Positions 1 to 64,000 of a DNA stretch of 64,000 bases are shown one piece after another. The position numbers and the translations under genes were made by a program. The notes below the pieces were generated by a model. The model saw only the letters and a program-made list of their open reading frames with translations, had not been told where the DNA came from and searched no databases. Every line of letters starts with the position of its first letter. The first letter of the stretch is position 1. The stretch lies in the IMG/VR virus record IMGVR_UViG_3300030616_000506, positions 64,001-128,000 of that record. One strand, written 5' to 3'. This DNA is from a virus.

Positions 1-371
1 ATGGCTTTAGTTTTAGTAGTTATTTTTTCCTTTACTGATTCTATATCTAAACCATAAGTTTTATCCTCTATATCAGCAAAGACTGGTTTGGCACCAACAA
101 ATGCTACTGAGTTTGCTGTTGAAATAAAGGTAAAGGAAGGTACTATCACTTCATCTCCTTGCTTTATATCATATGCTAACATCATAGCATGTAATGCAGC
201 AGTTCCATTACAAAATGCCAAGCAATGTTTCCTACCTGAAAAGTCTGCTACTCTTTTTTCTAAATCTTCTATTTCTGGACCGACTGCCCAGAAATTTCCT
301 CTTTTTATAACTGATGTTATTGATGATATGTCTTCCTTACTCCAAATCATTTTATAGAGTGGTACATTCAT
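1..371 (-). CDS. DegT/DnrJ/EryC1/StrS PLP-dependent sugar aminotransferase (runs off window edge)
   Basis: Not in ORF track. Manual translation MNVPLYKMIWSKEDISSITSVIKRGNFWAVGPEIEDLE...NGTAALHAMM...GDEVIVPSFTFISTANSVAFVGAKPVFADI; ATG overlaps the stop of 368..1519. Confidence 0.9.
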   Translation of the reverse strand, partial: MNVPLYKMIWSKEDISSITSVIKRGNFWAVGPEIEDLEKRVADFSGRKHCLAFCNGTAALHAMMLAYDIKQGDEVIVPSFTFISTANSVAFVGAKPVFADIEDKTYGLDIESVKEKITTKTKA

Positions 372-1519
372 TCAGCCTTTCCTCCATTTATAAGTGCCTC
401 AAGTATATTTTTCTTTCTTTCCCAAGAGAATTTCCTCCTCTCGAAGATATTTCTATTCCAATATTTCTCTACTATTGTCCAGAACTCTTTATGAGTATAA
501 CCAGTAAAGTCTAACCAATCATCTAGTATTTTCTGATCTAGTTTATGGTCATTATTCAATACTAATTTAACTGCAGTATCCCTATCGATATATCCATTCC
601 ATATCCAATAACAAGCTACATCGGTTGCTCTAGAGAAACCTAATTTTGGATATTTTAACCAAGAGTTCAATAAGTATCCTGGAGTATCTATTGCATCATA
701 GTCCTCTATGTAACCTGATCTTTTCCATTCATTAGATAAATCCTTGAAACCGAATTTCTCTGCAAGTTTGTGGTTAGTTCTTCCATCCCATGGTATAAAG
801 TAACTTAAATATATAGGATCGAGTTTAGCATTATCTATATCCTTCTTTGTGGGATATTTGAGTGCATTCAAATCTTTTTCATTTATCCCCTTACTCTTCC
901 AATATTTTAAATCTAGTGGTGTAGCTACAGTGTTATATATTTGTTCTTTAGCTGAATAAGTATCCTTATTCTGTACTCCTCCATACATAAAGCTAACATC
1001 CTCTCCATACACAACTAGTGAGATATTATAATTAATTGCTACTCTTAAAGGAACTACATAAAGAGCTAAATCTAGTGGCATAGCACCAAAACAACTCTCT
1101 TCAAATGCAATTCTTGTCATTTTTCTGGCTACATCTCTATTTAGATTGATAGATATAACATCACATCCAAATACATCGCTCATATTATTAAAGTTATGTA
1201 GTCCTGCTTTAGTCCATCCAAAGTATGTAGCTACATTTACCAATAAGGGATTCATCCCTAATACTTCCTTCATTATATAAATCTGGTAATAGCTATCCTT
1301 TCCGCCACTTACTCCAATTACACAATCATAATACCCATCATCTCTTCTATATTTATTACATAACTTAACTAATTCCTTCCATCTCTTATTCCAATCTATG
1401 GTTTTTCTATAGTCGTTAGACTTACAGGCAGAGCATATTCCATCTTCTCCTATAACTACTCCTGGTTTAGTGTTAGGTAATACACATTTCTTACAATACT
1501 TTATCATATTTCTCTCCAC
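368..1519 (-). CDS. N-acetyl sugar amidotransferase (WbuX/PtmG/WbpG-like PP-loop ATPase)
   Basis: N-terminal CKKCVLPNTKP..CSAC, PP-loop DCVIGVSGGKDSYY, YPKLGFSRATD. Confidence 0.88.
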   Translation of the reverse strand: MERNMIKYCKKCVLPNTKPGVVIGEDGICSACKSNDYRKTIDWNKRWKELVKLCNKYRRDDGYYDCVIGVSGGKDSYYQIYIMKEVLGMNPLLVNVATYFGWTKAGLHNFNNMSDVFGCDVISINLNRDVARKMTRIAFEESCFGAMPLDLALYVVPLRVAINYNISLVVYGEDVSFMYGGVQNKDTYSAKEQIYNTVATPLDLKYWKSKGINEKDLNALKYPTKKDIDNAKLDPIYLSYFIPWDGRTNHKLAEKFGFKDLSNEWKRSGYIEDYDAIDTPGYLLNSWLKYPKLGFSRATDVACYWIWNGYIDRDTAVKLVLNNDHKLDQKILDDWLDFTGYTHKEFWTIVEKYWNRNIFERRKFSWERKKNILEALINGGKAE

Positions 1520-1935
1520 TCATTATCTATAACATCAAATAGGATAGTTTTATCTCCACTTCCTCTGATTATACTTCTGGCTCTAACTTTAATGTTTGCT
1601 GGTATATTTGAGTTTGGTAATATAAGAGTATATGCTCCTATCACGGTATTGTCTCCTATACTTATTTTTCCATTGATTCCACTCTCAGTATCTTCTGATA
1701 TAATGGAACAATGAGGACCCATCTGAACATTATCTCCTATTTCTATAATATATTTAGCATTCATATGTGTAAAGTTCCCTATATCAATATTTTTACCCAA
1801 TTTTAAATTATCTGAATGTAAACATCTCCATCCATATTTTTTTCCTATTGGACATGATTTCCATCCTGAATCCTCATATGCCCAACCATCTTCATCAAAT
1901 ATAGGGTTTTTCCAATTTTTAAATCTATTCATCAA
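1504..1935 (-). CDS. hexapeptide-repeat acyltransferase
   Basis: LbH repeats LGKNIDIGNFT, IGDNVQMGPHC, IGDNTVIGAYT. Confidence 0.75.
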   Translation of the reverse strand: MMNRFKNWKNPIFDEDGWAYEDSGWKSCPIGKKYGWRCLHSDNLKLGKNIDIGNFTHMNAKYIIEIGDNVQMGPHCSIISEDTESGINGKISIGDNTVIGAYTLILPNSNIPANIKVRARSIIRGSGDKTILFDVIDNEWREI

Positions 1936-2665
1936 TCAAATCAGCTTCCCATATTATTAACTTTTTACCATCTTTCTCTATATATGCTCCTCTATATGGA
2001 TAACTTAAAGCTCTAATTTTTTTATAAATATCATCTATATCATCATCTAGATTTATTTTATTATCTTTTAATTTAGGTTTATCAAAATAAATAGCTTTAT
2101 TCTTATCCTGGGGTATCCTAGGAGCAGTTCCATTCAATATTTTTGGTATATATTTTTTAATAAGTTCTTGACCACATTCTATCACATAACTATATACATC
2201 AGAGGAATCGCTATTCTCTCCTAAAGTGAAAGTGGATTGTCCTATTATATCTCCGGAGTCCATTTCTTCATTTATGTAGAACATAGTAACTCCAGATTCA
2301 GTAATATCATTTAATATAGTATTTATTATGGGAGCTGGACCTCTACCGAATGGTAATAATGTAGGATGGAATCCTATAAAGGTATATTTATCTAGTAGTT
2401 TCTTATCTATTATCTGTCTCCAACCAGCTACTATAATTATATCAGGTTTTAATCTGTCTAGTAATTCTTCCTGCTCATTTATATTATCTATTTTATATAA
2501 AGGTAATTCAAATACCTCAAAGTTATTATTAATATCATACATAATTGTTTTAGATTCAGATGATAAAGTTATTATGGCATCTACTATTCTACCCTTATAC
2601 ATTCTAGTTAGAGTCTGCAATAAATGCCATCCGAAGTCATTAGCTGATAACCATACTATTTTCAT
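1925..2665 (-). CDS. sugar N-formyltransferase
   Basis: FHPTLLPFGRGPAP, GVTMFYINEEMDSGDII, IRALSYPYRGAY; glycan locus context. Confidence 0.85.
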   Translation of the reverse strand: MKIVWLSANDFGWHLLQTLTRMYKGRIVDAIITLSSESKTIMYDINNNFEVFELPLYKIDNINEQEELLDRLKPDIIIVAGWRQIIDKKLLDKYTFIGFHPTLLPFGRGPAPIINTILNDITESGVTMFYINEEMDSGDIIGQSTFTLGENSDSSDVYSYVIECGQELIKKYIPKILNGTAPRIPQDKNKAIYFDKPKLKDNKINLDDDIDDIYKKIRALSYPYRGAYIEKDGKKLIIWEADLIDE

Positions 2666-3312
2666 ATTATCTCCCTAATTAATTTAAATCCTTCTGCATA
2701 TGATGTATTAATTTCAGATCCTCTTTTTCTTGCTAGTGCAGTTATTCCACTTATTGATCTTGGATGTGGATGCTCCTTTAATTCACTACTATAGCATTCC
2801 ATGGCTTGTAATTTCTTTTTTATAAATTTGGATATATCTACGTATACATTTGGTGTAAATCCATAGAGTCCCCACTCAGTCTCTGATAATGTCTCATACA
2901 TAAATACTTTCTTTATATCACATCTATCAGGTCTAGAGGCAACCAATGAGCATTCTGAAATTTTTATATGATCTTGATGTAAATCTCCATTATATGGTAT
3001 ATATAGAATATCAGGTTTAATATCTTTAATTACTTCTGATATTTTATCTATAAGAGTAGAATAATCTATATATTTAGTTAAATCAGTTGTTGGTAATCCA
3101 AGTGATATAGAACTACTTATACCAAGAGTTTTACAGGATTTTAATATTTCATTCTCTCTGTTATTTATATAATCAATAGACCACTTAGGTTGATGAGGTT
3201 TACTAACTATACATAGATTTATCTCTTGTCCTTCATTACTATATCTAGCTATAGTTCCACCACATCCTAAAACTTCATCATCTCCATGTGGAGCTATAAT
3301 TAAGATTTTCAT
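2662..3312 (-). CDS. PIG-L/LmbE family N-deacetylase
   Basis: APHGDDEVLGCGG, DLHQDH, YETLSETEW. Confidence 0.9.
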   Translation of the reverse strand: MKILIIAPHGDDEVLGCGGTIARYSNEGQEINLCIVSKPHQPKWSIDYINNRENEILKSCKTLGISSSISLGLPTTDLTKYIDYSTLIDKISEVIKDIKPDILYIPYNGDLHQDHIKISECSLVASRPDRCDIKKVFMYETLSETEWGLYGFTPNVYVDISKFIKKKLQAMECYSSELKEHPHPRSISGITALARKRGSEINTSYAEGFKLIREII

Positions 3313-4118
3313 AATATCTCTCTAATAAATTTTATTACATTATCACTAGCATGCTTAATAGACATATCAGCTACTTTACTTTCTCTATCTTTATTTCTTT
3401 TTCCTATAGATATAATCTGATCTGGCTTTATTAAGAAATGAGCTTCATAGTATTGACATGAGGAATTTGTAATAAATCTATTACAATCCTTTAATAATCT
3501 AAGAAATTCTGGTCTAGGTAAGTTATAATGAGTAACCATATTCTCTAGTAAATCTGAATATTTATCTCCATTAGGTTCTATCCAAATATAGTTAAAGTCT
3601 CTAATCTTTTCGATATTTTCTATCTCTTTTAAGATATTCTCTTCCGATTCTCTAGTAACTGGATTATATAATATAAGATCATAATCTCCTTTCTTTACTC
3701 CATACTCTTTTGTTATATCAATTTCTTCATCCACTTCTAGATTATCTAACATTATATTACCTATTGTTATAACACAATATTTTTTATCAACACTTTTACA
3801 AAGGTCCTTCACTCTTTGCTTTGCTTTATTATTTGTACATAACTGAAAATCACTCATTAGTGTTATAGCATGTCTATATACATCATCATGTAATTCAAAG
3901 CTAGACTTCTCACCTGCCCATAGATGAATTATTTTTTTATTCTCTCTATATCTTTCCAAAACAAAGTCAAATGTTTCTTTTCTATCCCCAACAGCTAGTA
4001 TATAATCTGATTTCTCATAATCATCAGTATACATATCTTCACTTATTAACTTATCAACTAATTTGCTAATAGCTCCATTAGAAGCACGATTAAATGATGC
4101 TACAAAGATCTTAGGCAT
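3309..4118 (-). CDS. neuC: UDP-N-acetylglucosamine 2-epimerase, NeuC/LegG-like (shortened)
   Basis: VGDRKET, HLWAGEKS, DDVYRHAIT, ITNSSC; adjacent to neuB and neuA. Confidence 0.7.
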   Translation of the reverse strand: MPKIFVASFNRASNGAISKLVDKLISEDMYTDDYEKSDYILAVGDRKETFDFVLERYRENKKIIHLWAGEKSSFELHDDVYRHAITLMSDFQLCTNNKAKQRVKDLCKSVDKKYCVITIGNIMLDNLEVDEEIDITKEYGVKKGDYDLILYNPVTRESEENILKEIENIEKIRDFNYIWIEPNGDKYSDLLENMVTHYNLPRPEFLRLLKDCNRFITNSSCQYYEAHFLIKPDQIISIGKRNKDRESKVADMSIKHASDNVIKFIREIL

Positions 4119-4771
4119 TTAACCATCCTACCAAATTGCTCTGGATTTATAGATACCAACTTATCAGGAGTATTCATATTATGAGTTAATGTTATATGTT
4201 TCTCAACTACTGAGTATTTTCTATCATAATATAAACCTCTAGTGTGATCTGATATACCTACATTATATCCCAATTTTTCTAATTCCTCTACTCTTTCTAG
4301 ATGTGAATTAAAACAAGGATATTTACTAACACAATGTAATAATGTTACATTAGCATCAGGAATATATGATAATGCTTTCTCTATTTCTTCTAAAGTTGCC
4401 ATCCCATCTTTGTGGATTAGACTTCCAGTACTTAGTAAGATAGGCTTATCTTTACTAGCTACCTCTCTTAAGAAGTTTATATTTCCTAAGTATGTACTAG
4501 CTATCTTATACATAGGTACTAAATCATCTAACATATGTATAGATTCAAAGGTATGAGGAGTACATAAAAAGGTTATATTTTTCTTATCACAATATTCTTT
4601 TAAATCTCTAAAATCTTTATCAAATAACCAATATTTTTGAAGATTCCTAATATGATAAATTCTCTGAAATTTTATTGCATCGGCATCTGCATCTTTAGCT
4701 GCATCAACTAATTTCTTAGCTATTTCTACATCTCCATTATGATTTATTCCAGCTTCAGCTATTATTATCAT
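4100..4771 (-). CDS. neuB: nonulosonic acid synthase (NeuB/LegI-like), no C-terminal SAF domain
   Basis: IIAEAGINHNGD, ADAIKFQ, LLSTG, LLHCVSKYP, GISDHT, VEKHITL. Confidence 0.88.
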   Translation of the reverse strand: MIIIAEAGINHNGDVEIAKKLVDAAKDADADAIKFQRIYHIRNLQKYWLFDKDFRDLKEYCDKKNITFLCTPHTFESIHMLDDLVPMYKIASTYLGNINFLREVASKDKPILLSTGSLIHKDGMATLEEIEKALSYIPDANVTLLHCVSKYPCFNSHLERVEELEKLGYNVGISDHTRGLYYDRKYSVVEKHITLTHNMNTPDKLVSINPEQFGRMVKCLRSL

Positions 4772-5465
4772 TTTCTACTATCACTACCTTTAAATTATAT
4801 AATAAATTTAACCCATTAAATAACATTCTCTTATTATTACAATAAACTGTCCAAGCTCTAATGGAATCTTTACTCTCTTTTATATCAAATGGCATTATAT
4901 GTTCTCTATGTTTGATTTTATATCCATTTTTTCCTAAAAAATTTTCTATAAAAGATATAGGAAATAGATTATATCCAGATTGCCAATATTCCTTATTTTT
5001 AGTTCTAAATTTTAATTTAACTTCTATATCATAGTCATTAAATATTGATACTAATATTAATATTCCATTATACTTAAGATGTTTTAAAACATTTTTTAAA
5101 ACTAATTTATAATCTTCAAATATAGTTAGAACTCCAACCATAGTTATTACATCAAATTTTTTATTTAAATTAAATTTTTTTACATCATCCACAAAAAATT
5201 CTATATTTTCCTTACTAAATCTTTCTTTAGCATTATTTATTAAGTTATCACTATTATCAAATGCATACAATTTATTTCTAATATTTAAACTTCTTTGTAG
5301 ATAAACTGGTAATTCTCCAGATGCTGTACCTATATCTAATATATCTATATATTCACTGTCATATCTTTTCTCTACAATATTTCTTATTTCCTTGTATATC
5401 TCTTTTATCATAAAGTTATCTCCCTCCTTTTTATAAATATAATCATTATCTATCATTTCTATCAT
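4755..5465 (-). CDS. class I SAM-dependent methyltransferase
   Basis: ILDIGTASG motif I, FDVITM. Confidence 0.8.
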   Translation of the reverse strand: MIEMIDNDYIYKKEGDNFMIKEIYKEIRNIVEKRYDSEYIDILDIGTASGELPVYLQRSLNIRNKLYAFDNSDNLINNAKERFSKENIEFFVDDVKKFNLNKKFDVITMVGVLTIFEDYKLVLKNVLKHLKYNGILILVSIFNDYDIEVKLKFRTKNKEYWQSGYNLFPISFIENFLGKNGYKIKHREHIMPFDIKESKDSIRAWTVYCNNKRMLFNGLNLLYNLKVVIVENDNNS

Positions 5466-6030
5466 TTTTACTCTCCATATAGTATCTAGCTAGCCTAAAA
5501 TCTTCATATGTATCTATATCTAATGAAGATTCTCTATCCATTAAAATAAATCCCATATTTTTTGTATAAATCTTATCCTTAAATACATATACTGCACCAT
5601 TTGGATAATATACATATGGAGCGATTTCTTTTACTGAGATAACTGATTCAAAGCTACCTTTTATATAAGTTTCTATACATTTATCTATATGCTTAGCTTT
5701 TCTTAAAGGAGATGTTGGTTGTAATAATACATAAAAATCTGGTTTGTGATCATGAGGTATCCATAAATCTAAGTCATCAACAACTTCTTGTGATGTAGCT
5801 GTATCTGTAGCTAACTCTCTAGGTCTATCTCTTTCCTTTAATCCATATTTCTTACCTATCTTTAATACTACTGGATCATCAGATGATATAAATATATCAT
5901 TTATATATTTAGATTTCTTAGCTTCTTCTATGGCATATTCAATTAAGGTCTTATTATTTATAGTTCTTATATTCTTATGTGGTAATCTTTTTGATCCCTT
6001 TCTAGCTGGTATAATTCCGTATATTTTCAT
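5446..6030 (-). CDS. neuA: CMP-nonulosonate synthetase (acylneuraminate cytidylyltransferase)
   Basis: IIPARKGSKRLPHKN, LLQPTSPLR, NGAVY, DIDTYEDF. Confidence 0.9.
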   Translation of the reverse strand: MKIYGIIPARKGSKRLPHKNIRTINNKTLIEYAIEEAKKSKYINDIFISSDDPVVLKIGKKYGLKERDRPRELATDTATSQEVVDDLDLWIPHDHKPDFYVLLQPTSPLRKAKHIDKCIETYIKGSFESVISVKEIAPYVYYPNGAVYVFKDKIYTKNMGFILMDRESSLDIDTYEDFRLARYYMESKNDRNDR

Positions 6031-6031
6031 A

Positions 6032-6892
6032 TTAAAAATTATGTGCTGGATAGCAATCCTTACATAATGTTAGAGCTCTGTGATTCATATTATCTAGTAA
6101 GGCTCTAATCCCATCCAACTGTGGATTATTATTCCATATATCATATAAGGAATTTTTATGTATATTTCCTATAGTTAATAAATTATCATAATCTCCACAA
6201 CATGCTGTTACCTTTCCATCCCAATCTACACTTAATTTTCTATGAACCTCAGTACAAGGTATATGACATCTCTTAGTTGTTTGATCTAACCTTTCCCAGT
6301 TTGTCTTACCTACACTTACTTCATCTACTATTTTAGACCATTTATTTAAGAATCTATTTTTTCCTTTAATATCATCAGCTGTAGTTGTTATATGTATATA
6401 GGGTTTATCTCTATCTCTTCTCATTTCTACTAATTTCTTTATATTAGCTTCAAGTATATCATATGGAGCTCCTCTAATGTATTCATACTCCTTTTTGTTT
6501 AATCCTTGCATTGAAAATATGATTGAATCTAATTTCATATCAATTATTGCTCTCATATTAGATTCTGATATAACTAATCCATTATTTGTTATATGTAATA
6601 AGTGATCAGATGATTTTATCAAATTTGAGAAATCTATTATATGAGGATGTAAGAAAGGCTCTCCCCATCTAATAAATCTAATACCGACATCTTTTCCCTT
6701 AATTTGTTTTAATATTAAGTTAAATGTCTCTCTAGACATAAATCCTTTATCTCTCTTCATTATATTTCTAGAGCACATTTTACACATTAAGTTACAATGA
6801 TTAGTTAATTCTACATCTATTATAAGAGGAAAATCTCTACTCTTACTTAAATCATCATCGTAATATTTCCTAAAAGGATTATCTCTACTCAT
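6032..6892 (-). CDS. radical SAM/SPASM domain protein
   Basis: ELTNHCNLMCKMC, GEPFLHP, C-terminal PC..VDWDGKVTACC..CKDC. Confidence 0.88.
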   Translation of the reverse strand: MSRDNPFRKYYDDDLSKSRDFPLIIDVELTNHCNLMCKMCSRNIMKRDKGFMSRETFNLILKQIKGKDVGIRFIRWGEPFLHPHIIDFSNLIKSSDHLLHITNNGLVISESNMRAIIDMKLDSIIFSMQGLNKKEYEYIRGAPYDILEANIKKLVEMRRDRDKPYIHITTTADDIKGKNRFLNKWSKIVDEVSVGKTNWERLDQTTKRCHIPCTEVHRKLSVDWDGKVTACCGDYDNLLTIGNIHKNSLYDIWNNNPQLDGIRALLDNMNHRALTLCKDCYPAHNF

Positions 6893-7653
6893 TAATCTCC
6901 ACCACTTAAAGTGAATATTTCACCTGATGAAAAACTTCCATAATCTGATGCTAGGAATTCTATCATTCCAGCTATCTCTTCTGGTTTACCTGCTCTACCT
7001 AGGGGTATCATCTTAATTCGTTTTTCTTTATCTCTATCAGTTCTTCCAAGCTTATCATGTATTGGAGTATCAGTATATCCAGGTCTTATACAATTAACTA
7101 ATATATTATGTTTAACTCCTTCTTTTGCAAATCTAAGAGACATAGATTCTATTCCTATTTTTGATACTGCATAATGTACTGTATTAGGACTTCCCCCATA
7201 CTTAACTGATATGGAGCTCAAATTAATTATCTTACCTCCACCATTATTCATCATAAATGTGTATGCATCTCTCATAAGAAAGTATGTAGCGAATAAGTTA
7301 AGATTTAACATCTCTATGAAATCTGATTTTTCTAGATTTAGAAAATTTCTTGAAGAAATTGTTCCTGCATTGTTAACTAGTATATCTATTTTACCATAGT
7401 GATTTATAAACCTACTAACTAGAGATTTGACAAATCTCTCATCTGTAAGATCTCCTTTAAAGATTTTACATTTATCTCCTTCTAAATGCTTGATTTTATC
7501 TATATTAGAGTTACAACACACTCCAACATAAGCTCCATCCTTAAGAAACATCTTAACTGCTTCTAGACCTATTCCAGAGCTTCCTCCAGTTATTAATACT
7601 CTCTTATTATTTATTCCCCTCATAGTATTTAACCCAGTTTTCAAAGTTTTCAC
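6892..7653 (-). CDS. SDR family NAD(P)-dependent oxidoreductase
   Basis: ITGGSSGIG, NNAG, YAVSK; true start probably about 7623. Confidence 0.9.
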   Translation of the reverse strand: MKTLKTGLNTMRGINNKRVLITGGSSGIGLEAVKMFLKDGAYVGVCCNSNIDKIKHLEGDKCKIFKGDLTDERFVKSLVSRFINHYGKIDILVNNAGTISSRNFLNLEKSDFIEMLNLNLFATYFLMRDAYTFMMNNGGGKIINLSSISVKYGGSPNTVHYAVSKIGIESMSLRFAKEGVKHNILVNCIRPGYTDTPIHDKLGRTDRDKEKRIKMIPLGRAGKPEEIAGMIEFLASDYGSFSSGEIFTLSGGD

Positions 7654-8491
7654 TACCTATTAGAACTCCCTTAACATCACATTCTTTACAAGGTATTATA
7701 TTTCTATCCTTTTTATATAGAGATCTTCTTATTTTATCCAAACTATCTCCATTCCATATTTCAAATATGTGACTATTTTCTATGGATCCAACTATAACTT
7801 GTTTTCTCCAATCATGTGGACAACATATAACATCTCCATTATAATCTATCATAACCTGATAGAATGGATAATAGCAACTTCTTTTAAGTGGTTTTTTCAA
7901 TGGAGAGACATTTGTATTATCTATAGATATCATTCCAGCTCTATTAGATAATATTATCCCAAAGTTTTCTTCTACTGTATAATATCTTTTTCTTAATTTT
8001 ATATTATCTTCTTTTAATTTTAACTTACTTTTTATATCATTAAAGTGTTTTACTTGAAATTCTCCATCGTATAAACTAATAAGTAATGTATCTAAACCTT
8101 TATCCATTAGTGATTTTATTTTATGTTCTGTTGCAAAGTCTCCATTAGTTATTATTTCTAAATGAGTATTTGGATTATACTTTTTAGTTAAATATATTAA
8201 CTCTTCTAACTCTGGATGTAATAGAGGCTCTGAAAATCCAGAGAATAAAATAGTTCCATTAAAATTTATTCCTTTAAGATCTTCCATCAATTTTTCGTAG
8301 AGTTTTACATCCATATATTCATCTTTATTACCATATAACTCTTCATTATATCTTGGACAAAACTTACATTTTCTATTACATAGTCCAAGTATATTTATTT
8401 CTACTAATGAAAACATAGGTACATTCTTGTATTTAGATATGTAATTACTTAAAAGTTTATCTTTTCTATTTAAATTAGTATCTATAGTCAT
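7607..8491 (-). CDS. radical SAM/SPASM domain protein
   Basis: CNRKCKFC, SEPLLHP, CYYPF..NGDVICC..CKEC. Confidence 0.88.
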   Translation of the reverse strand: MTIDTNLNRKDKLLSNYISKYKNVPMFSLVEINILGLCNRKCKFCPRYNEELYGNKDEYMDVKLYEKLMEDLKGINFNGTILFSGFSEPLLHPELEELIYLTKKYNPNTHLEIITNGDFATEHKIKSLMDKGLDTLLISLYDGEFQVKHFNDIKSKLKLKEDNIKLRKRYYTVEENFGIILSNRAGMISIDNTNVSPLKKPLKRSCYYPFYQVMIDYNGDVICCPHDWRKQVIVGSIENSHIFEIWNGDSLDKIRRSLYKKDRNIIPCKECDVKGVLIGSENFENWVKYYEGNK

Positions 8492-9428
8492 TCTCCATCT
8501 CCTTTATAAGCTCTATACTATTTTCTGATGCTATATTCCTTATATTATTTCTAATATTAGATCTTTCACTTGAGTCTATATTTCTAGGACATTTTTCTTT
8601 CTTTAGAATTCTCTTATATCTTTTATGTATATCTCTACCAATAAATTTTTCTAACTCATTACAGATTGGATATGGATTAGTAATAAAACTATCAAAATCT
8701 ATAAAGTAAACTTTTTGTTTATCTTTATTGTTTAAATTATTATAAGCTTGCATATCGCTTTTCTCTAAATTATAAACCATCTTCACTACTCTATCTATAG
8801 GTTTCATCTTAAGATAATCTACTTCCCAATCAATAGCATATATAGGTATTGTGTATCCCTTCCAATCGTATGTTAATTCTATTGTAGATGGATCTACTCC
8901 TATTCTATCTCCAAATCCTCTCTTGTAAATAGCATTAATCACATCTAATGGGTTTCTCTTTATATAAATCAGTTTTAATCTTTTATCAAATGATTTCAAT
9001 AGAATATTTATATCAGTTAAAGCATTTGCTTTCATATTTTGAAATATTGGTTTATTATTTATTATTTCTTCATTTATCTTTTCTCTTTCTCCTCTGAATA
9101 TCCTTTTTATATAATCTAAAGGATAAGGATACTTAGTGAAAGAAGTACCGTCAGTTAATCTAAAGTTTATATCTCTTCCTATATACAATTCATATAATCT
9201 TCTATCTGTTTCTGATTTTAATAAAGTTATAGCTACATCCTCACTAATTTTTCCTAATCTATAAAGAGATAATATATAATAGAAAGAGTAATCTTCTTTG
9301 GATTTTTCAACTCCTTTATAACACTCTAGCAATCTAGATAATATTATCTTTCCTGAACTACAATGTCCATCAATAAATATTACATCTGATGGATATGTGT
9401 TATTTCTTATTAAATTTATATTATTCAT
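8475..9428 (-). CDS. sulfotransferase-fold (P-loop) protein
   Basis: IFIDGHCSSGK, YIKRNPLDVINA, FDSFITNPYPICNELEKFIG. Confidence 0.65.
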   Translation of the reverse strand: MNNINLIRNNTYPSDVIFIDGHCSSGKIILSRLLECYKGVEKSKEDYSFYYILSLYRLGKISEDVAITLLKSETDRRLYELYIGRDINFRLTDGTSFTKYPYPLDYIKRIFRGEREKINEEIINNKPIFQNMKANALTDINILLKSFDKRLKLIYIKRNPLDVINAIYKRGFGDRIGVDPSTIELTYDWKGYTIPIYAIDWEVDYLKMKPIDRVVKMVYNLEKSDMQAYNNLNNKDKQKVYFIDFDSFITNPYPICNELEKFIGRDIHKRYKRILKKEKCPRNIDSSERSNIRNNIRNIASENSIELIKEMENDYRY

Positions 9429-10275
9429 CCATGATTCCTTTGTATGTTAACTTATTATCTATATACAATTTACTATTTTTAGATGTTATATATATTCCAT
9501 CCATTCCTTCTTCTCTTATCTCTTGGTCCATCCATTGAATTGTATCTGACATTCCTCTTATTATTCTATTATGCCATTCAGGTCTAGGCCATGGTGTATC
9601 TGTTATGTGAGTTTTATTAGGATCCAATCTATTATTATTTTTCATTCTAAATTCCAGATCAGATAATCTATTCTTTAAAATTACATTTTCGAATACTTCT
9701 CTAACTTTATCATGTTTTATCCATTTTTCTGTATCTTCATAGAAATCCCTTTGACAATTTAAATCTATTCCTATTAATCTAATTTCTGTAGCACCTAGTA
9801 TCAATGCACAATTTATAGCTGCTGATAGAGAACCTCTAAATCTAAATAGAGGTTGATTAAAATTATGAGCTCTACATTGTTTAAATGTATGAGGAGGATC
9901 TCTTTCATCTGTAAACCATGGAGTTCTACTTGGATAGAACCAAGCATTTCTTCTATAAATTGGAATAATCTTCTTAAAACCCTTCTTTATAGCATACTCT
10001 ATATCTTCTGGGTAATATAAGAGTAAAGTTGTATCAAAATTTTTATATAGAGATAGTATATCTAATTTGATATCAAACGTTCTTTCCTTCTTATTGTAAA
10101 TACTATCTATATTAGAGTTTGGTCTTTCATATGTCATAAAGTATTTAGTTGGTATACCACAATAAGGCCAACCACCAAAAGATAATGTATTTTTATCTTT
10201 GAGATATTCCCACTCTTCTTCTGTTATTTCATCTACTGATGGACCTGTGCCCATCACATAAAATATGTTGCTCAT
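9421..10275 (-). CDS. Maf/DUF115- or Cst-like nonulosonate transferase candidate
   Basis: FYVMGTGPSV and GSLSAAINCALILGATEIRLIGIDL motifs; neuABC context. Confidence 0.6.
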   Translation of the reverse strand: MSNIFYVMGTGPSVDEITEEEWEYLKDKNTLSFGGWPYCGIPTKYFMTYERPNSNIDSIYNKKERTFDIKLDILSLYKNFDTTLLLYYPEDIEYAIKKGFKKIIPIYRRNAWFYPSRTPWFTDERDPPHTFKQCRAHNFNQPLFRFRGSLSAAINCALILGATEIRLIGIDLNCQRDFYEDTEKWIKHDKVREVFENVILKNRLSDLEFRMKNNNRLDPNKTHITDTPWPRPEWHNRIIRGMSDTIQWMDQEIREEGMDGIYITSKNSKLYIDNKLTYKGIMDE

Positions 10276-11360
10276 ATGAAGTTTTTATGTTCAGGTGGAT
10301 GTAACAATTTCCATACATACTCATTTATGGAGTGAGTCCTACAATCAGAATAACAAAACTTGTGGCAATCTATATTAGCATGTCTCTTTATTACTTCCTT
10401 ATATCTATCACTATGGAGTATATCAGTTAGTGAGTCTTTCATTAAGTCTCCTATTAGAAACTTATCCCACCATTCCTTCTCAAAGAACATACCACAGCCA
10501 AACACCTTACCATCACCACTAGTATATAATAAGAACGGAACTCCCATACAGTGATCATATTCTCTCTTACCTTCTCCCATTATATGACTCCATTTCGCTA
10601 TTACATTGTACTTTCCTTCACTCTGAGCTTCTGCCTCCTCTAGTATATCTGAAAAACTACTATAATTACCTAACTTATCGTATATCCCCAATCTGTTATC
10701 TCTTGTATCACTACATTGTTTTATGACATGATAATCAACACCTAACTCCTTTCCTAGCTTTGCTAGTGGAACCATTTCTTCTGCATCTCTTGGTGTTAGA
10801 ACAGATTGTAATCCTATTGTTACTGGTAAATCATTCTCTTCTTTCTTCTGCACACAAAATCTTATATTATTTATAACATCATCAAAAGATTTACTACCAT
10901 GTAATTTCCTATATGCATCATCACTAGCTGCACTAATATTAAATCTAATCCATGTTAATCTTTCAAGTGCATCTTCTCCATCCTTCCCTCTATTAAATAA
11001 TGCTCCATTAGTAGCTAGAGCCATATCCATACCAGATTTCTTACCTATTCTAATAGCATCATATACTGCTGGATTTAATAGAGGTTCTCCTTCTCCTACT
11101 AATCCCATAGATTTTACTCCTATGTCTCCGGCATCCTTTATATATTTTAATAAAGGTTTTCTAGGAAATATCTTATTATAACCCTTTTTATAGAAATTAC
11201 CCTGTATAACTCCAAAGCAATAATGACATCTTATATTACATCCTTTACTTAAACCTGCATCTATATGAAGAGGTGCAATTACTTCTCCATTTAACCATTT
11301 AGAAACTCTATCTGGATGCCACATCATTTTGTTTCCATCCATTAAATATCTATCTGTCAT
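10272..11360 (-). CDS. radical SAM/SPASM domain protein
   Basis: CNIRCHYC, GEGEPLLNP; paralog of 11370..12431. Confidence 0.88.
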   Translation of the reverse strand: MTDRYLMDGNKMMWHPDRVSKWLNGEVIAPLHIDAGLSKGCNIRCHYCFGVIQGNFYKKGYNKIFPRKPLLKYIKDAGDIGVKSMGLVGEGEPLLNPAVYDAIRIGKKSGMDMALATNGALFNRGKDGEDALERLTWIRFNISAASDDAYRKLHGSKSFDDVINNIRFCVQKKEENDLPVTIGLQSVLTPRDAEEMVPLAKLGKELGVDYHVIKQCSDTRDNRLGIYDKLGNYSSFSDILEEAEAQSEGKYNVIAKWSHIMGEGKREYDHCMGVPFLLYTSGDGKVFGCGMFFEKEWWDKFLIGDLMKDSLTDILHSDRYKEVIKRHANIDCHKFCYSDCRTHSINEYVWKLLHPPEHKNFI

Positions 11361-11369
11361 AATCTCATC

Positions 11370-12431
11370 CTATATAAAATTAATATGTTCTGGTGGATGT
11401 TTCAATACCCATAGAAATTCATTTATCTCATCGTGTCTACAAGTTAATAGGCAATTCTTATGTACATCTATCTTTTCTATTTCTTTCATTATATTATTAT
11501 ATTTCTCACTATTTAGAATATCCTTTATAGAATTTTCTTTGATATTACCTAAGCTCTTTCTATTAAGTGCTGAAAAACCACTACAAACATATACATCTCC
11601 AGTTCCTGACATCTGTAAAATAAAGTTGCCTCCATAACAAGTATCATAAGTCTTCTTCTGTTTTTTAATTTGTTCTCTCTTTATTATTACTTCATAAGCG
11701 TCAGTTGATAAACCTTCACATTCTCTGAATGTCTCTTCTAAAACATTCTTATCTGATATTATATATTTTTTATCTATTAAATCATTGAAAGTACACTGCT
11801 TTACCATAGCGTAGTCTACTCCTAACTCCTTTCCAATTTTACAGAAATTTATAATATCATCCTTTAGAGTAGATATAAGTACCATTTGTATACCTATGGT
11901 TATAGGTAGATTATATTTTTTCTTTATATCTACACACTTTTTTATATTCTCTTTAACTTTATAAAAATTATTCTTACTGGTATTTGCTGTTTTAGCATAA
12001 GTATCTGGACTTCCAGCTACCATATTAAATCTAATAAATGTCAATGCTTCCAAAAATTCTCTAAGACCTTCTTCCTTCATCAATATTCCATTGGTTGATA
12101 TTCCTATATCTAGTCCACATTCTTTGGCATTCGTAACCGCCTCATAGGCATTTGGATGTAACATGGGTTCTCCATCACCAAATACACCTATAGCCTTTAT
12201 ACCTATATCCTTACAATCTCTAAAGAATTTTTTTAATATATCCAATGGAATAAACTCTTTTTTAGTTTGATTATATGTAGCATATTCACAATATTTGCAT
12301 CCTATATTACAATTCTTAGTAAAACTCATATCAATATATAAAGGATAAATCTTCTTACCATTCATCCAATCCTGTACTCTATCAAGATGCCAATACAATT
12401 TGTGTCCTCCTATAAGATACTTATTCTCCAT
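11370..12431 (-). CDS. radical SAM/SPASM domain protein
   Basis: CNIGCKYC, GDGEPMLHP; shares HPPEHxNFI end with neighbour. Confidence 0.88.
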   Translation of the reverse strand: MENKYLIGGHKLYWHLDRVQDWMNGKKIYPLYIDMSFTKNCNIGCKYCEYATYNQTKKEFIPLDILKKFFRDCKDIGIKAIGVFGDGEPMLHPNAYEAVTNAKECGLDIGISTNGILMKEEGLREFLEALTFIRFNMVAGSPDTYAKTANTSKNNFYKVKENIKKCVDIKKKYNLPITIGIQMVLISTLKDDIINFCKIGKELGVDYAMVKQCTFNDLIDKKYIISDKNVLEETFRECEGLSTDAYEVIIKREQIKKQKKTYDTCYGGNFILQMSGTGDVYVCSGFSALNRKSLGNIKENSIKDILNSEKYNNIMKEIEKIDVHKNCLLTCRHDEINEFLWVLKHPPEHINFI

Positions 12432-13269
12432 AGTAGTCCTCCTTATAATCCTTTATGGCCTCTCTCCATGATCTCATCATAGATGTTTTTTCTGATAGTA
12501 ATCCGGTGTTTATATTCTTTCTTCCTTTATGTGGAAAGTTTTTATATGATGAGGGTTTCACTTCTTTATTCAATCTTAGTTCCTCTACTATAGATTTCAT
12601 AAATTCATATAGGGAAACCTTATCAGAATTTGATGTATGATATAATCCATACTCATAGTTCTGCTCTATAAGATCTCTAAGTTTTCTTGCAATATCCTTA
12701 TTATATGTAGGAGTACTATAAACATCATCTGCTATATTTAACACTCTTCTCTTATCGCTCTTTAACATTTTCTCTACGAATTGATTATCTCTTCCATTTA
12801 TACCAAATACTATAGGTAATCTTAAGATATAATATTTATCTCCTCCTTTCTTTATAAAATAATCTCCCATAGATTTTGTAATTCCATAGAGATTTAGAGG
12901 AGTTGGTAAATCAGACTCTACATATGGACCGTTATCTCCAAATACACTTTCTGTACTAAAATGTATTAATAAATAATTATATCTCCTAGATAGTTCAGTT
13001 AAGAACTTTGGATACATAGAATTTATTAATATTGCTTTCTTTGGATAATCCTCACATCTATCTATACCTTGGAAGGAGGTTGCATTTACTAATATATCTG
13101 GTTTATATTCTAACACCATTTCTTCTGTATCTTCAAAATTCTCTAGATTAAAATCCTTGCTATTTTTTCCTATAACTTCATAGTCTTCCTTAAATTCACT
13201 ATAGATAGCACTTCCAACTTTTCCAGTGTATCCTAATAATAACATTCTTTTCTTATTTGTAGTCTTCAT
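12421..13269 (-). CDS. dTDP-4-dehydrorhamnose reductase-like (RmlD family)
   Basis: GYTGKVG, HFSTESVF, PLNLYGITK, STPTY. Confidence 0.85.
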   Translation of the reverse strand: MKTTNKKRMLLLGYTGKVGSAIYSEFKEDYEVIGKNSKDFNLENFEDTEEMVLEYKPDILVNATSFQGIDRCEDYPKKAILINSMYPKFLTELSRRYNYLLIHFSTESVFGDNGPYVESDLPTPLNLYGITKSMGDYFIKKGGDKYYILRLPIVFGINGRDNQFVEKMLKSDKRRVLNIADDVYSTPTYNKDIARKLRDLIEQNYEYGLYHTSNSDKVSLYEFMKSIVEELRLNKEVKPSSYKNFPHKGRKNINTGLLSEKTSMMRSWREAIKDYKEDYYGE

Positions 13270-14500
13270 TTCTCTCTTTATTATATAACTCTATATCCTT
13301 AAACATTTTCTCAACATAATTATCAATATCCCTTCTCAACTTTACAACCTTATTTAGTTGAAATAAATCTCCAAATCTAATATTCTTATTCTTGTAATAA
13401 TCTTGCCATATTTTAGTTCCTGGATATGGAGTAAACCTATTTAGGGATATATAGGTAGGCTCTATTTTATACATAAGTTTTTCAGTTTTCTTTATATCTT
13501 CTAAAGTTTCAAATGGAAATCCTACCATAATATATGCATTCCACTTTACTCCTTCTTCATTTATTAATTTGGATTTTTTTATTATCTCTTCTATAGTTAT
13601 ATTCTTTCTTATCTCATCTAGTATACCTTGAGAACCACTCTCTACCCCAACAAATAATCTATCTCCTCCATACTCTTTGAAGGATTTAAGCATACTCCTT
13701 GATATGGGAGGTACTCTAGTTAATGCTCTAAATTTCAGTTTATTCTTCTTCATAATATTTCCTATGGTGTGGTATCTCTTCATATTTAATATTAAATTGT
13801 CGTCTAGCACCTTAATTGAGACTCGATCTCCGAATCTGTTAGCTATATCTTGCAATTCTTCTTCAATATATTTTATACTCCTGTACTCTATCTTCTTATC
13901 TAAATTCATGGAGTTACAACAATATGTACAGGAATTATGACATCCAACAGATGTCAGTATACAGGATATATCTCTAGGAGTATATTCTTCTGAATTCACT
14001 ATTAAATTTATATTGGGTCTTCTGTCAATCAAGTTTTTTATCTTAGGAACAACTTCATCAAATATCTTATTAAATTTATACTTAGGGTTGGATTGAAACA
14101 TAGCTTGTACATGAGTTCCCCCTAATATTATTTTTAAATTATTTCCAAATTCCTCCCTAGCTATTTCTGCTACTCTTCTTGATGACTCTATTTTAGGTGA
14201 TATAGAGGATATTCCCAATATGTCTGGAGAGTATTTCTTTATTGCATTTCTAATGTCCTTCCATATAGGTAATTTATCGTTCTCTAAATTCTTATAATAC
14301 TTAGGAAAACTCCTAATTAATTCTGATCTACTTAATGTCCTACAATTATTGTCTCTGACATCTCCGTCATATATATTAACTTCATACCCTAGCTTCTTAA
14401 AGTAGGTACCCACCAAGGTTATAGTTTGTGGATAGTACCATCTATCATAACCAAATAGTTTATAGTAAGGAGGTTCAATTAGTAGGACAGATTTGCTCAT
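13253..14500 (-). CDS. cobalamin-binding radical SAM enzyme
   Basis: VLLIEPP, ILGGTH, TSVGCHNSCTYC, GVESGS, MVGFPFET, FTPYPGT. Confidence 0.85.
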   Translation of the reverse strand: MSKSVLLIEPPYYKLFGYDRWYYPQTITLVGTYFKKLGYEVNIYDGDVRDNNCRTLSRSELIRSFPKYYKNLENDKLPIWKDIRNAIKKYSPDILGISSISPKIESSRRVAEIAREEFGNNLKIILGGTHVQAMFQSNPKYKFNKIFDEVVPKIKNLIDRRPNINLIVNSEEYTPRDISCILTSVGCHNSCTYCCNSMNLDKKIEYRSIKYIEEELQDIANRFGDRVSIKVLDDNLILNMKRYHTIGNIMKKNKLKFRALTRVPPISRSMLKSFKEYGGDRLFVGVESGSQGILDEIRKNITIEEIIKKSKLINEEGVKWNAYIMVGFPFETLEDIKKTEKLMYKIEPTYISLNRFTPYPGTKIWQDYYKNKNIRFGDLFQLNKVVKLRRDIDNYVEKMFKDIELYNKERNEDYK

Positions 14501-14979
14501 ACATCCCTATCCCTTCTTAAGCTTATGAAAGTAGGTTTCTTGTTGTAGTATGATTTGATTAATATTCTCTTAACTTCTTCTGAATTTTTAGGAAAACAAT
14601 AACTATCTATATTCTTAAACATAGTCATATAAGTTCCGTTATTTAATAATTCATGGGTTATTCCTTGACCAGGATAGTCTGCATATCCAATTAATTTAAC
14701 ATTAACATTTTGTTGATCTATATCTATTTTTATTTGCTCAAAAGCTCTTTCAGTTAAGAAAGGAGTTATTGTGTATATGTAAGGCTTATAACCTTCTAAT
14801 GCCATACCTGCAGCAATTCCTACCATACTTTGTTCACATAAACCTATATTAATAAATCTTTCAGGAAATTTATTTCTAAATTCATCAAATATTCTAAATC
14901 CTATATCTCCAACTATAAGTAATATATCATCATCTTTCTCTGCTAACTCTAACAGAGTTTCTGCAAATTGTCTACGCAA
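14497..14979 (-). CDS. transketolase-like, pyrimidine-binding subunit
   Basis: FPERFINIGLCEQSMVGIAAGMALEG, RAFEQI. Confidence 0.88.
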   Translation of the reverse strand: MRRQFAETLLELAEKDDDILLIVGDIGFRIFDEFRNKFPERFINIGLCEQSMVGIAAGMALEGYKPYIYTITPFLTERAFEQIKIDIDQQNVNVKLIGYADYPGQGITHELLNNGTYMTMFKNIDSYCFPKNSEEVKRILIKSYYNKKPTFISLRRDRDV

Positions 14980-15676
14980 TTAACTCACTATCCATAGGAA
15001 TTCTATTGTGCCATTCTGGATTATTCTCCATTATGGAGAATCCTTTGCCCTTTATAGTATTTGCTACAATAACATTATAATATTCTTCATTTAGAGTATT
15101 AAAACAAGTAGTTATCTCATCTAAATTATGTCCATCCACAAAAGATGTTATAGCTCCAAACGATTCTAATTTATCTCCTATATCATTTAATTTTAATATA
15201 TTTTTTGTATAATCCAAAGCTTGTATATTGTTTTTATCTATAATAACTACTAGATTATTTAATTTATGATGATTAGCTATTAGTAAACTTTCCCAAGTTG
15301 TTCCTTCCTGAAGCTCTCCATCACTTATTAAAACATATATTTTTCCAGCCTTATTAGTTAATTTTCTAGCCAATGCCATTCCAACTGCTATAGGCAATCC
15401 ATGTCCTAAACTTCCAGTAGTTGTATGTATTCCATTTTCTATATCTAGATCTGGATGTCCCTTATATATATTAGGATTATATCCTAACTCTCTAAGAACT
15501 GCATATAAAGCTAAACACCCATGACCCTTACTAAATATAAATCTATCTTTATCTGATAGAATATTATATATAGAAATTAGGATTTCTACACATGACATAG
15601 CAGGAGCTACATGTCCATTATTAGTTTCTCTTGATAATTTTATTATCTCTTCTCTGATTTGTTTTGGGTTAATCAT
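14972..15676 (-). CDS. transketolase-like, ThDP-binding subunit
   Basis: FSKGHG, TTGSLGHGL, SDGELQEG..N. Confidence 0.9.
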   Translation of the reverse strand: MINPKQIREEIIKLSRETNNGHVAPAMSCVEILISIYNILSDKDRFIFSKGHGCLALYAVLRELGYNPNIYKGHPDLDIENGIHTTTGSLGHGLPIAVGMALARKLTNKAGKIYVLISDGELQEGTTWESLLIANHHKLNNLVVIIDKNNIQALDYTKNILKLNDIGDKLESFGAITSFVDGHNLDEITTCFNTLNEEYYNVIVANTIKGKGFSIMENNPEWHNRIPMDSELIA

Positions 15677-16583
15677 TTAGTACCTTTTTTATGAATGAAT
15701 CTATCTTTTCATAATTTAGATATTCTTTATTACATGGATAACTACATGCAATAGCTCCAGCTACATTTCCTAAAAATGCTATTATCTCTAGAGGTGCATT
15801 TATAAAAGCTAATGGAGAGGTTAAAGATAAAAATGTATCTCCCGCTCCTATACTATCCAATATGGTATCTGTTAAAGCTGGCATTTTAACTATCTCTCCA
15901 TCTCTATATAAGATGCAACCATCTCTCCCTAAAGTTATTGCTACTGTTACTCCATTTTTTATTTTCTTTCTTAATATATCTTCTACACTATCATATTGAT
16001 TACTATATGCTAATCTAAGTTCATGTTGGCTAATACATATAAAGTTAGGTCTACTATATTTATTAATAGTACTCAATCCATTGTTACCTGCATTTCTTTG
16101 AACATTCAAAGCTATGAAGTTAGCTTTATCTTCAATGTTTGAAATAATATCATTCTTAAATAATCCATGCCCAAAATCAGCTATTATTACCATATCATAA
16201 AAAGGAAGATTAAAATTAATATTTCTAATGTCTATTTCATCATTTTTGATAACTGAATAAGTTTCAAATAATTTTTGATTATCTTCTATATATCTTGTTT
16301 TTTTTATTGTTTCTCCGTTAGTATTAAAATGGATATCAGAAAAATCTGTTAGATGGTTATAAATCGCTTTTACTCCTCCATCATAAATTTCTTTATATTC
16401 ATTTTTGAATGCTGCTATTGGAGATTTACCTGATTTACCTAAAGTGTAACCATATTGATATTCATCTATTATAGTCTCTCCTATAACCAATATCTTTAAA
16501 TGCTTTAGTTTGTCTATGTAACTTATAATATCATTATAAGAATACTTTTCCTTAAATATATTCAAATTATTCATTTCAACCAT
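15669..16583 (-). CDS. PfkB-family sugar kinase (HldE/RfaE kinase-like)
   Basis: VIGETIIDEY, ADFGHG, TLGRDG, DSIGAGDTF. Confidence 0.85.
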   Translation of the reverse strand: MVEMNNLNIFKEKYSYNDIISYIDKLKHLKILVIGETIIDEYQYGYTLGKSGKSPIAAFKNEYKEIYDGGVKAIYNHLTDFSDIHFNTNGETIKKTRYIEDNQKLFETYSVIKNDEIDIRNINFNLPFYDMVIIADFGHGLFKNDIISNIEDKANFIALNVQRNAGNNGLSTINKYSRPNFICISQHELRLAYSNQYDSVEDILRKKIKNGVTVAITLGRDGCILYRDGEIVKMPALTDTILDSIGAGDTFLSLTSPLAFINAPLEIIAFLGNVAGAIACSYPCNKEYLNYEKIDSFIKKVLND

Positions 16584-17497
16584 TTATCCATGAATTGAAT
16601 TATATTATTTTTATTTAAATCTTCATTCTTCTGTATCATCATGTATTTAGATTTATCTCTCCAAAAATGCATACTATCTCCATATACACCTTTAGCTTGT
16701 TTCCACCATTCTTTTCCTCTAGCTGGAGGCTTTCCATTTTTTTCTACTAGTGGAATATCCATTAATATCATAGGCTTATTTAGCATTTCCATCCAGCAGT
16801 CAGGTCCTGATGGTGGAGTTATACAAAATGATGAGTTATTTACTATACTTATAAATTTATTTATATCATTATTATAATAAGGTATCAATTTGTCAAAATA
16901 TTTATTTAAAGGTTTATAATGTTCTCCAGTTTGCCAATATTCATATTTATCACCATAATGTTCTTTAACTATTTTTACTAACTCTTTATATCTAAAAAAG
17001 TCTGAATTTCTCTGTGTATTATGAAATGGAGTATATCTTATATGAAATAATATATATGGTTTATCTATATTAGTCATCTTTAGTTCTATGTGAGGACTCT
17101 TATTATTTTCCATTCTATATTTATTTAAATAATTAAGAAAAGACATATGGCTATGAACCTTCCTTCCTTCTTTTTCTTCATAGAGAGGAGGAGAATCTTC
17201 ATAAAAAGTACCGTAATCATCTAGATATAATATTTGATCATATTCATCATAGGAATTTTTCCTATTTATAAATATTATTGGTAATATAGAGTCAGATTCA
17301 GGAAATTCAATATCGATCCTATTTCCTCTTATATCTGAGAACATATAATTTAATGGCCACTCTATAAATATATGATAATCTTCATACCCTAGCTCCTTTC
17401 CTTTATAATAACAAGCTTGTATTATATAAGCTAATTCTCCAAATCTTAATTTCCACTGTCTCTCTCTTCTTATAGCAAATAATATATTTTTATTCAT
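16571..17497 (-). CDS. putative GT-B glycosyltransferase (GT9-like)
   Basis: PYILFHIR..RNS, IVNNSSFCITPPSGP..LNKPMI. Confidence 0.5.
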   Translation of the reverse strand: MNKNILFAIRRERQWKLRFGELAYIIQACYYKGKELGYEDYHIFIEWPLNYMFSDIRGNRIDIEFPESDSILPIIFINRKNSYDEYDQILYLDDYGTFYEDSPPLYEEKEGRKVHSHMSFLNYLNKYRMENNKSPHIELKMTNIDKPYILFHIRYTPFHNTQRNSDFFRYKELVKIVKEHYGDKYEYWQTGEHYKPLNKYFDKLIPYYNNDINKFISIVNNSSFCITPPSGPDCWMEMLNKPMILMDIPLVEKNGKPPARGKEWWKQAKGVYGDSMHFWRDKSKYMMIQKNEDLNKNNIIQFMDKWLK

Positions 17498-18216
17498 AAT
17501 CTTAACTCCACTTCTTCTATATCTTCTGGATGTGATATTTCATTTAAATGTTCTGTCCAATATCCATTAAACTTTATACCATCATCTATCATTAAATTTA
17601 TTGTATTTGTAATTATCTTCTCATCAAATCTACTATCATAATGAGTTCTATCTATATAATCATAGACTCTATTATCAAAGTAATATGCTCCACAATTAAC
17701 GTAATTAGATGTAGGTCTAGTAGATTTCTCATTTATAAATTTTATTTCCCAGAAACCAAATTCTCTTAAGGGTTTTCCTTTATCTATTGTACCATACTCA
17801 TATAACCTATTAAATTTTTCTGTAAATAAAAGAGAGTTTTTCATCTTAATTAGATTATTTAATTCTGATTTATTGTATATTATATCACCTGATAGTACCA
17901 AGATATTCCTATTCTTTGTATGGGTTTTAGTTAACTTTATTGCATCTGCCGTTCCAGATAGTTTCTTTTGATGAATGAACTGTATATCCATATCACTATA
18001 GTTATATTTTATATAGGACTTTATTATACTTTCCTTATAGTTACTTATAATAAATATTTTATTTACATCTATGTCCTTTATAGCATCTAATAGCCAGCCA
18101 ATTATGGGTTTATTTTTAACTTCTACCATAGTCTTGGGTCTGTCTTCAGTTAAAGGCATTAATCTAGATCCTACTCCAGCTGCCATTATGATACAATCTA
18201 CTTTATTTTTCTGCAT
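17494..18216 (-). CDS. sugar-phosphate nucleotidyltransferase
   Basis: IMAAGVGSRLMPLTEDRPK, GTADA, LSGD. Confidence 0.9.
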   Translation of the reverse strand: MQKNKVDCIIMAAGVGSRLMPLTEDRPKTMVEVKNKPIIGWLLDAIKDIDVNKIFIISNYKESIIKSYIKYNYSDMDIQFIHQKKLSGTADAIKLTKTHTKNRNILVLSGDIIYNKSELNNLIKMKNSLLFTEKFNRLYEYGTIDKGKPLREFGFWEIKFINEKSTRPTSNYVNCGAYYFDNRVYDYIDRTHYDSRFDEKIITNTINLMIDDGIKFNGYWTEHLNEISHPEDIEEVELRL

Positions 18217-18868
18217 AAATCCACATCTCGTGATCCTTCACTCTTTCACAATTATATCCGTAATCTGTTAATATCTTGATTACATCATCAGTTGTTGTGT
18301 AATCATCATTAACTAGATGAGTAGATATACATATTTTACAATCATTATTTAATAATGTATTCCTTGCTCCTTCTAAGAATTTAACTTCAGCTCCCTCTAT
18401 ATTGGTCCATATATAATCTACATGCTCTATATGAAGATTCTTAACTATATCATCTAAAGCTGCAGTTCTTGCATATGCATAATCTTCTGATACTTTTCTG
18501 AAATCTTTGAGTAAGCTTCCAGCATTGCTATAAGATGATGGATAGAATTTCTCTCTAGAAGTTTTATTCCATAATCCCATTGGTAATATATATACATTAT
18601 TAAGATTAAAATTCCTCTTAATTATTTTTAGTTGTTCTAAATTTAATGGAACTGGTTCAAAGGAATACACTCTTCCTTCATTTCCTACTTTTTTAGAAAA
18701 ATATTGCATCATATCTCCATGAAATGCTCCACCATCTATAACAACTGATCCTTCCTCTATATCAAAATATTCTTCCAATACCCTATATCTCTCAGCTAGA
18801 TTTGAATAACTGAATCTAGAAATTAGTAAATCTAAATCATCTTTGTTTAATTTGACCATATTCTTCAA
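18203..18868 (-). CDS. FkbM family methyltransferase
   Basis: IDGGAFHG, SFEP, NIEGAE. Confidence 0.85.
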   Translation of the reverse strand: MKNMVKLNKDDLDLLISRFSYSNLAERYRVLEEYFDIEEGSVVIDGGAFHGDMMQYFSKKVGNEGRVYSFEPVPLNLEQLKIIKRNFNLNNVYILPMGLWNKTSREKFYPSSYSNAGSLLKDFRKVSEDYAYARTAALDDIVKNLHIEHVDYIWTNIEGAEVKFLEGARNTLLNNDCKICISTHLVNDDYTTTDDVIKILTDYGYNCERVKDHEMWIYAEK

Positions 18869-19754
18869 TTGCTTTTAATAACATATTAACACAAACATCT
18901 GGACTATAAGTTTTTAATATCTCTTGTCTACCCTTCCAATTAGGTTCTTTTGATATATCATTTATAACATCCTCAATTTTTGACCAATCCTTTAGAAACA
19001 TTACGTTTTCTAATTCTTTTATACCCGTAATAGGTGAGGCAATTACCTGAAGCTCCATAAGCATTGCTTCCTTTACAGTATTGGGAATACCATCACGATT
19101 GCCATCTTCAACAATTCTGGCAGGGAATAAGTATATACTATTCTCTTCATATAAATCTCTTAAATCTTCTCCAGATTTATGTCCTACAAATTTAACATTT
19201 GAATTTCTTGATTGTAATTGTGATTTAAGAGGTCCATCACCAAATATAGTTAAGTTATTTAGATGGATAATCCTATCTAATCCCTTTCTAGGAATCAAAC
19301 GACCTCCAGCTAAGACCCCACCCTCACGGGGGATTGGATGTGACCTCTTAAATAACTCTGTTCTCACACACATAGGTAAATAAACCAAGGGTTTATCTAT
19401 ACCTATTTCTTCAAAAAATTTCTTATGATAGAAACTCTGATAAGTTACGAACTTACAATTAGGATGTTTAGAAGCGTTAAGAAGAGTCCTGCCATTATCA
19501 GGAAAGACATCGTTAGTATGAGGAGAAATACAAAAAGGTACTCCTGACCTCTTGAAGTAATTGGCAACGTGGGAGTAATGGTAGTGAGCAAAATCCATCC
19601 ACCTAATATCAGACCCAGTAGGATGACTATTTCGAAGACTATAAACTCTAATATTAACATTTCTTCTCCTTAATTCATCTATTTCTAATTTAAACCAATG
19701 TTCAATATCATTTATACCTTGAGCATTAAAATAGCCTATTCGTAGCGGTTCCAT
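18837..19754 (-). CDS. GT4 family glycosyltransferase
   Basis: GRLIPRKG, FGDGPL, DGIPNTVKEAM. Confidence 0.85.
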   Translation of the reverse strand: MEPLRIGYFNAQGINDIEHWFKLEIDELRRRNVNIRVYSLRNSHPTGSDIRWMDFAHYHYSHVANYFKRSGVPFCISPHTNDVFPDNGRTLLNASKHPNCKFVTYQSFYHKKFFEEIGIDKPLVYLPMCVRTELFKRSHPIPREGGVLAGGRLIPRKGLDRIIHLNNLTIFGDGPLKSQLQSRNSNVKFVGHKSGEDLRDLYEENSIYLFPARIVEDGNRDGIPNTVKEAMLMELQVIASPITGIKELENVMFLKDWSKIEDVINDISKEPNWKGRQEILKTYSPDVCVNMLLKAIEEYGQIKQR

Positions 19755-20584
19755 TTATATCCATATATATCATTAATTTCATCTGGGCATTCTCCAATGT
19801 AATCTAATAGCTCATTTTTATATTTCATGTGTATGTATATTCTTTTATCTTTACAAATACTACCATCAAATCCTAAATCTCTTAATTTATTTAATAAAAA
19901 TTCTATATCCCTATACAAATATGCTTGTGTACAAAATCCAATCCCACTAGTCTTTCCATAGTTTGATCCATCTCCAATATACCATTGTCTTAAGGTTATA
20001 GGGGTTAATTTTAAATCTTTTGGAACTATTTTCTTATATAAAGAGTGCTCATTACATACAGGACATCTTTTAAATTCTAATTTGTTAATTTCAATTTCAC
20101 AATATGGACAAAATTTACTATTATTTAAATACCATTTATCATATAAAGTTTTTAATTCTCTATAACTTTTACTATAATAATGATATAAATTATAATTTCC
20201 CTCTTTTAACCATCTTTTATGGGAGGATTTATAATCATTTCCTATTCTTGTAATTCCATGTTTCTTTAATATAGAATCTAACCATTTAAGGTATTTACTA
20301 TATTTAGACGTATAAACTAATACTCCAGATTTATTATGTCTTAAATGTAAGCAACCATCTCCCAACAGTTCTCCATTAAGAAATTCTATTAATTTATCAT
20401 TTAATTTAATGTGATTTGCTCTATAATTATAACCTCTACTAGGTATATTTAATTTATATAACCAATTCCATATTGTAGTTGGCACAACGTGTTGCTCATC
20501 TGATATAGAATAGATTGATTTTCTCTTTATTACGTATTCGTTATACAACCAATCTTTATCTCTATAGTTTTTATTCATATACAA
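19736..20584 (-). mobile_element. free-standing LAGLIDADG homing endonuclease
   Basis: GELLGDG and WYIGDG motifs, N-terminal HTH, KIVP..LTP. Confidence 0.8.
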
Positions 20585-20949
20585 CTCACCAATAATTTAT
20601 CTAGTAATATTTCTATATCAGTTTCATAAAATTTAAAATCTCTATATCCTATCCATTTACTATTTTCTTTTTTATCTAATATACCATTGTATCTTTTAAA
20701 TTTACAATAGTGTAAATTTTGATTTATATGTTGCCAAGTGTAATGGATGCCACATCCTTTATTAAATAAGATTCTTTGGGTATGTAATAATTCTTTATTT
20801 GGATGAGATCTTTTTATTAATAACCATTCATCATTCTCATTTAATATTTCAAATTTTGTATCCTTTAACCAACTTGGATGATATGTTTCTTTATAATCTT
20901 TGATATTCATTTTTTCCACTGAGCGGTTATTCCTGAATAAAAACTCCAT
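20575..20949 (-). CDS. hypothetical protein
   Basis: ORF in coupled gene run; no motif recognised. Confidence 0.5.
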   Translation of the reverse strand: MEFLFRNNRSVEKMNIKDYKETYHPSWLKDTKFEILNENDEWLLIKRSHPNKELLHTQRILFNKGCGIHYTWQHINQNLHYCKFKRYNGILDKKENSKWIGYRDFKFYETDIEILLDKLLVSCI

Positions 20950-21254
20950 CTATTTAGAAATTCTTCTGGAGATATAGTTCTATCATCAACATATATTTCT
21001 CCACCAGGTTTACCAAATCTTAATTCGTGATATTTCACACCCCAATCTGATAATTGTTTTTTAGTTTCATCTAGCCAGTCTCTTTTATGTACTGATCCTC
21101 TAGCAGTAAATATAGTTATATGTTCTCCTGAGTCATATAACTCATTGATTTTCTTTATGATATCTTTTCTAGGAGTTGACTCCAAATACTCCCATGTATC
21201 AAAGTCATATGTTGTATCACAAATAGTTCCATCTAAATCAAATACCCATCTCAT
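20907..21254 (-). CDS. HAD-superfamily capsule-biosynthesis phosphatase
   Basis: FDLDGT, FTARG, GKP..YVDD; start reassigned to MRWVF. Confidence 0.85.
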   Translation of the reverse strand: MRWVFDLDGTICDTTYDFDTWEYLESTPRKDIIKKINELYDSGEHITIFTARGSVHKRDWLDETKKQLSDWGVKYHELRFGKPGGEIYVDDRTISPEEFLNRWSFYSGITAQWKK

Positions 21255-22183
21255 GCTTTCTCCACAAATAATTCTGATCCTAATTCCCACCAATCTTTAG
21301 GTATTGTATCCTTATTTCGTTGTATAATATTACGAACATTCTCATTATACTTAGCAACATGCATTAACCATTGTGGTCTATGGTAATCAAATATAACTGT
21401 ATCTTCAGGTAACTTACAATTTTCTATAAGATCAGTAGATGGGAATTCTCCCTTCCTAAAATGACCTATAGGGTTAAAATTAAATTTATTATTCAATATT
21501 CTTATCTCCCATTCTGCATTAAATATTAATCCAGTAAATGCAAATTCATTTGGATGAATTCCTAATTGTATCCATCTCTCACATATCTTAGTTAGAGGAA
21601 CCCAGGTTGCATTTATATAGGGTAAATGTTTACTCCTAACTGCAATAACACCAGTAGCTAATAGAGGTCTACCTATTTCCTTATTTTCAACGTATGGAAT
21701 TTTTATATCAGGCATCTTAATCCCCATAGCTTTATAGATATTTCTCCATACTCTAGTCTCCATATTGTCATTCTTTATTATTCTTCTATTCTCAGATTGA
21801 ATGATAATATCAGATTCATCATCTAATATCTTTTTAAATTCATCTAGATGTTTTAAGAATAATACATCTATTTCAGTTTTAATTACCCACTCTTTATCTG
21901 TCTCTATTTCAAAACAGTGAAACATATACTGACATCTTGACTTTAAATTTTTAAAGGGAGGTTTCTTATATATCTTAGTTGGTACTTGTTTCTGTATCCA
22001 TTGTAAAGTTTCATCAGAATCATCTCTATTAGTAGTTATATGTAATATACAACCATCTGGAATATTGTCTCTTAATGTATCTATCATCATTCTTAGTTGT
22101 GGATTAAGATATTCTGCTTTATCAAAACTTATTGTTAAGTCGAAATTAGTTTGCATATTAGATGCTCCAAAGTTAAATGCCAA
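21251..22183 (-). CDS. GT-A glycosyltransferase (GT8-like)
   Basis: KTEIDVLF (DxD-like), ATGVI, NNKFNF, FDYH. Confidence 0.55.
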   Translation of the reverse strand: MAFNFGASNMQTNFDLTISFDKAEYLNPQLRMMIDTLRDNIPDGCILHITTNRDDSDETLQWIQKQVPTKIYKKPPFKNLKSRCQYMFHCFEIETDKEWVIKTEIDVLFLKHLDEFKKILDDESDIIIQSENRRIIKNDNMETRVWRNIYKAMGIKMPDIKIPYVENKEIGRPLLATGVIAVRSKHLPYINATWVPLTKICERWIQLGIHPNEFAFTGLIFNAEWEIRILNNKFNFNPIGHFRKGEFPSTDLIENCKLPEDTVIFDYHRPQWLMHVAKYNENVRNIIQRNKDTIPKDWWELGSELFVEKA

Positions 22184-22674
22184 TCTTCTGCATGTAACAT
22201 ATCTGAATTTATTATAAACTTTATAGGTTCTTCCATTTTAGCGATTCTTCCTTTATCTGATCCTAGAATAGCTATAGATATAATTCCATTATCGTATGCA
22301 TAATTAATGGCTTCTATTAGATTATCTGAATCTCCACTTCCACTAAATATTATTAGCACATCATTTGTATCTCCTAATATTGCAATTTGCTCTCTAAATA
22401 TTCTTTTATATTCAGTATCATTAGCCCAAGCTGTCAATAAAGGAATATTATCTGATAGGCATATAGCTTTTATACCACACATTTTCTGTAGGTCATTAGC
22501 CATATGTGAAGCAGTTGAGGAGCTTCCACCATTTCCACAAATAAATACCCTATTAGAGCCTTTAATTATTTTAACTATTGTCTTTATCAAGGCTTTCTGA
22601 TCATTTATAGATTCTGCACATCTTTTAGTATTATATATATAATCCATTATTTCTTTATTAAAGTTTTTTGCCAT
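22135..22674 (-). CDS. gmhA: phosphoheptose isomerase (SIS domain)
   Basis: ICGNGGSSSTASH, TAWAND, SGSGDS, EDWH. Confidence 0.85.
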   Translation of the reverse strand: MAKNFNKEIMDYIYNTKRCAESINDQKALIKTIVKIIKGSNRVFICGNGGSSSTASHMANDLQKMCGIKAICLSDNIPLLTAWANDTEYKRIFREQIAILGDTNDVLIIFSGSGDSDNLIEAINYAYDNGIISIAILGSDKGRIAKMEEPIKFIINSDMLHAEDWHLTLEHLICKLIST

Positions 22675-23561
22675 TCTATTTGACCTCTTAAACCTTCATA
22701 AAAGTTTATTTTTGGACTCCAACCTAATTCCTTCATCCTATTAATATCTGCTAGAGTCTCATCAACATCATATATGTCTCTTGGCCTATAATCTATAGTA
22801 ACTTTTTTTCCAGTTATTTTAGCTATATAACATATAATTTCATTAATAGAGTGAGATTCATTAGATCCTATATTATAAGCACTATATAAAATTTTATTTG
22901 TAGATATTAATATTTCTATTGCACTACATATATCATCTATATGAGTAAAATCTCTCTTTTGTTTACCATCTCCATATAAAATAATAGGTTGATCTTTTAA
23001 TATCCAATCAGTAAATGCTCTTATAGCTAATTCATTTCTCTGGTGAGGTCCATAGACTGTAAAGAATCTCATAGAGGTACATTCTATATCCTTTAACATA
23101 CCACAATTCTTATAAGTACTTATTAAATATTCATTAGCACACTTACTCATAGCATATGGTGATCTAGGAGACAGACTTTCATATTCTTCTAGTTCAAGTC
23201 CTCCTCTACCTTTATCTCCATATACACTGGAACTACTAGCAATTAATAGTCTTTTAGGTTTCCAATTTTCTATACATTTTTTTATTATTCTCTGAGTACC
23301 TAAAATATTATCCTTACATACCTCATCGAATAATTCATGGCTATTCCTAACTCCTGGTCTAGCAGCTAGATGAATTACTGCATATACATCTTTTATATCT
23401 GGCAAATCAAAGTTTATATCCTTTTGATAAAATTTTATATCTGAAGATATATTTCTATTTATCTTATCTATTCCTATAACTTTATATTTCTTTTTTAATC
23501 TTTCTGTTAATGCTGATCCTATAAATCCACTACTTCCTGTTATTATTACCTTCTTTTTCAT
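22647..23561 (-). CDS. NAD-dependent nucleotide-sugar epimerase
   Basis: TGSSGFIG, HLAARPGVR, SSSSVYG, YAMSK, RFFTVYGP. Confidence 0.9.
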   Translation of the reverse strand: MKKKVIITGSSGFIGSALTERLKKKYKVIGIDKINRNISSDIKFYQKDINFDLPDIKDVYAVIHLAARPGVRNSHELFDEVCKDNILGTQRIIKKCIENWKPKRLLIASSSSVYGDKGRGGLELEEYESLSPRSPYAMSKCANEYLISTYKNCGMLKDIECTSMRFFTVYGPHQRNELAIRAFTDWILKDQPIILYGDGKQKRDFTHIDDICSAIEILISTNKILYSAYNIGSNESHSINEIICYIAKITGKKVTIDYRPRDIYDVDETLADINRMKELGWSPKINFYEGLRGQIEWQKTLIKK

Positions 23562-23569
23562 ATTATCTC

Positions 23570-23980
23570 CTATAAATAACCTAGTTCTTTTAATCTCTTC
23601 TCTATGATCTTCTTATCGTTTTCTGTGATTTTATTGTCTTCGCTATTATCTTTATCTAGAGTTATATCTAATATATAATTATTAAATGTTATAATTGCAG
23701 TCTCTGGCTTTACTTTGCATGGTAATCTAAAGGTTTTCTTTCTCCAACTTCCTTCTGACATAATTTCTAGGGATATATCATACTCACTAGGTTTGACCTC
23801 TAAATCTTCATTAGCTACTTTTATTTCTAAAGTTAAATAGATATGATCATCATCCTCATTAATATCCACATGCCCTGTGGTATCTGTATAATTTGATTTT
23901 GTATATCCTCCAGAGAATCCTCTGGAGAACATTTCATCTACAATTCTGAAGATCCTATCTATTTCATCAAAGTCTCTCAT
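23570..23980 (-). CDS. small heat shock protein (Hsp20)-like
   Basis: VDINEDDDHIYLTLEI, FRLPCKVKPETAIITFNNYILDITL. Confidence 0.7.
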   Translation of the reverse strand: MRDFDEIDRIFRIVDEMFSRGFSGGYTKSNYTDTTGHVDINEDDDHIYLTLEIKVANEDLEVKPSEYDISLEIMSEGSWRKKTFRLPCKVKPETAIITFNNYILDITLDKDNSEDNKITENDKKIIEKRLKELGYL

Positions 23981-23981
23981 A

Positions 23982-24248
23982 TTACAACCTTATTTTTTCT
24001 TGTAATTCTTTAGCTGTTTTTTCTATCCATTCCAATTTAGCTATTACAGCATTTTTTGTGCATGCTCTAGCAGTTTTTGCTATCTCTTCTAGTTTGATTT
24101 GAATAGAATCTATATCAGATTTTGATAAAGTTATATTTTTTGGTTTTGGCTTAGGGATATCTTTTGGTATATCTTCCTGGATTTCTTCATCTACTAAAAT
24201 TTCATCTTCTGTCATATTATTCCTCCTCATTCTTATAACATTAAACAT
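23982..24248 (-). CDS. hypothetical protein
   Basis: ORF; GAGGAGG SD suggests start at MTEDE. Confidence 0.5.
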   Translation of the reverse strand: MFNVIRMRRNNMTEDEILVDEEIQEDIPKDIPKPKPKNITLSKSDIDSIQIKLEEIAKTARACTKNAVIAKLEWIEKTAKELQEKIRL

Positions 24249-24396
24249 TCTTTAATCTTTCTGAACTAACTGAATAGTGATATACTGTTTACCACTATCA
24301 GATTCCCATGGTTTAAAGGACTTTAAAACATATATATCTGAAGCTTCCTTAACTGCTTCATATATTTTTTGCCATTCCTCGAAGCTTATTTCCATT

Positions 24397-24597
24397 TTAA
24401 TTCCTCTCTAATAATTTTTTAAGATCTCTCTTTAATTTATTATACATTACTTTATAATTCCATCCTTCATCAGTCATTTCCTTGGTTTGGAATTTTTCTT
24501 TACATTTTGGGCAATACCTTGATCTAGCTGTAAAATTACCCTTATCCTTTACCCAAACAGTTTTTGTCTTTGTGTTGCCACATTTTGGGCACTTCAT
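24397..24597 (-). CDS. NrdR-like zinc-ribbon protein without ATP-cone
   Basis: MKCPKCG..T..RSRYCPKCKEKFQTKE; near RNR. Confidence 0.6.
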   Translation of the reverse strand: MKCPKCGNTKTKTVWVKDKGNFTARSRYCPKCKEKFQTKEMTDEGWNYKVMYNKLKRDLKKLLERN

Positions 24598-24604
24598 TTT
24601 ATCA

Positions 24605-24865
24605 CTAATCCTTTATTAGGTGATGATATTTGTATTTATCCATTAGTTTCTCAGCTGTTTTAACTATGCTCTTCATATTATCATCCTTATGTTCAGTCGT
24701 TACAGTTACTGAAACATATGGAGTAGTTATTTCTACCTGTCTAGAAATTTTTAATTTTTCTATATTCTCTTCCTCTTCATCATCCTCTTCATCTAAGTCA
24801 ACCAGATCAGGATTATTTAATATTTCTGGTATATTTATTTCATCTTGTTTTTCTTTTTTTGTCAT
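24605..24865 (-). CDS. hypothetical acidic protein
   Basis: ORF in coupled run. Confidence 0.5.
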   Translation of the reverse strand: MTKKEKQDEINIPEILNNPDLVDLDEEDDEEEENIEKLKISRQVEITTPYVSVTVTTEHKDDNMKSIVKTAEKLMDKYKYHHLIKD

Positions 24866-24869
24866 AATA

Positions 24870-25115
24870 TCATCTTAATAATTCATCCAACACATCCTTG
24901 TCAAAACCAGGAACTATATCTTCTCCTACTACTATAATAGGAACAGTATCTATTCCTAATTTCTTAAACTTCTTTTTCATTTGTATCGTCTCTGGATTAC
25001 CACCCTTCTTCATATTAATTTCTTTGTATTCTAATCCTCTCTCTTGTAGATACTCTTTTGTCTGATTACAGTGAGTACAATCCGGTAATGTATATATTAT
25101 TATCATAAATAACAA
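24870..25115 (-). CDS. glutaredoxin/NrdH-like redoxin
   Basis: YTLPDCTHC, TVP, GFD; adjacent to RNR. Confidence 0.88.
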   Translation of the reverse strand: MLFMIIIYTLPDCTHCNQTKEYLQERGLEYKEINMKKGGNPETIQMKKKFKKLGIDTVPIIVVGEDIVPGFDKDVLDELLR

Positions 25116-26602
25116 CTCTCATCTTCACATGTTGATCTTAGAACTTGTCCTGCAGATCCTAAACATCCGTCTCTAAAGATAGTAATTCCTTTACAACCCA
25201 TCTCCCAAGCTTTAGTATATATTTCAGCTACATCCTGAATTGTTGCAGAGTGTGGTAAGTTTATAGTCTTACTTACTCCATTATCTATATATGATTGCCA
25301 CTTGGCCTGAACTTTAAGATGCCACTCTGGAGTTATATCATGAGCTGTCCTTAGATATTCTGATTCTCTAGATTCCTTCACCTTTCCATGAGTTAAATGT
25401 CTTGTATAAGATTTACTAAACCAAGGTTCAATTCCTGATGAGCAGTCTGCAAGAATTGATAGACTACCAGTTGGTGCTATAGATAATGTAGCTACTGATT
25501 GAGGAGCATATTTCTTAGATTCCTGCATAACTTTACCTATATCATCTATTATATCCAATGTCTCATCTGAGTCATACATAACTCCCATCTTCATCAACAT
25601 ATCAGCAAATCCCATTACTCCTAGACCTATTCTTAGGTATTTAGCTTGAGCTATATAGCAATCATCTATAGGAAATTCACATATCTTATTCATACCCATT
25701 AAGAACTTAGTTCCTATTCTTACTACATCTGAGAATCTTTGTTTATCAAATTCCTTATCTTTTGTCACAAAGTTAGATAGATTTATACTACCAAGACAAC
25801 ATGATTCATAAGGAAGTAATGGTACCTCACCACAAGGATTAGTGGCTCTTATAGGATACTTTGGATGAAATGGATTATCTTGATTTATTCTATCATAAAA
25901 TAATAAACCTGGATCTCCTGTTAACCAAGCTGAATATGTGATTATATTGAATAAGTCTCTACAATTAAATTTGCCTTTAATAACTCTCTTATCTAGTCTA
26001 CTTCTCAAATAGACTTTACTATCTTCCTTTACTCCTCTCATAAAGTCATCTGTAACCATAACAGAAAGATTAAAATTATTCATCGAACCTGGTTTAAGTT
26101 TTTCCTTTATAAAGTCTAATATCTCTGGATGGTCCACATCAAGAACACCCATAGATGCTCCTCTACGAAAGCCTCCTTGCTTTATTGCTTCCGTTATTGA
26201 ATTATAAATTTTCATAAAGGATATAACTCCTGAGGATGTACCTCCTTGTGCTAAGTTTGCTCCTCTCTCTCTTAAATCACTAAAGTTATAACCTACCCCA
26301 CCACCTGATTTAAATATCATAGCTGAGTCTCTGAGAGTACTAAATATACTATCCATAGAATCTTCTATAGGCAAGACAAAACAAGCTTTAACTTGATTTG
26401 AATAACCTGCATTTCTAATACAAGGACTATTAGGTAAGAAATCTAAATCTTCCATAATCTTTGTAAATTGTTGTGCATCTTCATCTCCATTCATTACTGA
26501 TGAGATTGTTTTTCCAACTCTAGGAAATACATCTTTAGGTTTCTCTCCGTGACTGCAGTATCTCTGTTCCATTAAATTTATTCCAGCTTTAGTTAACTTC
26601 AT
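25103..26602 (-). CDS. nrdJ: ribonucleotide reductase, probably class II (B12-dependent), compact
   Basis: PNSP..NAG, ACFV, TNPCGE, CCLGSINL, IAPTG, C-terminal CEDESC; no beta subunit in window. Confidence 0.82.
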   Translation of the reverse strand: MKLTKAGINLMEQRYCSHGEKPKDVFPRVGKTISSVMNGDEDAQQFTKIMEDLDFLPNSPCIRNAGYSNQVKACFVLPIEDSMDSIFSTLRDSAMIFKSGGGVGYNFSDLRERGANLAQGGTSSGVISFMKIYNSITEAIKQGGFRRGASMGVLDVDHPEILDFIKEKLKPGSMNNFNLSVMVTDDFMRGVKEDSKVYLRSRLDKRVIKGKFNCRDLFNIITYSAWLTGDPGLLFYDRINQDNPFHPKYPIRATNPCGEVPLLPYESCCLGSINLSNFVTKDKEFDKQRFSDVVRIGTKFLMGMNKICEFPIDDCYIAQAKYLRIGLGVMGFADMLMKMGVMYDSDETLDIIDDIGKVMQESKKYAPQSVATLSIAPTGSLSILADCSSGIEPWFSKSYTRHLTHGKVKESRESEYLRTAHDITPEWHLKVQAKWQSYIDNGVSKTINLPHSATIQDVAEIYTKAWEMGCKGITIFRDGCLGSAGQVLRSTCEDESCYL

Positions 26603-26626
26603 ACTATCACCTAATTTATAAAAACA

Positions 26627-27196
26627 TTAGACCTTATTCCTATAAAGTTTCGGGTCTATAACATCCTTTGCTTTATCAATATCCAAATCTGGATAGTATA
26701 TCCTAAGTTCATTTAATTCACTTGGATAGTTACCATTATTAAATAGTCCTCTATGGGATATTAATATCAATTTTACATCGTCTCTTTTTCTCATTTCATC
26801 TAATATATTATTTCTAAGTTTAATTAACGCTAATCTTAAATCTTCTTTATCAGCTTCATACTCTTTGGAAGCCATTTTTAGTGTCGATTCAATTATTTCC
26901 TTTATATTTCTATCCATAAATATTACTTCATATTTACCCTTTGGTAGATATTTAAGACCATAAGCAGTTATTTTAATAAATTTACCTTTATATTTATCGA
27001 ATGGAAAATCCCCATTTTTTAGTTTATTTATTATTTTACCCTTCTCTAGTTCATAGTATCCTTTAGGATTATTCTTATCAGCTTCTCTAGAATCATCATA
27101 AGCTATCGGTAATCCTCCAGCTTTTAGTATTTGCATCATTAGACTAGTTCCAGATCTCTCTATACCAGATACGATATAGTTAGTCTTCTCGTTCAT
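26627..27196 (-). CDS. sulfotransferase family protein
   Basis: IVSGIERSGTSLMMQIL, NPKGYYE. Confidence 0.75.
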   Translation of the reverse strand: MNEKTNYIVSGIERSGTSLMMQILKAGGLPIAYDDSREADKNNPKGYYELEKGKIINKLKNGDFPFDKYKGKFIKITAYGLKYLPKGKYEVIFMDRNIKEIIESTLKMASKEYEADKEDLRLALIKLRNNILDEMRKRDDVKLILISHRGLFNNGNYPSELNELRIYYPDLDIDKAKDVIDPKLYRNKV

Positions 27197-27516
27197 ATCT
27201 TACTCACCATTAATTTATCTATATACTCTTGATATGTGATATTATTTAAATCCTCTAAATTATTTATAGCTTCTAAAGCTTCATATATATCTATTGTATA
27301 TTCTCCATCTTTAAATTTAATTTTAATATTTTCTCCACTGGATACGGGCTGTCCTAGTAATTTCAAATCTATGTTAGCGTAAGGATTATCCTCAGCACTC
27401 ATTTCTATATTGTATGCAGTCATCCCCCATAATTTAAATGCAAATTTAGATCCATTATCACCCATAGTTATAATCATGTAATCTCCGTTCATTTGAATTG
27501 ATCTGTCCTTCTTCAT
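27193..27516 (-). CDS. C-terminally tagged small protein (group B)
   Basis: IKFKDG..., ends DKLMVSKI. Confidence 0.6.
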   Translation of the reverse strand: MKKDRSIQMNGDYMIITMGDNGSKFAFKLWGMTAYNIEMSAEDNPYANIDLKLLGQPVSSGENIKIKFKDGEYTIDIYEALEAINNLEDLNNITYQEYIDKLMVSKI

Positions 27517-27610
27517 AATCTTACCGCCATTATAGCTTCTCCATATTCATTTATATCCATATGTATAACTATTTGGAGAAGTAGTTGTAGTATAATATGC
27601 AGTAATACCT

Positions 27611-27967
27611 TTAATTTCTACCATACGAATCTTCTAACCTTACAATATCTTCCTCTTTACATTCTCCGATTTGTATTTCTACAAATATAAAGTCTTTATC
27701 ATCTGATAAATTTTCTGCTCGGTGAATCATTCCTCTCGGAATATCTATATTATATCCCTTACTACAATACACTTTATCTTCATCTCTTGTTATTATACCT
27801 TCTCCTTCTACCACTATCCAATATTCATCTCTCTTTCTATGAACTTGCTTACTGAGTCTCTGATTTGGTTTAATTACAATCCTCTTAACCTTATAATTAG
27901 GTTTTTCTAAGATTAGTGCGTATGATCCCCACGGTTTAAGAGTTATCTCTTCACAATATATTTCCAT
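27611..27967 (-). CDS. cupin, mannose-6-phosphate isomerase type II C-terminal-like
   Basis: KPWGSY, LSKQVHRKRDEYW, HRAEN, EEDIVRLEDSYGR. Confidence 0.88.
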   Translation of the reverse strand: MEIYCEEITLKPWGSYALILEKPNYKVKRIVIKPNQRLSKQVHRKRDEYWIVVEGEGIITRDEDKVYCSKGYNIDIPRGMIHRAENLSDDKDFIFVEIQIGECKEEDIVRLEDSYGRN

Positions 27968-28264
27968 ATTTATCTTCCAAATGTTATAATTAAAATTGCC
28001 ATTATTATCTTATCAACTATCCATAAAGCTATAAGCCATGAGGTTTTTTTATCTATAGATGCTGTATCCTCTACAATGTCATCAACATCAACTGATATTT
28101 CTTCTATTTGTCCATTTTCTAGTTTATTCATATTTCATACTCTTGTACTGGATAAGGTCCTAATATCATATCTCTCTCACAGAAACACATAGGACATCTT
28201 GGTGGTGCATAAGTCGGAACTGTGAAAAACTCTTCACATCTTTTACAATAATACTTATATTCCA

Positions 28265-28570
28265 TTAATATCTCTTCCTATGTAATTTAGGTCTCTTTAT
28301 ATTCTTAATCATTTTCTTATTTATTTCGTTCTCTATATCTATATCTAGATATCCACAAAGATCAAATAATCTTATAAAGGTATCAGCTATCTCTTCCTTA
28401 AAGTTATCCTTATCTCCAAGTCTATCTGCTTCACAAGCTTCTCCTAGCTCTGTAACTATAAGCATTAATTTAGTTGGTATATCATTAGATGCATTCCAAA
28501 ATCCTTTTTCCTTAGCTATTCTATGACATTCTATTACATAATCATTTATATCATACATTATTCCCACCAT
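28265..28570 (-). CDS. MazG-like nucleotide pyrophosphohydrolase
   Basis: LMLIVTELGEACEA, EEIADTFIRLFD. Confidence 0.82.
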   Translation of the reverse strand: MVGIMYDINDYVIECHRIAKEKGFWNASNDIPTKLMLIVTELGEACEADRLGDKDNFKEEIADTFIRLFDLCGYLDIDIENEINKKMIKNIKRPKLHRKRY

Positions 28571-29011
28571 CTATTATTACAATGATTGCATTCAAATAAT
28601 CTTTCTTCAATTAATTTCCATATAACTCTATGTACCCATCTTCTTCTATATTTATTTAATTTCTTTATATTTCTAGATCCACACTCTGGGCACTTCTTTT
28701 TATAGAAATTCCATATCTTGCTCATTATTTCCAAGTTTCCTTATCTAGTTCTTCCTCTACCTCTGGATATCTCAATAATAATTCTGTGATTATAGCTTCT
28801 ATAGTTTCAAAGTTATCGTTGTCTTTCAGTATTTTATATTCATCTCTAACTAACTCTAATTCATATACTGCTCTTAATATATGTCTATCAATATCTATAT
28901 TACTCATTTTCTTTCTCCTTCCATTTACATCTTTTATTCTCTTCATCCCACCATATACAATCATTAAATGACTGACCACATTCTAATCCGTAGCCAGTCA
29001 CAAAACTAATA

Positions 29012-29752
29012 TCACAAAGTGGCACTCATATCTCCTAAGCCCACTAAGCCATCTCTATCATGAGCTAACCACTTAATTAACTCATTTTTATTTGGATCAG
29101 AACTATTATACCAATAATTAATCCAATAATTATATTTAGCTACTGATGCACTTAGTGCCTGCTTAAAGGTATACCCATCACATAGGGCTTTCCATAATTC
29201 ATTTGATGATTCATAGAATCCCTTAGCATATTTATCATCGTATGGATCTCTCATTATGGATCCTTCTGTCAACCAAGTCCATGATATATTAAATCCAGCA
29301 TAAGATTTAGCTCCAGTAGCTATCATTGCTGGTCCAAGTAGATTTGCTGTTAAGCATGATAACAAATAAATAATTTTACCTTTTGTCTTAGCACATTCTA
29401 TTGATGTAAATATCGGTTTTTCATCATCACCTGTATATATACTGGGAGCTCCATGTCCAAAACCATGAATGCTAGCTGGTTTATATTTATCTATTAATTC
29501 ATATATCTTAGTCTTCTTAGCATCAGTTGCTCTTATGTCTATTATATCCCATTTATTCTTACTATCTGCATCGATAACTGAATGATACAAACCATTATAA
29601 CCATGAGTACAGTAATGACAATTTTTTGGTCTAATAAACATCATATTATTTTTCTCTGTATCATCTGGTTCTTTAGTCTTATTATACCACCAATATAAGA
29701 ATAATACTGCACCTACTATAACTGCTCCTATTAAGACTTCTATCCAACCCAT
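29012..29752 (-). CDS. caspase/gingipain-fold cysteine peptidase with N-terminal membrane anchor
   Basis: Hydrophobic N-terminus; GFGHG and LLSC His/Cys dyad; YAGF. Confidence 0.7.
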   Translation of the reverse strand: MGWIEVLIGAVIVGAVLFLYWWYNKTKEPDDTEKNNMMFIRPKNCHYCTHGYNGLYHSVIDADSKNKWDIIDIRATDAKKTKIYELIDKYKPASIHGFGHGAPSIYTGDDEKPIFTSIECAKTKGKIIYLLSCLTANLLGPAMIATGAKSYAGFNISWTWLTEGSIMRDPYDDKYAKGFYESSNELWKALCDGYTFKQALSASVAKYNYWINYWYNSSDPNKNELIKWLAHDRDGLVGLGDMSATL

Positions 29753-29762
29753 AGATATACCT

Positions 29763-29966
29763 CTATTGATTTTTTAATTTCTTGAGTTCATCTTGCAGTT
29801 TCTTCTCTGCCATCATGAATTCAATACCTTCATCGGTTTCATTTTCCACAGCTTCTAATATTTGTTCAGGAGTCCACTCTCTACCCATAGTATATACAGA
29901 TATAAGTTCTCCTTCATCATATTTCTTTTTTATATCTTCCTTCAATTTATTCCAGGATATTCTCAT
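29763..29966 (-). CDS. small partner protein of caspase-fold peptidase
   Basis: WTPEQILEAVENETDEGIEF, similar to part of 30668..31006. Confidence 0.55.
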   Translation of the reverse strand: MRISWNKLKEDIKKKYDEGELISVYTMGREWTPEQILEAVENETDEGIEFMMAEKKLQDELKKLKNQ

Positions 29967-29984
29967 TATATCCCTCCTTAAATC

Positions 29985-30671
29985 TTAATTTAAAACATTT
30001 ATGAATATATTTTCTACATCCGTAACTACTTCTTCATTATCATCCACTTCAATTAACTTTGCATTCATATTTCCTAAAAATACTAATGTATCCCTATTCC
30101 ATATTAGATGTGCAGGAGAGTACCCTTGTTGTATCAATTGATCTATACAATAATCATATTTATCCAACATTCTGTCCTTAGCCTCATCGAAAGTGTCTCC
30201 ATCCATTAGTGCTATCCACAACTCACACTCTGCATCTCTGTATTCCCATTTAGTTGATGCCCAGAATATGTCATTATGTCCACAGAATGCTACTCCTCCA
30301 TTATTAATTATATAACAACCTATTCCATTATCTGCTCCAGTGTGGCAAGATATAAAGTGAACTATTCTATCTGGACTTAAGATATCCATATGTCCTTGGT
30401 CACCACACCACCACACCATTTTAGTATCATGTCCACTTATAGTCCATTTACTTCCATGTCCTTCTTCCAGTATTCCTCTAGGATTAGTATCACTAACAGA
30501 TTGTCTTACATTAGGTCCAACTGCGTTCTCTTTAGTTATATTTATTATATCCCATAATCCTAAATTTTCTGCATAAGGTTTGACATAATATTGTATCCAA
30601 TCATGTATGTACTTACATGCATTGTCTTGATATGGACACACAAATGTCATCTTTGAATTATCACTATTCAT
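29985..30671 (-). CDS. caspase/gingipain-fold cysteine peptidase, soluble paralog
   Basis: EEGHG, HFISCHTG, AFCGH; aligns with 29012..29752. Confidence 0.7.
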   Translation of the reverse strand: MNSDNSKMTFVCPYQDNACKYIHDWIQYYVKPYAENLGLWDIINITKENAVGPNVRQSVSDTNPRGILEEGHGSKWTISGHDTKMVWWCGDQGHMDILSPDRIVHFISCHTGADNGIGCYIINNGGVAFCGHNDIFWASTKWEYRDAECELWIALMDGDTFDEAKDRMLDKYDYCIDQLIQQGYSPAHLIWNRDTLVFLGNMNAKLIEVDDNEEVVTDVENIFINVLN

Positions 30672-31006
30672 ATATAATCCAATATATATTCTATAAAGTT
30701 ATTTTCTATACTTAGTAGTTTTATACCAAATCTACTCCTTTTTCTGATTTCTTCCATTTGTTGGTCAGGAGTAAAGGTACCTTCACTACAAGTTATATCC
30801 ATAAGTTTTCCATCTGCGTATCTCATTTCTAGTCTCAATGTTAATAAATCCCAGTTAGGTTCATGTGTTAACGGTAAATCTATATCTTCTTTATATAAAT
30901 CATTAGCTGAATAATATGTATCCTCTATTTTCAATATAGGATAATTATCTTCTTTCAATTTTCTTAAAATTTTCATAACTTCCTTATCTATCATGTCCAA
31001 CCTCAA
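30668..31006 (-). CDS. small partner protein of caspase-fold peptidase
   Basis: FTPDQQMEEIRKRSRFGIKL, similar to 29763..29966. Confidence 0.55.
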   Translation of the reverse strand: MRLDMIDKEVMKILRKLKEDNYPILKIEDTYYSANDLYKEDIDLPLTHEPNWDLLTLRLEMRYADGKLMDITCSEGTFTPDQQMEEIRKRSRFGIKLLSIENNFIEYILDYI

Positions 31007-31277
31007 TAGTATATGTAGTATTTTCTTCTATACCGTTCCATTCACTAGTTATATGTTCTCTATAACCCCAGAACCACCAATGTTTTAGATTATAAGAGCA
31101 ATCAACTACATCTCCTTTCTTTCTTATCCTAGAGATAATTTTATATTTTTTAAATGGCCATATTAAAAACCATTCTCTCCAGTATATATCAAAGGGAACT
31201 TTAGAGGCAACTTTCTTTGGTGCCTCTACTTTACTTATCCATATTATTGGCATATTAATCTTATTTAATATAACCAA
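30984..31277 (-). CDS. small beta-rich (Ig-like?) protein
   Basis: P..V....FDI and TIEVG shared with 31261..31572. Confidence 0.4.
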   Translation of the reverse strand: MVILNKINMPIIWISKVEAPKKVASKVPFDIYWREWFLIWPFKKYKIISRIRKKGDVVDCSYNLKHWWFWGYREHITSEWNGIEENTTYTIEVGHDR

Positions 31278-31572
31278 CTTCTAATACAACTTCTAATGTT
31301 TCTGTTATACCAGTATTAAATGTAACTACTTTATTTACTGTTCCACCAGATGGTATTGTTTCTTCCCAATTATCATAAGTAGTATCGGTATCATAAAGTT
31401 TACCGAAACAAGTATCCGTTGCACCATTATTTGTACAATCATATGATATATCGAAGGATTCTCCTGATTCTACTTCAGTTGGATAAGTTAAATTATTAAT
31501 ACTACAATTAGCATGTTGTATTATTGATATTGAAATATTTTTTGTATCCGTTATTACTTCTACCATATTCAT
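31261..31572 (-). CDS. Ig-like/CARDB-like domain protein
   Basis: YPTEVESGESFDISYDCTNNG, LEVGY. Confidence 0.5.
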   Translation of the reverse strand: MNMVEVITDTKNISISIIQHANCSINNLTYPTEVESGESFDISYDCTNNGATDTCFGKLYDTDTTYDNWEETIPSGGTVNKVVTFNTGITETLEVVLEVGYIK

Positions 31573-31615
31573 TACTCCTATTTATTTTTCTTTATTGACA
31601 TTTAAACTTTCTTAC

Positions 31616-31813
31616 TTACTCTCTTGTTAATGTTGCTCCACATTTAGGACATTTTCTAGTATTACATGGTTCTGCCCATGTATGTTCAGTTTTATATCCA
31701 CAAGATGGACATACACAGTTTCCACCTGGTCCACTTCCAGGTTTATCTCCTTGTGGATATCTACCTCTACCTGGTCTTTGGAATCTAGTTCCTCTACCTC
31801 TTCTTGGTCTCAT
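31616..31813 (-). CDS. Gly/Arg-rich zinc-ribbon microprotein
   Basis: GPGGNCVCPSCGY..H....PC....CPKCG. Confidence 0.7.
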   Translation of the reverse strand: MRPRRGRGTRFQRPGRGRYPQGDKPGSGPGGNCVCPSCGYKTEHTWAEPCNTRKCPKCGATLTRE

Positions 31814-32254
31814 ATTTATTCTCCTTAAGTTTTATACATTAAACATAAATTAGTCTTTTCCTAATTTACAAATTCTTGCAAACCAATAGTGATAGTTATA
31901 ATATAGTAATGTATTAAATATATTCCATACTATAGATGAGCTTATAGCCCATTCCCATTTCCAAGTATTTGCTGTTATTCCATAGAAGAAATACCAAAAT
32001 ATACTTTGGATTAATATAATATGTAATCTATATATTATACCACTTAATAATAACCTATCAGCCCTTATTTTTCTTAATTTCATTTTATTCTCAATCCTAC
32101 TATAAATCCTATTATTATTAATATAAGACCATAGAACTCGTGACCTAACCAATCTCCCCAGTCAAATCCACCCCAAGTCATAAGGTGTTCTATCAATAAG
32201 GTAGCTCCTACAATTATTGCACATAGAGAAATTAATTTCTTAATATATTCCCAA

Positions 32255-32476
32255 TCAATCATTTACTTCTTCCAATAGAAGCTTTTCAAATAAGCCTCTT
32301 CCTACTGATAACTTATTTCCATTTAAACTTACAACATATGGTCCATGTAATGGTTGAACGGTTACTATCTTTACTTTTCTACCTATATTTAATCCCATAG
32401 TAATAAACTTAGATCTAGCAGTTCTACCACAAATATACCCACATATTTCGTAGGTTTTACCTTCTTCTACATCCAT
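32255..32476 (-). CDS. feoA: FeoA-domain protein
   Basis: KFITMGLNIGRKVKIV..PLHGPYVV...LSVGR. Confidence 0.75.
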   Translation of the reverse strand: MDVEEGKTYEICGYICGRTARSKFITMGLNIGRKVKIVTVQPLHGPYVVSLNGNKLSVGRGLFEKLLLEEVND

Positions 32477-32751
32477 TATTTTCCAAGACCTATTAATTTA
32501 ATGAACCAGTTACTTCTCATTTTGTCCATATCTTTTTTAAGGTTGTTATAATCTTTATTAAGCTCGTCTATAGTATTATTTATTTTCTTAAACATATCTT
32601 TTACTTCTTCAACTGTTTCTTGTGTATCATCAATAAGATCATTGACATTATCTACAAAGTCTTCTATCTTCTCAACTCTATCTTGCCATTTCTTAATACG
32701 AGCCTCTATCTCTTTTCTTAATTGTTCTAATCTCTGTAAAAATGTTACCAT
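32476..32751 (-). CDS. coiled-coil protein
   Basis: Heptad pattern throughout. Confidence 0.5.
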   Translation of the reverse strand: MVTFLQRLEQLRKEIEARIKKWQDRVEKIEDFVDNVNDLIDDTQETVEEVKDMFKKINNTIDELNKDYNNLKKDMDKMRSNWFIKLIGLGK

Positions 32752-33060
32752 ATTATCACCTAAATACTCCTGCTAATGCAGCCAATATCATAGCAGAAAA
32801 TGATATCACTATAGCTAATATACTTGTATCCTTAGCTAATTCTAATCTATAATCTCTAAGAGCATCCTTAGTTATATATAAATCAACTGGTGCTCTTGTA
32901 AGTTTAGCTTTAAGGATATCTTCTATATGCTCTTTATTAGCATAAGCTCTTCCACATTTATTGCATTTCTTTTGATTATAGAAATACTTACATCTCTTAT
33001 GTCTACAAGGTTCTTTCTTATATCCTAACATTTCATCATCAGTTCCTTCAACCATTATTA

Positions 33061-33945
33061 TCACTTCTTATTCAACTTCTTCTTCCAAGCTTGATACTCT
33101 GGATTATTAACTTCATATTTATTATACATTTTAACAATCCAATCTTTAAGGTTTAAATTATTAATATCCTTAGGTATTTCTTCTTTTTTGTTTATCCAAA
33201 TTGGAACTGTACCTAAAACTGGATGTTTCTCCATACCATGGAAGTGTCCTACATCTGGCATTCCATCCATTGGTCCAAAGGATTCTCCGTGATCAGCAAA
33301 GCATATTATAGTTTCATTATTGTTACAAATATCTCTAAGCCCTGTTAGTACCTGAACTGCATTATTAACTCCCTGCATATATAAATCCTTCATCTTCTGA
33401 GGATTTTGTGAACATAATCTTCTCATAACCTTAGATCCATTCATTATCTCTGGTGACTCAACATGCCCCTTACTATCAAATATACTAAAGTTACCATGAG
33501 TTATAAAGGTATGGAACCATATCATATCCCACCAATAAGGTGATGTTCCAGACCACTTCATACCGAAGTATCTATATATATCTGGATCCCAATTGCTTAC
33601 CGCATTCCACTTAATAGGAGGTAAAAACTTAAAGTTACCTACTCTACTTGGAGGTAACGGCATGGTTCTGGTTTCTGGACCAATTAATCTACCTAAACTT
33701 ATATATGAATTAAAGTGGTCAAATAACATATCATCTATTACATCTTTATTAAGAGTAGCAGTGAAATCACTAGTATCTCTATTTAAACCTAATTCTTCTG
33801 GAGTTTTACCTGTCATAGTTGATGCTACTACTGGTGCAGTAAACCCAGCTATTGTTCTATAAGAACCCCATGTTTCTTCTGGGAATATTCCATGTAAAGG
33901 TTCGGTCATATCAACCCTTAATGAATCCCATAATATGACTAACAT
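33061..33945 (-). CDS. alkaline phosphatase/sulfatase superfamily protein
   Basis: ILWDSLRVD, FTAPVVASTMTG, FADHGE, VPIWI. Confidence 0.7.
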   Translation of the reverse strand: MLVILWDSLRVDMTEPLHGIFPEETWGSYRTIAGFTAPVVASTMTGKTPEELGLNRDTSDFTATLNKDVIDDMLFDHFNSYISLGRLIGPETRTMPLPPSRVGNFKFLPPIKWNAVSNWDPDIYRYFGMKWSGTSPYWWDMIWFHTFITHGNFSIFDSKGHVESPEIMNGSKVMRRLCSQNPQKMKDLYMQGVNNAVQVLTGLRDICNNNETIICFADHGESFGPMDGMPDVGHFHGMEKHPVLGTVPIWINKKEEIPKDINNLNLKDWIVKMYNKYEVNNPEYQAWKKKLNKK

Positions 33946-34135
33946 TATTCATCCACCATTATCCATTCATATTCTTCATTTTTCTTTTTATACATATCTG
34001 TTCTTTCTTTAATATGTTTAATACAAATACTGTAACCATCTACTACTAAATCAGTTTCAGTATCTATTCCTTCAGCTAAACAATAAACACATCTCATTGT
34101 GCTTTCCTCGATAATACTTTTAATCTAAAGAAATA

Positions 34136-34153
34136 GAGGAGTATTATCTCCTC
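34136..34153 (-). terminator. putative hairpin terminator after csp gene
   Basis: GAGGAG-6nt-CTCCTC stem followed on minus strand by TATTTCTTT. Confidence 0.35.
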
Positions 34154-34194
34154 AAATTTTTACCAACAATATAAATAATCATAATTAATCCTAA

Positions 34195-34386
34195 TTATAA
34201 CTTAACTATATCGACTGCCTCAAGACCTTTATCAGTCTCATGTGTGTTAAATTCCACTTCATCTCCCTCATAGAGTTCAATTTCTTGTGGAATTGCTGTT
34301 CTATGTACAAAAATATCCTTATCATCTTCGACTTCTATAAAGCCAAATCCTTTTCTAGAATTGTACCATTTTACGGTTCCTTTCAT
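34195..34386 (-). CDS. cold-shock domain protein
   Basis: MKGTVKWYNSRKGFGFI, DIFVH (RNP1/RNP2); start reassigned. Confidence 0.92.
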   Translation of the reverse strand: MKGTVKWYNSRKGFGFIEVEDDKDIFVHRTAIPQEIELYEGDEVEFNTHETDKGLEAVDIVKL

Positions 34387-34408
34387 ATTCTTTCTCTTTT
34401 TCTTCTTA

Positions 34409-35050
34409 TTATACATTTCTGAGTATTTCAAATCCTTTCTTAAGGACTTCATATACACCAACATTACATGGTAAACTTCTATATTCAAATCCATGGGTCT
34501 TTAATTCATATTCACCTAGATTTCTATCTGCTTCTTTTATAGTCCAATGAAAGTATTTATCCATCGATTTTACTATTTCCTCTATAGGTAAATCTATAAC
34601 CTCTCCTGTATCTGCATCTCTTGATGAGAAATGCACATGCATTCCTGCTGTTAATCTTTTGGATTTAAAACCATCAAAGTCTTCATCAATCACACCAAGA
34701 TGATGAGACTGTACGTTTTTATTATATATATTCTTTGTATAGTCACAATCATTGAATCTATGAAGATTATATTTCTTCCAGTGATTATCTACCCATTCAG
34801 GTGATATATGATAATTAGAAAAATCTACTAGTTCCATACCAAATTTATTAGCTCTAAGTTTATATTGTAATTCTTCTTGTTGTATGGTTGTATATATAGG
34901 ATAAAGTCTATCAGATGGTATACTCCTTAATTCTACTAGGAATTCAAATTCATCTCTTGGGAAGCCATATAACTTAGGTTCCATTATAGTATTATTTGAA
35001 TCTATCAAGAACATTTCCTTTTCTATCCCTATCTCTCTTATCTCACTCAT
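34409..35050 (-). CDS. COOH-NH2 ligase (glutamate-cysteine-ligase fold, phiEco32-like type)
   Basis: GIEKEMF, LVELR, TAGMHVHFS, GEYELKTHGFEYRSL. Confidence 0.65.
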   Translation of the reverse strand: MSEIREIGIEKEMFLIDSNNTIMEPKLYGFPRDEFEFLVELRSIPSDRLYPIYTTIQQEELQYKLRANKFGMELVDFSNYHISPEWVDNHWKKYNLHRFNDCDYTKNIYNKNVQSHHLGVIDEDFDGFKSKRLTAGMHVHFSSRDADTGEVIDLPIEEIVKSMDKYFHWTIKEADRNLGEYELKTHGFEYRSLPCNVGVYEVLKKGFEILRNV

Positions 35051-35376
35051 TTCTGTTTCCTGCCGCCTCTTCCCATGATTATAGTATCGGATCTATTACA
35101 CTCTATTTCTCCAAACCATATCTTGTTAGAATCACATTTAGGACATTTAGATTCTAATAACTCTGATGTTAAATTGTATTCGACTAAATACCATTTATCA
35201 CATTCATCACAGAATATTTTTGCTTTATTAGTCATGATTTTCTTTATCTATCCAATTTAATTTAATAAAGGTAGATGTACATTTAGGACAGTGTATTAAT
35301 TTAGGATATCCATTATTAAAGGATATCTTAAACTCTAAACCACAATCTCTACATGTACACTCTGCAAACTTCAAAT

Positions 35377-36654
35377 CTAATCACCCGAAAGTACCTTATC
35401 AACAAAGTCTTTCCATTGTTCTCCTATTACAGTCCAAGAGCAATTCTTTTCTACCCATTTTCTTGCATTCTTACCATGCTGTTCAACTAAATCTCTGTTA
35501 TAATAATATTTATTCATTACATTAGCCATATCATCAATATCAACAAGAGATCTTCTAACAGCTGCTACATCCATTTTTTGCCATAACAAATCTTTAACTT
35601 TAACTAACGATCCTCTTGGACCTGGTTTTCCTTCTTCAATTAACTCTCTAGATGTTGTATAGTCACAGCCTAGTGATGGTACTTCACATGCAAATCCTTC
35701 TATGTGAGTTAATCCAAAACCTTCTCCACCAGTACAATTTAGATTTAAATCCCATGTATTATAAACTTTAGCTACTGCTTCTCTTGGCATTCCTACTCTT
35801 TGTGGTGGTATCATCTTATTTTGAATTCCATACTTTTGAGCAAAGTAATCTATAGGCCATCCAAATTCATCTCTATAATCCATTTGCATATGTAATAATA
35901 CATCTGGTTTATCTTTAGCAAATTTAGCAAATGCTTCCATGGTTCTTACGGGTTGTTTTCTTGGTTGGTTTCTATTTAAATTACCTACAATAAAGAAATT
36001 TTCTAATTGTTTTGGTTTTTTCTCAGATTTAAATACTACACTATCAACTCCATGCCATATCCTAGGTACATCCATATTGAAATATTTTTTGAATATATCC
36101 TTACCATAGTTACTCATTGCTACTACGTGATCTGCCATATTATATATTTGTCCCCATTGTCCCATGGGTGGGTCTCCATCTTGAGGAGCATATTGTATCC
36201 ACTTAGTATCTCGAGGAAATCTTTCTGTAAATTTTTGTAATTCTCCTTTTAATTGTCTAGTTAAAGCTTCTTCAGATAATAACTTTTTTGAAGGTAAATC
36301 CATCACTTGTAATTTTACACTATTTTGGCACATTATTCCAGGAACATGTTGTACCATCTGAATATCATTTACTGTGAGTAATATTTCTGGTTCAAGATTA
36401 TCTAATAAGACTGGTAAACTTCTATGACCAAAGTCCCATCTATTATTACTTCTAGGTTGGTTTGCATGTTGTATCACTGTTCTTGGTTTACCTTCTATAT
36501 TAAGTTTAACCTTTTGGTCTTGAACAGATTGTAAACCCAATACATGAACATCATAGTTCTCTGCAAGAGACCATGATACACCCGCTAGATCATTAGCAAA
36601 TCCAGTAGGTCCTTGTAGTGAGTCCCCAACTAATAATATCTTTTCTTTCGTCAT
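35377..36654 (-). CDS. GT4-like glycosyltransferase
   Basis: PTGFA, HGVD, NRNQPRK, GEGFGLTHIEGFAC. Confidence 0.85.
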   Translation of the reverse strand: MTKEKILLVGDSLQGPTGFANDLAGVSWSLAENYDVHVLGLQSVQDQKVKLNIEGKPRTVIQHANQPRSNNRWDFGHRSLPVLLDNLEPEILLTVNDIQMVQHVPGIMCQNSVKLQVMDLPSKKLLSEEALTRQLKGELQKFTERFPRDTKWIQYAPQDGDPPMGQWGQIYNMADHVVAMSNYGKDIFKKYFNMDVPRIWHGVDSVVFKSEKKPKQLENFFIVGNLNRNQPRKQPVRTMEAFAKFAKDKPDVLLHMQMDYRDEFGWPIDYFAQKYGIQNKMIPPQRVGMPREAVAKVYNTWDLNLNCTGGEGFGLTHIEGFACEVPSLGCDYTTSRELIEEGKPGPRGSLVKVKDLLWQKMDVAAVRRSLVDIDDMANVMNKYYYNRDLVEQHGKNARKWVEKNCSWTVIGEQWKDFVDKVLSGD

Positions 36655-37130
36655 TCTCCTAAAATCTCCTCATTTTCATATCTTTTGATAAATTGACAAT
36701 TCATACATAATACCTGATATCCTTCTGGATAATTATTTTTTATTAACCATTTATAAAATGGAGATCCAGAACCTATATTATATTCTCTTCTATGTTTACA
36801 TCCATTTCCATCTATATGATCTATACTAAGAACTCTTATGTCTGAATTACCACAATATTTACATTCCATAGTATTGTTAGAGTAATGTTTAATAATTTTT
36901 TCTTTGTTAACTTTACGGAGATTTCTTTGGTATTTTACTATTTCACTTTGGTTTTCATTATAATATTTTTTAGAAGTTAAATTCCCTCCCTCTTTGTATG
37001 CTTTTCTCGAATATTTATTTTTACACTCTTTACAATAACATAATTTACTATCCATATCATCTTTAGAAAATAGATTTCCACAACCTACCTTCCCACCACA
37101 ACGATACTTGTCTAATTCTTTTATATACAT
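36651..37130 (-). mobile_element. HNH-type homing endonuclease
   Basis: CKYCG..LSIDHIDGNG..YQVLCMNC; inserted between two GT genes. Confidence 0.7.
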
Positions 37131-37131
37131 A

Positions 37132-38091
37132 TTAAAAACCTAATATTTCATTAAAGTATTCTAGATACTCCTTCACTTTATTATCCCATGAATATTTATC
37201 TGGGTTAGGAGTTTTACTTAAATCTTTATTTCTTAATACATTAAATACATCCCTTGCAAACTTACCCATATCTCTACTTCCTGCTTCTACTCCCTTTAAT
37301 GATGCTGGATAGGAATAATGTGGACTATCTCTAACTATTAATTTAGTTCTAGATCCCATCATATCCATAGCTATACCGGAATTAGATCCTGGTCTGTCTA
37401 GTTTGTTCCAAGCAAATAATAAATCACATAACTGCATCTTTTCATTCAATTCTTCCTCACTTAAAAAATCAGTATCTAATCTAAATTGATCTTCCTTACC
37501 TAATTTCTTAACTTCTGATCTTATTATATCAGAAAAACCAAAATCTCCTCCTTTCCAGAAGGATGTAGCGAAGTATAAAAATTCATCTTTTTCTAATTCT
37601 TTAAGTAGATATCTAACTATATCTGGAAGTTTTTTACCAGTACCAGCTATAAAACCCATTGTACCAACTACCTTTTTATCTTGTGGAATATTATATTTTT
37701 CTCTCAGTTTCTTTTTATCCTTTCTTGGAAATACTATAGCTGGGTGAGGTATTACCTTATAACTCCAAGGTTCATCTAATCCTATTAATTGACTTTTATC
37801 ATGTATAACTATTCCATCCACTAATGGATAAAATTGTGGCAATACACCCATATGATGAGAAGTTATTACTATTGGTTGTGGGTATTTTTGTATTAATTTC
37901 TGTAAATTTTGTGGTGGCATTAAACCAGGTTCATACTGTACACTAATTAAATCTGGACCATTTCTAATCCTACTTACAAATTGTTTACTTTCTACTCCCT
38001 TTATTTTGTTGAGAGCATCATTTAATCTATTTGAGTAGGTTCCTATTCCCCCTCTCTGACCTAACTCATTGCACTGTATACTTATTTTCAT
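37132..38091 (-). CDS. GT-B glycosyltransferase
   Basis: GGIGTYS, VQYEPG, IPHP, GTMGFI, SNSGIA. Confidence 0.7.
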   Translation of the reverse strand: MKISIQCNELGQRGGIGTYSNRLNDALNKIKGVESKQFVSRIRNGPDLISVQYEPGLMPPQNLQKLIQKYPQPIVITSHHMGVLPQFYPLVDGIVIHDKSQLIGLDEPWSYKVIPHPAIVFPRKDKKKLREKYNIPQDKKVVGTMGFIAGTGKKLPDIVRYLLKELEKDEFLYFATSFWKGGDFGFSDIIRSEVKKLGKEDQFRLDTDFLSEEELNEKMQLCDLLFAWNKLDRPGSNSGIAMDMMGSRTKLIVRDSPHYSYPASLKGVEAGSRDMGKFARDVFNVLRNKDLSKTPNPDKYSWDNKVKEYLEYFNEILGF

Positions 38092-38291
38092 ATATTACTT
38101 ATTCTTCAATTCATTAAAACATTTAAAACAGACTGGTACTCCTTCATTAATTACCTTATAGGTTAGTTTATCTATATTTTTATGTACTGATAACAATTTA
38201 TCTCTAGGAAATACCCTAGAAGATGTCCATATAAAAAAAGGTGAACACTCTTGATTGCATATATAACATTTTTGTCCCATATTTATTCTCC

Positions 38292-38855
38292 TTAGTGTTG
38301 GTTTCTCCTAAATACTATTTTAGCTGATGGAAATTTTTCTCCATCTTCAAACTCTTTTATAGCTGATACTATTCTATCTTCAAAGGAATTTCCAAATGGA
38401 GCTTTATGTCTCATTTTTCCCTTCTTATCTCTCCAAACCATTTGTACAACTCTAGAAGATAATATATATATCTTTGGCTGATATTCTTCACATATTATTT
38501 TAGCGAACGCTTCTCTACCAGGTCCACCCTTTCCATCATCCATTCTATCATAAACTAAACAGATGTAGGCATTACCTGGCTCTATAGACTTTAGGTCTTC
38601 AGATTTATCTGGAAATAAAATCTTACCTGAAGGCATCTTGGATACTAATTTTCTAGTTCCATCATCTTGTACCTTCCATCCAAAAACTACTGACATGATA
38701 TCCTTAAATAAAGGATACTTTTCTTGGTTTTCAATTATTTCTTTTTCAAATGATTCTGCTCTCTTTCCTGTTACACCCTTTCTATTTTTAGCATCTTCTA
38801 TGGTTAAGACTTTACTTTCAGTTATCTTTTCTGAAGACATACTCAAATCATCCAT
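38292..38855 (-). CDS. hypothetical protein
   Basis: 187-aa ORF downstream of polB with GGAGGT SD. Confidence 0.55.
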   Translation of the reverse strand: MDDLSMSSEKITESKVLTIEDAKNRKGVTGKRAESFEKEIIENQEKYPLFKDIMSVVFGWKVQDDGTRKLVSKMPSGKILFPDKSEDLKSIEPGNAYICLVYDRMDDGKGGPGREAFAKIICEEYQPKIYILSSRVVQMVWRDKKGKMRHKAPFGNSFEDRIVSAIKEFEDGEKFPSAKIVFRRNQH

Positions 38856-38857
38856 AC

Positions 38858-41413
38858 TTATTTACCTCCTTTTAATTTTTCCTTAATTTCTTTTGTCATG
38901 ACTTCCTTTCCTAATTTTCTAGAAGTCATATCAAATAGTCCATTTACTTTACCAAATAGACTACTCTTTAAATAGTTTTCATAATCAACTTCATATTCCT
39001 CTGGAAGACCCTCTTCTATTGGAAATGCTATGAAAACCTTCTTTCTCTTTATAACCCTAACACCTGTAGTTTCATCAGTTATTATAGGTATAATGCAGAA
39101 TTTGTCTCCAACCTCTACATCAAAATCATATTCTTCTCTTGCCCTAAGCAGAGCAGTTATATGATAAGGAATATTACCATGAGAACCATCCAATAGAGTT
39201 TTACCATACTCTTCTATTGGTTTAGTTAGGGGTTTTATTATTCCTAAATCTGATTTATTTATATCTCTCAGATTCAATATTTCCTTTTTTAATTGATAAA
39301 TCATACTCTCTTTACTAGCTCCCTTCATTTTTAATTTAATCATATTTATTTCTATATTGGCTAAAGGAGTTGGAGTTTCTGATCTCATAAAATTACATCC
39401 AGTAACATCCCAAGTTGAGTCATCATCTATACTACTATCTTCTGGTATTAATATATTTCTAGCTGGGCTATGTATATAGGCATGTGGATAATATCCTTTA
39501 ATATCTAACTCCGGCATTACCTTGGATCCTTCACTGTGATCCTCTAGTATATCATTTAGATAGCCAATCATCCCTTCATTATAACTCTTATTTATATTTA
39601 TGAAACACGAATCAGTGTGGGCATAAACCCAAGGTTGGCCAACAACATCACAAGCTTTCTTAACTACATCTATAAGATTTCTAACTATAGATGTGATTGC
39701 ATCTGCTACTTGATAATCTCTCATCCTTGAATTAGCCCATCCAAATATTCCGTGACTAAAGGCTGCTGCTTGTGTCTTTAATGCAAAGTCTATGGTTTTG
39801 TACCTTTTCCAAAGATTTGTATTTTTCTTAAGAGTTTTAAGTTTTTTCTTAATTTTTTTCCTATCATCCATAATTTCCTTAAGAGTTTCTATAAATACAC
39901 TTCTCTCATCATTAAATCTAACTTCCCTTTCTTTACCATCAACACTTATATATTTAACTATATTATTACCTTCAGGATCTTTGGTCTCTGGTGATACATT
40001 TTTAGATATAACCGCAAAGGGATAAGCATGAACCAAATCAGTTACCAATAATCCTTTATAGATACCTGGTCTTGCATCAGGTTCAGCAGCTTTATACTTA
40101 ACTTCATCTTGTTTTTCTGCAAAATCTCTTGTCGGTAATACTATACCCTCTTTATGATAGGCTCTTAACATAGCTATATCATTTACTACCGCAGTAATTT
40201 TCATATCATCTAAGGTTGACTGTAATGACCATCCTAATATCATATGTGCTTCAATTGCTCCAAGAAAATTATCAAGAATTTCTGGTATTATGGTATCCCT
40301 TACATTATATTCTAGAAGATCTTCTTCAGATAAATCTCCTATTCTGGTAGCACCTAGATGTATCTTATCTATTCCTGCCATTTGTACTCCAACGTTACCT
40401 AAAGACCACTTTCCTCTTATTTCTTGAGCATGCATTTTTCTAGCTAATGGTAACATATCCATTATAGCCATATTTTCAGAAATGTTAGGATCATATTCAG
40501 TATCTCCTAACTTTATTGTGTTATTTTCTTCCTTAAGATAATTATATTTAATTAATAAATCTATTAAATTTTTACTTTCATCATATGGAAAGTATCTATC
40601 TCCCATTCCCTTTATGTACTCTTCCTTATTTAAATTCCTTCCTTGTCTAGCATATTCAAGAAATTGATTTATCTTATCCAATATACCCATTTCATCCTTA
40701 ATTATACTATTTAGTGTAGTTATGTTCTTATCTCCATATATATCAAACTCTATATTCCAACCAGTTACCACATCATATTTGATGAGTTCTCTAAATAAGT
40801 CTAGAACTAATTCAGACTCATATTTGATATCATACTTAGATCCATATATTATATCAGTTTCTTGATTATTTATTGAGTAAGCTATTATCTCATTGGATAC
40901 TGGATGATCAGTTTCAATATCTAGAATAGCTACTTTTGGAGTAATTGGTTCCTTTGGTTTAAAGTAATCATAAGTATCTATTAAGAATCTCCTTACAAAT
41001 AATATATCAGCTTCATATGGTAAAGGCCAACCCATCTTTCTTCTAGTATCTCTATAGGTCTTGACTCTACTGGGATGCATTCCTTTAAAGATTATCTTCT
41101 CAACTGGAGTGCCTAAGTAGGATTTATATTCTCCCCCATCCTTCTTTATATAACAATATGGGTAAAATCCCTCTATCTTTATTTTAAATTTACCAGATTT
41201 TTTACCTCTACCTATTAGATATATTTTAGGACTATCCCATCCTTTATTGAAGTGATAATATCCCTCATAAATCTGCAGTGTATGATTTTCTATATCATTT
41301 ATTACACTTTTTGGAAAGTCCTCATTATAACAAAATTCATTATCATTAATATAAACTAGGGAATCTTTATCGAAATCTTTCTTCATTATATCCGGTAAAC
41401 TACATATTTTCAT
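38858..41413 (-). CDS. polB: family B DNA polymerase with 3'-5' exonuclease and non-canonical motifs
   Basis: Exo DIETD, GWNIEFD, YNVRD; pol motifs DLVHAYP, KTQAAAFSHGIFG, YAHTDS. Confidence 0.88.
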   Translation of the reverse strand: MKICSLPDIMKKDFDKDSLVYINDNEFCYNEDFPKSVINDIENHTLQIYEGYYHFNKGWDSPKIYLIGRGKKSGKFKIKIEGFYPYCYIKKDGGEYKSYLGTPVEKIIFKGMHPSRVKTYRDTRRKMGWPLPYEADILFVRRFLIDTYDYFKPKEPITPKVAILDIETDHPVSNEIIAYSINNQETDIIYGSKYDIKYESELVLDLFRELIKYDVVTGWNIEFDIYGDKNITTLNSIIKDEMGILDKINQFLEYARQGRNLNKEEYIKGMGDRYFPYDESKNLIDLLIKYNYLKEENNTIKLGDTEYDPNISENMAIMDMLPLARKMHAQEIRGKWSLGNVGVQMAGIDKIHLGATRIGDLSEEDLLEYNVRDTIIPEILDNFLGAIEAHMILGWSLQSTLDDMKITAVVNDIAMLRAYHKEGIVLPTRDFAEKQDEVKYKAAEPDARPGIYKGLLVTDLVHAYPFAVISKNVSPETKDPEGNNIVKYISVDGKEREVRFNDERSVFIETLKEIMDDRKKIKKKLKTLKKNTNLWKRYKTIDFALKTQAAAFSHGIFGWANSRMRDYQVADAITSIVRNLIDVVKKACDVVGQPWVYAHTDSCFININKSYNEGMIGYLNDILEDHSEGSKVMPELDIKGYYPHAYIHSPARNILIPEDSSIDDDSTWDVTGCNFMRSETPTPLANIEINMIKLKMKGASKESMIYQLKKEILNLRDINKSDLGIIKPLTKPIEEYGKTLLDGSHGNIPYHITALLRAREEYDFDVEVGDKFCIIPIITDETTGVRVIKRKKVFIAFPIEEGLPEEYEVDYENYLKSSLFGKVNGLFDMTSRKLGKEVMTKEIKEKLKGGK

Positions 41414-41801
41414 TTTATCTCCTTATTGATACATCACTTCATCTTCATTATCCATATCATCTTCACTGTTTTTCTTCTTCTTTTCAGCCATCTCAGCAGC
41501 TTTCTTCATTATTTTTCCTAAATTCATATTCTTGGCGAAGTCCTCTCCACCTAATTTAACCATAAGTTTAAATCCTTCTACACTCCTATACCACATAGAT
41601 AAATAGCTCCACCACCACTTCACTGCTATTATTGCTCCGAATGCAATTATTATTCCAACAATTACATCCATTTAGAAATCCTCTTCAAATAATTGATTCT
41701 CTTCAAAATAATCGTGTTCCAGAGTTGCAGTACAATCATTACAAACTCCTTCTATTTCTTCTTCTTCTGTTAGTTCTTTTCCGCATATCTCACAATTCAT
41801 C

Positions 41802-42188
41802 TTATATCACCTTAAACCAATATATTGTACATATTATTCCTATTAATAAATATATTAAATATCTATATTTAACTCCTCTCCATCCTTCATATAAACCATA
41901 AATTAATTGTATCCATCCCATAGTAAAGAAGGCATATTGAAACTGTATATCTTGTGATAAAAAGTAAGCTATAAAACAAACTATACTAGATAATACTCCT
42001 CCACCCATACTATGTAATCTCTGATTATGAATATGATCTGCCTTTACTGTCATACCTAACTTGTGAACCCAAATTGTTCCAGTCATTAATAAACCTTGAG
42101 ATTTTATATGACATAACTCATGTAATAAAAATATTAATATCCAAACTAATGCTGAAGTTATTATATAATCAGTAATCTCTATAATCAT
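41802..42188 (-). CDS. small membrane zinc-metalloprotease-like protein
   Basis: Hydrophobic helices with HELCH. Confidence 0.5.
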   Translation of the reverse strand: MIIEITDYIITSALVWILIFLLHELCHIKSQGLLMTGTIWVHKLGMTVKADHIHNQRLHSMGGGVLSSIVCFIAYFLSQDIQFQYAFFTMGWIQLIYGLYEGWRGVKYRYLIYLLIGIICTIYWFKVI

Positions 42189-43105
42189 AATATATCCTCT
42201 ATTCTTATGTCGGTATCATATTTACAATCTTTATATAAACAATATCCTAAGTTTTTTAAAGTTTTACAAGAGTGTGGTACATATTGATTACTATCTATAT
42301 GTTCTATCTGCCATCTTGTTTTACCTTCATCAAAATCATCCCAACCAAAGGATTCAGCTTCATCTATTATTTCATCCATAGACCATCCTTCTGCTAATTT
42401 AAGAATAGCCCATGAAAATCTTATAACTTGATGGGGTTCAAACTTACCTCTTGGATGATTTTTATACCAATATTCTTTATTTTTAATTAAATTCTCTATA
42501 CAGGGGTACTTATGATAACTCCTAAAGGTAGACATGGGAGTATAGGGCTCATAGTCCTTTTCATATTTAATAGTAGTTAAATTATTTAAATCTAATGATA
42601 AACCTTCATTATAGGCTAACACCTTACAGATACCTCCTCTTATATTATAGGTTCCTGGTATCCTCATTAATCTTCTTATATCTCCCATTATTTGACTATC
42701 AACTGTCTTAAGCTTAAGCATATCACTAATCATATTCTGAACATCCTTTATCTGTCTTTTAGAGTAAGGCTTTAATTCAGTTACCATAAACACATGGAAA
42801 CCCTTTCTACCTGAAAAGGTTAGATAAGATGAATAATTATTCTCTATACAGAAATTATATAGTTTACTAGCATCATCCCATGCTTCCCTTAAATCTTCTG
42901 AGTCAAAGTCAAATGGTAAGAATAATAAATGTGGTAATCCATCTTTATATGTACAGATAGATATAGCTAAATTATCTAGAGCCAAATGCTCTTCTATTAT
43001 ATTTACTATTTCTTTCTTAGATGATACTGGAACTTGATTACCGTAGTTCTCTCCATAGAACCCAACAAACCGTGTTCCAAATGGTATATCTAATAAATCA
43101 ATCAT
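42185..43105 (-). CDS. archaeo-eukaryotic primase, PriS fused to PriL Fe-S domain
   Basis: FDFD, SGRKGFH, RLMRIPGT; C-terminal YPCI..SCKTL..GYC..C. Confidence 0.82.
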   Translation of the reverse strand: MIDLLDIPFGTRFVGFYGENYGNQVPVSSKKEIVNIIEEHLALDNLAISICTYKDGLPHLLFLPFDFDSEDLREAWDDASKLYNFCIENNYSSYLTFSGRKGFHVFMVTELKPYSKRQIKDVQNMISDMLKLKTVDSQIMGDIRRLMRIPGTYNIRGGICKVLAYNEGLSLDLNNLTTIKYEKDYEPYTPMSTFRSYHKYPCIENLIKNKEYWYKNHPRGKFEPHQVIRFSWAILKLAEGWSMDEIIDEAESFGWDDFDEGKTRWQIEHIDSNQYVPHSCKTLKNLGYCLYKDCKYDTDIRIEDIL

Positions 43106-43733
43106 TCTTCCTCTAAATTAAATTTCTCTTTCAAGAAGTTTATTATATCAGTATCTCTATGGTCTCTTAACTCTTCTATCCATTCTCTAGCTAATTCTCT
43201 TAAGTCATCTGGGAATATAATTGTAGTTGTAAGTGAATCTTCTATATCTTTAAGAGTTCTACTCATCTTCATATTCTCCTTTTCTAATTATATCCTTAAT
43301 AGTAACTCTAGCCCAAGCAAACTTATCTCCTCTTACTTTAGCTCTTAAGAAATGCCATAAGCAAAGATAATGCCAACCTTTTTTAAACTTAGGATATTCT
43401 CCATATTTTGTTTTCTGTGTTTTTATATTTCCCCTTTTATCTAATTCAAATGGAAATATTTCAGCAAAGGGTATTCTATGACATGTTCCTTCCCAATCAC
43501 ACTTAAATATGGAGTTCTTATCTTTATTTTTAATCATGGTGAAAACTCATATAATAAATTCCAAATAGCACAATATTTACCGTTAGCTACTTCCTTCTTA
43601 GCTCTTGCATATAATTCTTCCCAATTATCTGAATACACTGAATTTCCTATTCTATTTTCATCATCTATTATTTCCATCATATACTTCTCATCCTTATAAG
43701 CTTTTAGTCTATATTTTTCTCTTTCATATTTTC

Positions 43734-43988
43734 TCATAATCTATTCACCATTATCCAATCCTTAAGATTGCTTAAGGTCTTTATTGTTCCATTAAATAAA
43801 TCATCTATATTAAGACTATCCAAATCTAGATTAAAGTTAATTTGTTCACCACCTTCAAGAATAACTTCCATGTTAGTTATTCTATCGGCATCTCCAGTAG
43901 AAATATTTAGACACTTAATTTTTATCTCTTGAGTTATTTCTATTGATTTAACTCCCTCTATATTGTGGGATCTTATTATAGATGTCAT
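43734..43988 (-). CDS. C-terminally tagged small protein (group B)
   Basis: Ends LKDWIMVNRL. Confidence 0.6.
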   Translation of the reverse strand: MTSIIRSHNIEGVKSIEITQEIKIKCLNISTGDADRITNMEVILEGGEQINFNLDLDSLNIDDLFNGTIKTLSNLKDWIMVNRL

Positions 43989-44305
43989 AATCTAATCACA
44001 AATAATCTATCCTTTAAATCTTCTAGGAGTATCTTATTATATCCCTCTTCTAATAGAGTTTCTACTTCACTCTTTTTTATACTAAAGTTCTGAGTAATCA
44101 AATACTCTTCCTCATCCTTAGAGTAAGTTTGACCATAAGTAGGTATATTTAGAGATGTACTACTAATTGTATAGTATCCAGATGATGTCCCTGCCCAATT
44201 GGTTCCTGAATAAGATCTGGCTCCTCCACCCTGATCTATTTCTTGTAGAGCTTTATATAAATATACATATCCATCAATCAATACATTCTCAAGAATACTT
44301 TTCAT
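43985..44305 (-). CDS. C-terminally tagged small protein (group B)
   Basis: Ends GYNKILLEDLKDRLFVIRL. Confidence 0.6.
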   Translation of the reverse strand: MKSILENVLIDGYVYLYKALQEIDQGGGARSYSGTNWAGTSSGYYTISSTSLNIPTYGQTYSKDEEEYLITQNFSIKKSEVETLLEEGYNKILLEDLKDRLFVIRL

Positions 44306-44529
44306 AATCTCTCAACTGCTATTAAATCTTTTAATTGCTCAAGAGTTACTTTTTTATAACCTTGTCTTATGAGACGTTCAATCTCTCTTGAATCCAACCA
44401 GAATAGATTATTAACTAATATATTCCAGGATGATACAGTCCAATCTCCATAATCACTAGTATACTTTACGTTCTTAATTAGTTCAGATAGATCTATTATT
44501 GTCTCGGACGAATTCTTTGATTCTATCAT
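44302..44529 (-). CDS. C-terminally tagged small protein (group B)
   Basis: Ends GYKKVTLEQLKDLIAVERL; C-terminus paralogous to 43985..44305. Confidence 0.6.
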   Translation of the reverse strand: MIESKNSSETIIDLSELIKNVKYTSDYGDWTVSSWNILVNNLFWLDSREIERLIRQGYKKVTLEQLKDLIAVERL

Positions 44530-45154
44530 GTAGCTTCTCCAGGATGATAACGTCCTTCTTATTATGATCTAATATATAATCTAATGCTTTCTTATCTCCA
44601 GATAAAGCTTTAATCCAGTGTATACTCTCTATATGAGTTTTACCCACTATACCAAGATGCTTACAAGCTGATTCTAATCTATTACTATGTAGACACATCT
44701 TAGCTCTTACCATATACCAAATATCTTTATGATGTAGTTCACCGTACATTGGAAATTCTAAATCCCAATACATGGCTCTAGTTCTTATAAAGGGTATATC
44801 AAATTTAGTTGAGTAGTATCCCATAACTACATCAAACTTTTTCATATCTGTTATACAGTCTTTAACTAATCTCTTATCTAGAGTTCCATTCTCTATCTCT
44901 TTTTTAGTTATAACTCCTGTATGTATTTTCTTGGAGCCTCTTTCCTTTATACAGTAAGATAACATAATACCAAAGTTAGCCTTTAGATTAGATGTCTCAA
45001 TATCTAGATATCCTATCTTTATATTATCTTCCTTCTCCTCTATATAACATGCTGGATGTTCAGCATATGTATGGCCGTGTTTGCATCTACCCCTAAATAA
45101 ATCAAGAAGCTCCGCTTTCTTCATTATAAAGGGATTAAATTTTTCTTTTGTCAT
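44483..45154 (-). CDS. RNase H-like (DEDD) 3'-5' exonuclease
   Basis: YLDIET, KFDIPFI, HNKKDV. Confidence 0.8.
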   Translation of the reverse strand: MTKEKFNPFIMKKAELLDLFRGRCKHGHTYAEHPACYIEEKEDNIKIGYLDIETSNLKANFGIMLSYCIKERGSKKIHTGVITKKEIENGTLDKRLVKDCITDMKKFDVVMGYYSTKFDIPFIRTRAMYWDLEFPMYGELHHKDIWYMVRAKMCLHSNRLESACKHLGIVGKTHIESIHWIKALSGDKKALDYILDHNKKDVIILEKLHDRIKEFVRDNNRSI

Positions 45155-45636
45155 TATTTTTTGTTTCTCCTTTTTATATTTTTCTTTTTATTTTTTAATA
45201 ATCTTTCTCTTATAAATCTATAAATAACTAATCCTGATAATACTGATCCAATCATACACCATCCTAATCCATATTGATGGAATATATAATATGCACCAGA
45301 AAAGCTAATTGAAGTTGAACTTAAAAACAGTCCAAATGCTACATCATTTCTTATCTTTTCCATACAACTTCATCCAAGTGTATTCCTTGCCCTGACAAAT
45401 ATCACATATATGTTTCTTTTTATTTTCATCTTGTAAGTATCCTAGACCACCACATCTAATACACTCTACCTTAACAAAATCTGGTCTAAGTTCATATAAT
45501 TCTTCTGCTAATTTAATTAATGAATCTTGTAACTCTTGAGCCTTTATTATAGCTAAGTCTCTTTTTCTTGATACACTTTTAATCTCATCTTCAATATCTT
45601 CTTTAGTTTTTTTATTTACCATAATTTACTCCTGGT

Positions 45637-45679
45637 AGCTAGGTGGAGGATGGGGGGGTTTACATCCTCCTCCTTAGCT
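45637..45679. terminator. GC-rich intergenic stem-loop
   Basis: AGCTAGGTGGAGGATG...CATCCTCCTCCTTAGCT; 8-bp perfect core stem. Confidence 0.45.
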
Positions 45680-45685
45680 TTTAGC

Positions 45686-46261
45686 CTAATTAGGCCATAT
45701 TACTGGATGCCAGTAACTTGCATTATATGTTTCAGATATTAGATTTTCACCATCAGTTACATCAACTCTCCACTTGAATGATACAAGAGTTGGATCATAA
45801 ACAAATGGTCTATCTAATGGTATCTTATTGAAACATACCTTTAAAGCAGTTTCAATATCATCTTCACTTCCAGCTTTTCCAGTTACATCCACTAACTGAA
45901 TCCACTCACAAGTGTTCTCTGCCATCCAATACATTTCTACTTTTACTACATCTTCCTCAGGATCTGTAATCCATACACATAGTTGAGTACCATCATATTC
46001 TTGTTGTGGTAACTCTTCTAATAGAGTATAGAATATTATCTCTGGGGGTTCGTTACATTGGCAATCCTCTCCTGGATCACCCTTATCTCCTTTTGGTCCT
46101 GGTGGTCCTTGTTCACCATCAGCACCATCAGCTCCATCCTGACCATCTTCACCAGGAGGGCCTTGTGGTCCATTTGTTCCTTGCGGTAAGAATATACCTA
46201 TTGCACCTAAGATAAGTGCAATAGCTACTAATACTGCAAGGATCTTTTCTGTTGTGTTCAT
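45686..46261 (-). CDS. membrane-anchored collagen-like protein
   Basis: N-terminal hydrophobic helix, about 12 Gly-X-Y triplets. Confidence 0.8.
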   Translation of the reverse strand: MNTTEKILAVLVAIALILGAIGIFLPQGTNGPQGPPGEDGQDGADGADGEQGPPGPKGDKGDPGEDCQCNEPPEIIFYTLLEELPQQEYDGTQLCVWITDPEEDVVKVEMYWMAENTCEWIQLVDVTGKAGSEDDIETALKVCFNKIPLDRPFVYDPTLVSFKWRVDVTDGENLISETYNASYWHPVIWPN

Positions 46262-46285
46262 ATTAGTTTCTCCTTAATATTTTTA

Positions 46286-46726
46286 TTATAACTCATCTAC
46301 AAATACTTTATCTTTAAATTCTTCGTATGACATATTCTCTGGTGGTCCATACTCTTCTTTAATATTAGAATAAGTTTCATAAGATACCTTATGAGCTCCA
46401 TCAGTAAACTTTACTGGTGGAAATGGTTCTAAATATTTTACTTTAAATGTAGCATTACAAGTACAATTTCCATTTACATCTACATTCATATCAAAGGAAG
46501 ATACCAAACAGTCTTTAGCTATATAACAATCTCCATCATTTAAATCTATAGATAGATCCATTTCTGATTGATTACTCAGTTTATTTATATCATTTGAATT
46601 TGGTATAAATTCTAACTCTAGATCTATATCCTTATAACCAAGTGCATAAGTTGGATCTGAGCTTGTAACTGAATAATATGTATTCAAATTATTATTATAA
46701 GTTAGTTTAGTAGCTTGTATCTTCAA
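46286..46726 (-). CDS. C-terminally tagged protein (group B); N-terminus tail-tube-like
   Basis: VKFTDG..., ends FKDKVFVDEL. Confidence 0.55.
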   Translation of the reverse strand: MKIQATKLTYNNNLNTYYSVTSSDPTYALGYKDIDLELEFIPNSNDINKLSNQSEMDLSIDLNDGDCYIAKDCLVSSFDMNVDVNGNCTCNATFKVKYLEPFPPVKFTDGAHKVSYETYSNIKEEYGPPENMSYEEFKDKVFVDEL

Positions 46727-47355
46727 TTAAGAGTCTCCATTATCTTTTCCGCTAACTTCTTTCCTATTCCATCTACTTTCTGTAAATCAACTAAATTAGC
46801 ATTAGCTATATTTCTTGGAGATCCAAAGTGTTTCAATAAAGACTTTGCCTTTGTAATAGATACTCCCTCTATTGCCGTTAAACAGTTTTCCTTTCTCATC
46901 TGAATTGATTTAGCTCTACGCATCTGAGGAGCTGGTCTTTCTGATTTACCATTCTCATGTATCTTTTTATCCAAGCTAACCACATAACTTATAAATTCTT
47001 CCTCATCTTGAAGAAACATAATCTTTAATTTTGGATATTTAGTTGTTAGGGTGGTTAGAGTACCTAGATAACTTCTATGGATATATCTACTTCTACTAAA
47101 GTAAAATGTTTTCCAAAGATCTTGCAATGTTATACATAATATAGGATGATCATACTGTGAAAGATTATTAAGTTGTTCATAAAGACGATTACTCTGAATG
47201 GAAGATATTAGATCCTTATCCTTCCTTTCAATAGCATATCCATTATCTAGGAGATAATCTCCTACTTCTATAAAGTCAGTTTTAACTTCTAACTTTTTAT
47301 TCTTTAATGAATTAATTATATGAGAGGGTTCTCTCGAATCAACTATTATTGTCAT
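46723..47355 (-). CDS. ERCC4/XPF structure-specific endonuclease with HhH2
   Basis: IVDSRE, GDY, IERK, EGVS..GIG HhH motifs. Confidence 0.9.
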   Translation of the reverse strand: MTIIVDSREPSHIINSLKNKKLEVKTDFIEVGDYLLDNGYAIERKDKDLISSIQSNRLYEQLNNLSQYDHPILCITLQDLWKTFYFSRSRYIHRSYLGTLTTLTTKYPKLKIMFLQDEEEFISYVVSLDKKIHENGKSERPAPQMRRAKSIQMRKENCLTAIEGVSITKAKSLLKHFGSPRNIANANLVDLQKVDGIGKKLAEKIMETLN

Positions 47356-47606
47356 TTAATTTAGTGGCTATACTTGATACATCTGACATAAATTTCTTAA
47401 CTGCTTTAGTGAACTCTATCATCTCCTTTGGGGATAGATTCATTAGCATATCATAGAAATATTTCTCATCTCTCATCTTTTTTCCAAACATTTTAATTTT
47501 CTCCTAAACTTTTAAAAAGTCCTCTCAGAATCGATTTAAAGGGGTCATACAAGGCCGTGAAGGCAATATCTTTTTTTACTGGACCCTTACCATTCGTAAA
47601 CATACT

Positions 47607-48023
47607 CTACTCCTGTTGAGCCTCAAATTCCTCTTCGTGAGCGGCTTTATAATCGCTCAATAATTTATCGTAATTTTTCAACACAAATTTGCTAGTATTA
47701 TTATCATATATTATCTCTATATTATCTCCATACTTTGTAGATTTTGTATACATTCTATAACCTCCACTCTTACTCCATCTATATACTATCGGAACTTCTC
47801 CTCCAATTGCTTGTAAATAACCTTCAACTATCTTATCATTATCATTAGGTTCTTTAGTCTCTCTCTTATAGTCACTACTCTTTATTTTATCTCCTGCACC
47901 AAAATCTCCATGCATCACAGCTTTATGTCTCTTTAATATTTTTTCATCATCACTAGTATAATTACATCTATTACACTTGTACTTTCTCTTATATTTCTTA
48001 GCATAATCTTTTAGAGATTTCAT
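47607..48023 (-). CDS. C2H2 zinc-finger protein
   Basis: YKCNRCNY...LKRHKAVMH. Confidence 0.6.
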   Translation of the reverse strand: MKSLKDYAKKYKRKYKCNRCNYTSDDEKILKRHKAVMHGDFGAGDKIKSSDYKRETKEPNDNDKIVEGYLQAIGGEVPIVYRWSKSGGYRMYTKSTKYGDNIEIIYDNNTSKFVLKNYDKLLSDYKAAHEEEFEAQQE

Positions 48024-48310
48024 ATTCTTCGCTTCCTTCTTCCTCTAGCCTTTTTTTTACATTTATGTTTTTTCTTTTTTCTTGTTGCAGGTTTCTTATC
48101 CTTTTTTGGAGGTATTATTACTCTATTCTCATTCTTTTTTAGAATAACTAGATATCCAGCTATTCTATTTCTTAAGGGTTTACTATTTATTTCTGCTATA
48201 GAATCTATATATAGTTTATTAAGATTAAAGTCAGTAGTAATTTTATCTTTATGTTTCTTATAAATTTTATCAGCTAATGATTTAACGTAATATTGTCTAA
48301 CCTTTCCCAT
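48020..48310 (-). CDS. rps17e: ribosomal protein eS17 (S17e) with basic C-terminal tail
   Basis: MGKVR..VK..A..I...TTDFNLNK...SKPLRNRIAGY. Confidence 0.9.
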   Translation of the reverse strand: MGKVRQYYVKSLADKIYKKHKDKITTDFNLNKLYIDSIAEINSKPLRNRIAGYLVILKKNENRVIIPPKKDKKPATRKKKKHKCKKKARGRRKRRI

Positions 48311-48718
48311 GATAAACCTACCGTATTAGATAATACTGGAGCTCCACATCTTGGACATGTTGTTATATGATTGTTAGATTCAAATTCATACCAACAATTA
48401 GGACATACTAACTTCATATAAGATATGCATCCATATACTCTTTATAGCACTTATTACTACAACAGTGATGTATATAGGGATGATTGTAGTCTAAAGATTT
48501 ATATTCTTCTTCGGATATCATAATTTCTTTACTGCAATTTATGCATGTAGTTTTCCTATTTAAAACCTTCCAACAATTTTTACAGGATCTAACATCCCAT
48601 CCTGTACCATGAGCAGGTGCCCATTCTTCAATACACCATGTAGTATCTTTATGTTCACACTTACTTTGTATCTTCTTTAGATTCTCATCATACTCATCTT
48701 TTAATTCTTGAGCAGTCT

Positions 48719-49015
48719 TCATAAGGCAATCACCATTAATAAATCTTTAAGATGTTCTTTATCTCTGATACGATTTATATTAAAGTGTTCTCTTAAATTA
48801 AGATAATCTAAATAATCAACTCTCTCACTTGTACCATCTAGAAATTTTATCTCTTCTGTTAGAAAATTTGCTATATATTCATGTAAATTACTTTGTACCA
48901 TTTTAGGATCATATCCCATTTTAGTAACAGTATTAATGGCAGCAACAAGTTCATCTACTGTAACTCCACTTGAAGCTGCTATAGTTGACATCTTAACTAT
49001 TTGTTTTTTATTCAT
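48719..49015 (-). CDS. C-terminally tagged protein (group B); tape-measure-like N-terminal segment
   Basis: Start reassigned to ATG overlapping radA stop; IKFLDG..., ends LKDLLMVIAL. Confidence 0.55.
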   Translation of the reverse strand: MNKKQIVKMSTIAASSGVTVDELVAAINTVTKMGYDPKMVQSNLHEYIANFLTEEIKFLDGTSERVDYLDYLNLREHFNINRIRDKEHLKDLLMVIAL

Positions 49016-50054
49016 CACAGAAACCAAAGTCCTTTTTAAGTCTAACTGGATATAGCTGATCATCTTGTGGGACATCCGGTCTCCTAAGTAGCTTGATTCT
49101 TCTAGTTTCATTTCCCCATCCAGTTTCTGTTTGTAATTTCTTGGGTGCATCTATAAATTCTAGTGCATACTTTGAATTATAAAGTACAGGATTACCACCA
49201 TAAGGTTTACCTAGATCTCTACCAAATGGCATAACTGGATTGATACTAGCATGATGATTAACAACTACCGCTATATTATATCTAGCCGCTATATCATATA
49301 GTTTACCGTATAGTCTCTGCATTAACTCTGCTCTAGAGGGTAAGTTCTGTGTATTGGATCCTACTGAATCTTTTACTGGTTTAGTGAAAGAATCTATTAT
49401 TATCATTGAGGTTTCTTCCAACTCCTTCTCCTTAAGTTTAGGAGTACAGTTAGTAAACTTTAATGTATATTTACCATTTTTAGATATCTCATCTGTAACT
49501 ATATATCCAAACAATTGGAACATTTTTTGGTAGGATTTTAATTGAATGTCTCCCATTGTATGTATAACTTTATATTTGTCATCTATTGTTTTCTTATCTA
49601 ATCCCCATCTATCCATAAACTTATACTGAATAGCTCTAACATCATATGTCCTTAATCCTTCTGTCTCTATAAGAATTGTATTGTTTCCTGTTTCAGCTAT
49701 ATTAGCTAAACCTACTTGATGACCAAATAGTGATTTACCGGCAGTTGGTTCTCCATATATAGAAGTAACTATTCCATAGGGTACTCCTCCTCCAAGTAAT
49801 TCATCTACCTTATTACATCCAGTTGCTATAAAGTTTAATTTTTTCTTAACCATTTTATCATACTCCAAATTATTTATTAGATGAATAATATGCTTACAAC
49901 TCTTTCCTTCCTTACTAAATATATAGGAAGGACAGGTACACCACGATCTACAAAGTTCGGAGTCAGCACAGGTTATATATTCCTTACCACTATCTCCTAC
50001 TATAATAGCTCTGGCTATACCTAGATTATCATATTGTAAGCTCTTTATTATCAT
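49008..50054 (-). CDS. RadA/RecA-family ATPase with N-terminal SWIM zinc finger
   Basis: CTCPSY..CKH; GCNKVDELLGGG, GEPTAGKS, IIIDS, PYGG. Confidence 0.85.
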   Translation of the reverse strand: MIIKSLQYDNLGIARAIIVGDSGKEYITCADSELCRSWCTCPSYIFSKEGKSCKHIIHLINNLEYDKMVKKKLNFIATGCNKVDELLGGGVPYGIVTSIYGEPTAGKSLFGHQVGLANIAETGNNTILIETEGLRTYDVRAIQYKFMDRWGLDKKTIDDKYKVIHTMGDIQLKSYQKMFQLFGYIVTDEISKNGKYTLKFTNCTPKLKEKELEETSMIIIDSFTKPVKDSVGSNTQNLPSRAELMQRLYGKLYDIAARYNIAVVVNHHASINPVMPFGRDLGKPYGGNPVLYNSKYALEFIDAPKKLQTETGWGNETRRIKLLRRPDVPQDDQLYPVRLKKDFGFCDE

Positions 50055-50959
50055 ACTAATTTAAATAGATCCTCTATAAGAGTATCGGGATTAACAGTTA
50101 GAGTAACTCCCATAAATCCTGGATGACCATCAACTATAAGATATTCTAGATGTTTAAGTTTATCTCTCCAATAACAAGCTAAATCTCCTCTAAGAGATCC
50201 ACTGCCTGTTTTTCTATTAATGGCCATAACTGTTTTACCACTGAGAGAACCACTCATACTCGATGATACATATCCTGACATTCGATAGTCGCTATCAAAA
50301 ATAAATACCGCTAGATTATCAAACTCATAACTATCTGACTGTTTAATTATATTCTCAAATTCCTTTTTAACATCTATCTTGGATGCTATAGCCTTCATTG
50401 AGTTTAATACATTAAAAGGACCTTGTGAATATTTGACTAAATTTAATGCATCATTAAATAATCTTTTTCTCAGAAGTGAATTAACGTATGATGATAACAA
50501 CTTATAAACTGGGTAATATGATATTTTCCAATTACCATACGATTGATAGGATGATGTCTTTACCTTTGCTAATAATTGTGGACACTGTTCAAATACTTCA
50601 GTTGGTATAAGTTCTGGTTGTCCATCTCCCATTAAACCTATTGCTAGTTTCCACCACTCTGACTTTGGTATATCATCTTTATATTGTCTCCAAGCTATTA
50701 GTGAAGCGGGTACTTCATCTAAAACTGCATTGTATTTTCTATCCTCTCTATGAGGTGTGTGATGATCTATGACATTTATTCCCTCTTTATTTTGTAGAGG
50801 TCTCATGTCAGTCATCCAATCTCCTTCCTTCATTCCACTTGTATCACCAAATGGTCCATCCCATATCTCTAATTGAGGGTCTTTTATCTCAGGATTAAAG
50901 GATGTGAAATAACCACTTATAATGCCATCTCCATCATGGTGTGATCTGATCATTGTCAT
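50051..50959 (-). CDS. DHH-family phosphoesterase (RecJ-like)
   Basis: HHDGDG, TD, IDHH, GSLR, DGHPGFMG. Confidence 0.75.
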   Translation of the reverse strand: MTMIRSHHDGDGIISGYFTSFNPEIKDPQLEIWDGPFGDTSGMKEGDWMTDMRPLQNKEGINVIDHHTPHREDRKYNAVLDEVPASLIAWRQYKDDIPKSEWWKLAIGLMGDGQPELIPTEVFEQCPQLLAKVKTSSYQSYGNWKISYYPVYKLLSSYVNSLLRKRLFNDALNLVKYSQGPFNVLNSMKAIASKIDVKKEFENIIKQSDSYEFDNLAVFIFDSDYRMSGYVSSSMSGSLSGKTVMAINRKTGSGSLRGDLACYWRDKLKHLEYLIVDGHPGFMGVTLTVNPDTLIEDLFKLV

Positions 50960-51217
50960 CTTTTATCACTCCTATTTAGATGACTTTTTCTTTTTAGTAG
51001 TCTTCTTTACTGTAGTTTTCTTTACAGATTTCTTAAACTCTTTGAGTCTTTTTTCTATAATTTCATTGCATATAGATGATATAGCTTCATAGCAATCATC
51101 ACAAATTGCTAATACTCTTTCACCTGATTTATATGTATGGGGATCATCCCCAGCACTAGCTTCACACATCTTGCAAACGTTAATCTTCTTTCCGAATATT
51201 GTCATAATTGTTTCCTC

Positions 51218-51883
51218 CTATAAGATATAAATAAAATCTCCAGTTACTTTGATTATTTTTTCTTCAACTAACTTTGGTATTAATTTTTCTACATCGCTAG
51301 CTCTTTGATGTGTCACAAAAGATAGATAAGCCAATATATCACTTTTCTTTATACCATCTTCACCCTGATCTTTTTTAGCTTTAAGAGCATCTATTACATT
51401 TTTATCTATAGAAGACTCTTTGCTTGGGGAAGTTGAGGGAGTTTTATCTCCCTCATCCTTACCTATATACTTTATGTTCCAATCCCATTTGCCTATTCTA
51501 TCTATGGTCCAGATAGTTCCAGGAAGATCCTCATTGGATATTTCCTCTCTCTTCATGGCCATAATCATATTTTTCAGAACAGAACTCTTTCTACCTGAAA
51601 AACTATAGACATGAGGAACACCATTTATTAAACATTGAGCTTCAAATTTAGCCCAAGGTTCTCTTACATTCCCACTAAAGTCTAATAATGGGTTTCCATT
51701 TGCATCTGTTACAGGTGGATTCCAGATACGTCCCAGACAATCCTCATCGCCTGGCTCTACTTGGTTGATGCTTGATGTAAAGGTTAATTCTATCTCACCA
51801 GTATCTTCCTTATGGAAGAAGTACTGAGAGCCACCTTCCTTTAAGATGTCATCAAACATGTCGTTTGTTACGGTTTTTGCCAT
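51218..51883 (-). CDS. putative ssDNA-binding protein with C-terminal winged helix
   Basis: Beta-rich N-domain, Ser/Pro linker, wHTH-like end; next to recJ/radA-like genes. Confidence 0.4.
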   Translation of the reverse strand: MAKTVTNDMFDDILKEGGSQYFFHKEDTGEIELTFTSSINQVEPGDEDCLGRIWNPPVTDANGNPLLDFSGNVREPWAKFEAQCLINGVPHVYSFSGRKSSVLKNMIMAMKREEISNEDLPGTIWTIDRIGKWDWNIKYIGKDEGDKTPSTSPSKESSIDKNVIDALKAKKDQGEDGIKKSDILAYLSFVTHQRASDVEKLIPKLVEEKIIKVTGDFIYIL

Positions 51884-51928
51884 ATTTTTCTTTTCTCCTT
51901 TTTTTTATATATTTTTTTTTTATTAAAT

Positions 51929-52423
51929 CTATTTTTTCCAATAGTGTTTATCACACCAGTTCTTACAAGATCTATATAATATAGTATATTTACTTAAAGA
52001 TGAATTATATATTTTTAATAAATCATCTAAATTAAATTTTACATCATAATGTTCTAAAACTATAGATACTATACATATAGATAATAATTCATTTGAATAA
52101 GGACCATGAGGTTTAAACCATTTATAAGCATCAATAAGCTTATCTGATATTATTTCACAGTCTTTTTTATAAATATCACTACAACTGTATCCCATTATAT
52201 TTAGATTATTTCTAGTTAAAATTTTAATTTTGGTTGATATATATGAATCACTTTCAGTATATTCTAAATTTAAAGCTACACTTTTTTGTTGATGTAATCT
52301 CTTTAAATCTTCTAATCTCTTTCTATATCTATAAATTATTTTATTTAAATCATCTAATGATAGATCTTCATATACATCCATACTCCAATCAAGTTCTTTA
52401 ATTTTCTCTTTTCTTTTTACCAT
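51929..52423 (-). CDS. hypothetical protein, possible TFB cyclin-fold repeat
   Basis: LLSICIVSIVLEHYDVKFNLDDLLKIYNSSLSKYTILYR. Confidence 0.35.
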   Translation of the reverse strand: MVKRKEKIKELDWSMDVYEDLSLDDLNKIIYRYRKRLEDLKRLHQQKSVALNLEYTESDSYISTKIKILTRNNLNIMGYSCSDIYKKDCEIISDKLIDAYKWFKPHGPYSNELLSICIVSIVLEHYDVKFNLDDLLKIYNSSLSKYTILYRSCKNWCDKHYWKK

Positions 52424-52598
52424 GAGTATTGATCATTATAATAATCACTTCTGGGAGCTTCACTTCCTCCTCCACTATTTCTATGGATAGAGTAATTATA
52501 ATCACAATTTATTAAGATGATATTACCACTACTAGGATAAGGTCTACAATCTTCACAATAAACTGAATTAACTGAATCATCTAGCTCTTTTTTACACT

Positions 52599-53096
52599 CT
52601 AAACATCTTCTAGCCAATAATCCCAACCTCTGTATATATCTTCTCTAGTTAATTTATAATCAACAATTTCATCTATAAAGGTGTAATCTATAACACATCC
52701 TTCTAGATCCTTAGTTATGTAACCCGTTTCATCTTCATTAAAATCTATTGTATATTTCCAATTTCCAACTTCATCTGATACTAAACCGGTATTAGCATCA
52801 AAGTAATATTTATTTTGACCATAATAAGTAGGAGATGCCCAAGTATCAAACACTCTTTTTTCTAATTCATCATTAATCATTTTATACCTTTGTTGTATTT
52901 CTTTAAATTCAGTAACTTCATCATCCGTATCAAAATTGTGAGTAGAATAATAATTATCTAATTGCATTTCATATTTAATAACTAAAAATTGTAATCCAGA
53001 AATTGTTATGTCAGCTAAATTTATATCAAAATTAGGTTGTCTTTGCCAACTTTTTGTTCTTCTAAATGTACTTTCAGCCCATTGTTCTTTACTCAT
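52599..53096 (-). CDS. hypothetical protein
   Basis: First gene after TATA-type promoter, GGAG SD. Confidence 0.55.
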   Translation of the reverse strand: MSKEQWAESTFRRTKSWQRQPNFDINLADITISGLQFLVIKYEMQLDNYYSTHNFDTDDEVTEFKEIQQRYKMINDELEKRVFDTWASPTYYGQNKYYFDANTGLVSDEVGNWKYTIDFNEDETGYITKDLEGCVIDYTFIDEIVDYKLTREDIYRGWDYWLEDV

Positions 53097-53131
53097 TTTT
53101 CTTGCTCCGTATAGTTATTATGTTAGGGAAA

Positions 53132-53145
53132 CATTTATATAGTTT
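53132..53145 (-). promoter_or_regulatory. archaeal BRE/TATA-like promoter
   Basis: AAACTATATAAATG in one of the few intergenic gaps, about 40 nt upstream of ATG 53096. Confidence 0.5.
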
Positions 53146-53150
53146 GTGAT

Positions 53151-53498
53151 TCATAAAATTTCTACCATCGCTTCTTCCTTATCTAACTTTTCTCCATACT
53201 CATTAATATATGATCTATTAACTAGAGCATTTTTATTATTGGTTATATTATAATATCTATAATGTTTACTAACATATCCTAGTATCCTTATTACTATAGT
53301 ATCATCATCTTTCCATTTTAATCTTAAAATATCTCCTTTCTTATATTTCTTTCTGTAACTCCATCTCTCCTTTAGATAACCTATAGGATGATAGGGAGAA
53401 TTATAAAAGATATGAGTTACTCCTACTACAGTGATAAGACAAAAACCAAATAATATTAGCACATACATTGTAGCATTAAATATATCTATCCAATTCAT
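53151..53498 (-). CDS. tagged small protein (group A), TM plus SH3-like
   Basis: KYKKGDILRL; ends EEAMVEIL. Confidence 0.65.
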   Translation of the reverse strand: MNWIDIFNATMYVLILFGFCLITVVGVTHIFYNSPYHPIGYLKERWSYRKKYKKGDILRLKWKDDDTIVIRILGYVSKHYRYYNITNNKNALVNRSYINEYGEKLDKEEAMVEIL

Positions 53499-53743
53499 AA
53501 TAACTCCACCATTATATCATCTTCTGATAATCTAGTTAATGTGTCATGTATCCTATCAATATAAGTGATTTCATCATCTTCAACACCACTATCTATATTA
53601 ATAATACACTTTATACAATCTTCAAAGCAATCATCTTTATAATGTACATCTATAATAATTATACCTATAAAACTCTCTCCATTATCTAAAGTTACCTTTA
53701 CAATATCTCCCTTATTTAAGTCAGTGAATTTTAAAGATGACAT
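53495..53743 (-). CDS. tagged small protein (group A)
   Basis: LNKGDIVKV; ends DDIMVELL. Confidence 0.65.
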   Translation of the reverse strand: MSSLKFTDLNKGDIVKVTLDNGESFIGIIIIDVHYKDDCFEDCIKCIINIDSGVEDDEITYIDRIHDTLTRLSEDDIMVELL

Positions 53744-54314
53744 CTCCCTTACCTTCTAAACAATACTTACATTTATCACAAGTTAATTTAGATCCATGAC
53801 CCTTACTACACATATGACCTGTAGGAGCATCTTTATAGTTAGGTATCTTATTACTACCATCATCTATAACATATGCCTTTAATCCATCTTTAGGTACTTC
53901 TTTACTATCAGGCCATATCGTCCAATAGAGTATAAGATTATCAGGTTTATAGCTTAAGTCTAAATCATATATTTGAGTATAGGCTAAGAACTTTATCTCT
54001 GGAAATAGATAAGCTATAGTACACCATGTGTTAAAATATTCCTGTGAATAGAAATCTCCTGATTCATGTATCCTAAAGTAAATAGGTTGCTTTAATGATA
54101 ACCAACTATATAAATTCCACATAAATTGTTTAAATCTTTTACTTTCTTTATAATTTTTTTCTCTACTAGGTAGAACATTAGGCCATACTCTCTCAGCTTT
54201 TTTAGCATAACAATATTCTTTACATAGATCAGTAGCTCCTGGACATGTAGTCTCTGCCGGTAGACTAAATGTGGGTATTTCCATTCTTCTATTACCACTA
54301 CTTATATATACCAT
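53721..54314 (-). CDS. GP88-family phage protein
   Basis: FSLPAETTCPGAT..C...CYA, FRIHESGDF, YT. Confidence 0.75.
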   Translation of the reverse strand: MVYISSGNRRMEIPTFSLPAETTCPGATDLCKEYCYAKKAERVWPNVLPSREKNYKESKRFKQFMWNLYSWLSLKQPIYFRIHESGDFYSQEYFNTWCTIAYLFPEIKFLAYTQIYDLDLSYKPDNLILYWTIWPDSKEVPKDGLKAYVIDDGSNKIPNYKDAPTGHMCSKGHGSKLTCDKCKYCLEGKGDVIFKIH

Positions 54315-56654
54315 TCTTTTTATTCTCCTGATATTCTAAAATACATTCCTTACAAACTTCTGGTAGCTGTTCACATAATCCATAATAAGTTCTATTGTAG
54401 AATCTAGGCATTTGTTCACATGGTAATCTATCTTTCCAATCAATCTCTTTCTTCATATTCTATCCCCATTTAGCCTTATTTATTTGTTGTTTTGTATAAT
54501 TTCTTTTTTCTTCTTCTATATTATCTTCTGATAGTTGTTCTCCCTGAATTACAAATATACTATCGTGTATCAAACCTAATTCTTCATTCATATAATCAAG
54601 GAGTCTTTCTATTTCCTTTTCATGATAATCATATATTTTATTTGGTATTATTATTCTAATCTCCATAATCTTCTCCATGTTCTATCACTTCCAAATCTAC
54701 ATCCGTACTTTCTATCTTTTCAAACTTACATCCACAATCTTTACATTCCCATACAGATACATCAGTCCAACTCCATTCGTCTCTCTGGATAACTTCAGAG
54801 TCATCTATAAGTTCTACATTATCACTATCACATTCAGGACAATAGTACATTATTATTCCTCTATAATATTGCATTTGCTATAAACATTAGTAAAACAAAG
54901 TTCACGATAGTAAGTCCTATTCCCACTCCATCTAAAAATTCTTTACTTATCATTTATATCTCCTCAAGCTCTTGCTTGAATATCATTATCAATTTCTCCT
55001 AATATTTTAGATACTTCCTCTAATTGTTTCCATTGTTCATCTGTAAGCATATAACAGGCTCTATCTATATTGTTAGCTCTGAATAATATATGTTGTGTTA
55101 AATCTCTTCCTTTCATTTAATATTCTCTCCTTAAATATAACCATACACATGATAAGAATATAGCTGCACCTAGAATAGGTATTCCCAACATCAAATATAA
55201 TGGTATTTCATATTGTTCTTCTATCAAAGTCATACCAGCAAATAATAATACTATTAACAATCCAGATAATAATACAGCTTTATCTATTAAGTAACTCATT
55301 CTCTCTGTCTCCTTCCATCTCCATAGTTCTTATCTTTATATTCTTGATATGGAATTATTATAAATAGAAAGGTAAATAGTGTAGGAATCATAGATGATAT
55401 AATCCCAAAAGCAAGACCTCTATCGCCTGATATTAGATAACCAATTACTCCACATAATAACATCCATCCACCTGCTATTAAGAACACCCCTAATAATTCC
55501 TTACTTATTTCTGTATTTACTTTGTTCTTCCAATACCATCTTAAAAATCCTTCTTTCTTTTTCATATCTTATCTCCTATATGTTTTTAAATCTGATACTC
55601 TAACATATTCTCTAGCATCATTTGGCATTTCTGCTATATAAAACTTAGCAAACATTGGAGCAGGTTTACCTACCATCTCTAGAGGAATAAAGTTTTCATC
55701 ATCTACAAAATCACTTTCTGATATCTCTTTTGCAGTATAAACTTTGACTCCATGTTCTTTAGCAAGTTGTCTATTTTTCTCTTTATCTCTATCCATTTGC
55801 TCCCAATGCTCTTCTAAATTTTTCATATCTGGAGTTTTTTCATTAACCACATAATCTTCTTCAATCACTTCTTTTATTGATTCTTTAATTAATTCTTTCA
55901 TCTCTTTCTTTTTCATTTAATCTACTTCCCATAATGCAATTCCTATAACCCAAGCAAATATTCCTTCAAAGAAACATATTAGTAATGTTACTAAAAAGGT
56001 TACTATAGATTGCCAGAATCCTATTGGATTTAGCAAGTTCCAGATACCAAATCCTATTAGAAAAGGTGACAAGAAACATCCTATACTTAATAGTTTATTT
56101 ATCATTCAATCACTCCTTATAGTATACTCTAACTCAAAACTCTTTATTATCTTTTTATTCTTCATATATTGTAGCAACTCATAGTAATCATTCATTAGAT
56201 TCTCTAGCTCACTTGTTCTCCAAGATGCTACAAACTTATCATTTACCTTTACATCCAAATATTCTGCCACCTTTATATCTCCTTAAATCTATCTACTTGT
56301 TTCATTTCTTTCTTCTTAGATACTTTAATATGATACCACATATATTTACATTTCCCACAATATTCCATATCTCTATATTCATAATCTGCACAATCAGATA
56401 TATAATGAATACAATCACTATATTTACAAGGCGAATTACCTAATGCTAATGCCATCTTTATATCTCTCCTAATGCTTCTATTACAGCTAGCCATCCAAAT
56501 ACTATCTCTCCTAAACCTGCAAATAATAATATTATTGCTAATAAACTATTTACAGAACTATTATAGTCATTAGCTAAAAACCATATTGCTATACTTGCTG
56601 TGATAATAAAACATATTATCATCAATGTTAAAAAGATTTTACTCCTTTCCATCT

Positions 56655-57206
56655 TTATATCTCCTTATACTCTCCATATAAATTCTTTTTACAGTAATTC
56701 AATTTAATCTTATTATATTGTTTTAAGACTGATGTAGTGGATACGGGAGTAAACTCATTGACATCTACTCCTACATTAATGATAGGAATACTGGGATTAC
56801 TCTTTAATAACTTGAACTTCCACTTCTCATGGATATGTCCACAGATTACAAAGTCACAGATAGGTAATATCTCTGGAGGATGATGTTGTACAAATACATC
56901 CTTACCTCCAAAGAACATCATGGCTTTATCAATATAAGTTTTAACTCCATTATTCATATCGTGATTTCCTCTGATGTGTACGATACTACCATTTAATTTC
57001 TGTTCAAATAATCTACCATTATCCTGACCCTTAAAGGCAAAGTCTCCAACATGATAAACTAAATCATCTTTACTAACAACATTATTCCATCTCTTAATAA
57101 TCTCTTCATTCATATGATTTACATTCTTGAATGGTCTATTGGTATACTTAATAATATTGTCATGGTCAAAGTGACAATCTGCAGAAAAATATATTTTCAT
57201 TTTCAA
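56655..57206 (-). CDS. calcineurin-like metallophosphoesterase
   Basis: ADCHFDH, HVGD, GNHD, GHIH, NVGVD. Confidence 0.9.
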   Translation of the reverse strand: MKMKIYFSADCHFDHDNIIKYTNRPFKNVNHMNEEIIKRWNNVVSKDDLVYHVGDFAFKGQDNGRLFEQKLNGSIVHIRGNHDMNNGVKTYIDKAMMFFGGKDVFVQHHPPEILPICDFVICGHIHEKWKFKLLKSNPSIPIINVGVDVNEFTPVSTTSVLKQYNKIKLNYCKKNLYGEYKEI

Positions 57207-57316
57207 TCACTTCCAAAATTGTTTCATTATACATCTATAATGTCCAACTGTCATGCCTATGTGATAAGTATCATCACCTAATGATTTACCACATATATCA
57301 CATTTATCCATTTACA

Positions 57317-57733
57317 TTACTCCCATTTATAAGGTAAGTCATCTGGAATATCCCAATTATACTTACCATAAAACTCTTTATCCTTTCTTAATAGATTACT
57401 CTTATGAGCATCATGGAAATCTTTTCTACCAAGCCAAGGGGGATACTTAACTATCGCAGGACATCCTAACAATGTCATGTTGTTTTTATATCCTCTTTTA
57501 ATCCATTCTTCAACTATTACATTATGATATTCTATCAATGCAGGTAAATAATCATACCATAGGTATATGGCAGGATGATTACCCCAAGCAACATCTGAAG
57601 CATCTTTACCATTCTTAATTTGCATTATCACATTTATTATTTGTCTTGCTTCTACTCTCTGCTTACCTAATCTTCTATAGTCTAAACATTCAGCTGACTT
57701 TTTAAAATCAGCATATGGTAAAAAGGTTTGCAT
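57317..57733 (-). CDS. pyrimidine-dimer DNA glycosylase-like (DenV/MSMEG_6728 family)
   Basis: MQTFLPY..LDYRRLGKQRVEA, HPA, HKSNLLRKD. Confidence 0.82.
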   Translation of the reverse strand: MQTFLPYADFKKSAECLDYRRLGKQRVEARQIINVIMQIKNGKDASDVAWGNHPAIYLWYDYLPALIEYHNVIVEEWIKRGYKNNMTLLGCPAIVKYPPWLGRKDFHDAHKSNLLRKDKEFYGKYNWDIPDDLPYKWE

Positions 57734-57775
57734 ATTACATCTCCTGTACAAATACTATCTCAATAATCTTAGGTA

Positions 57776-58021
57776 TTAAAGCTCTTCTATCATTAATTTG
57801 TCCTTGCTTATTTTCATTACACATTTTTTATCTATTGCTCCATACTTATGGGGATTTTCTGACTTTAACATCTTAACATAATAGAACTCTTCTCCATCAT
57901 CTCCTATTATGTATCCATAATGATCATCCCAAACTAAACCTACCCATCCACAATCTTCATCTCCAGGTATAGAATATAGATAAGTAGTCTTTAATACTCT
58001 AAAGTAATCACCCTTTTTCAT
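57776..58021 (-). CDS. tagged small protein (group A)
   Basis: MKKGDYFRV; ends DKLMIEEL-TAA. Confidence 0.65.
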   Translation of the reverse strand: MKKGDYFRVLKTTYLYSIPGDEDCGWVGLVWDDHYGYIIGDDGEEFYYVKMLKSENPHKYGAIDKKCVMKISKDKLMIEEL

Positions 58022-58263
58022 AATGATGCAACCATAGCCTCATCTTCCGTTAATTCTGTAGCACATTTATCCCAATAGTATCTGCTACAATATATTATTC
58101 CTATATTTCCTTCTATAGGATCTACATATAATTTATACTTAAGACTAACTCCATACATACAACCATCAGGTTGATGTTTTACTCCTGCTAATCTAATCAC
58201 ATAATGCTCTTCTCTGAAAGTATCATTGTATCTATAATATCTACCTATCTTCATTGATGTCAT
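58018..58263 (-). CDS. tagged small protein (group A)
   Basis: MKIGRYYRY; ends DEAMVASL. Confidence 0.65.
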   Translation of the reverse strand: MTSMKIGRYYRYNDTFREEHYVIRLAGVKHQPDGCMYGVSLKYKLYVDPIEGNIGIIYCSRYYWDKCATELTEDEAMVASL

Positions 58264-58493
58264 AAACTATCAACAATTAATTCATCAAGAGTATCATAAA
58301 ATTTAAACATCTGATGCCAACCAAATTCACTGTCTCCTTTCCATATCCAATGATACTTAACTTTAGGATTATGGGGATAATTTGATTTTATTAATTCATA
58401 TTTATAAACTACTTTACACTCTTTAAATATCTTACCTACTATATAAAAACCTATTTTATCTATTTTAAAATACTTTCCTTCTTTAGATTTCAT
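58260..58493 (-). CDS. tagged small protein (group A)
   Basis: KEGKYFKI; ends DELIVDSL. Confidence 0.65.
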   Translation of the reverse strand: MKSKEGKYFKIDKIGFYIVGKIFKECKVVYKYELIKSNYPHNPKVKYHWIWKGDSEFGWHQMFKFYDTLDELIVDSL

Positions 58494-58761
58494 ACATCAT
58501 CATCTCATCTAATAGATTTTTACCTAAATAAGATAGTAACTTTTTCTTATTATTAAATCTGACAGATACATTCTTATCATCATCTGCACTTATTAAAATA
58601 ACTTCATAATCATCATCAACACCACCATGAATAACTAATGATAATCTATTATCCTTTAATTTATAAACCCATAAATAGTAATCATAATTAACCACATAGA
58701 ATACATCTGGATATATTAAATTAATTAATTCTTCTACTTCATTACATATTCTATTCTTCAT
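58483..58761 (-). CDS. tagged small protein
   Basis: Ends DEMMMYEI. Confidence 0.6.
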   Translation of the reverse strand: MKNRICNEVEELINLIYPDVFYVVNYDYYLWVYKLKDNRLSLVIHGGVDDDYEVILISADDDKNVSVRFNNKKKLLSYLGKNLLDEMMMYEI

Positions 58762-58997
58762 AATAGTTCAACCATAACTTCTTCATAAGATAGTTTCTTA
58801 CAAATTTCATTCTTGAAGTTTAAACCAATCCATCTATCTCCCCACATCCATTGAAGTTTTCCAATAGTTTTTATTATTTTAAATTTATATTGATTAATTT
58901 TATTTTTATTTATAATTTTTAATATATAAACTCCGTGTAAATATCTAGACTCATATAATATATAGTCTCCTATCTCAAATTTATCATAGGGTCTCAT
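58758..58997 (-). CDS. tagged small protein (group A)
   Basis: KFEIGDYILY; ends EEVMVELL. Confidence 0.65.
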   Translation of the reverse strand: MRPYDKFEIGDYILYESRYLHGVYILKIINKNKINQYKFKIIKTIGKLQWMWGDRWIGLNFKNEICKKLSYEEVMVELL

Positions 58998-59386
58998 ATC
59001 TTATCAACTATATTTGCATCTATTACATAAGTAAAGTCATGATACATTCTTATTGAATACTTATAATCATCATTCTCTATATCATTTGTATAAGATAATC
59101 TATTAACTACCCAATCAAAATCCTTTTTATTAAGTAAACCAAATGAGCCTAAACTATAATATTCTCCATAAAACTTTTTATTATAAGATAACTTTAAATC
59201 AGCTCTATTCATTAAGTTCTTAACTAATGGCATAGATATATCTATAGCCTCAGGATTTATTGTTAAATATACTCCTCCCCAATTCTTATCATCATTACTC
59301 TTATATATAGTTCCCCATATATTACCAGTTATCTTTTCATTATCACTTTTTCTAGTGATTATATATTCCCCTATCTTTTTCTTCAT
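58994..59386 (-). CDS. tagged small protein (divergent tag)
   Basis: Ends DANIVDKI. Confidence 0.55.
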   Translation of the reverse strand: MKKKIGEYIITRKSDNEKITGNIWGTIYKSNDDKNWGGVYLTINPEAIDISMPLVKNLMNRADLKLSYNKKFYGEYYSLGSFGLLNKKDFDWVVNRLSYTNDIENDDYKYSIRMYHDFTYVIDANIVDKI

Positions 59387-59395
59387 ACTAACTCC

Positions 59396-60307
59396 CTAAA
59401 TTAATCTATGTAAGATATAAGGTGATACTTCCTCTCTAAATTTAGAATAAGCCTTTGAGTTATTTTCATATACTTTCTTAACATTATCTATAATATCTTC
59501 CAATAATCCAATAGCTCTATCATCTAATTGTCCTAACATAAATCTATCATCATCACTTAATCCTGCACCAAGAACAATTCTATAACCATAATAAGCATCT
59601 TTTTTACTAAAGTTTAAATTTATTAAATCAGATTCAATTGATACCCTCATTTTATCATAATTTATAATAGATAAATCTTGTATACCTTCACTATAATTAT
59701 TTTCAATCTTAATCCTATTAGTATTTAATTTTATTTCATTATCCTTTAAATCTATATCCCTCCATGCTAATGCACATTTCCTAAATGCTCTAAATATTTC
59801 TTTCTTATCCTCTTTTTTTATGTAATCCTCTATATCAGGATTTCTTTCTACTATATATAAGATAGCTTTAAAGTCATCCATCATCTTTGTTGCATCTTTA
59901 TCATGTTGTCTATAACTCCAATAGTAATATCTATCATTAGGTTTAAAGGCTAATCCTCTAGAATTTAACCATAATTCTTTTTCCCATGTAGATTCCTTTA
60001 CCTTATCGGATATCTTTATATTTGTTTCTATTCTACCCGATATTATTCCATGAAAGGATTTAAAGTATAATTCCCTAAATGAATTCCTAATATTACTTAA
60101 GCTATTCTCTCCCCTCATATATGTATTAACTTCATCTATTAAACTTTCTAATCCCTCTACTTCATTTGTATTATCTATAATAAACTTTTCTGTTATTTTC
60201 TCTTTCTTTTCCTTTATATCATTTATTTGATTTTCTAGTTTATCCTTCTCTAAATCAAGTTCTTCTATTTTTTTATTTACATCTTCTATCTTTTTATTTA
60301 TATCCAC
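59396..60307 (-). CDS. hypothetical protein with N-terminal coiled coil
   Basis: 303 aa, GGAGGT SD; no tag match. Confidence 0.6.
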   Translation of the reverse strand: MDINKKIEDVNKKIEELDLEKDKLENQINDIKEKKEKITEKFIIDNTNEVEGLESLIDEVNTYMRGENSLSNIRNSFRELYFKSFHGIISGRIETNIKISDKVKESTWEKELWLNSRGLAFKPNDRYYYWSYRQHDKDATKMMDDFKAILYIVERNPDIEDYIKKEDKKEIFRAFRKCALAWRDIDLKDNEIKLNTNRIKIENNYSEGIQDLSIINYDKMRVSIESDLINLNFSKKDAYYGYRIVLGAGLSDDDRFMLGQLDDRAIGLLEDIIDNVKKVYENNSKAYSKFREEVSPYILHRLI

Positions 60308-60317
60308 ATTTTACCTC

Positions 60318-60557
60318 CTATAAACTCTCAACTATCATTTCATCTTTACTTATCTTTTTATAATCCCAAGCATCCTTATGACAAGTTATTCCTATTAATC
60401 TACTGTGCCTCATAAATTCATTAGTTATAATACTAGTAAATATCTGTTTTAGTTTAACTTCTATTAAATTATTATATTGTTTTACTGACTCAATATAAAT
60501 AAATGATTTATATTTACCATCTGGATATATATAGTATTCTCCCTTTTTAGGTATCAT
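60318..60557 (-). CDS. tagged small protein (group A)
   Basis: PKKGEYYIY; ends DEMIVESL-TAG. Confidence 0.65.
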   Translation of the reverse strand: MIPKKGEYYIYPDGKYKSFIYIESVKQYNNLIEVKLKQIFTSIITNEFMRHSRLIGITCHKDAWDYKKISKDEMIVESL

Positions 60558-60784
60558 AGTAATTCAACCATAGCCTCATCTTTAGATAATTTCTTTAAAT
60601 CAAAAGCATATCTTTTTATACCATTAGTATGATTTATAAAATATTCTCCATATATATTTGGTATATATAATAATGGACATATTAAGTAGTAATCAGTATC
60701 TACTTCCTCCTTTATGATTCCATATATAGGATTATCTTTATATGGATAATCTGATTTAACTAAATCTCCTTTCTTAAATTTCAT
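60554..60784 (-). CDS. tagged small protein (group A)
   Basis: MKFKKGDLVK; ends DEAMVELL. Confidence 0.7.
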   Translation of the reverse strand: MKFKKGDLVKSDYPYKDNPIYGIIKEEVDTDYYLICPLLYIPNIYGEYFINHTNGIKRYAFDLKKLSKDEAMVELL

Positions 60785-61008
60785 AATAACTCTACCATTA
60801 CTTCATCTCTATTTGCTATCCTTAAACATTTATCATCAAACAATTCTGTTCTTCCTTTAATCCTTCCATTTAGAAATCTAACAATATATGGATATTTTTT
60901 AATTGGATATACATCTATTATTTCTGCTATTAATCCAACTTGATTCCTATAATATGTAACCTTTGGATGAAGTATTATCTTCACATAATCTCCTACTTTA
61001 TACTTCAT
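60781..61008 (-). CDS. tagged small protein (group A)
   Basis: MKYKVGDYVKI; ends DEVMVELL. Confidence 0.7.
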   Translation of the reverse strand: MKYKVGDYVKIILHPKVTYYRNQVGLIAEIIDVYPIKKYPYIVRFLNGRIKGRTELFDDKCLRIANRDEVMVELL

Positions 61009-61247
61009 AACAATTCTACCATTACTTCATCTTTATTCTTAATAAAAGTTATATCTATTACTGATGAATCTAAATTAAAATGTCCTTTTTCTCCTACATC
61101 CCAAACACTATTCTCATCAGCATATATAACTTTACAATAAGGAAATTTATTTATTCTTGTATTATATTCTAATACTACAAAATATACTTCAAATGATTTG
61201 TAATATTTATATATAGCCTTTATATAATCTCCCTTTTTAAATTTCAT
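61005..61247 (-). CDS. tagged small protein (group A)
   Basis: MKFKKGDYIK; ends DEVMVELL. Confidence 0.7.
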   Translation of the reverse strand: MKFKKGDYIKAIYKYYKSFEVYFVVLEYNTRINKFPYCKVIYADENSVWDVGEKGHFNLDSSVIDITFIKNKDEVMVELL

Positions 61248-61483
61248 AAATTAAACACCATTATTTCATCATCAGTTAACTTCCTATCAATTTCCTCTTC
61301 AGATAATAAAAACTCAAACTCAGTGTTAACATAACTTGAATTTAGTATCTTAACTAGATAGGGATATTTTCTATCCTTTCTTAATTTAGTTACTATTGCT
61401 ACCTTATTCTCAAATCCATCATAAATTGTTTTTCCTATTAATATATAATCATTTAATTTATATAATAGTTTCTTGAATCTCAT
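61244..61483 (-). CDS. tagged small protein (group A)
   Basis: YKLNDYILI, KYPY; ends DEIMVFNL. Confidence 0.65.
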   Translation of the reverse strand: MRFKKLLYKLNDYILIGKTIYDGFENKVAIVTKLRKDRKYPYLVKILNSSYVNTEFEFLLSEEEIDRKLTDDEIMVFNL

Positions 61484-61671
61484 AACATCTCTACCATAAT
61501 TTCATCATTAGATAATTTTTTATAATCAACACTATCACTAAAATAAATCTTTGTATTAGGATTAAATAATGATTCCCCTTCATAGCAATAAATATAATTA
61601 CTCTCTATTATAGTAATTCTAAATAATTCTCCTTCATGATTTTTAATTACATCTCCTTCTTTAAACTTCAT
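61480..61671 (-). CDS. tagged small protein (group A)
   Basis: MKFKEGDVIK; ends DEIMVEML. Confidence 0.7.
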   Translation of the reverse strand: MKFKEGDVIKNHEGELFRITIIESNYIYCYEGESLFNPNTKIYFSDSVDYKKLSNDEIMVEML

Positions 61672-61964
61672 AATAATTCTACCATTAATTCTTCCTTTAA
61701 TTTATTAATGTCATTAACCTTAAACCATCTCCTATGTAAAGCAGGAAATATAAAACTTAAATTTATAGGGAGATTCCAGTATGTTATATCATTTGTATTA
61801 ATTTTACTATCATTAGTTTTCTTATATAAAACTTTAACTTCAACATAATTAAAATCTGCTCCAGCCATATACCTTTTCTTTAATTCTAATATCCTTCTAA
61901 TCTCTAACACAAATATATTAACCTTATTATCATCTACTTGTGCAATTATATCTCCTATTTTCAT
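61668..61964 (-). CDS. tagged small protein (group A)
   Basis: MKIGDIIAQ; ends EELMVELL. Confidence 0.65.
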   Translation of the reverse strand: MKIGDIIAQVDDNKVNIFVLEIRRILELKKRYMAGADFNYVEVKVLYKKTNDSKINTNDITYWNLPINLSFIFPALHRRWFKVNDINKLKEELMVELL

Positions 61965-62287
61965 AAAAATTCAACCATAAGACTATCCAGTATATCATCT
62001 TCATAGCACTCTAATATATCTACTTCCTTATCAGATATCTTTTTCCAAACTTCTGACCACATTAAGCTAGATTTTTCATTAGTAAAATTCTCATCTACCT
62101 CTCTAATCCAAGTTCCTTTATTATTTGCTGTGATTATTCTAGAAGTTTCCTTTATTAGAACAGCAGGAAACAAATCATATTTACCCTTCTCAATATCAAT
62201 TATATTAGCCAACCAATAATATATAATATAATCTTTAGTTTCCTTTACTATATTAAAAGTCATATTCCTATAATGTTTTCTTAACAT
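61961..62287 (-). CDS. tagged small protein
   Basis: Ends DSLMVEFL. Confidence 0.6.
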   Translation of the reverse strand: MLRKHYRNMTFNIVKETKDYIIYYWLANIIDIEKGKYDLFPAVLIKETSRIITANNKGTWIREVDENFTNEKSSLMWSEVWKKISDKEVDILECYEDDILDSLMVEFL

Positions 62288-62298
62288 TTCTTTATAAT

Positions 62299-63639
62299 TT
62301 AATTTCTTTTTGGTAATTCTATCACTTGTCCATAAGGAAAATCTTTAGAATCTGCTCTCCAATGTCCAGCTACTACCCATAAGACAGGCATATTAACTTG
62401 ACTTTTAGGAGGAAATGATGTATAACCATCCGTAAAGGCTATAACAAATTTAGATTGAGGTTTATTCTTATTAATCCAATCAAATACGGGAATGTGGCTA
62501 GTGCCTCCTCCTCCCTTAAGATTCTTACCTATTCTCTCAACTACTTCAGATGCTTGAGCATTTCTCATGGGATGAATACCATTTACTTGACAATCACAAT
62601 CTATTACCGTTAAATCAACATTCTTAAAACTATTACATATACTAGATATTTCAGATATAAATTCTGCTAATTCTTTTTGACTTATACTTCCTGATGTATC
62701 TACTGCTACCATTACATCTATACTTTCCCTAACAGTATCAGGTAGATATATTCCTGTGCTATAACTTCTTTTAGATGGTTTAGCCCAAGTAAAATCTATA
62801 GGAATTTGATTTGTTATATATCTATAAAGTAATCCTTTCCAATCAATATAAGTTTCCATTAATTGTCCAACTACTCTCTCCATACCTGCTGGTAAATCTC
62901 CTCTTTGCCTAGCATAAGTGCAAGCATCTACTAAAGTCTTTTTCCAATCAACTTGTTTATCAGATATCTTCTTACCATTCTTATTACCAGTTCCATTACA
63001 TTTAGGGCAATCCTTATCTCCTACCTTACCTGTTCCATTACAGTTATCACACTTACCATTTTTCTTTTTATCACCTTTACCATCACCATTACCATAGATA
63101 TGTTTATCAAAACCCTTAACACCATTCTTCTCTAGGTATTTCTTAATGGCTTTCATATCCTTTTTAATCTTTTTAGATAGTCCTCTATATAGTTTATCAT
63201 ATACTTCTTCAGATGTTTTCTCAGATGCTTTCTTAATAGTAATACCAAATATAGTTATCTCTCCATTATAGGGATTAATAGCATTTTCAGGTAAACTCAT
63301 ACCATCATCTAATAGCATAGAATTAATTACTGTATCTGATGCTATATTAAATAACTCGTGGTTTTTACCCTTACCTCTCTCTAAATGTTCTAATGCACAA
63401 TGCATTACTTCATGTGCCATTACTCCCTTTATCTGGTCATCTGTTAGTTTATTTATAAAATCTGAATTAAAATACAGATTACCATACATATCTACTCCTG
63501 CTGTTTCTATTTCAGGTTGCTCTATAAAGGTTAAGTGCATAGTTAAATAACTAAAGAAGGGTTTCTCTTTTTGTAATTGCACTCTAGCCCTTATAAGTTT
63601 TTCTTCTGCTGTTAAATCTAGGTTTAATATTCCACTCAT
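62299..63639 (-). CDS. DUF2201-type metallopeptidase-VWA protein with CxxCxGxG zinc-finger insert
   Basis: AHEVMH; CDNCNGTG and CPKCNGTG; MIDAS DTSGS, GGGGT, FTDG. Confidence 0.85.
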   Translation of the reverse strand: MSGILNLDLTAEEKLIRARVQLQKEKPFFSYLTMHLTFIEQPEIETAGVDMYGNLYFNSDFINKLTDDQIKGVMAHEVMHCALEHLERGKGKNHELFNIASDTVINSMLLDDGMSLPENAINPYNGEITIFGITIKKASEKTSEEVYDKLYRGLSKKIKKDMKAIKKYLEKNGVKGFDKHIYGNGDGKGDKKKNGKCDNCNGTGKVGDKDCPKCNGTGNKNGKKISDKQVDWKKTLVDACTYARQRGDLPAGMERVVGQLMETYIDWKGLLYRYITNQIPIDFTWAKPSKRSYSTGIYLPDTVRESIDVMVAVDTSGSISQKELAEFISEISSICNSFKNVDLTVIDCDCQVNGIHPMRNAQASEVVERIGKNLKGGGGTSHIPVFDWINKNKPQSKFVIAFTDGYTSFPPKSQVNMPVLWVVAGHWRADSKDFPYGQVIELPKRN

Positions 63640-63640
63640 A

Positions 63641-63847
63641 TTACAACTCCTCTATCATTATTTCCTCTCTTAATTTTTTAGTATCAAAATTTATAGCTAT
63701 ATACTTTGCTATACATTCATATATTTTACCTCTCCTTTCTATTACGGGATATGCTTCACAATAGTCATTTCTACAATCCTCTATCGTATTCCAATCTTCT
63801 ATTATATCTAGTAAATCATCTATCTTTTTCTCTATTTCTTTATTCAT
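63641..63847 (-). CDS. tagged small protein
   Basis: Ends EEIMIEEL-TAA. Confidence 0.6.
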   Translation of the reverse strand: MNKEIEKKIDDLLDIIEDWNTIEDCRNDYCEAYPVIERRGKIYECIAKYIAINFDTKKLREEIMIEEL

Positions 63848-64000
63848 ATTGCATACACCATAACTTCCTCTAAAGTTAATTGAAATATTTTATCATCACT
63901 ATATACAAGTAAATATGTATCAGGATTACCATTTTCATCTGCGTATATACATTGAAAGGAATATAGATTATCTACATCTAGAAATCTAATTACCTTACCA
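63844..64000 (-). CDS. tagged small protein (5' end outside window)
   Basis: Not in ORF track; manual translation ...SDDKIFQLTLEEVMVYAI-stop, ATGA overlap with 63641..63847. Confidence 0.6.
   Translation of the reverse strand, partial: GKVIRFLDVDNLYSFQCIYADENGNPDTYLLVYSDDKIFQLTLEEVMVYAI

Follow-up and report, generated by a model that had tools for sequence, protein, structure and literature searches.

Small early-region proteins of this virus, many with unrelated bodies, end in a common tail in register with the stop codon, with the consensus S/T-K-D-E-x-M-V-E-x-L-stop. The reading we favor, at a probability of roughly one half, takes the tail for a short, autonomous α-helix at the C-terminus, a shared handle by which these proteins dock onto one partner that co-evolves with it in each lineage. 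In the 144.5-kb genome containing the window (the 64,000-nucleotide stretch analyzed here), the pattern [DE]xx[MFIAL][VIM]xx[LI]-stop is matched by 30 of 247 proteins, 24 of them inside the window, against a composition null that averages 0.24 and never exceeds 3. When the pattern is anchored off-register, 1–30 residues upstream of the C-terminus, only 0–2 proteins of the whole genome match, and a loose version occurs inside proteins at 0.001 per position. An unbiased tail-sharing index, counting protein pairs with at least four of the last eight residues in common, gives 269 at the C-terminus and 23–64 in internal windows. Both the enrichment and the stop registration of the original prediction are thus borne out, and we found no published description of such a tail system.

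The virus belongs to a clade of uncultured AT-rich tailed viruses, probably of archaea; its gene content, with S17e, a Rad51/RadA-like recombinase and XPF-type ERCC4-HhH2, agrees with the archaeal affiliation suggested earlier. Tagged genes are confined to the minus-strand early/replication arm and account for 30 of its 107 genes of at most 150 aa; across the clade, between one-third and two-thirds of small soluble proteins from the early region are tagged. Tails carry a net charge of −2, and 1% of tagged proteins look membrane-spanning, compared with 17% of untagged small genes.

Of the 25 C-termini originally listed, 24 do terminate real ORFs of the minus strand (63–146 aa), with positions and residues correctly read. 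The exception, EAIMAVRL (27513..27560), ends a mini-ORF of only 15 codons from its ATG and has Ala at −4; it is not a bona fide tagged gene, and is possibly a decayed remnant that has kept its ATGA junction. Nine tagged ORFs of the window, all on the minus strand like those below, belong to the largest body family, family A: 53151..53498 (115 aa, EEAMVEIL, with a hydrophobic N-terminal extension), 53495..53743 (82 aa, DDIMVELL), 58758..58997 (79 aa, EEVMVELL), 60318..60557 (79 aa, DEMIVESL, TAG stop followed by its own GAGGT), 60554..60784 (76 aa, DEAMVELL, structure modeled), 60781..61008 (75 aa) and 61005..61247 (80 aa), both DEVMVELL, 61244..61483 (79 aa, DEIMVFNL) and 61480..61671 (63 aa, DEIMVEML). 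Subfamily B is represented by 27193..27516 (107 aa, DKLMVSKI, a KFKDG hairpin plus two helices) and 46286..46726 (146 aa, DKVFVDEL, TAA stop without overlap). Separate body families are found at 58483..58761 (92 aa, DEMMMYEI, ‘YLWV..VIHGG’) and 58994..59386 (130 aa, DANIVDKI, a 130-aa family). The remaining ones are 43734..43988 (84 aa, DWIMVNRL), 43985..44305 (106 aa, DRLFVIRL), 44302..44529 (75 aa, DLIAVERL), 48719..49150 (143 aa, DLLMVIAL), 57776..58021 (81 aa, DKLMIEEL, TAA stop without overlap), 58018..58263 (81 aa, DEAMVASL), 58260..58493 (77 aa, DELIVDSL), 61668..61964 (98 aa, EELMVELL), 61961..62287 (108 aa, DSLMVEFL), 63641..63847 (68 aa, EEIMIEEL, TAA stop) and the 3′ part of an 81-aa ORF that continues past the window end (63844..64000, EEVMVYAI). 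A weak case missing from the first list ends in DKLLVSCI (20575..20949, 124 aa), and a further 6–8 tagged genes lie past the window edge, including ones ending in NKLMVELL and KEAFIEAL. The commonest large gene adjoining tagged arrays (11 loci) encodes a GP88-like protein (PF17338; 53721..54314, minus strand).

The tagged proteins are not one paralogue family. Among 145 non-redundant tagged proteins gathered across related metagenome contigs, 72 join family A, an SH3/Tudor-like β-barrel family, after removal of the tail; the other 73 fall into many clusters, including two Cys4 (zinc-ribbon-like) families. Family A and non-A proteins are 47% identical over the last eight residues and 10% just upstream. 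The earlier description of divergent bodies sharing an octapeptide therefore holds in part: the bodies are largely unrelated, but about half are paralogues, so that part of the tail sharing is common descent, and in some other subfamilies the shared unit is 40–45 C-terminal residues rather than just eight. In both AlphaFold2 models the tag forms the terminal helix (pLDDT 84–88 over the family A tail), in line with the helix originally proposed; residues −10 to −7 of the predicted helix would form an S/T-x-x-E capping box, −8, −7 and −3 are acidic, one face would be hydrophobic and the last residue is Leu or Ile. The family A body is modeled as a five-stranded barrel followed by the C-terminal helix, and is in this respect like the small β-barrels of the Tudor, PWWP, chromo-barrel and KOW type, but its best structural matches are weak (6kco, 2eqm and 2f5k, Z 5.0–5.2), as are its profile matches to PsaE and uL24, and its sequence belongs to none of those four families.

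Since in the PWWP and chromo-barrel folds, the best if weak matches, the C-terminal helix belongs to the domain, that of family A could be structural. The tail might then have no common partner and be an intramolecular helix that descends from a single small ancestral domain, its unusual conservation arising because, in tightly packed arrays, the same codons also provide the next gene with its ribosome-binding site and ATGA junction. This alternative is unlikely. It draws support from the 72 members of a family in which such a helix is common, and from subfamily B, which has about 45 C-terminal residues in common and a KFKDG motif resembling the family A N-terminus. However, the tail also ends proteins of other kinds, the Cys4 zinc-ribbon-like ones among them, whose bodies show no detectable relation to family A. 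The codon evidence cuts both ways. Tail codons −5 to −3 double as the Shine-Dalgarno site of an ATGA-overlapping next gene, which biases −4 to Val (GTG, observed 41 times against 7.4 expected) and −3 to GAG, and GGT is present in 18 of 23 tails that overlap the next gene, but in only 1 of 7 that do not and in 1 of 41 ATGA junctions of untagged genes. The Shine-Dalgarno caveat attached to the original prediction is thus real, but limited to positions −5 to −3. At −9, −8 and −7 (K, D and E) codon choice follows genome usage, and at Leu −1 without overlap all Leu codons occur at genome frequencies; moreover, tails without ATGA overlap retain Met at −5 in 29 of 38 cases and Asp at −8 in 30 of 38, so that the synonymous variation and the persistence without overlap reported earlier are both correct. 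Untagged ATGA junctions meet the same Shine-Dalgarno need with quite different residues in 40 of 41 cases. Freedom of codons outside the overlay, together with retention of the motif without overlap, means that selection acts on the protein, as had been argued, although the M-V core is partly a ribosome-binding-site by-product: the tail is under protein-level selection, and its core is sharpened by the overlay.

Comparison of lineages at about 50% identity bears on the preferred reading, in which one partner would evolve along with the tail and recognize by it dozens of early-region proteins, small, soluble and with differing bodies. Tails in these lineages read E-x-F-L-E-x-L, D-E-V-R-M-E-M-L, I-M-E-x-L or I-A-E-L-L; positions −5/−4 are M-V in the clade of the window's virus (G clade), F-L/M in lineage L067, I-M in L068 and I-A in L072, and the L071 version is R-M..M-L. 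The tail-sharing index is 189 against 0–4 in L046 and 341 against 1–23 in L071. When bodies alone are compared, homologues in different lineages bear the tail version of their own lineage, such as EIFMEEL and DKLMVDKL on zinc-ribbon bodies (E=1e-14), KIFMENL and DNLMVEKL on a ~200-aa family (E=1e-14), and DDIIMEML and KEAFLELI on a further pair (E=9e-18). This points to one co-evolving reader and fits the common hub of the original prediction, although that a single reader exists is deduced from these patterns. The variable positions −5 and −4 also bear the Shine-Dalgarno overlay, so the concerted change could partly reflect different ribosome-binding-site solutions. Nevertheless, two lineage-specific residues, F at −5 (TTT) and M at −2, lie outside any Shine-Dalgarno site, are kept without overlap and shift in concert on different body families, which argues against a purely structural helix. 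A lineage-wide change of version would also be expected if the tails had to match each other, that is, if these short amphipathic helices with their conserved hydrophobic face bundled into homo- or hetero-oligomers (a mixed assembly or condensate) with no separate hub, but nine residues make a short helix for stable bundling and we regard this as very improbable.

As to the docking partner, the sole positional candidate is the virus's own pair of a MoxR-like AAA+ ATPase and a metallopeptidase-VWA (DUF2201) protein, located inside the tagged arrays; that it reads the tail is a guess, and a doubtful one. The DUF2201 protein (62299..63639, minus strand) combines an HExxH metallopeptidase, two CxxCxGxG zinc-finger repeats and a VWA domain with an intact MIDAS (DTSGS), which could hold an acidic residue of the tail or its terminal carboxylate, so that clients would be remodeled or clipped. 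Together with a conserved ~303-aa protein of no assigned family (59396..60307, minus strand; 6 loci), the two genes are embedded in arrays in at least six lineages, and the MIDAS and HExxH motifs, which are intact, are present in every DUF2201 protein compared. No DUF2201 feature tracks the tails. The zinc-finger insert occurs in L071 and the G clade, yet L067, which is also heavily tagged, lacks it. DUF2201 homologues occur in 654 phage records, and the pair exists without any shared tail in the more distant lineages L069 and L073 and in the cultured phages S-TIM61, where the DUF2201 homologue adjoins an annotated MoxR-like ATPase, and Salmonella phage 40. The same array genes might instead suggest a degron or timer, in which early proteins would be kept short-lived by a host or viral protease/unfoldase that recognizes their free hydrophobic C-terminus. 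The early-arm location and the terminal hydrophobic residues with their free carboxylate would agree with this, but the tail is unlike any degron that could be compared, the AAA+ is not a Clp/Lon/PAN-type unfoldase and the pair is also found without tags, which leaves a degron very unlikely. It is highly improbable that the tail is a capsid-targeting peptide packing a small-protein library into an HK97-type head for co-injection, since, despite the analogy of terminal peptides common to unrelated small soluble proteins (encapsulin cargo peptides, the T4 capsid-targeting sequence), no gene of the plus-strand structural arm is tagged and up to 65% of genes in one 12-kb stretch would make a very large cargo set.

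Short acidic-plus-hydrophobic C-termini read by one hub on unrelated proteins are familiar from phage docking tails, as in the clamp-binding gp43, gp33 and gp55 of T4, the acidic gp2.5 and gp4 of T7, and SSB. Those tails are mostly disordered and mark a handful of DNA-handling enzymes, whereas here at least 30 orphan small proteins per genome carry a tail without PIP or clamp consensus that is predicted to be helical. Poxvirus ankyrin/PRANC (F-box-like) proteins and SOCS/BC-box adaptors also form large sets of viral paralogues, in which the target-binding body varies and a single C-terminal element for docking onto a hub is conserved; the likeness is one of function, from another domain of life, with no relation in sequence or fold and no ubiquitin-type machinery identified here. 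Closer in gene content are the vWA-MoxR systems to which Kaur, Burroughs, Iyer and Aravind (2020; PMC7159879) found a zincin metallopeptidase attached, with small, rapidly diverging proteins whose conserved part is a C-terminal peptide (FxSxx-COOH, RxD or acidic). Common to both are small proteins that diverge fast except in their C-terminal peptide, and a neighborhood with a MoxR-type ATPase, a radical-SAM enzyme, a zincin HExxH peptidase and a MIDAS-bearing vWA domain. In contrast to those systems, the genes here belong to viruses, peptidase and vWA domain are fused into one protein, dozens of genes rather than one are tagged per genome, the tail would be a capped helix of other sequence, the peptidase pair also occurs without tags, and no VMAP, STAND or AP-ATPase partners were seen. 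A two-gene module identical in kind to the array pair has been described as a MoxR AAA+/metallopeptidase-vWA chaperone pair in group 2.2 jumbo phages and proposed to act in virion assembly and structural-protein processing (Iyer et al. 2021; PMC7824862); no tagged client set was described there, and the two cultured phages above have no shared tail.

The C-terminal octapeptide tail is a genuine and strongly enriched feature of this genome. The pattern [DE]xx[MFIAL][VIM]xx[LI] followed directly by the stop codon ends 30 of the 247 proteins of the whole genome, against a mean of 0.24 and a maximum of 3 under a composition null, and the same pattern anchored 1–30 residues upstream of the C-terminus gave 0–2 matches, so that the stop-anchored enrichment predicted originally is borne out. 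An index free of any motif, counting protein pairs with at least four of the last eight residues in common, reached 269 at the C-terminus versus 23–64 in internal windows. All proteins matching the pattern are encoded on the minus arm. The C-termini listed in the original prediction proved to be true ends of minus-strand ORFs with a single exception, a 15-codon mini-ORF (27513–27560, minus strand), which has a degenerate tail, EAIMAVRL, and is joined to the next gene by ATGA. This mini-ORF may be what is left of a former tagged gene, retained for the ribosome-binding site that it provides to the gene downstream.

Tagged genes extend well beyond this virus. Scanning metagenome contigs for the tail-coding pattern, as had been proposed, revealed about 20 AT-rich loci with dense arrays of tagged genes, the tagged share being 22 of 34 genes in contig L046, 11 of 14 in each of L035 and L047, and 5 of 5 in L024; chance matches in GC-rich sequence formed no dense arrays, and the pattern had no match in IMG/VR. 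A non-redundant set of 145 tagged proteins (median 84 aa) was obtained, in whose sequence logo, counting back from the stop, D occupies position −8 in 82% of tails, M position −5 in 82%, V position −4 in 80%, E position −3 in 63% and L position −1 in 86%. The tagged proteins are soluble and combine a mildly basic body with an acidic tail. No function could be recognised in any of them, all Pfam and PHROGs matches (PsaE, DUF1918, zinc-ribbons) being below threshold.

It had been proposed that one tail is carried by unrelated bodies, and this holds in part. When the tails were removed and the bodies clustered by iterated profiles, ten proteins of this genome, starting with MKFKxGDY, were united in a single family (family A), to which 72 of the 145 tagged proteins belong by body alone. 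The other 73 fall into many clusters, including two Cys4 zinc-ribbon-like families, a ‘YLWV..VIHGG’ family, a 130-aa family and a ~200-aa family, but some subfamilies are alike beyond the tail, such as subfamily B, whose members have about 45 residues in common (a KFKDG hairpin, a helix and the tag helix). Within family A the last eight residues are 57% identical versus 19% for the body, and between family A and the remaining tagged proteins they are 47% identical versus 10% just upstream. The AF2 model of family A shows a five-stranded barrel and, after it, a helix formed by the tag (pLDDT 71 overall, 84–88 over the tail). Its structural matches are weak but uniform, comprising Tudor, PWWP, chromo-barrel, KOW and PsaE folds (Foldseek E > 0.1; VIA Z of 5.2 at best), and the family profile matches PsaE and uL24 weakly (E of 0.005–0.03). 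Searched exhaustively by profile, 1.8 billion representatives yielded 15 divergent outside members of family A, all with DE(A/V)MVELL-like ends; when the family A alignment was used in a word search of 5.8 billion proteins, nothing beyond this virus and near-identical strains was found.

Several explanations of the tail can be considered at the DNA level. Gene conversion or a DNA-level repeat can be rejected as the cause of tail identity, since synonymous sites at codons −9, −8, −7 and −1 follow genome usage. A second possibility is that the tail is a generic result of gene overlap. An ATGA stop/start overlap is indeed present in 103 of the 145 tails, and in these genes the ATG-GTN at codons −5/−4 places GGT 12 nt ahead of the next start. 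In this genome GGT is found in 18 of 23 overlapping tails, in 1 of 7 non-overlapping tails and in 1 of 41 untagged ATGA junctions, that one case being itself a tagged gene outside the first pattern. At the other 40 junctions the same Shine–Dalgarno (SD) need is met by unrelated residues; gene overlap therefore does not account for the tail, whose enrichment beyond other ATGA-coupled C-termini is confirmed.

The third possibility, that conservation tracks nucleotides rather than amino acids, is correct for codons −5 to −3 and fails elsewhere. Among the 145 tails, GGT at −12 occurs in 81% of those with the ATGA overlap versus 42% of those without, and Val at −4 falls from 89% to 53%, Ile being used instead (Fisher p = 7e-6), whereas Met at −5 is stable (83% versus 76%, not significant). 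The codon GTG was observed 41 times versus 7.4 expected, and GAG at −3 was observed 36 times versus 19 expected. The junctions have the features of translational coupling, namely start/stop overlap, an SD-like purine motif 5–9 nt upstream and synonymous-codon bias. In contrast, the codons of K-9, D-8 and E-7 agree almost exactly with genome usage, and Leu at −1 in genes without overlap is encoded by all Leu codons at genome frequencies. From the codon bias at −4/−3, the shift from Val to Ile without overlap and the unbiased codons elsewhere, the tail is seen to be a protein signal and a nucleotide signal at different positions: a protein motif, [S/T]-K-D-E-h-M-[V/I]-E-x-L, with the ribosome-binding site of the next gene overlaid on codons −5 to −3. 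It thus constitutes a clean natural case of dual coding, in which a protein motif and the next gene's ribosome-binding site share the same codons, and separate lineages have reached separate joint solutions to it.

These lineages were reached through the DUF2201 protein (62299–63639, minus strand), an HExxH metallopeptidase with zinc-finger repeats and a von Willebrand factor A domain (vWA), and the percentages that follow are identities. About 30 of 63 genes in contig L067 (~50%) end in E-x-F-[L/M]-E-x-L and about 41 of 65 in L071 (49%) in T-K-D-E-V-R-M-E-M-L; the tail is D-E-x-I-M-E-x-L in L068 (49%), ...I-A-E-L-L in L072 (48%) and present as a loose version only in L070 (40%), and no shared tail was found in L069 (42%) and L073 (38%). 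Common to all versions are an S/T-x-x-E capping box, E at −3 and L at −1, while positions −5, −4 and −2 vary. Homologues matched on the body only carry the version of their own lineage, as illustrated by the zinc-ribbon family (EIFMEEL versus DKLMVDKL tails, E = 1e-14), the ~200-aa family (KIFMENL versus DNLMVEKL, E = 1e-14) and two further pairs of homologous bodies (DDIIMEML versus KEAFLELI, E = 9e-18; DEIRVAML versus DEVMVELL, E = 3e-9). In L067 the SD is built otherwise, from xxG-GAG giving GGAG at −9, and non-overlapping genes there retain F-L-E, the L-E being encoded by TTA GAA. Differing ribosome-binding-site solutions may add to the lineage effect at −5/−4. Neither the F at −5 of L067 nor the M at −2 of L071 belongs to an SD. 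Together with the body-only homologues, this means that within a lineage several body families that existed beforehand have altered their tails in concert.

Concerted change of this kind is what a shared, co-evolving reader would predict, and we give about even odds (~0.5) to the reading that the tail is a docking handle recognised by one such partner. That a hub can read short terminal peptides is already known in principle; what is new is the sequence of the tail, the scale and the clade in which it occurs, and its dual coding. No description of the tail was found in the searched literature, in line with the original statement that no described archaeal-virus system with this motif was known. 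Clamp-binding C-termini have the consensus Q-x-x-[LIM]-x-x-[FYW]-[FYW] (PIP-box) or are of the QL[SD]LF type; neither is present in the logo of the 145 tails, which has no Gln and no aromatic pair. Capsid-targeting and encapsulin cargo-loading peptides mark proteins inside the capsid; the tagged genes here all lie outside the structural arm.

Three larger genes recur inside the arrays: the DUF2201 gene, a gene for a 381-aa ATPase just past the window end, and a ~303-aa orphan (59396–60307, minus strand) for which Pfam, NCBIfam, PDB and atlas searches gave no lead. GP88-like (53721–54314, minus strand), metallophosphatase and radical-SAM genes recur near arrays. The DUF2201 protein has a zincin-like metallopeptidase domain (PF13203, E = 1e-39) with HEVMH conserved in all orthologues, two DnaJ-type CxxCxGxG repeats, and a vWA (PF09967, E = 6e-27) with a complete MIDAS (DTSGS...T...D conserved). 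The ATPase matches AAA_5, of MoxR type, below the cutoff (E = 0.003), as faintly or weakly as do its orthologues, and conserves Walker A and B; no match was found in NCBIfam or, including with a seven-sequence profile, in PDB. Jumbo phages are known to carry a MoxR/metallopeptidase-vWA pair, which has been proposed to act in virion assembly (PMC7824862). Bacterial vWA-MoxR conflict systems combine a zincin peptidase with small diverging proteins that have a conserved C-terminal peptide, sometimes adding a radical-SAM enzyme, and the MIDAS sites of the vWA have been proposed to capture peptides (PMC7159879). The present arrays resemble the vWA-MoxR peptide-processing module of Kaur et al. 2020 in having an HExxH zincin gene beside small proteins, a vWA with intact MIDAS, and small fast-diverging proteins whose conserved part is the C-terminal peptide; the place of its MoxR-clade AAA+ may be taken by the 381-aa neighbour, and removal of the C-terminal peptide by the peptidase would complete the resemblance. 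Unlike in that module, the peptidase and the tagged proteins are not always together, for the pair also occurs in L069, L073, cyanophage S-TIM61 and Salmonella phage 40, none of which has shared tails. Because of these cases, and because no feature of the DUF2201 protein compared among lineages follows the tails, we consider it doubtful that the embedded MoxR-like AAA+/metallopeptidase-vWA pair is the partner of the tail. A zinc-finger insert was rejected as tag determinant, as L067 is heavily tagged and lacks it, and complex prediction of DUF2201 (with Mg and Zn) and a family A protein scored 0.00, which is evidence neither way. A virus-encoded client-tagging system built on this pair is correspondingly improbable: the machine would read the capped acidic helix via the MIDAS or another site and would remodel, clip or deliver a rapidly evolving repertoire of small host-takeover proteins, dozens in number, tag and reader co-evolving lineage by lineage in a clade of archaeal tailed viruses. 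Were the pair the reader, this widespread module of large phages, so far without an explanation, would gain a function.

In uncultured viruses, small early genes are mostly orphans that offer no handle for study, and here one address-like helix is carried by up to two-thirds of the small early genes in a stretch. Used as a single bait, the tail peptide could catch the machine common to all tagged proteins and at once delimit, in viruses of little-known archaea, a whole group of proteins that probably serve host takeover.

The virus genome is one contig of 144,545 bp (~30% G+C), of which the window covers bases 64001–128000, with large structural genes on a plus-strand arm and a minus-strand arm comprising a glycan-synthesis cluster, many small genes and replication genes that include PolB, RNR, a Rad51/RadA-like recombinase, an XPF-type ERCC4-HhH2 nuclease and a separate PolB-type exonuclease. 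The best clue in the window to the host domain is a 96-aa homologue of ribosomal protein S17e (48020–48310, minus strand; Pfam 48.2 bits versus a cutoff of 22.8 over residues 1–59, the rest being a very basic tail). S17e is specific to archaea and eukaryotes, and a viral copy is unusual. The recombinase (348 aa, 49008–50054) and the short nuclease (210 aa, 46723–47355), both on the minus strand, form a recombination kit of archaeal/eukaryotic type in a tailed virus. Together, the S17e homologue and the recombinase and nuclease types suggest an archaeal host. Among the distant homologues of DUF2201, one bears the label Candidatus Woesearchaeota. One 20-kb contig belonging to this virus clade (L008/L060, CAZNER010000036.1) is binned in a MAG labelled ‘uncultured Candidatus Saccharibacteria’; given the archaeal-type genes of the clade this is probably a binning artefact. 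Scanning prokaryotic genomes with the tail-coding pattern turned up, beyond isolated chance matches, only a single viral contig, binned in a ‘Candidatus Saccharibacteria’ MAG, which is not trusted as a host assignment. No tRNAs were found across the whole genome.

PolB (851 aa, 38858–41413, minus strand) had no match in IMG/VR and no tblastn match among 50,697 phage records. Since its Pfam match spans the polymerase part only (residues 411–828), PolB may form a split polymerase–exonuclease arrangement with the free-standing PolB-type 3′–5′ exonuclease encoded about 3 kb away (RNase_H_2/DNA_pol_B_exo1, 223 aa, 44483–45154, minus strand), which is conserved in the related contigs L007 and L008. 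A collagen triple-helix repeat protein (191 aa, 45686–46261, minus strand; E = 1.6e-8) is encoded in the middle of the replication/early arm. The glycan cluster contains four paralogous genes of 286–362 aa (6032–12431, minus strand; at 6032, 7607, 10272 and 11370), two of whose products have similar ends (...HPPEH(K/I)NFI). Just past the window, at genome positions 132315–133974 (4315–5974 of L010), three small proteins begin with M(I/M/L)(D)LNPNCSE, a second shared-terminus motif, this time N-terminal, on the same arm as the tails; the trio adjoins a 272-aa radical-SAM enzyme, and it is this enzyme that is conserved in eight related loci. Finally, the small-gene arm is a hot spot of gene turnover: between near-identical strains (11265–15000 of L004 versus window positions 54300–57750) cassettes have been swapped in the small-gene region, involving a Dam methylase and a shifted position of the Pyr_excise (T4 endoV-like) gene.
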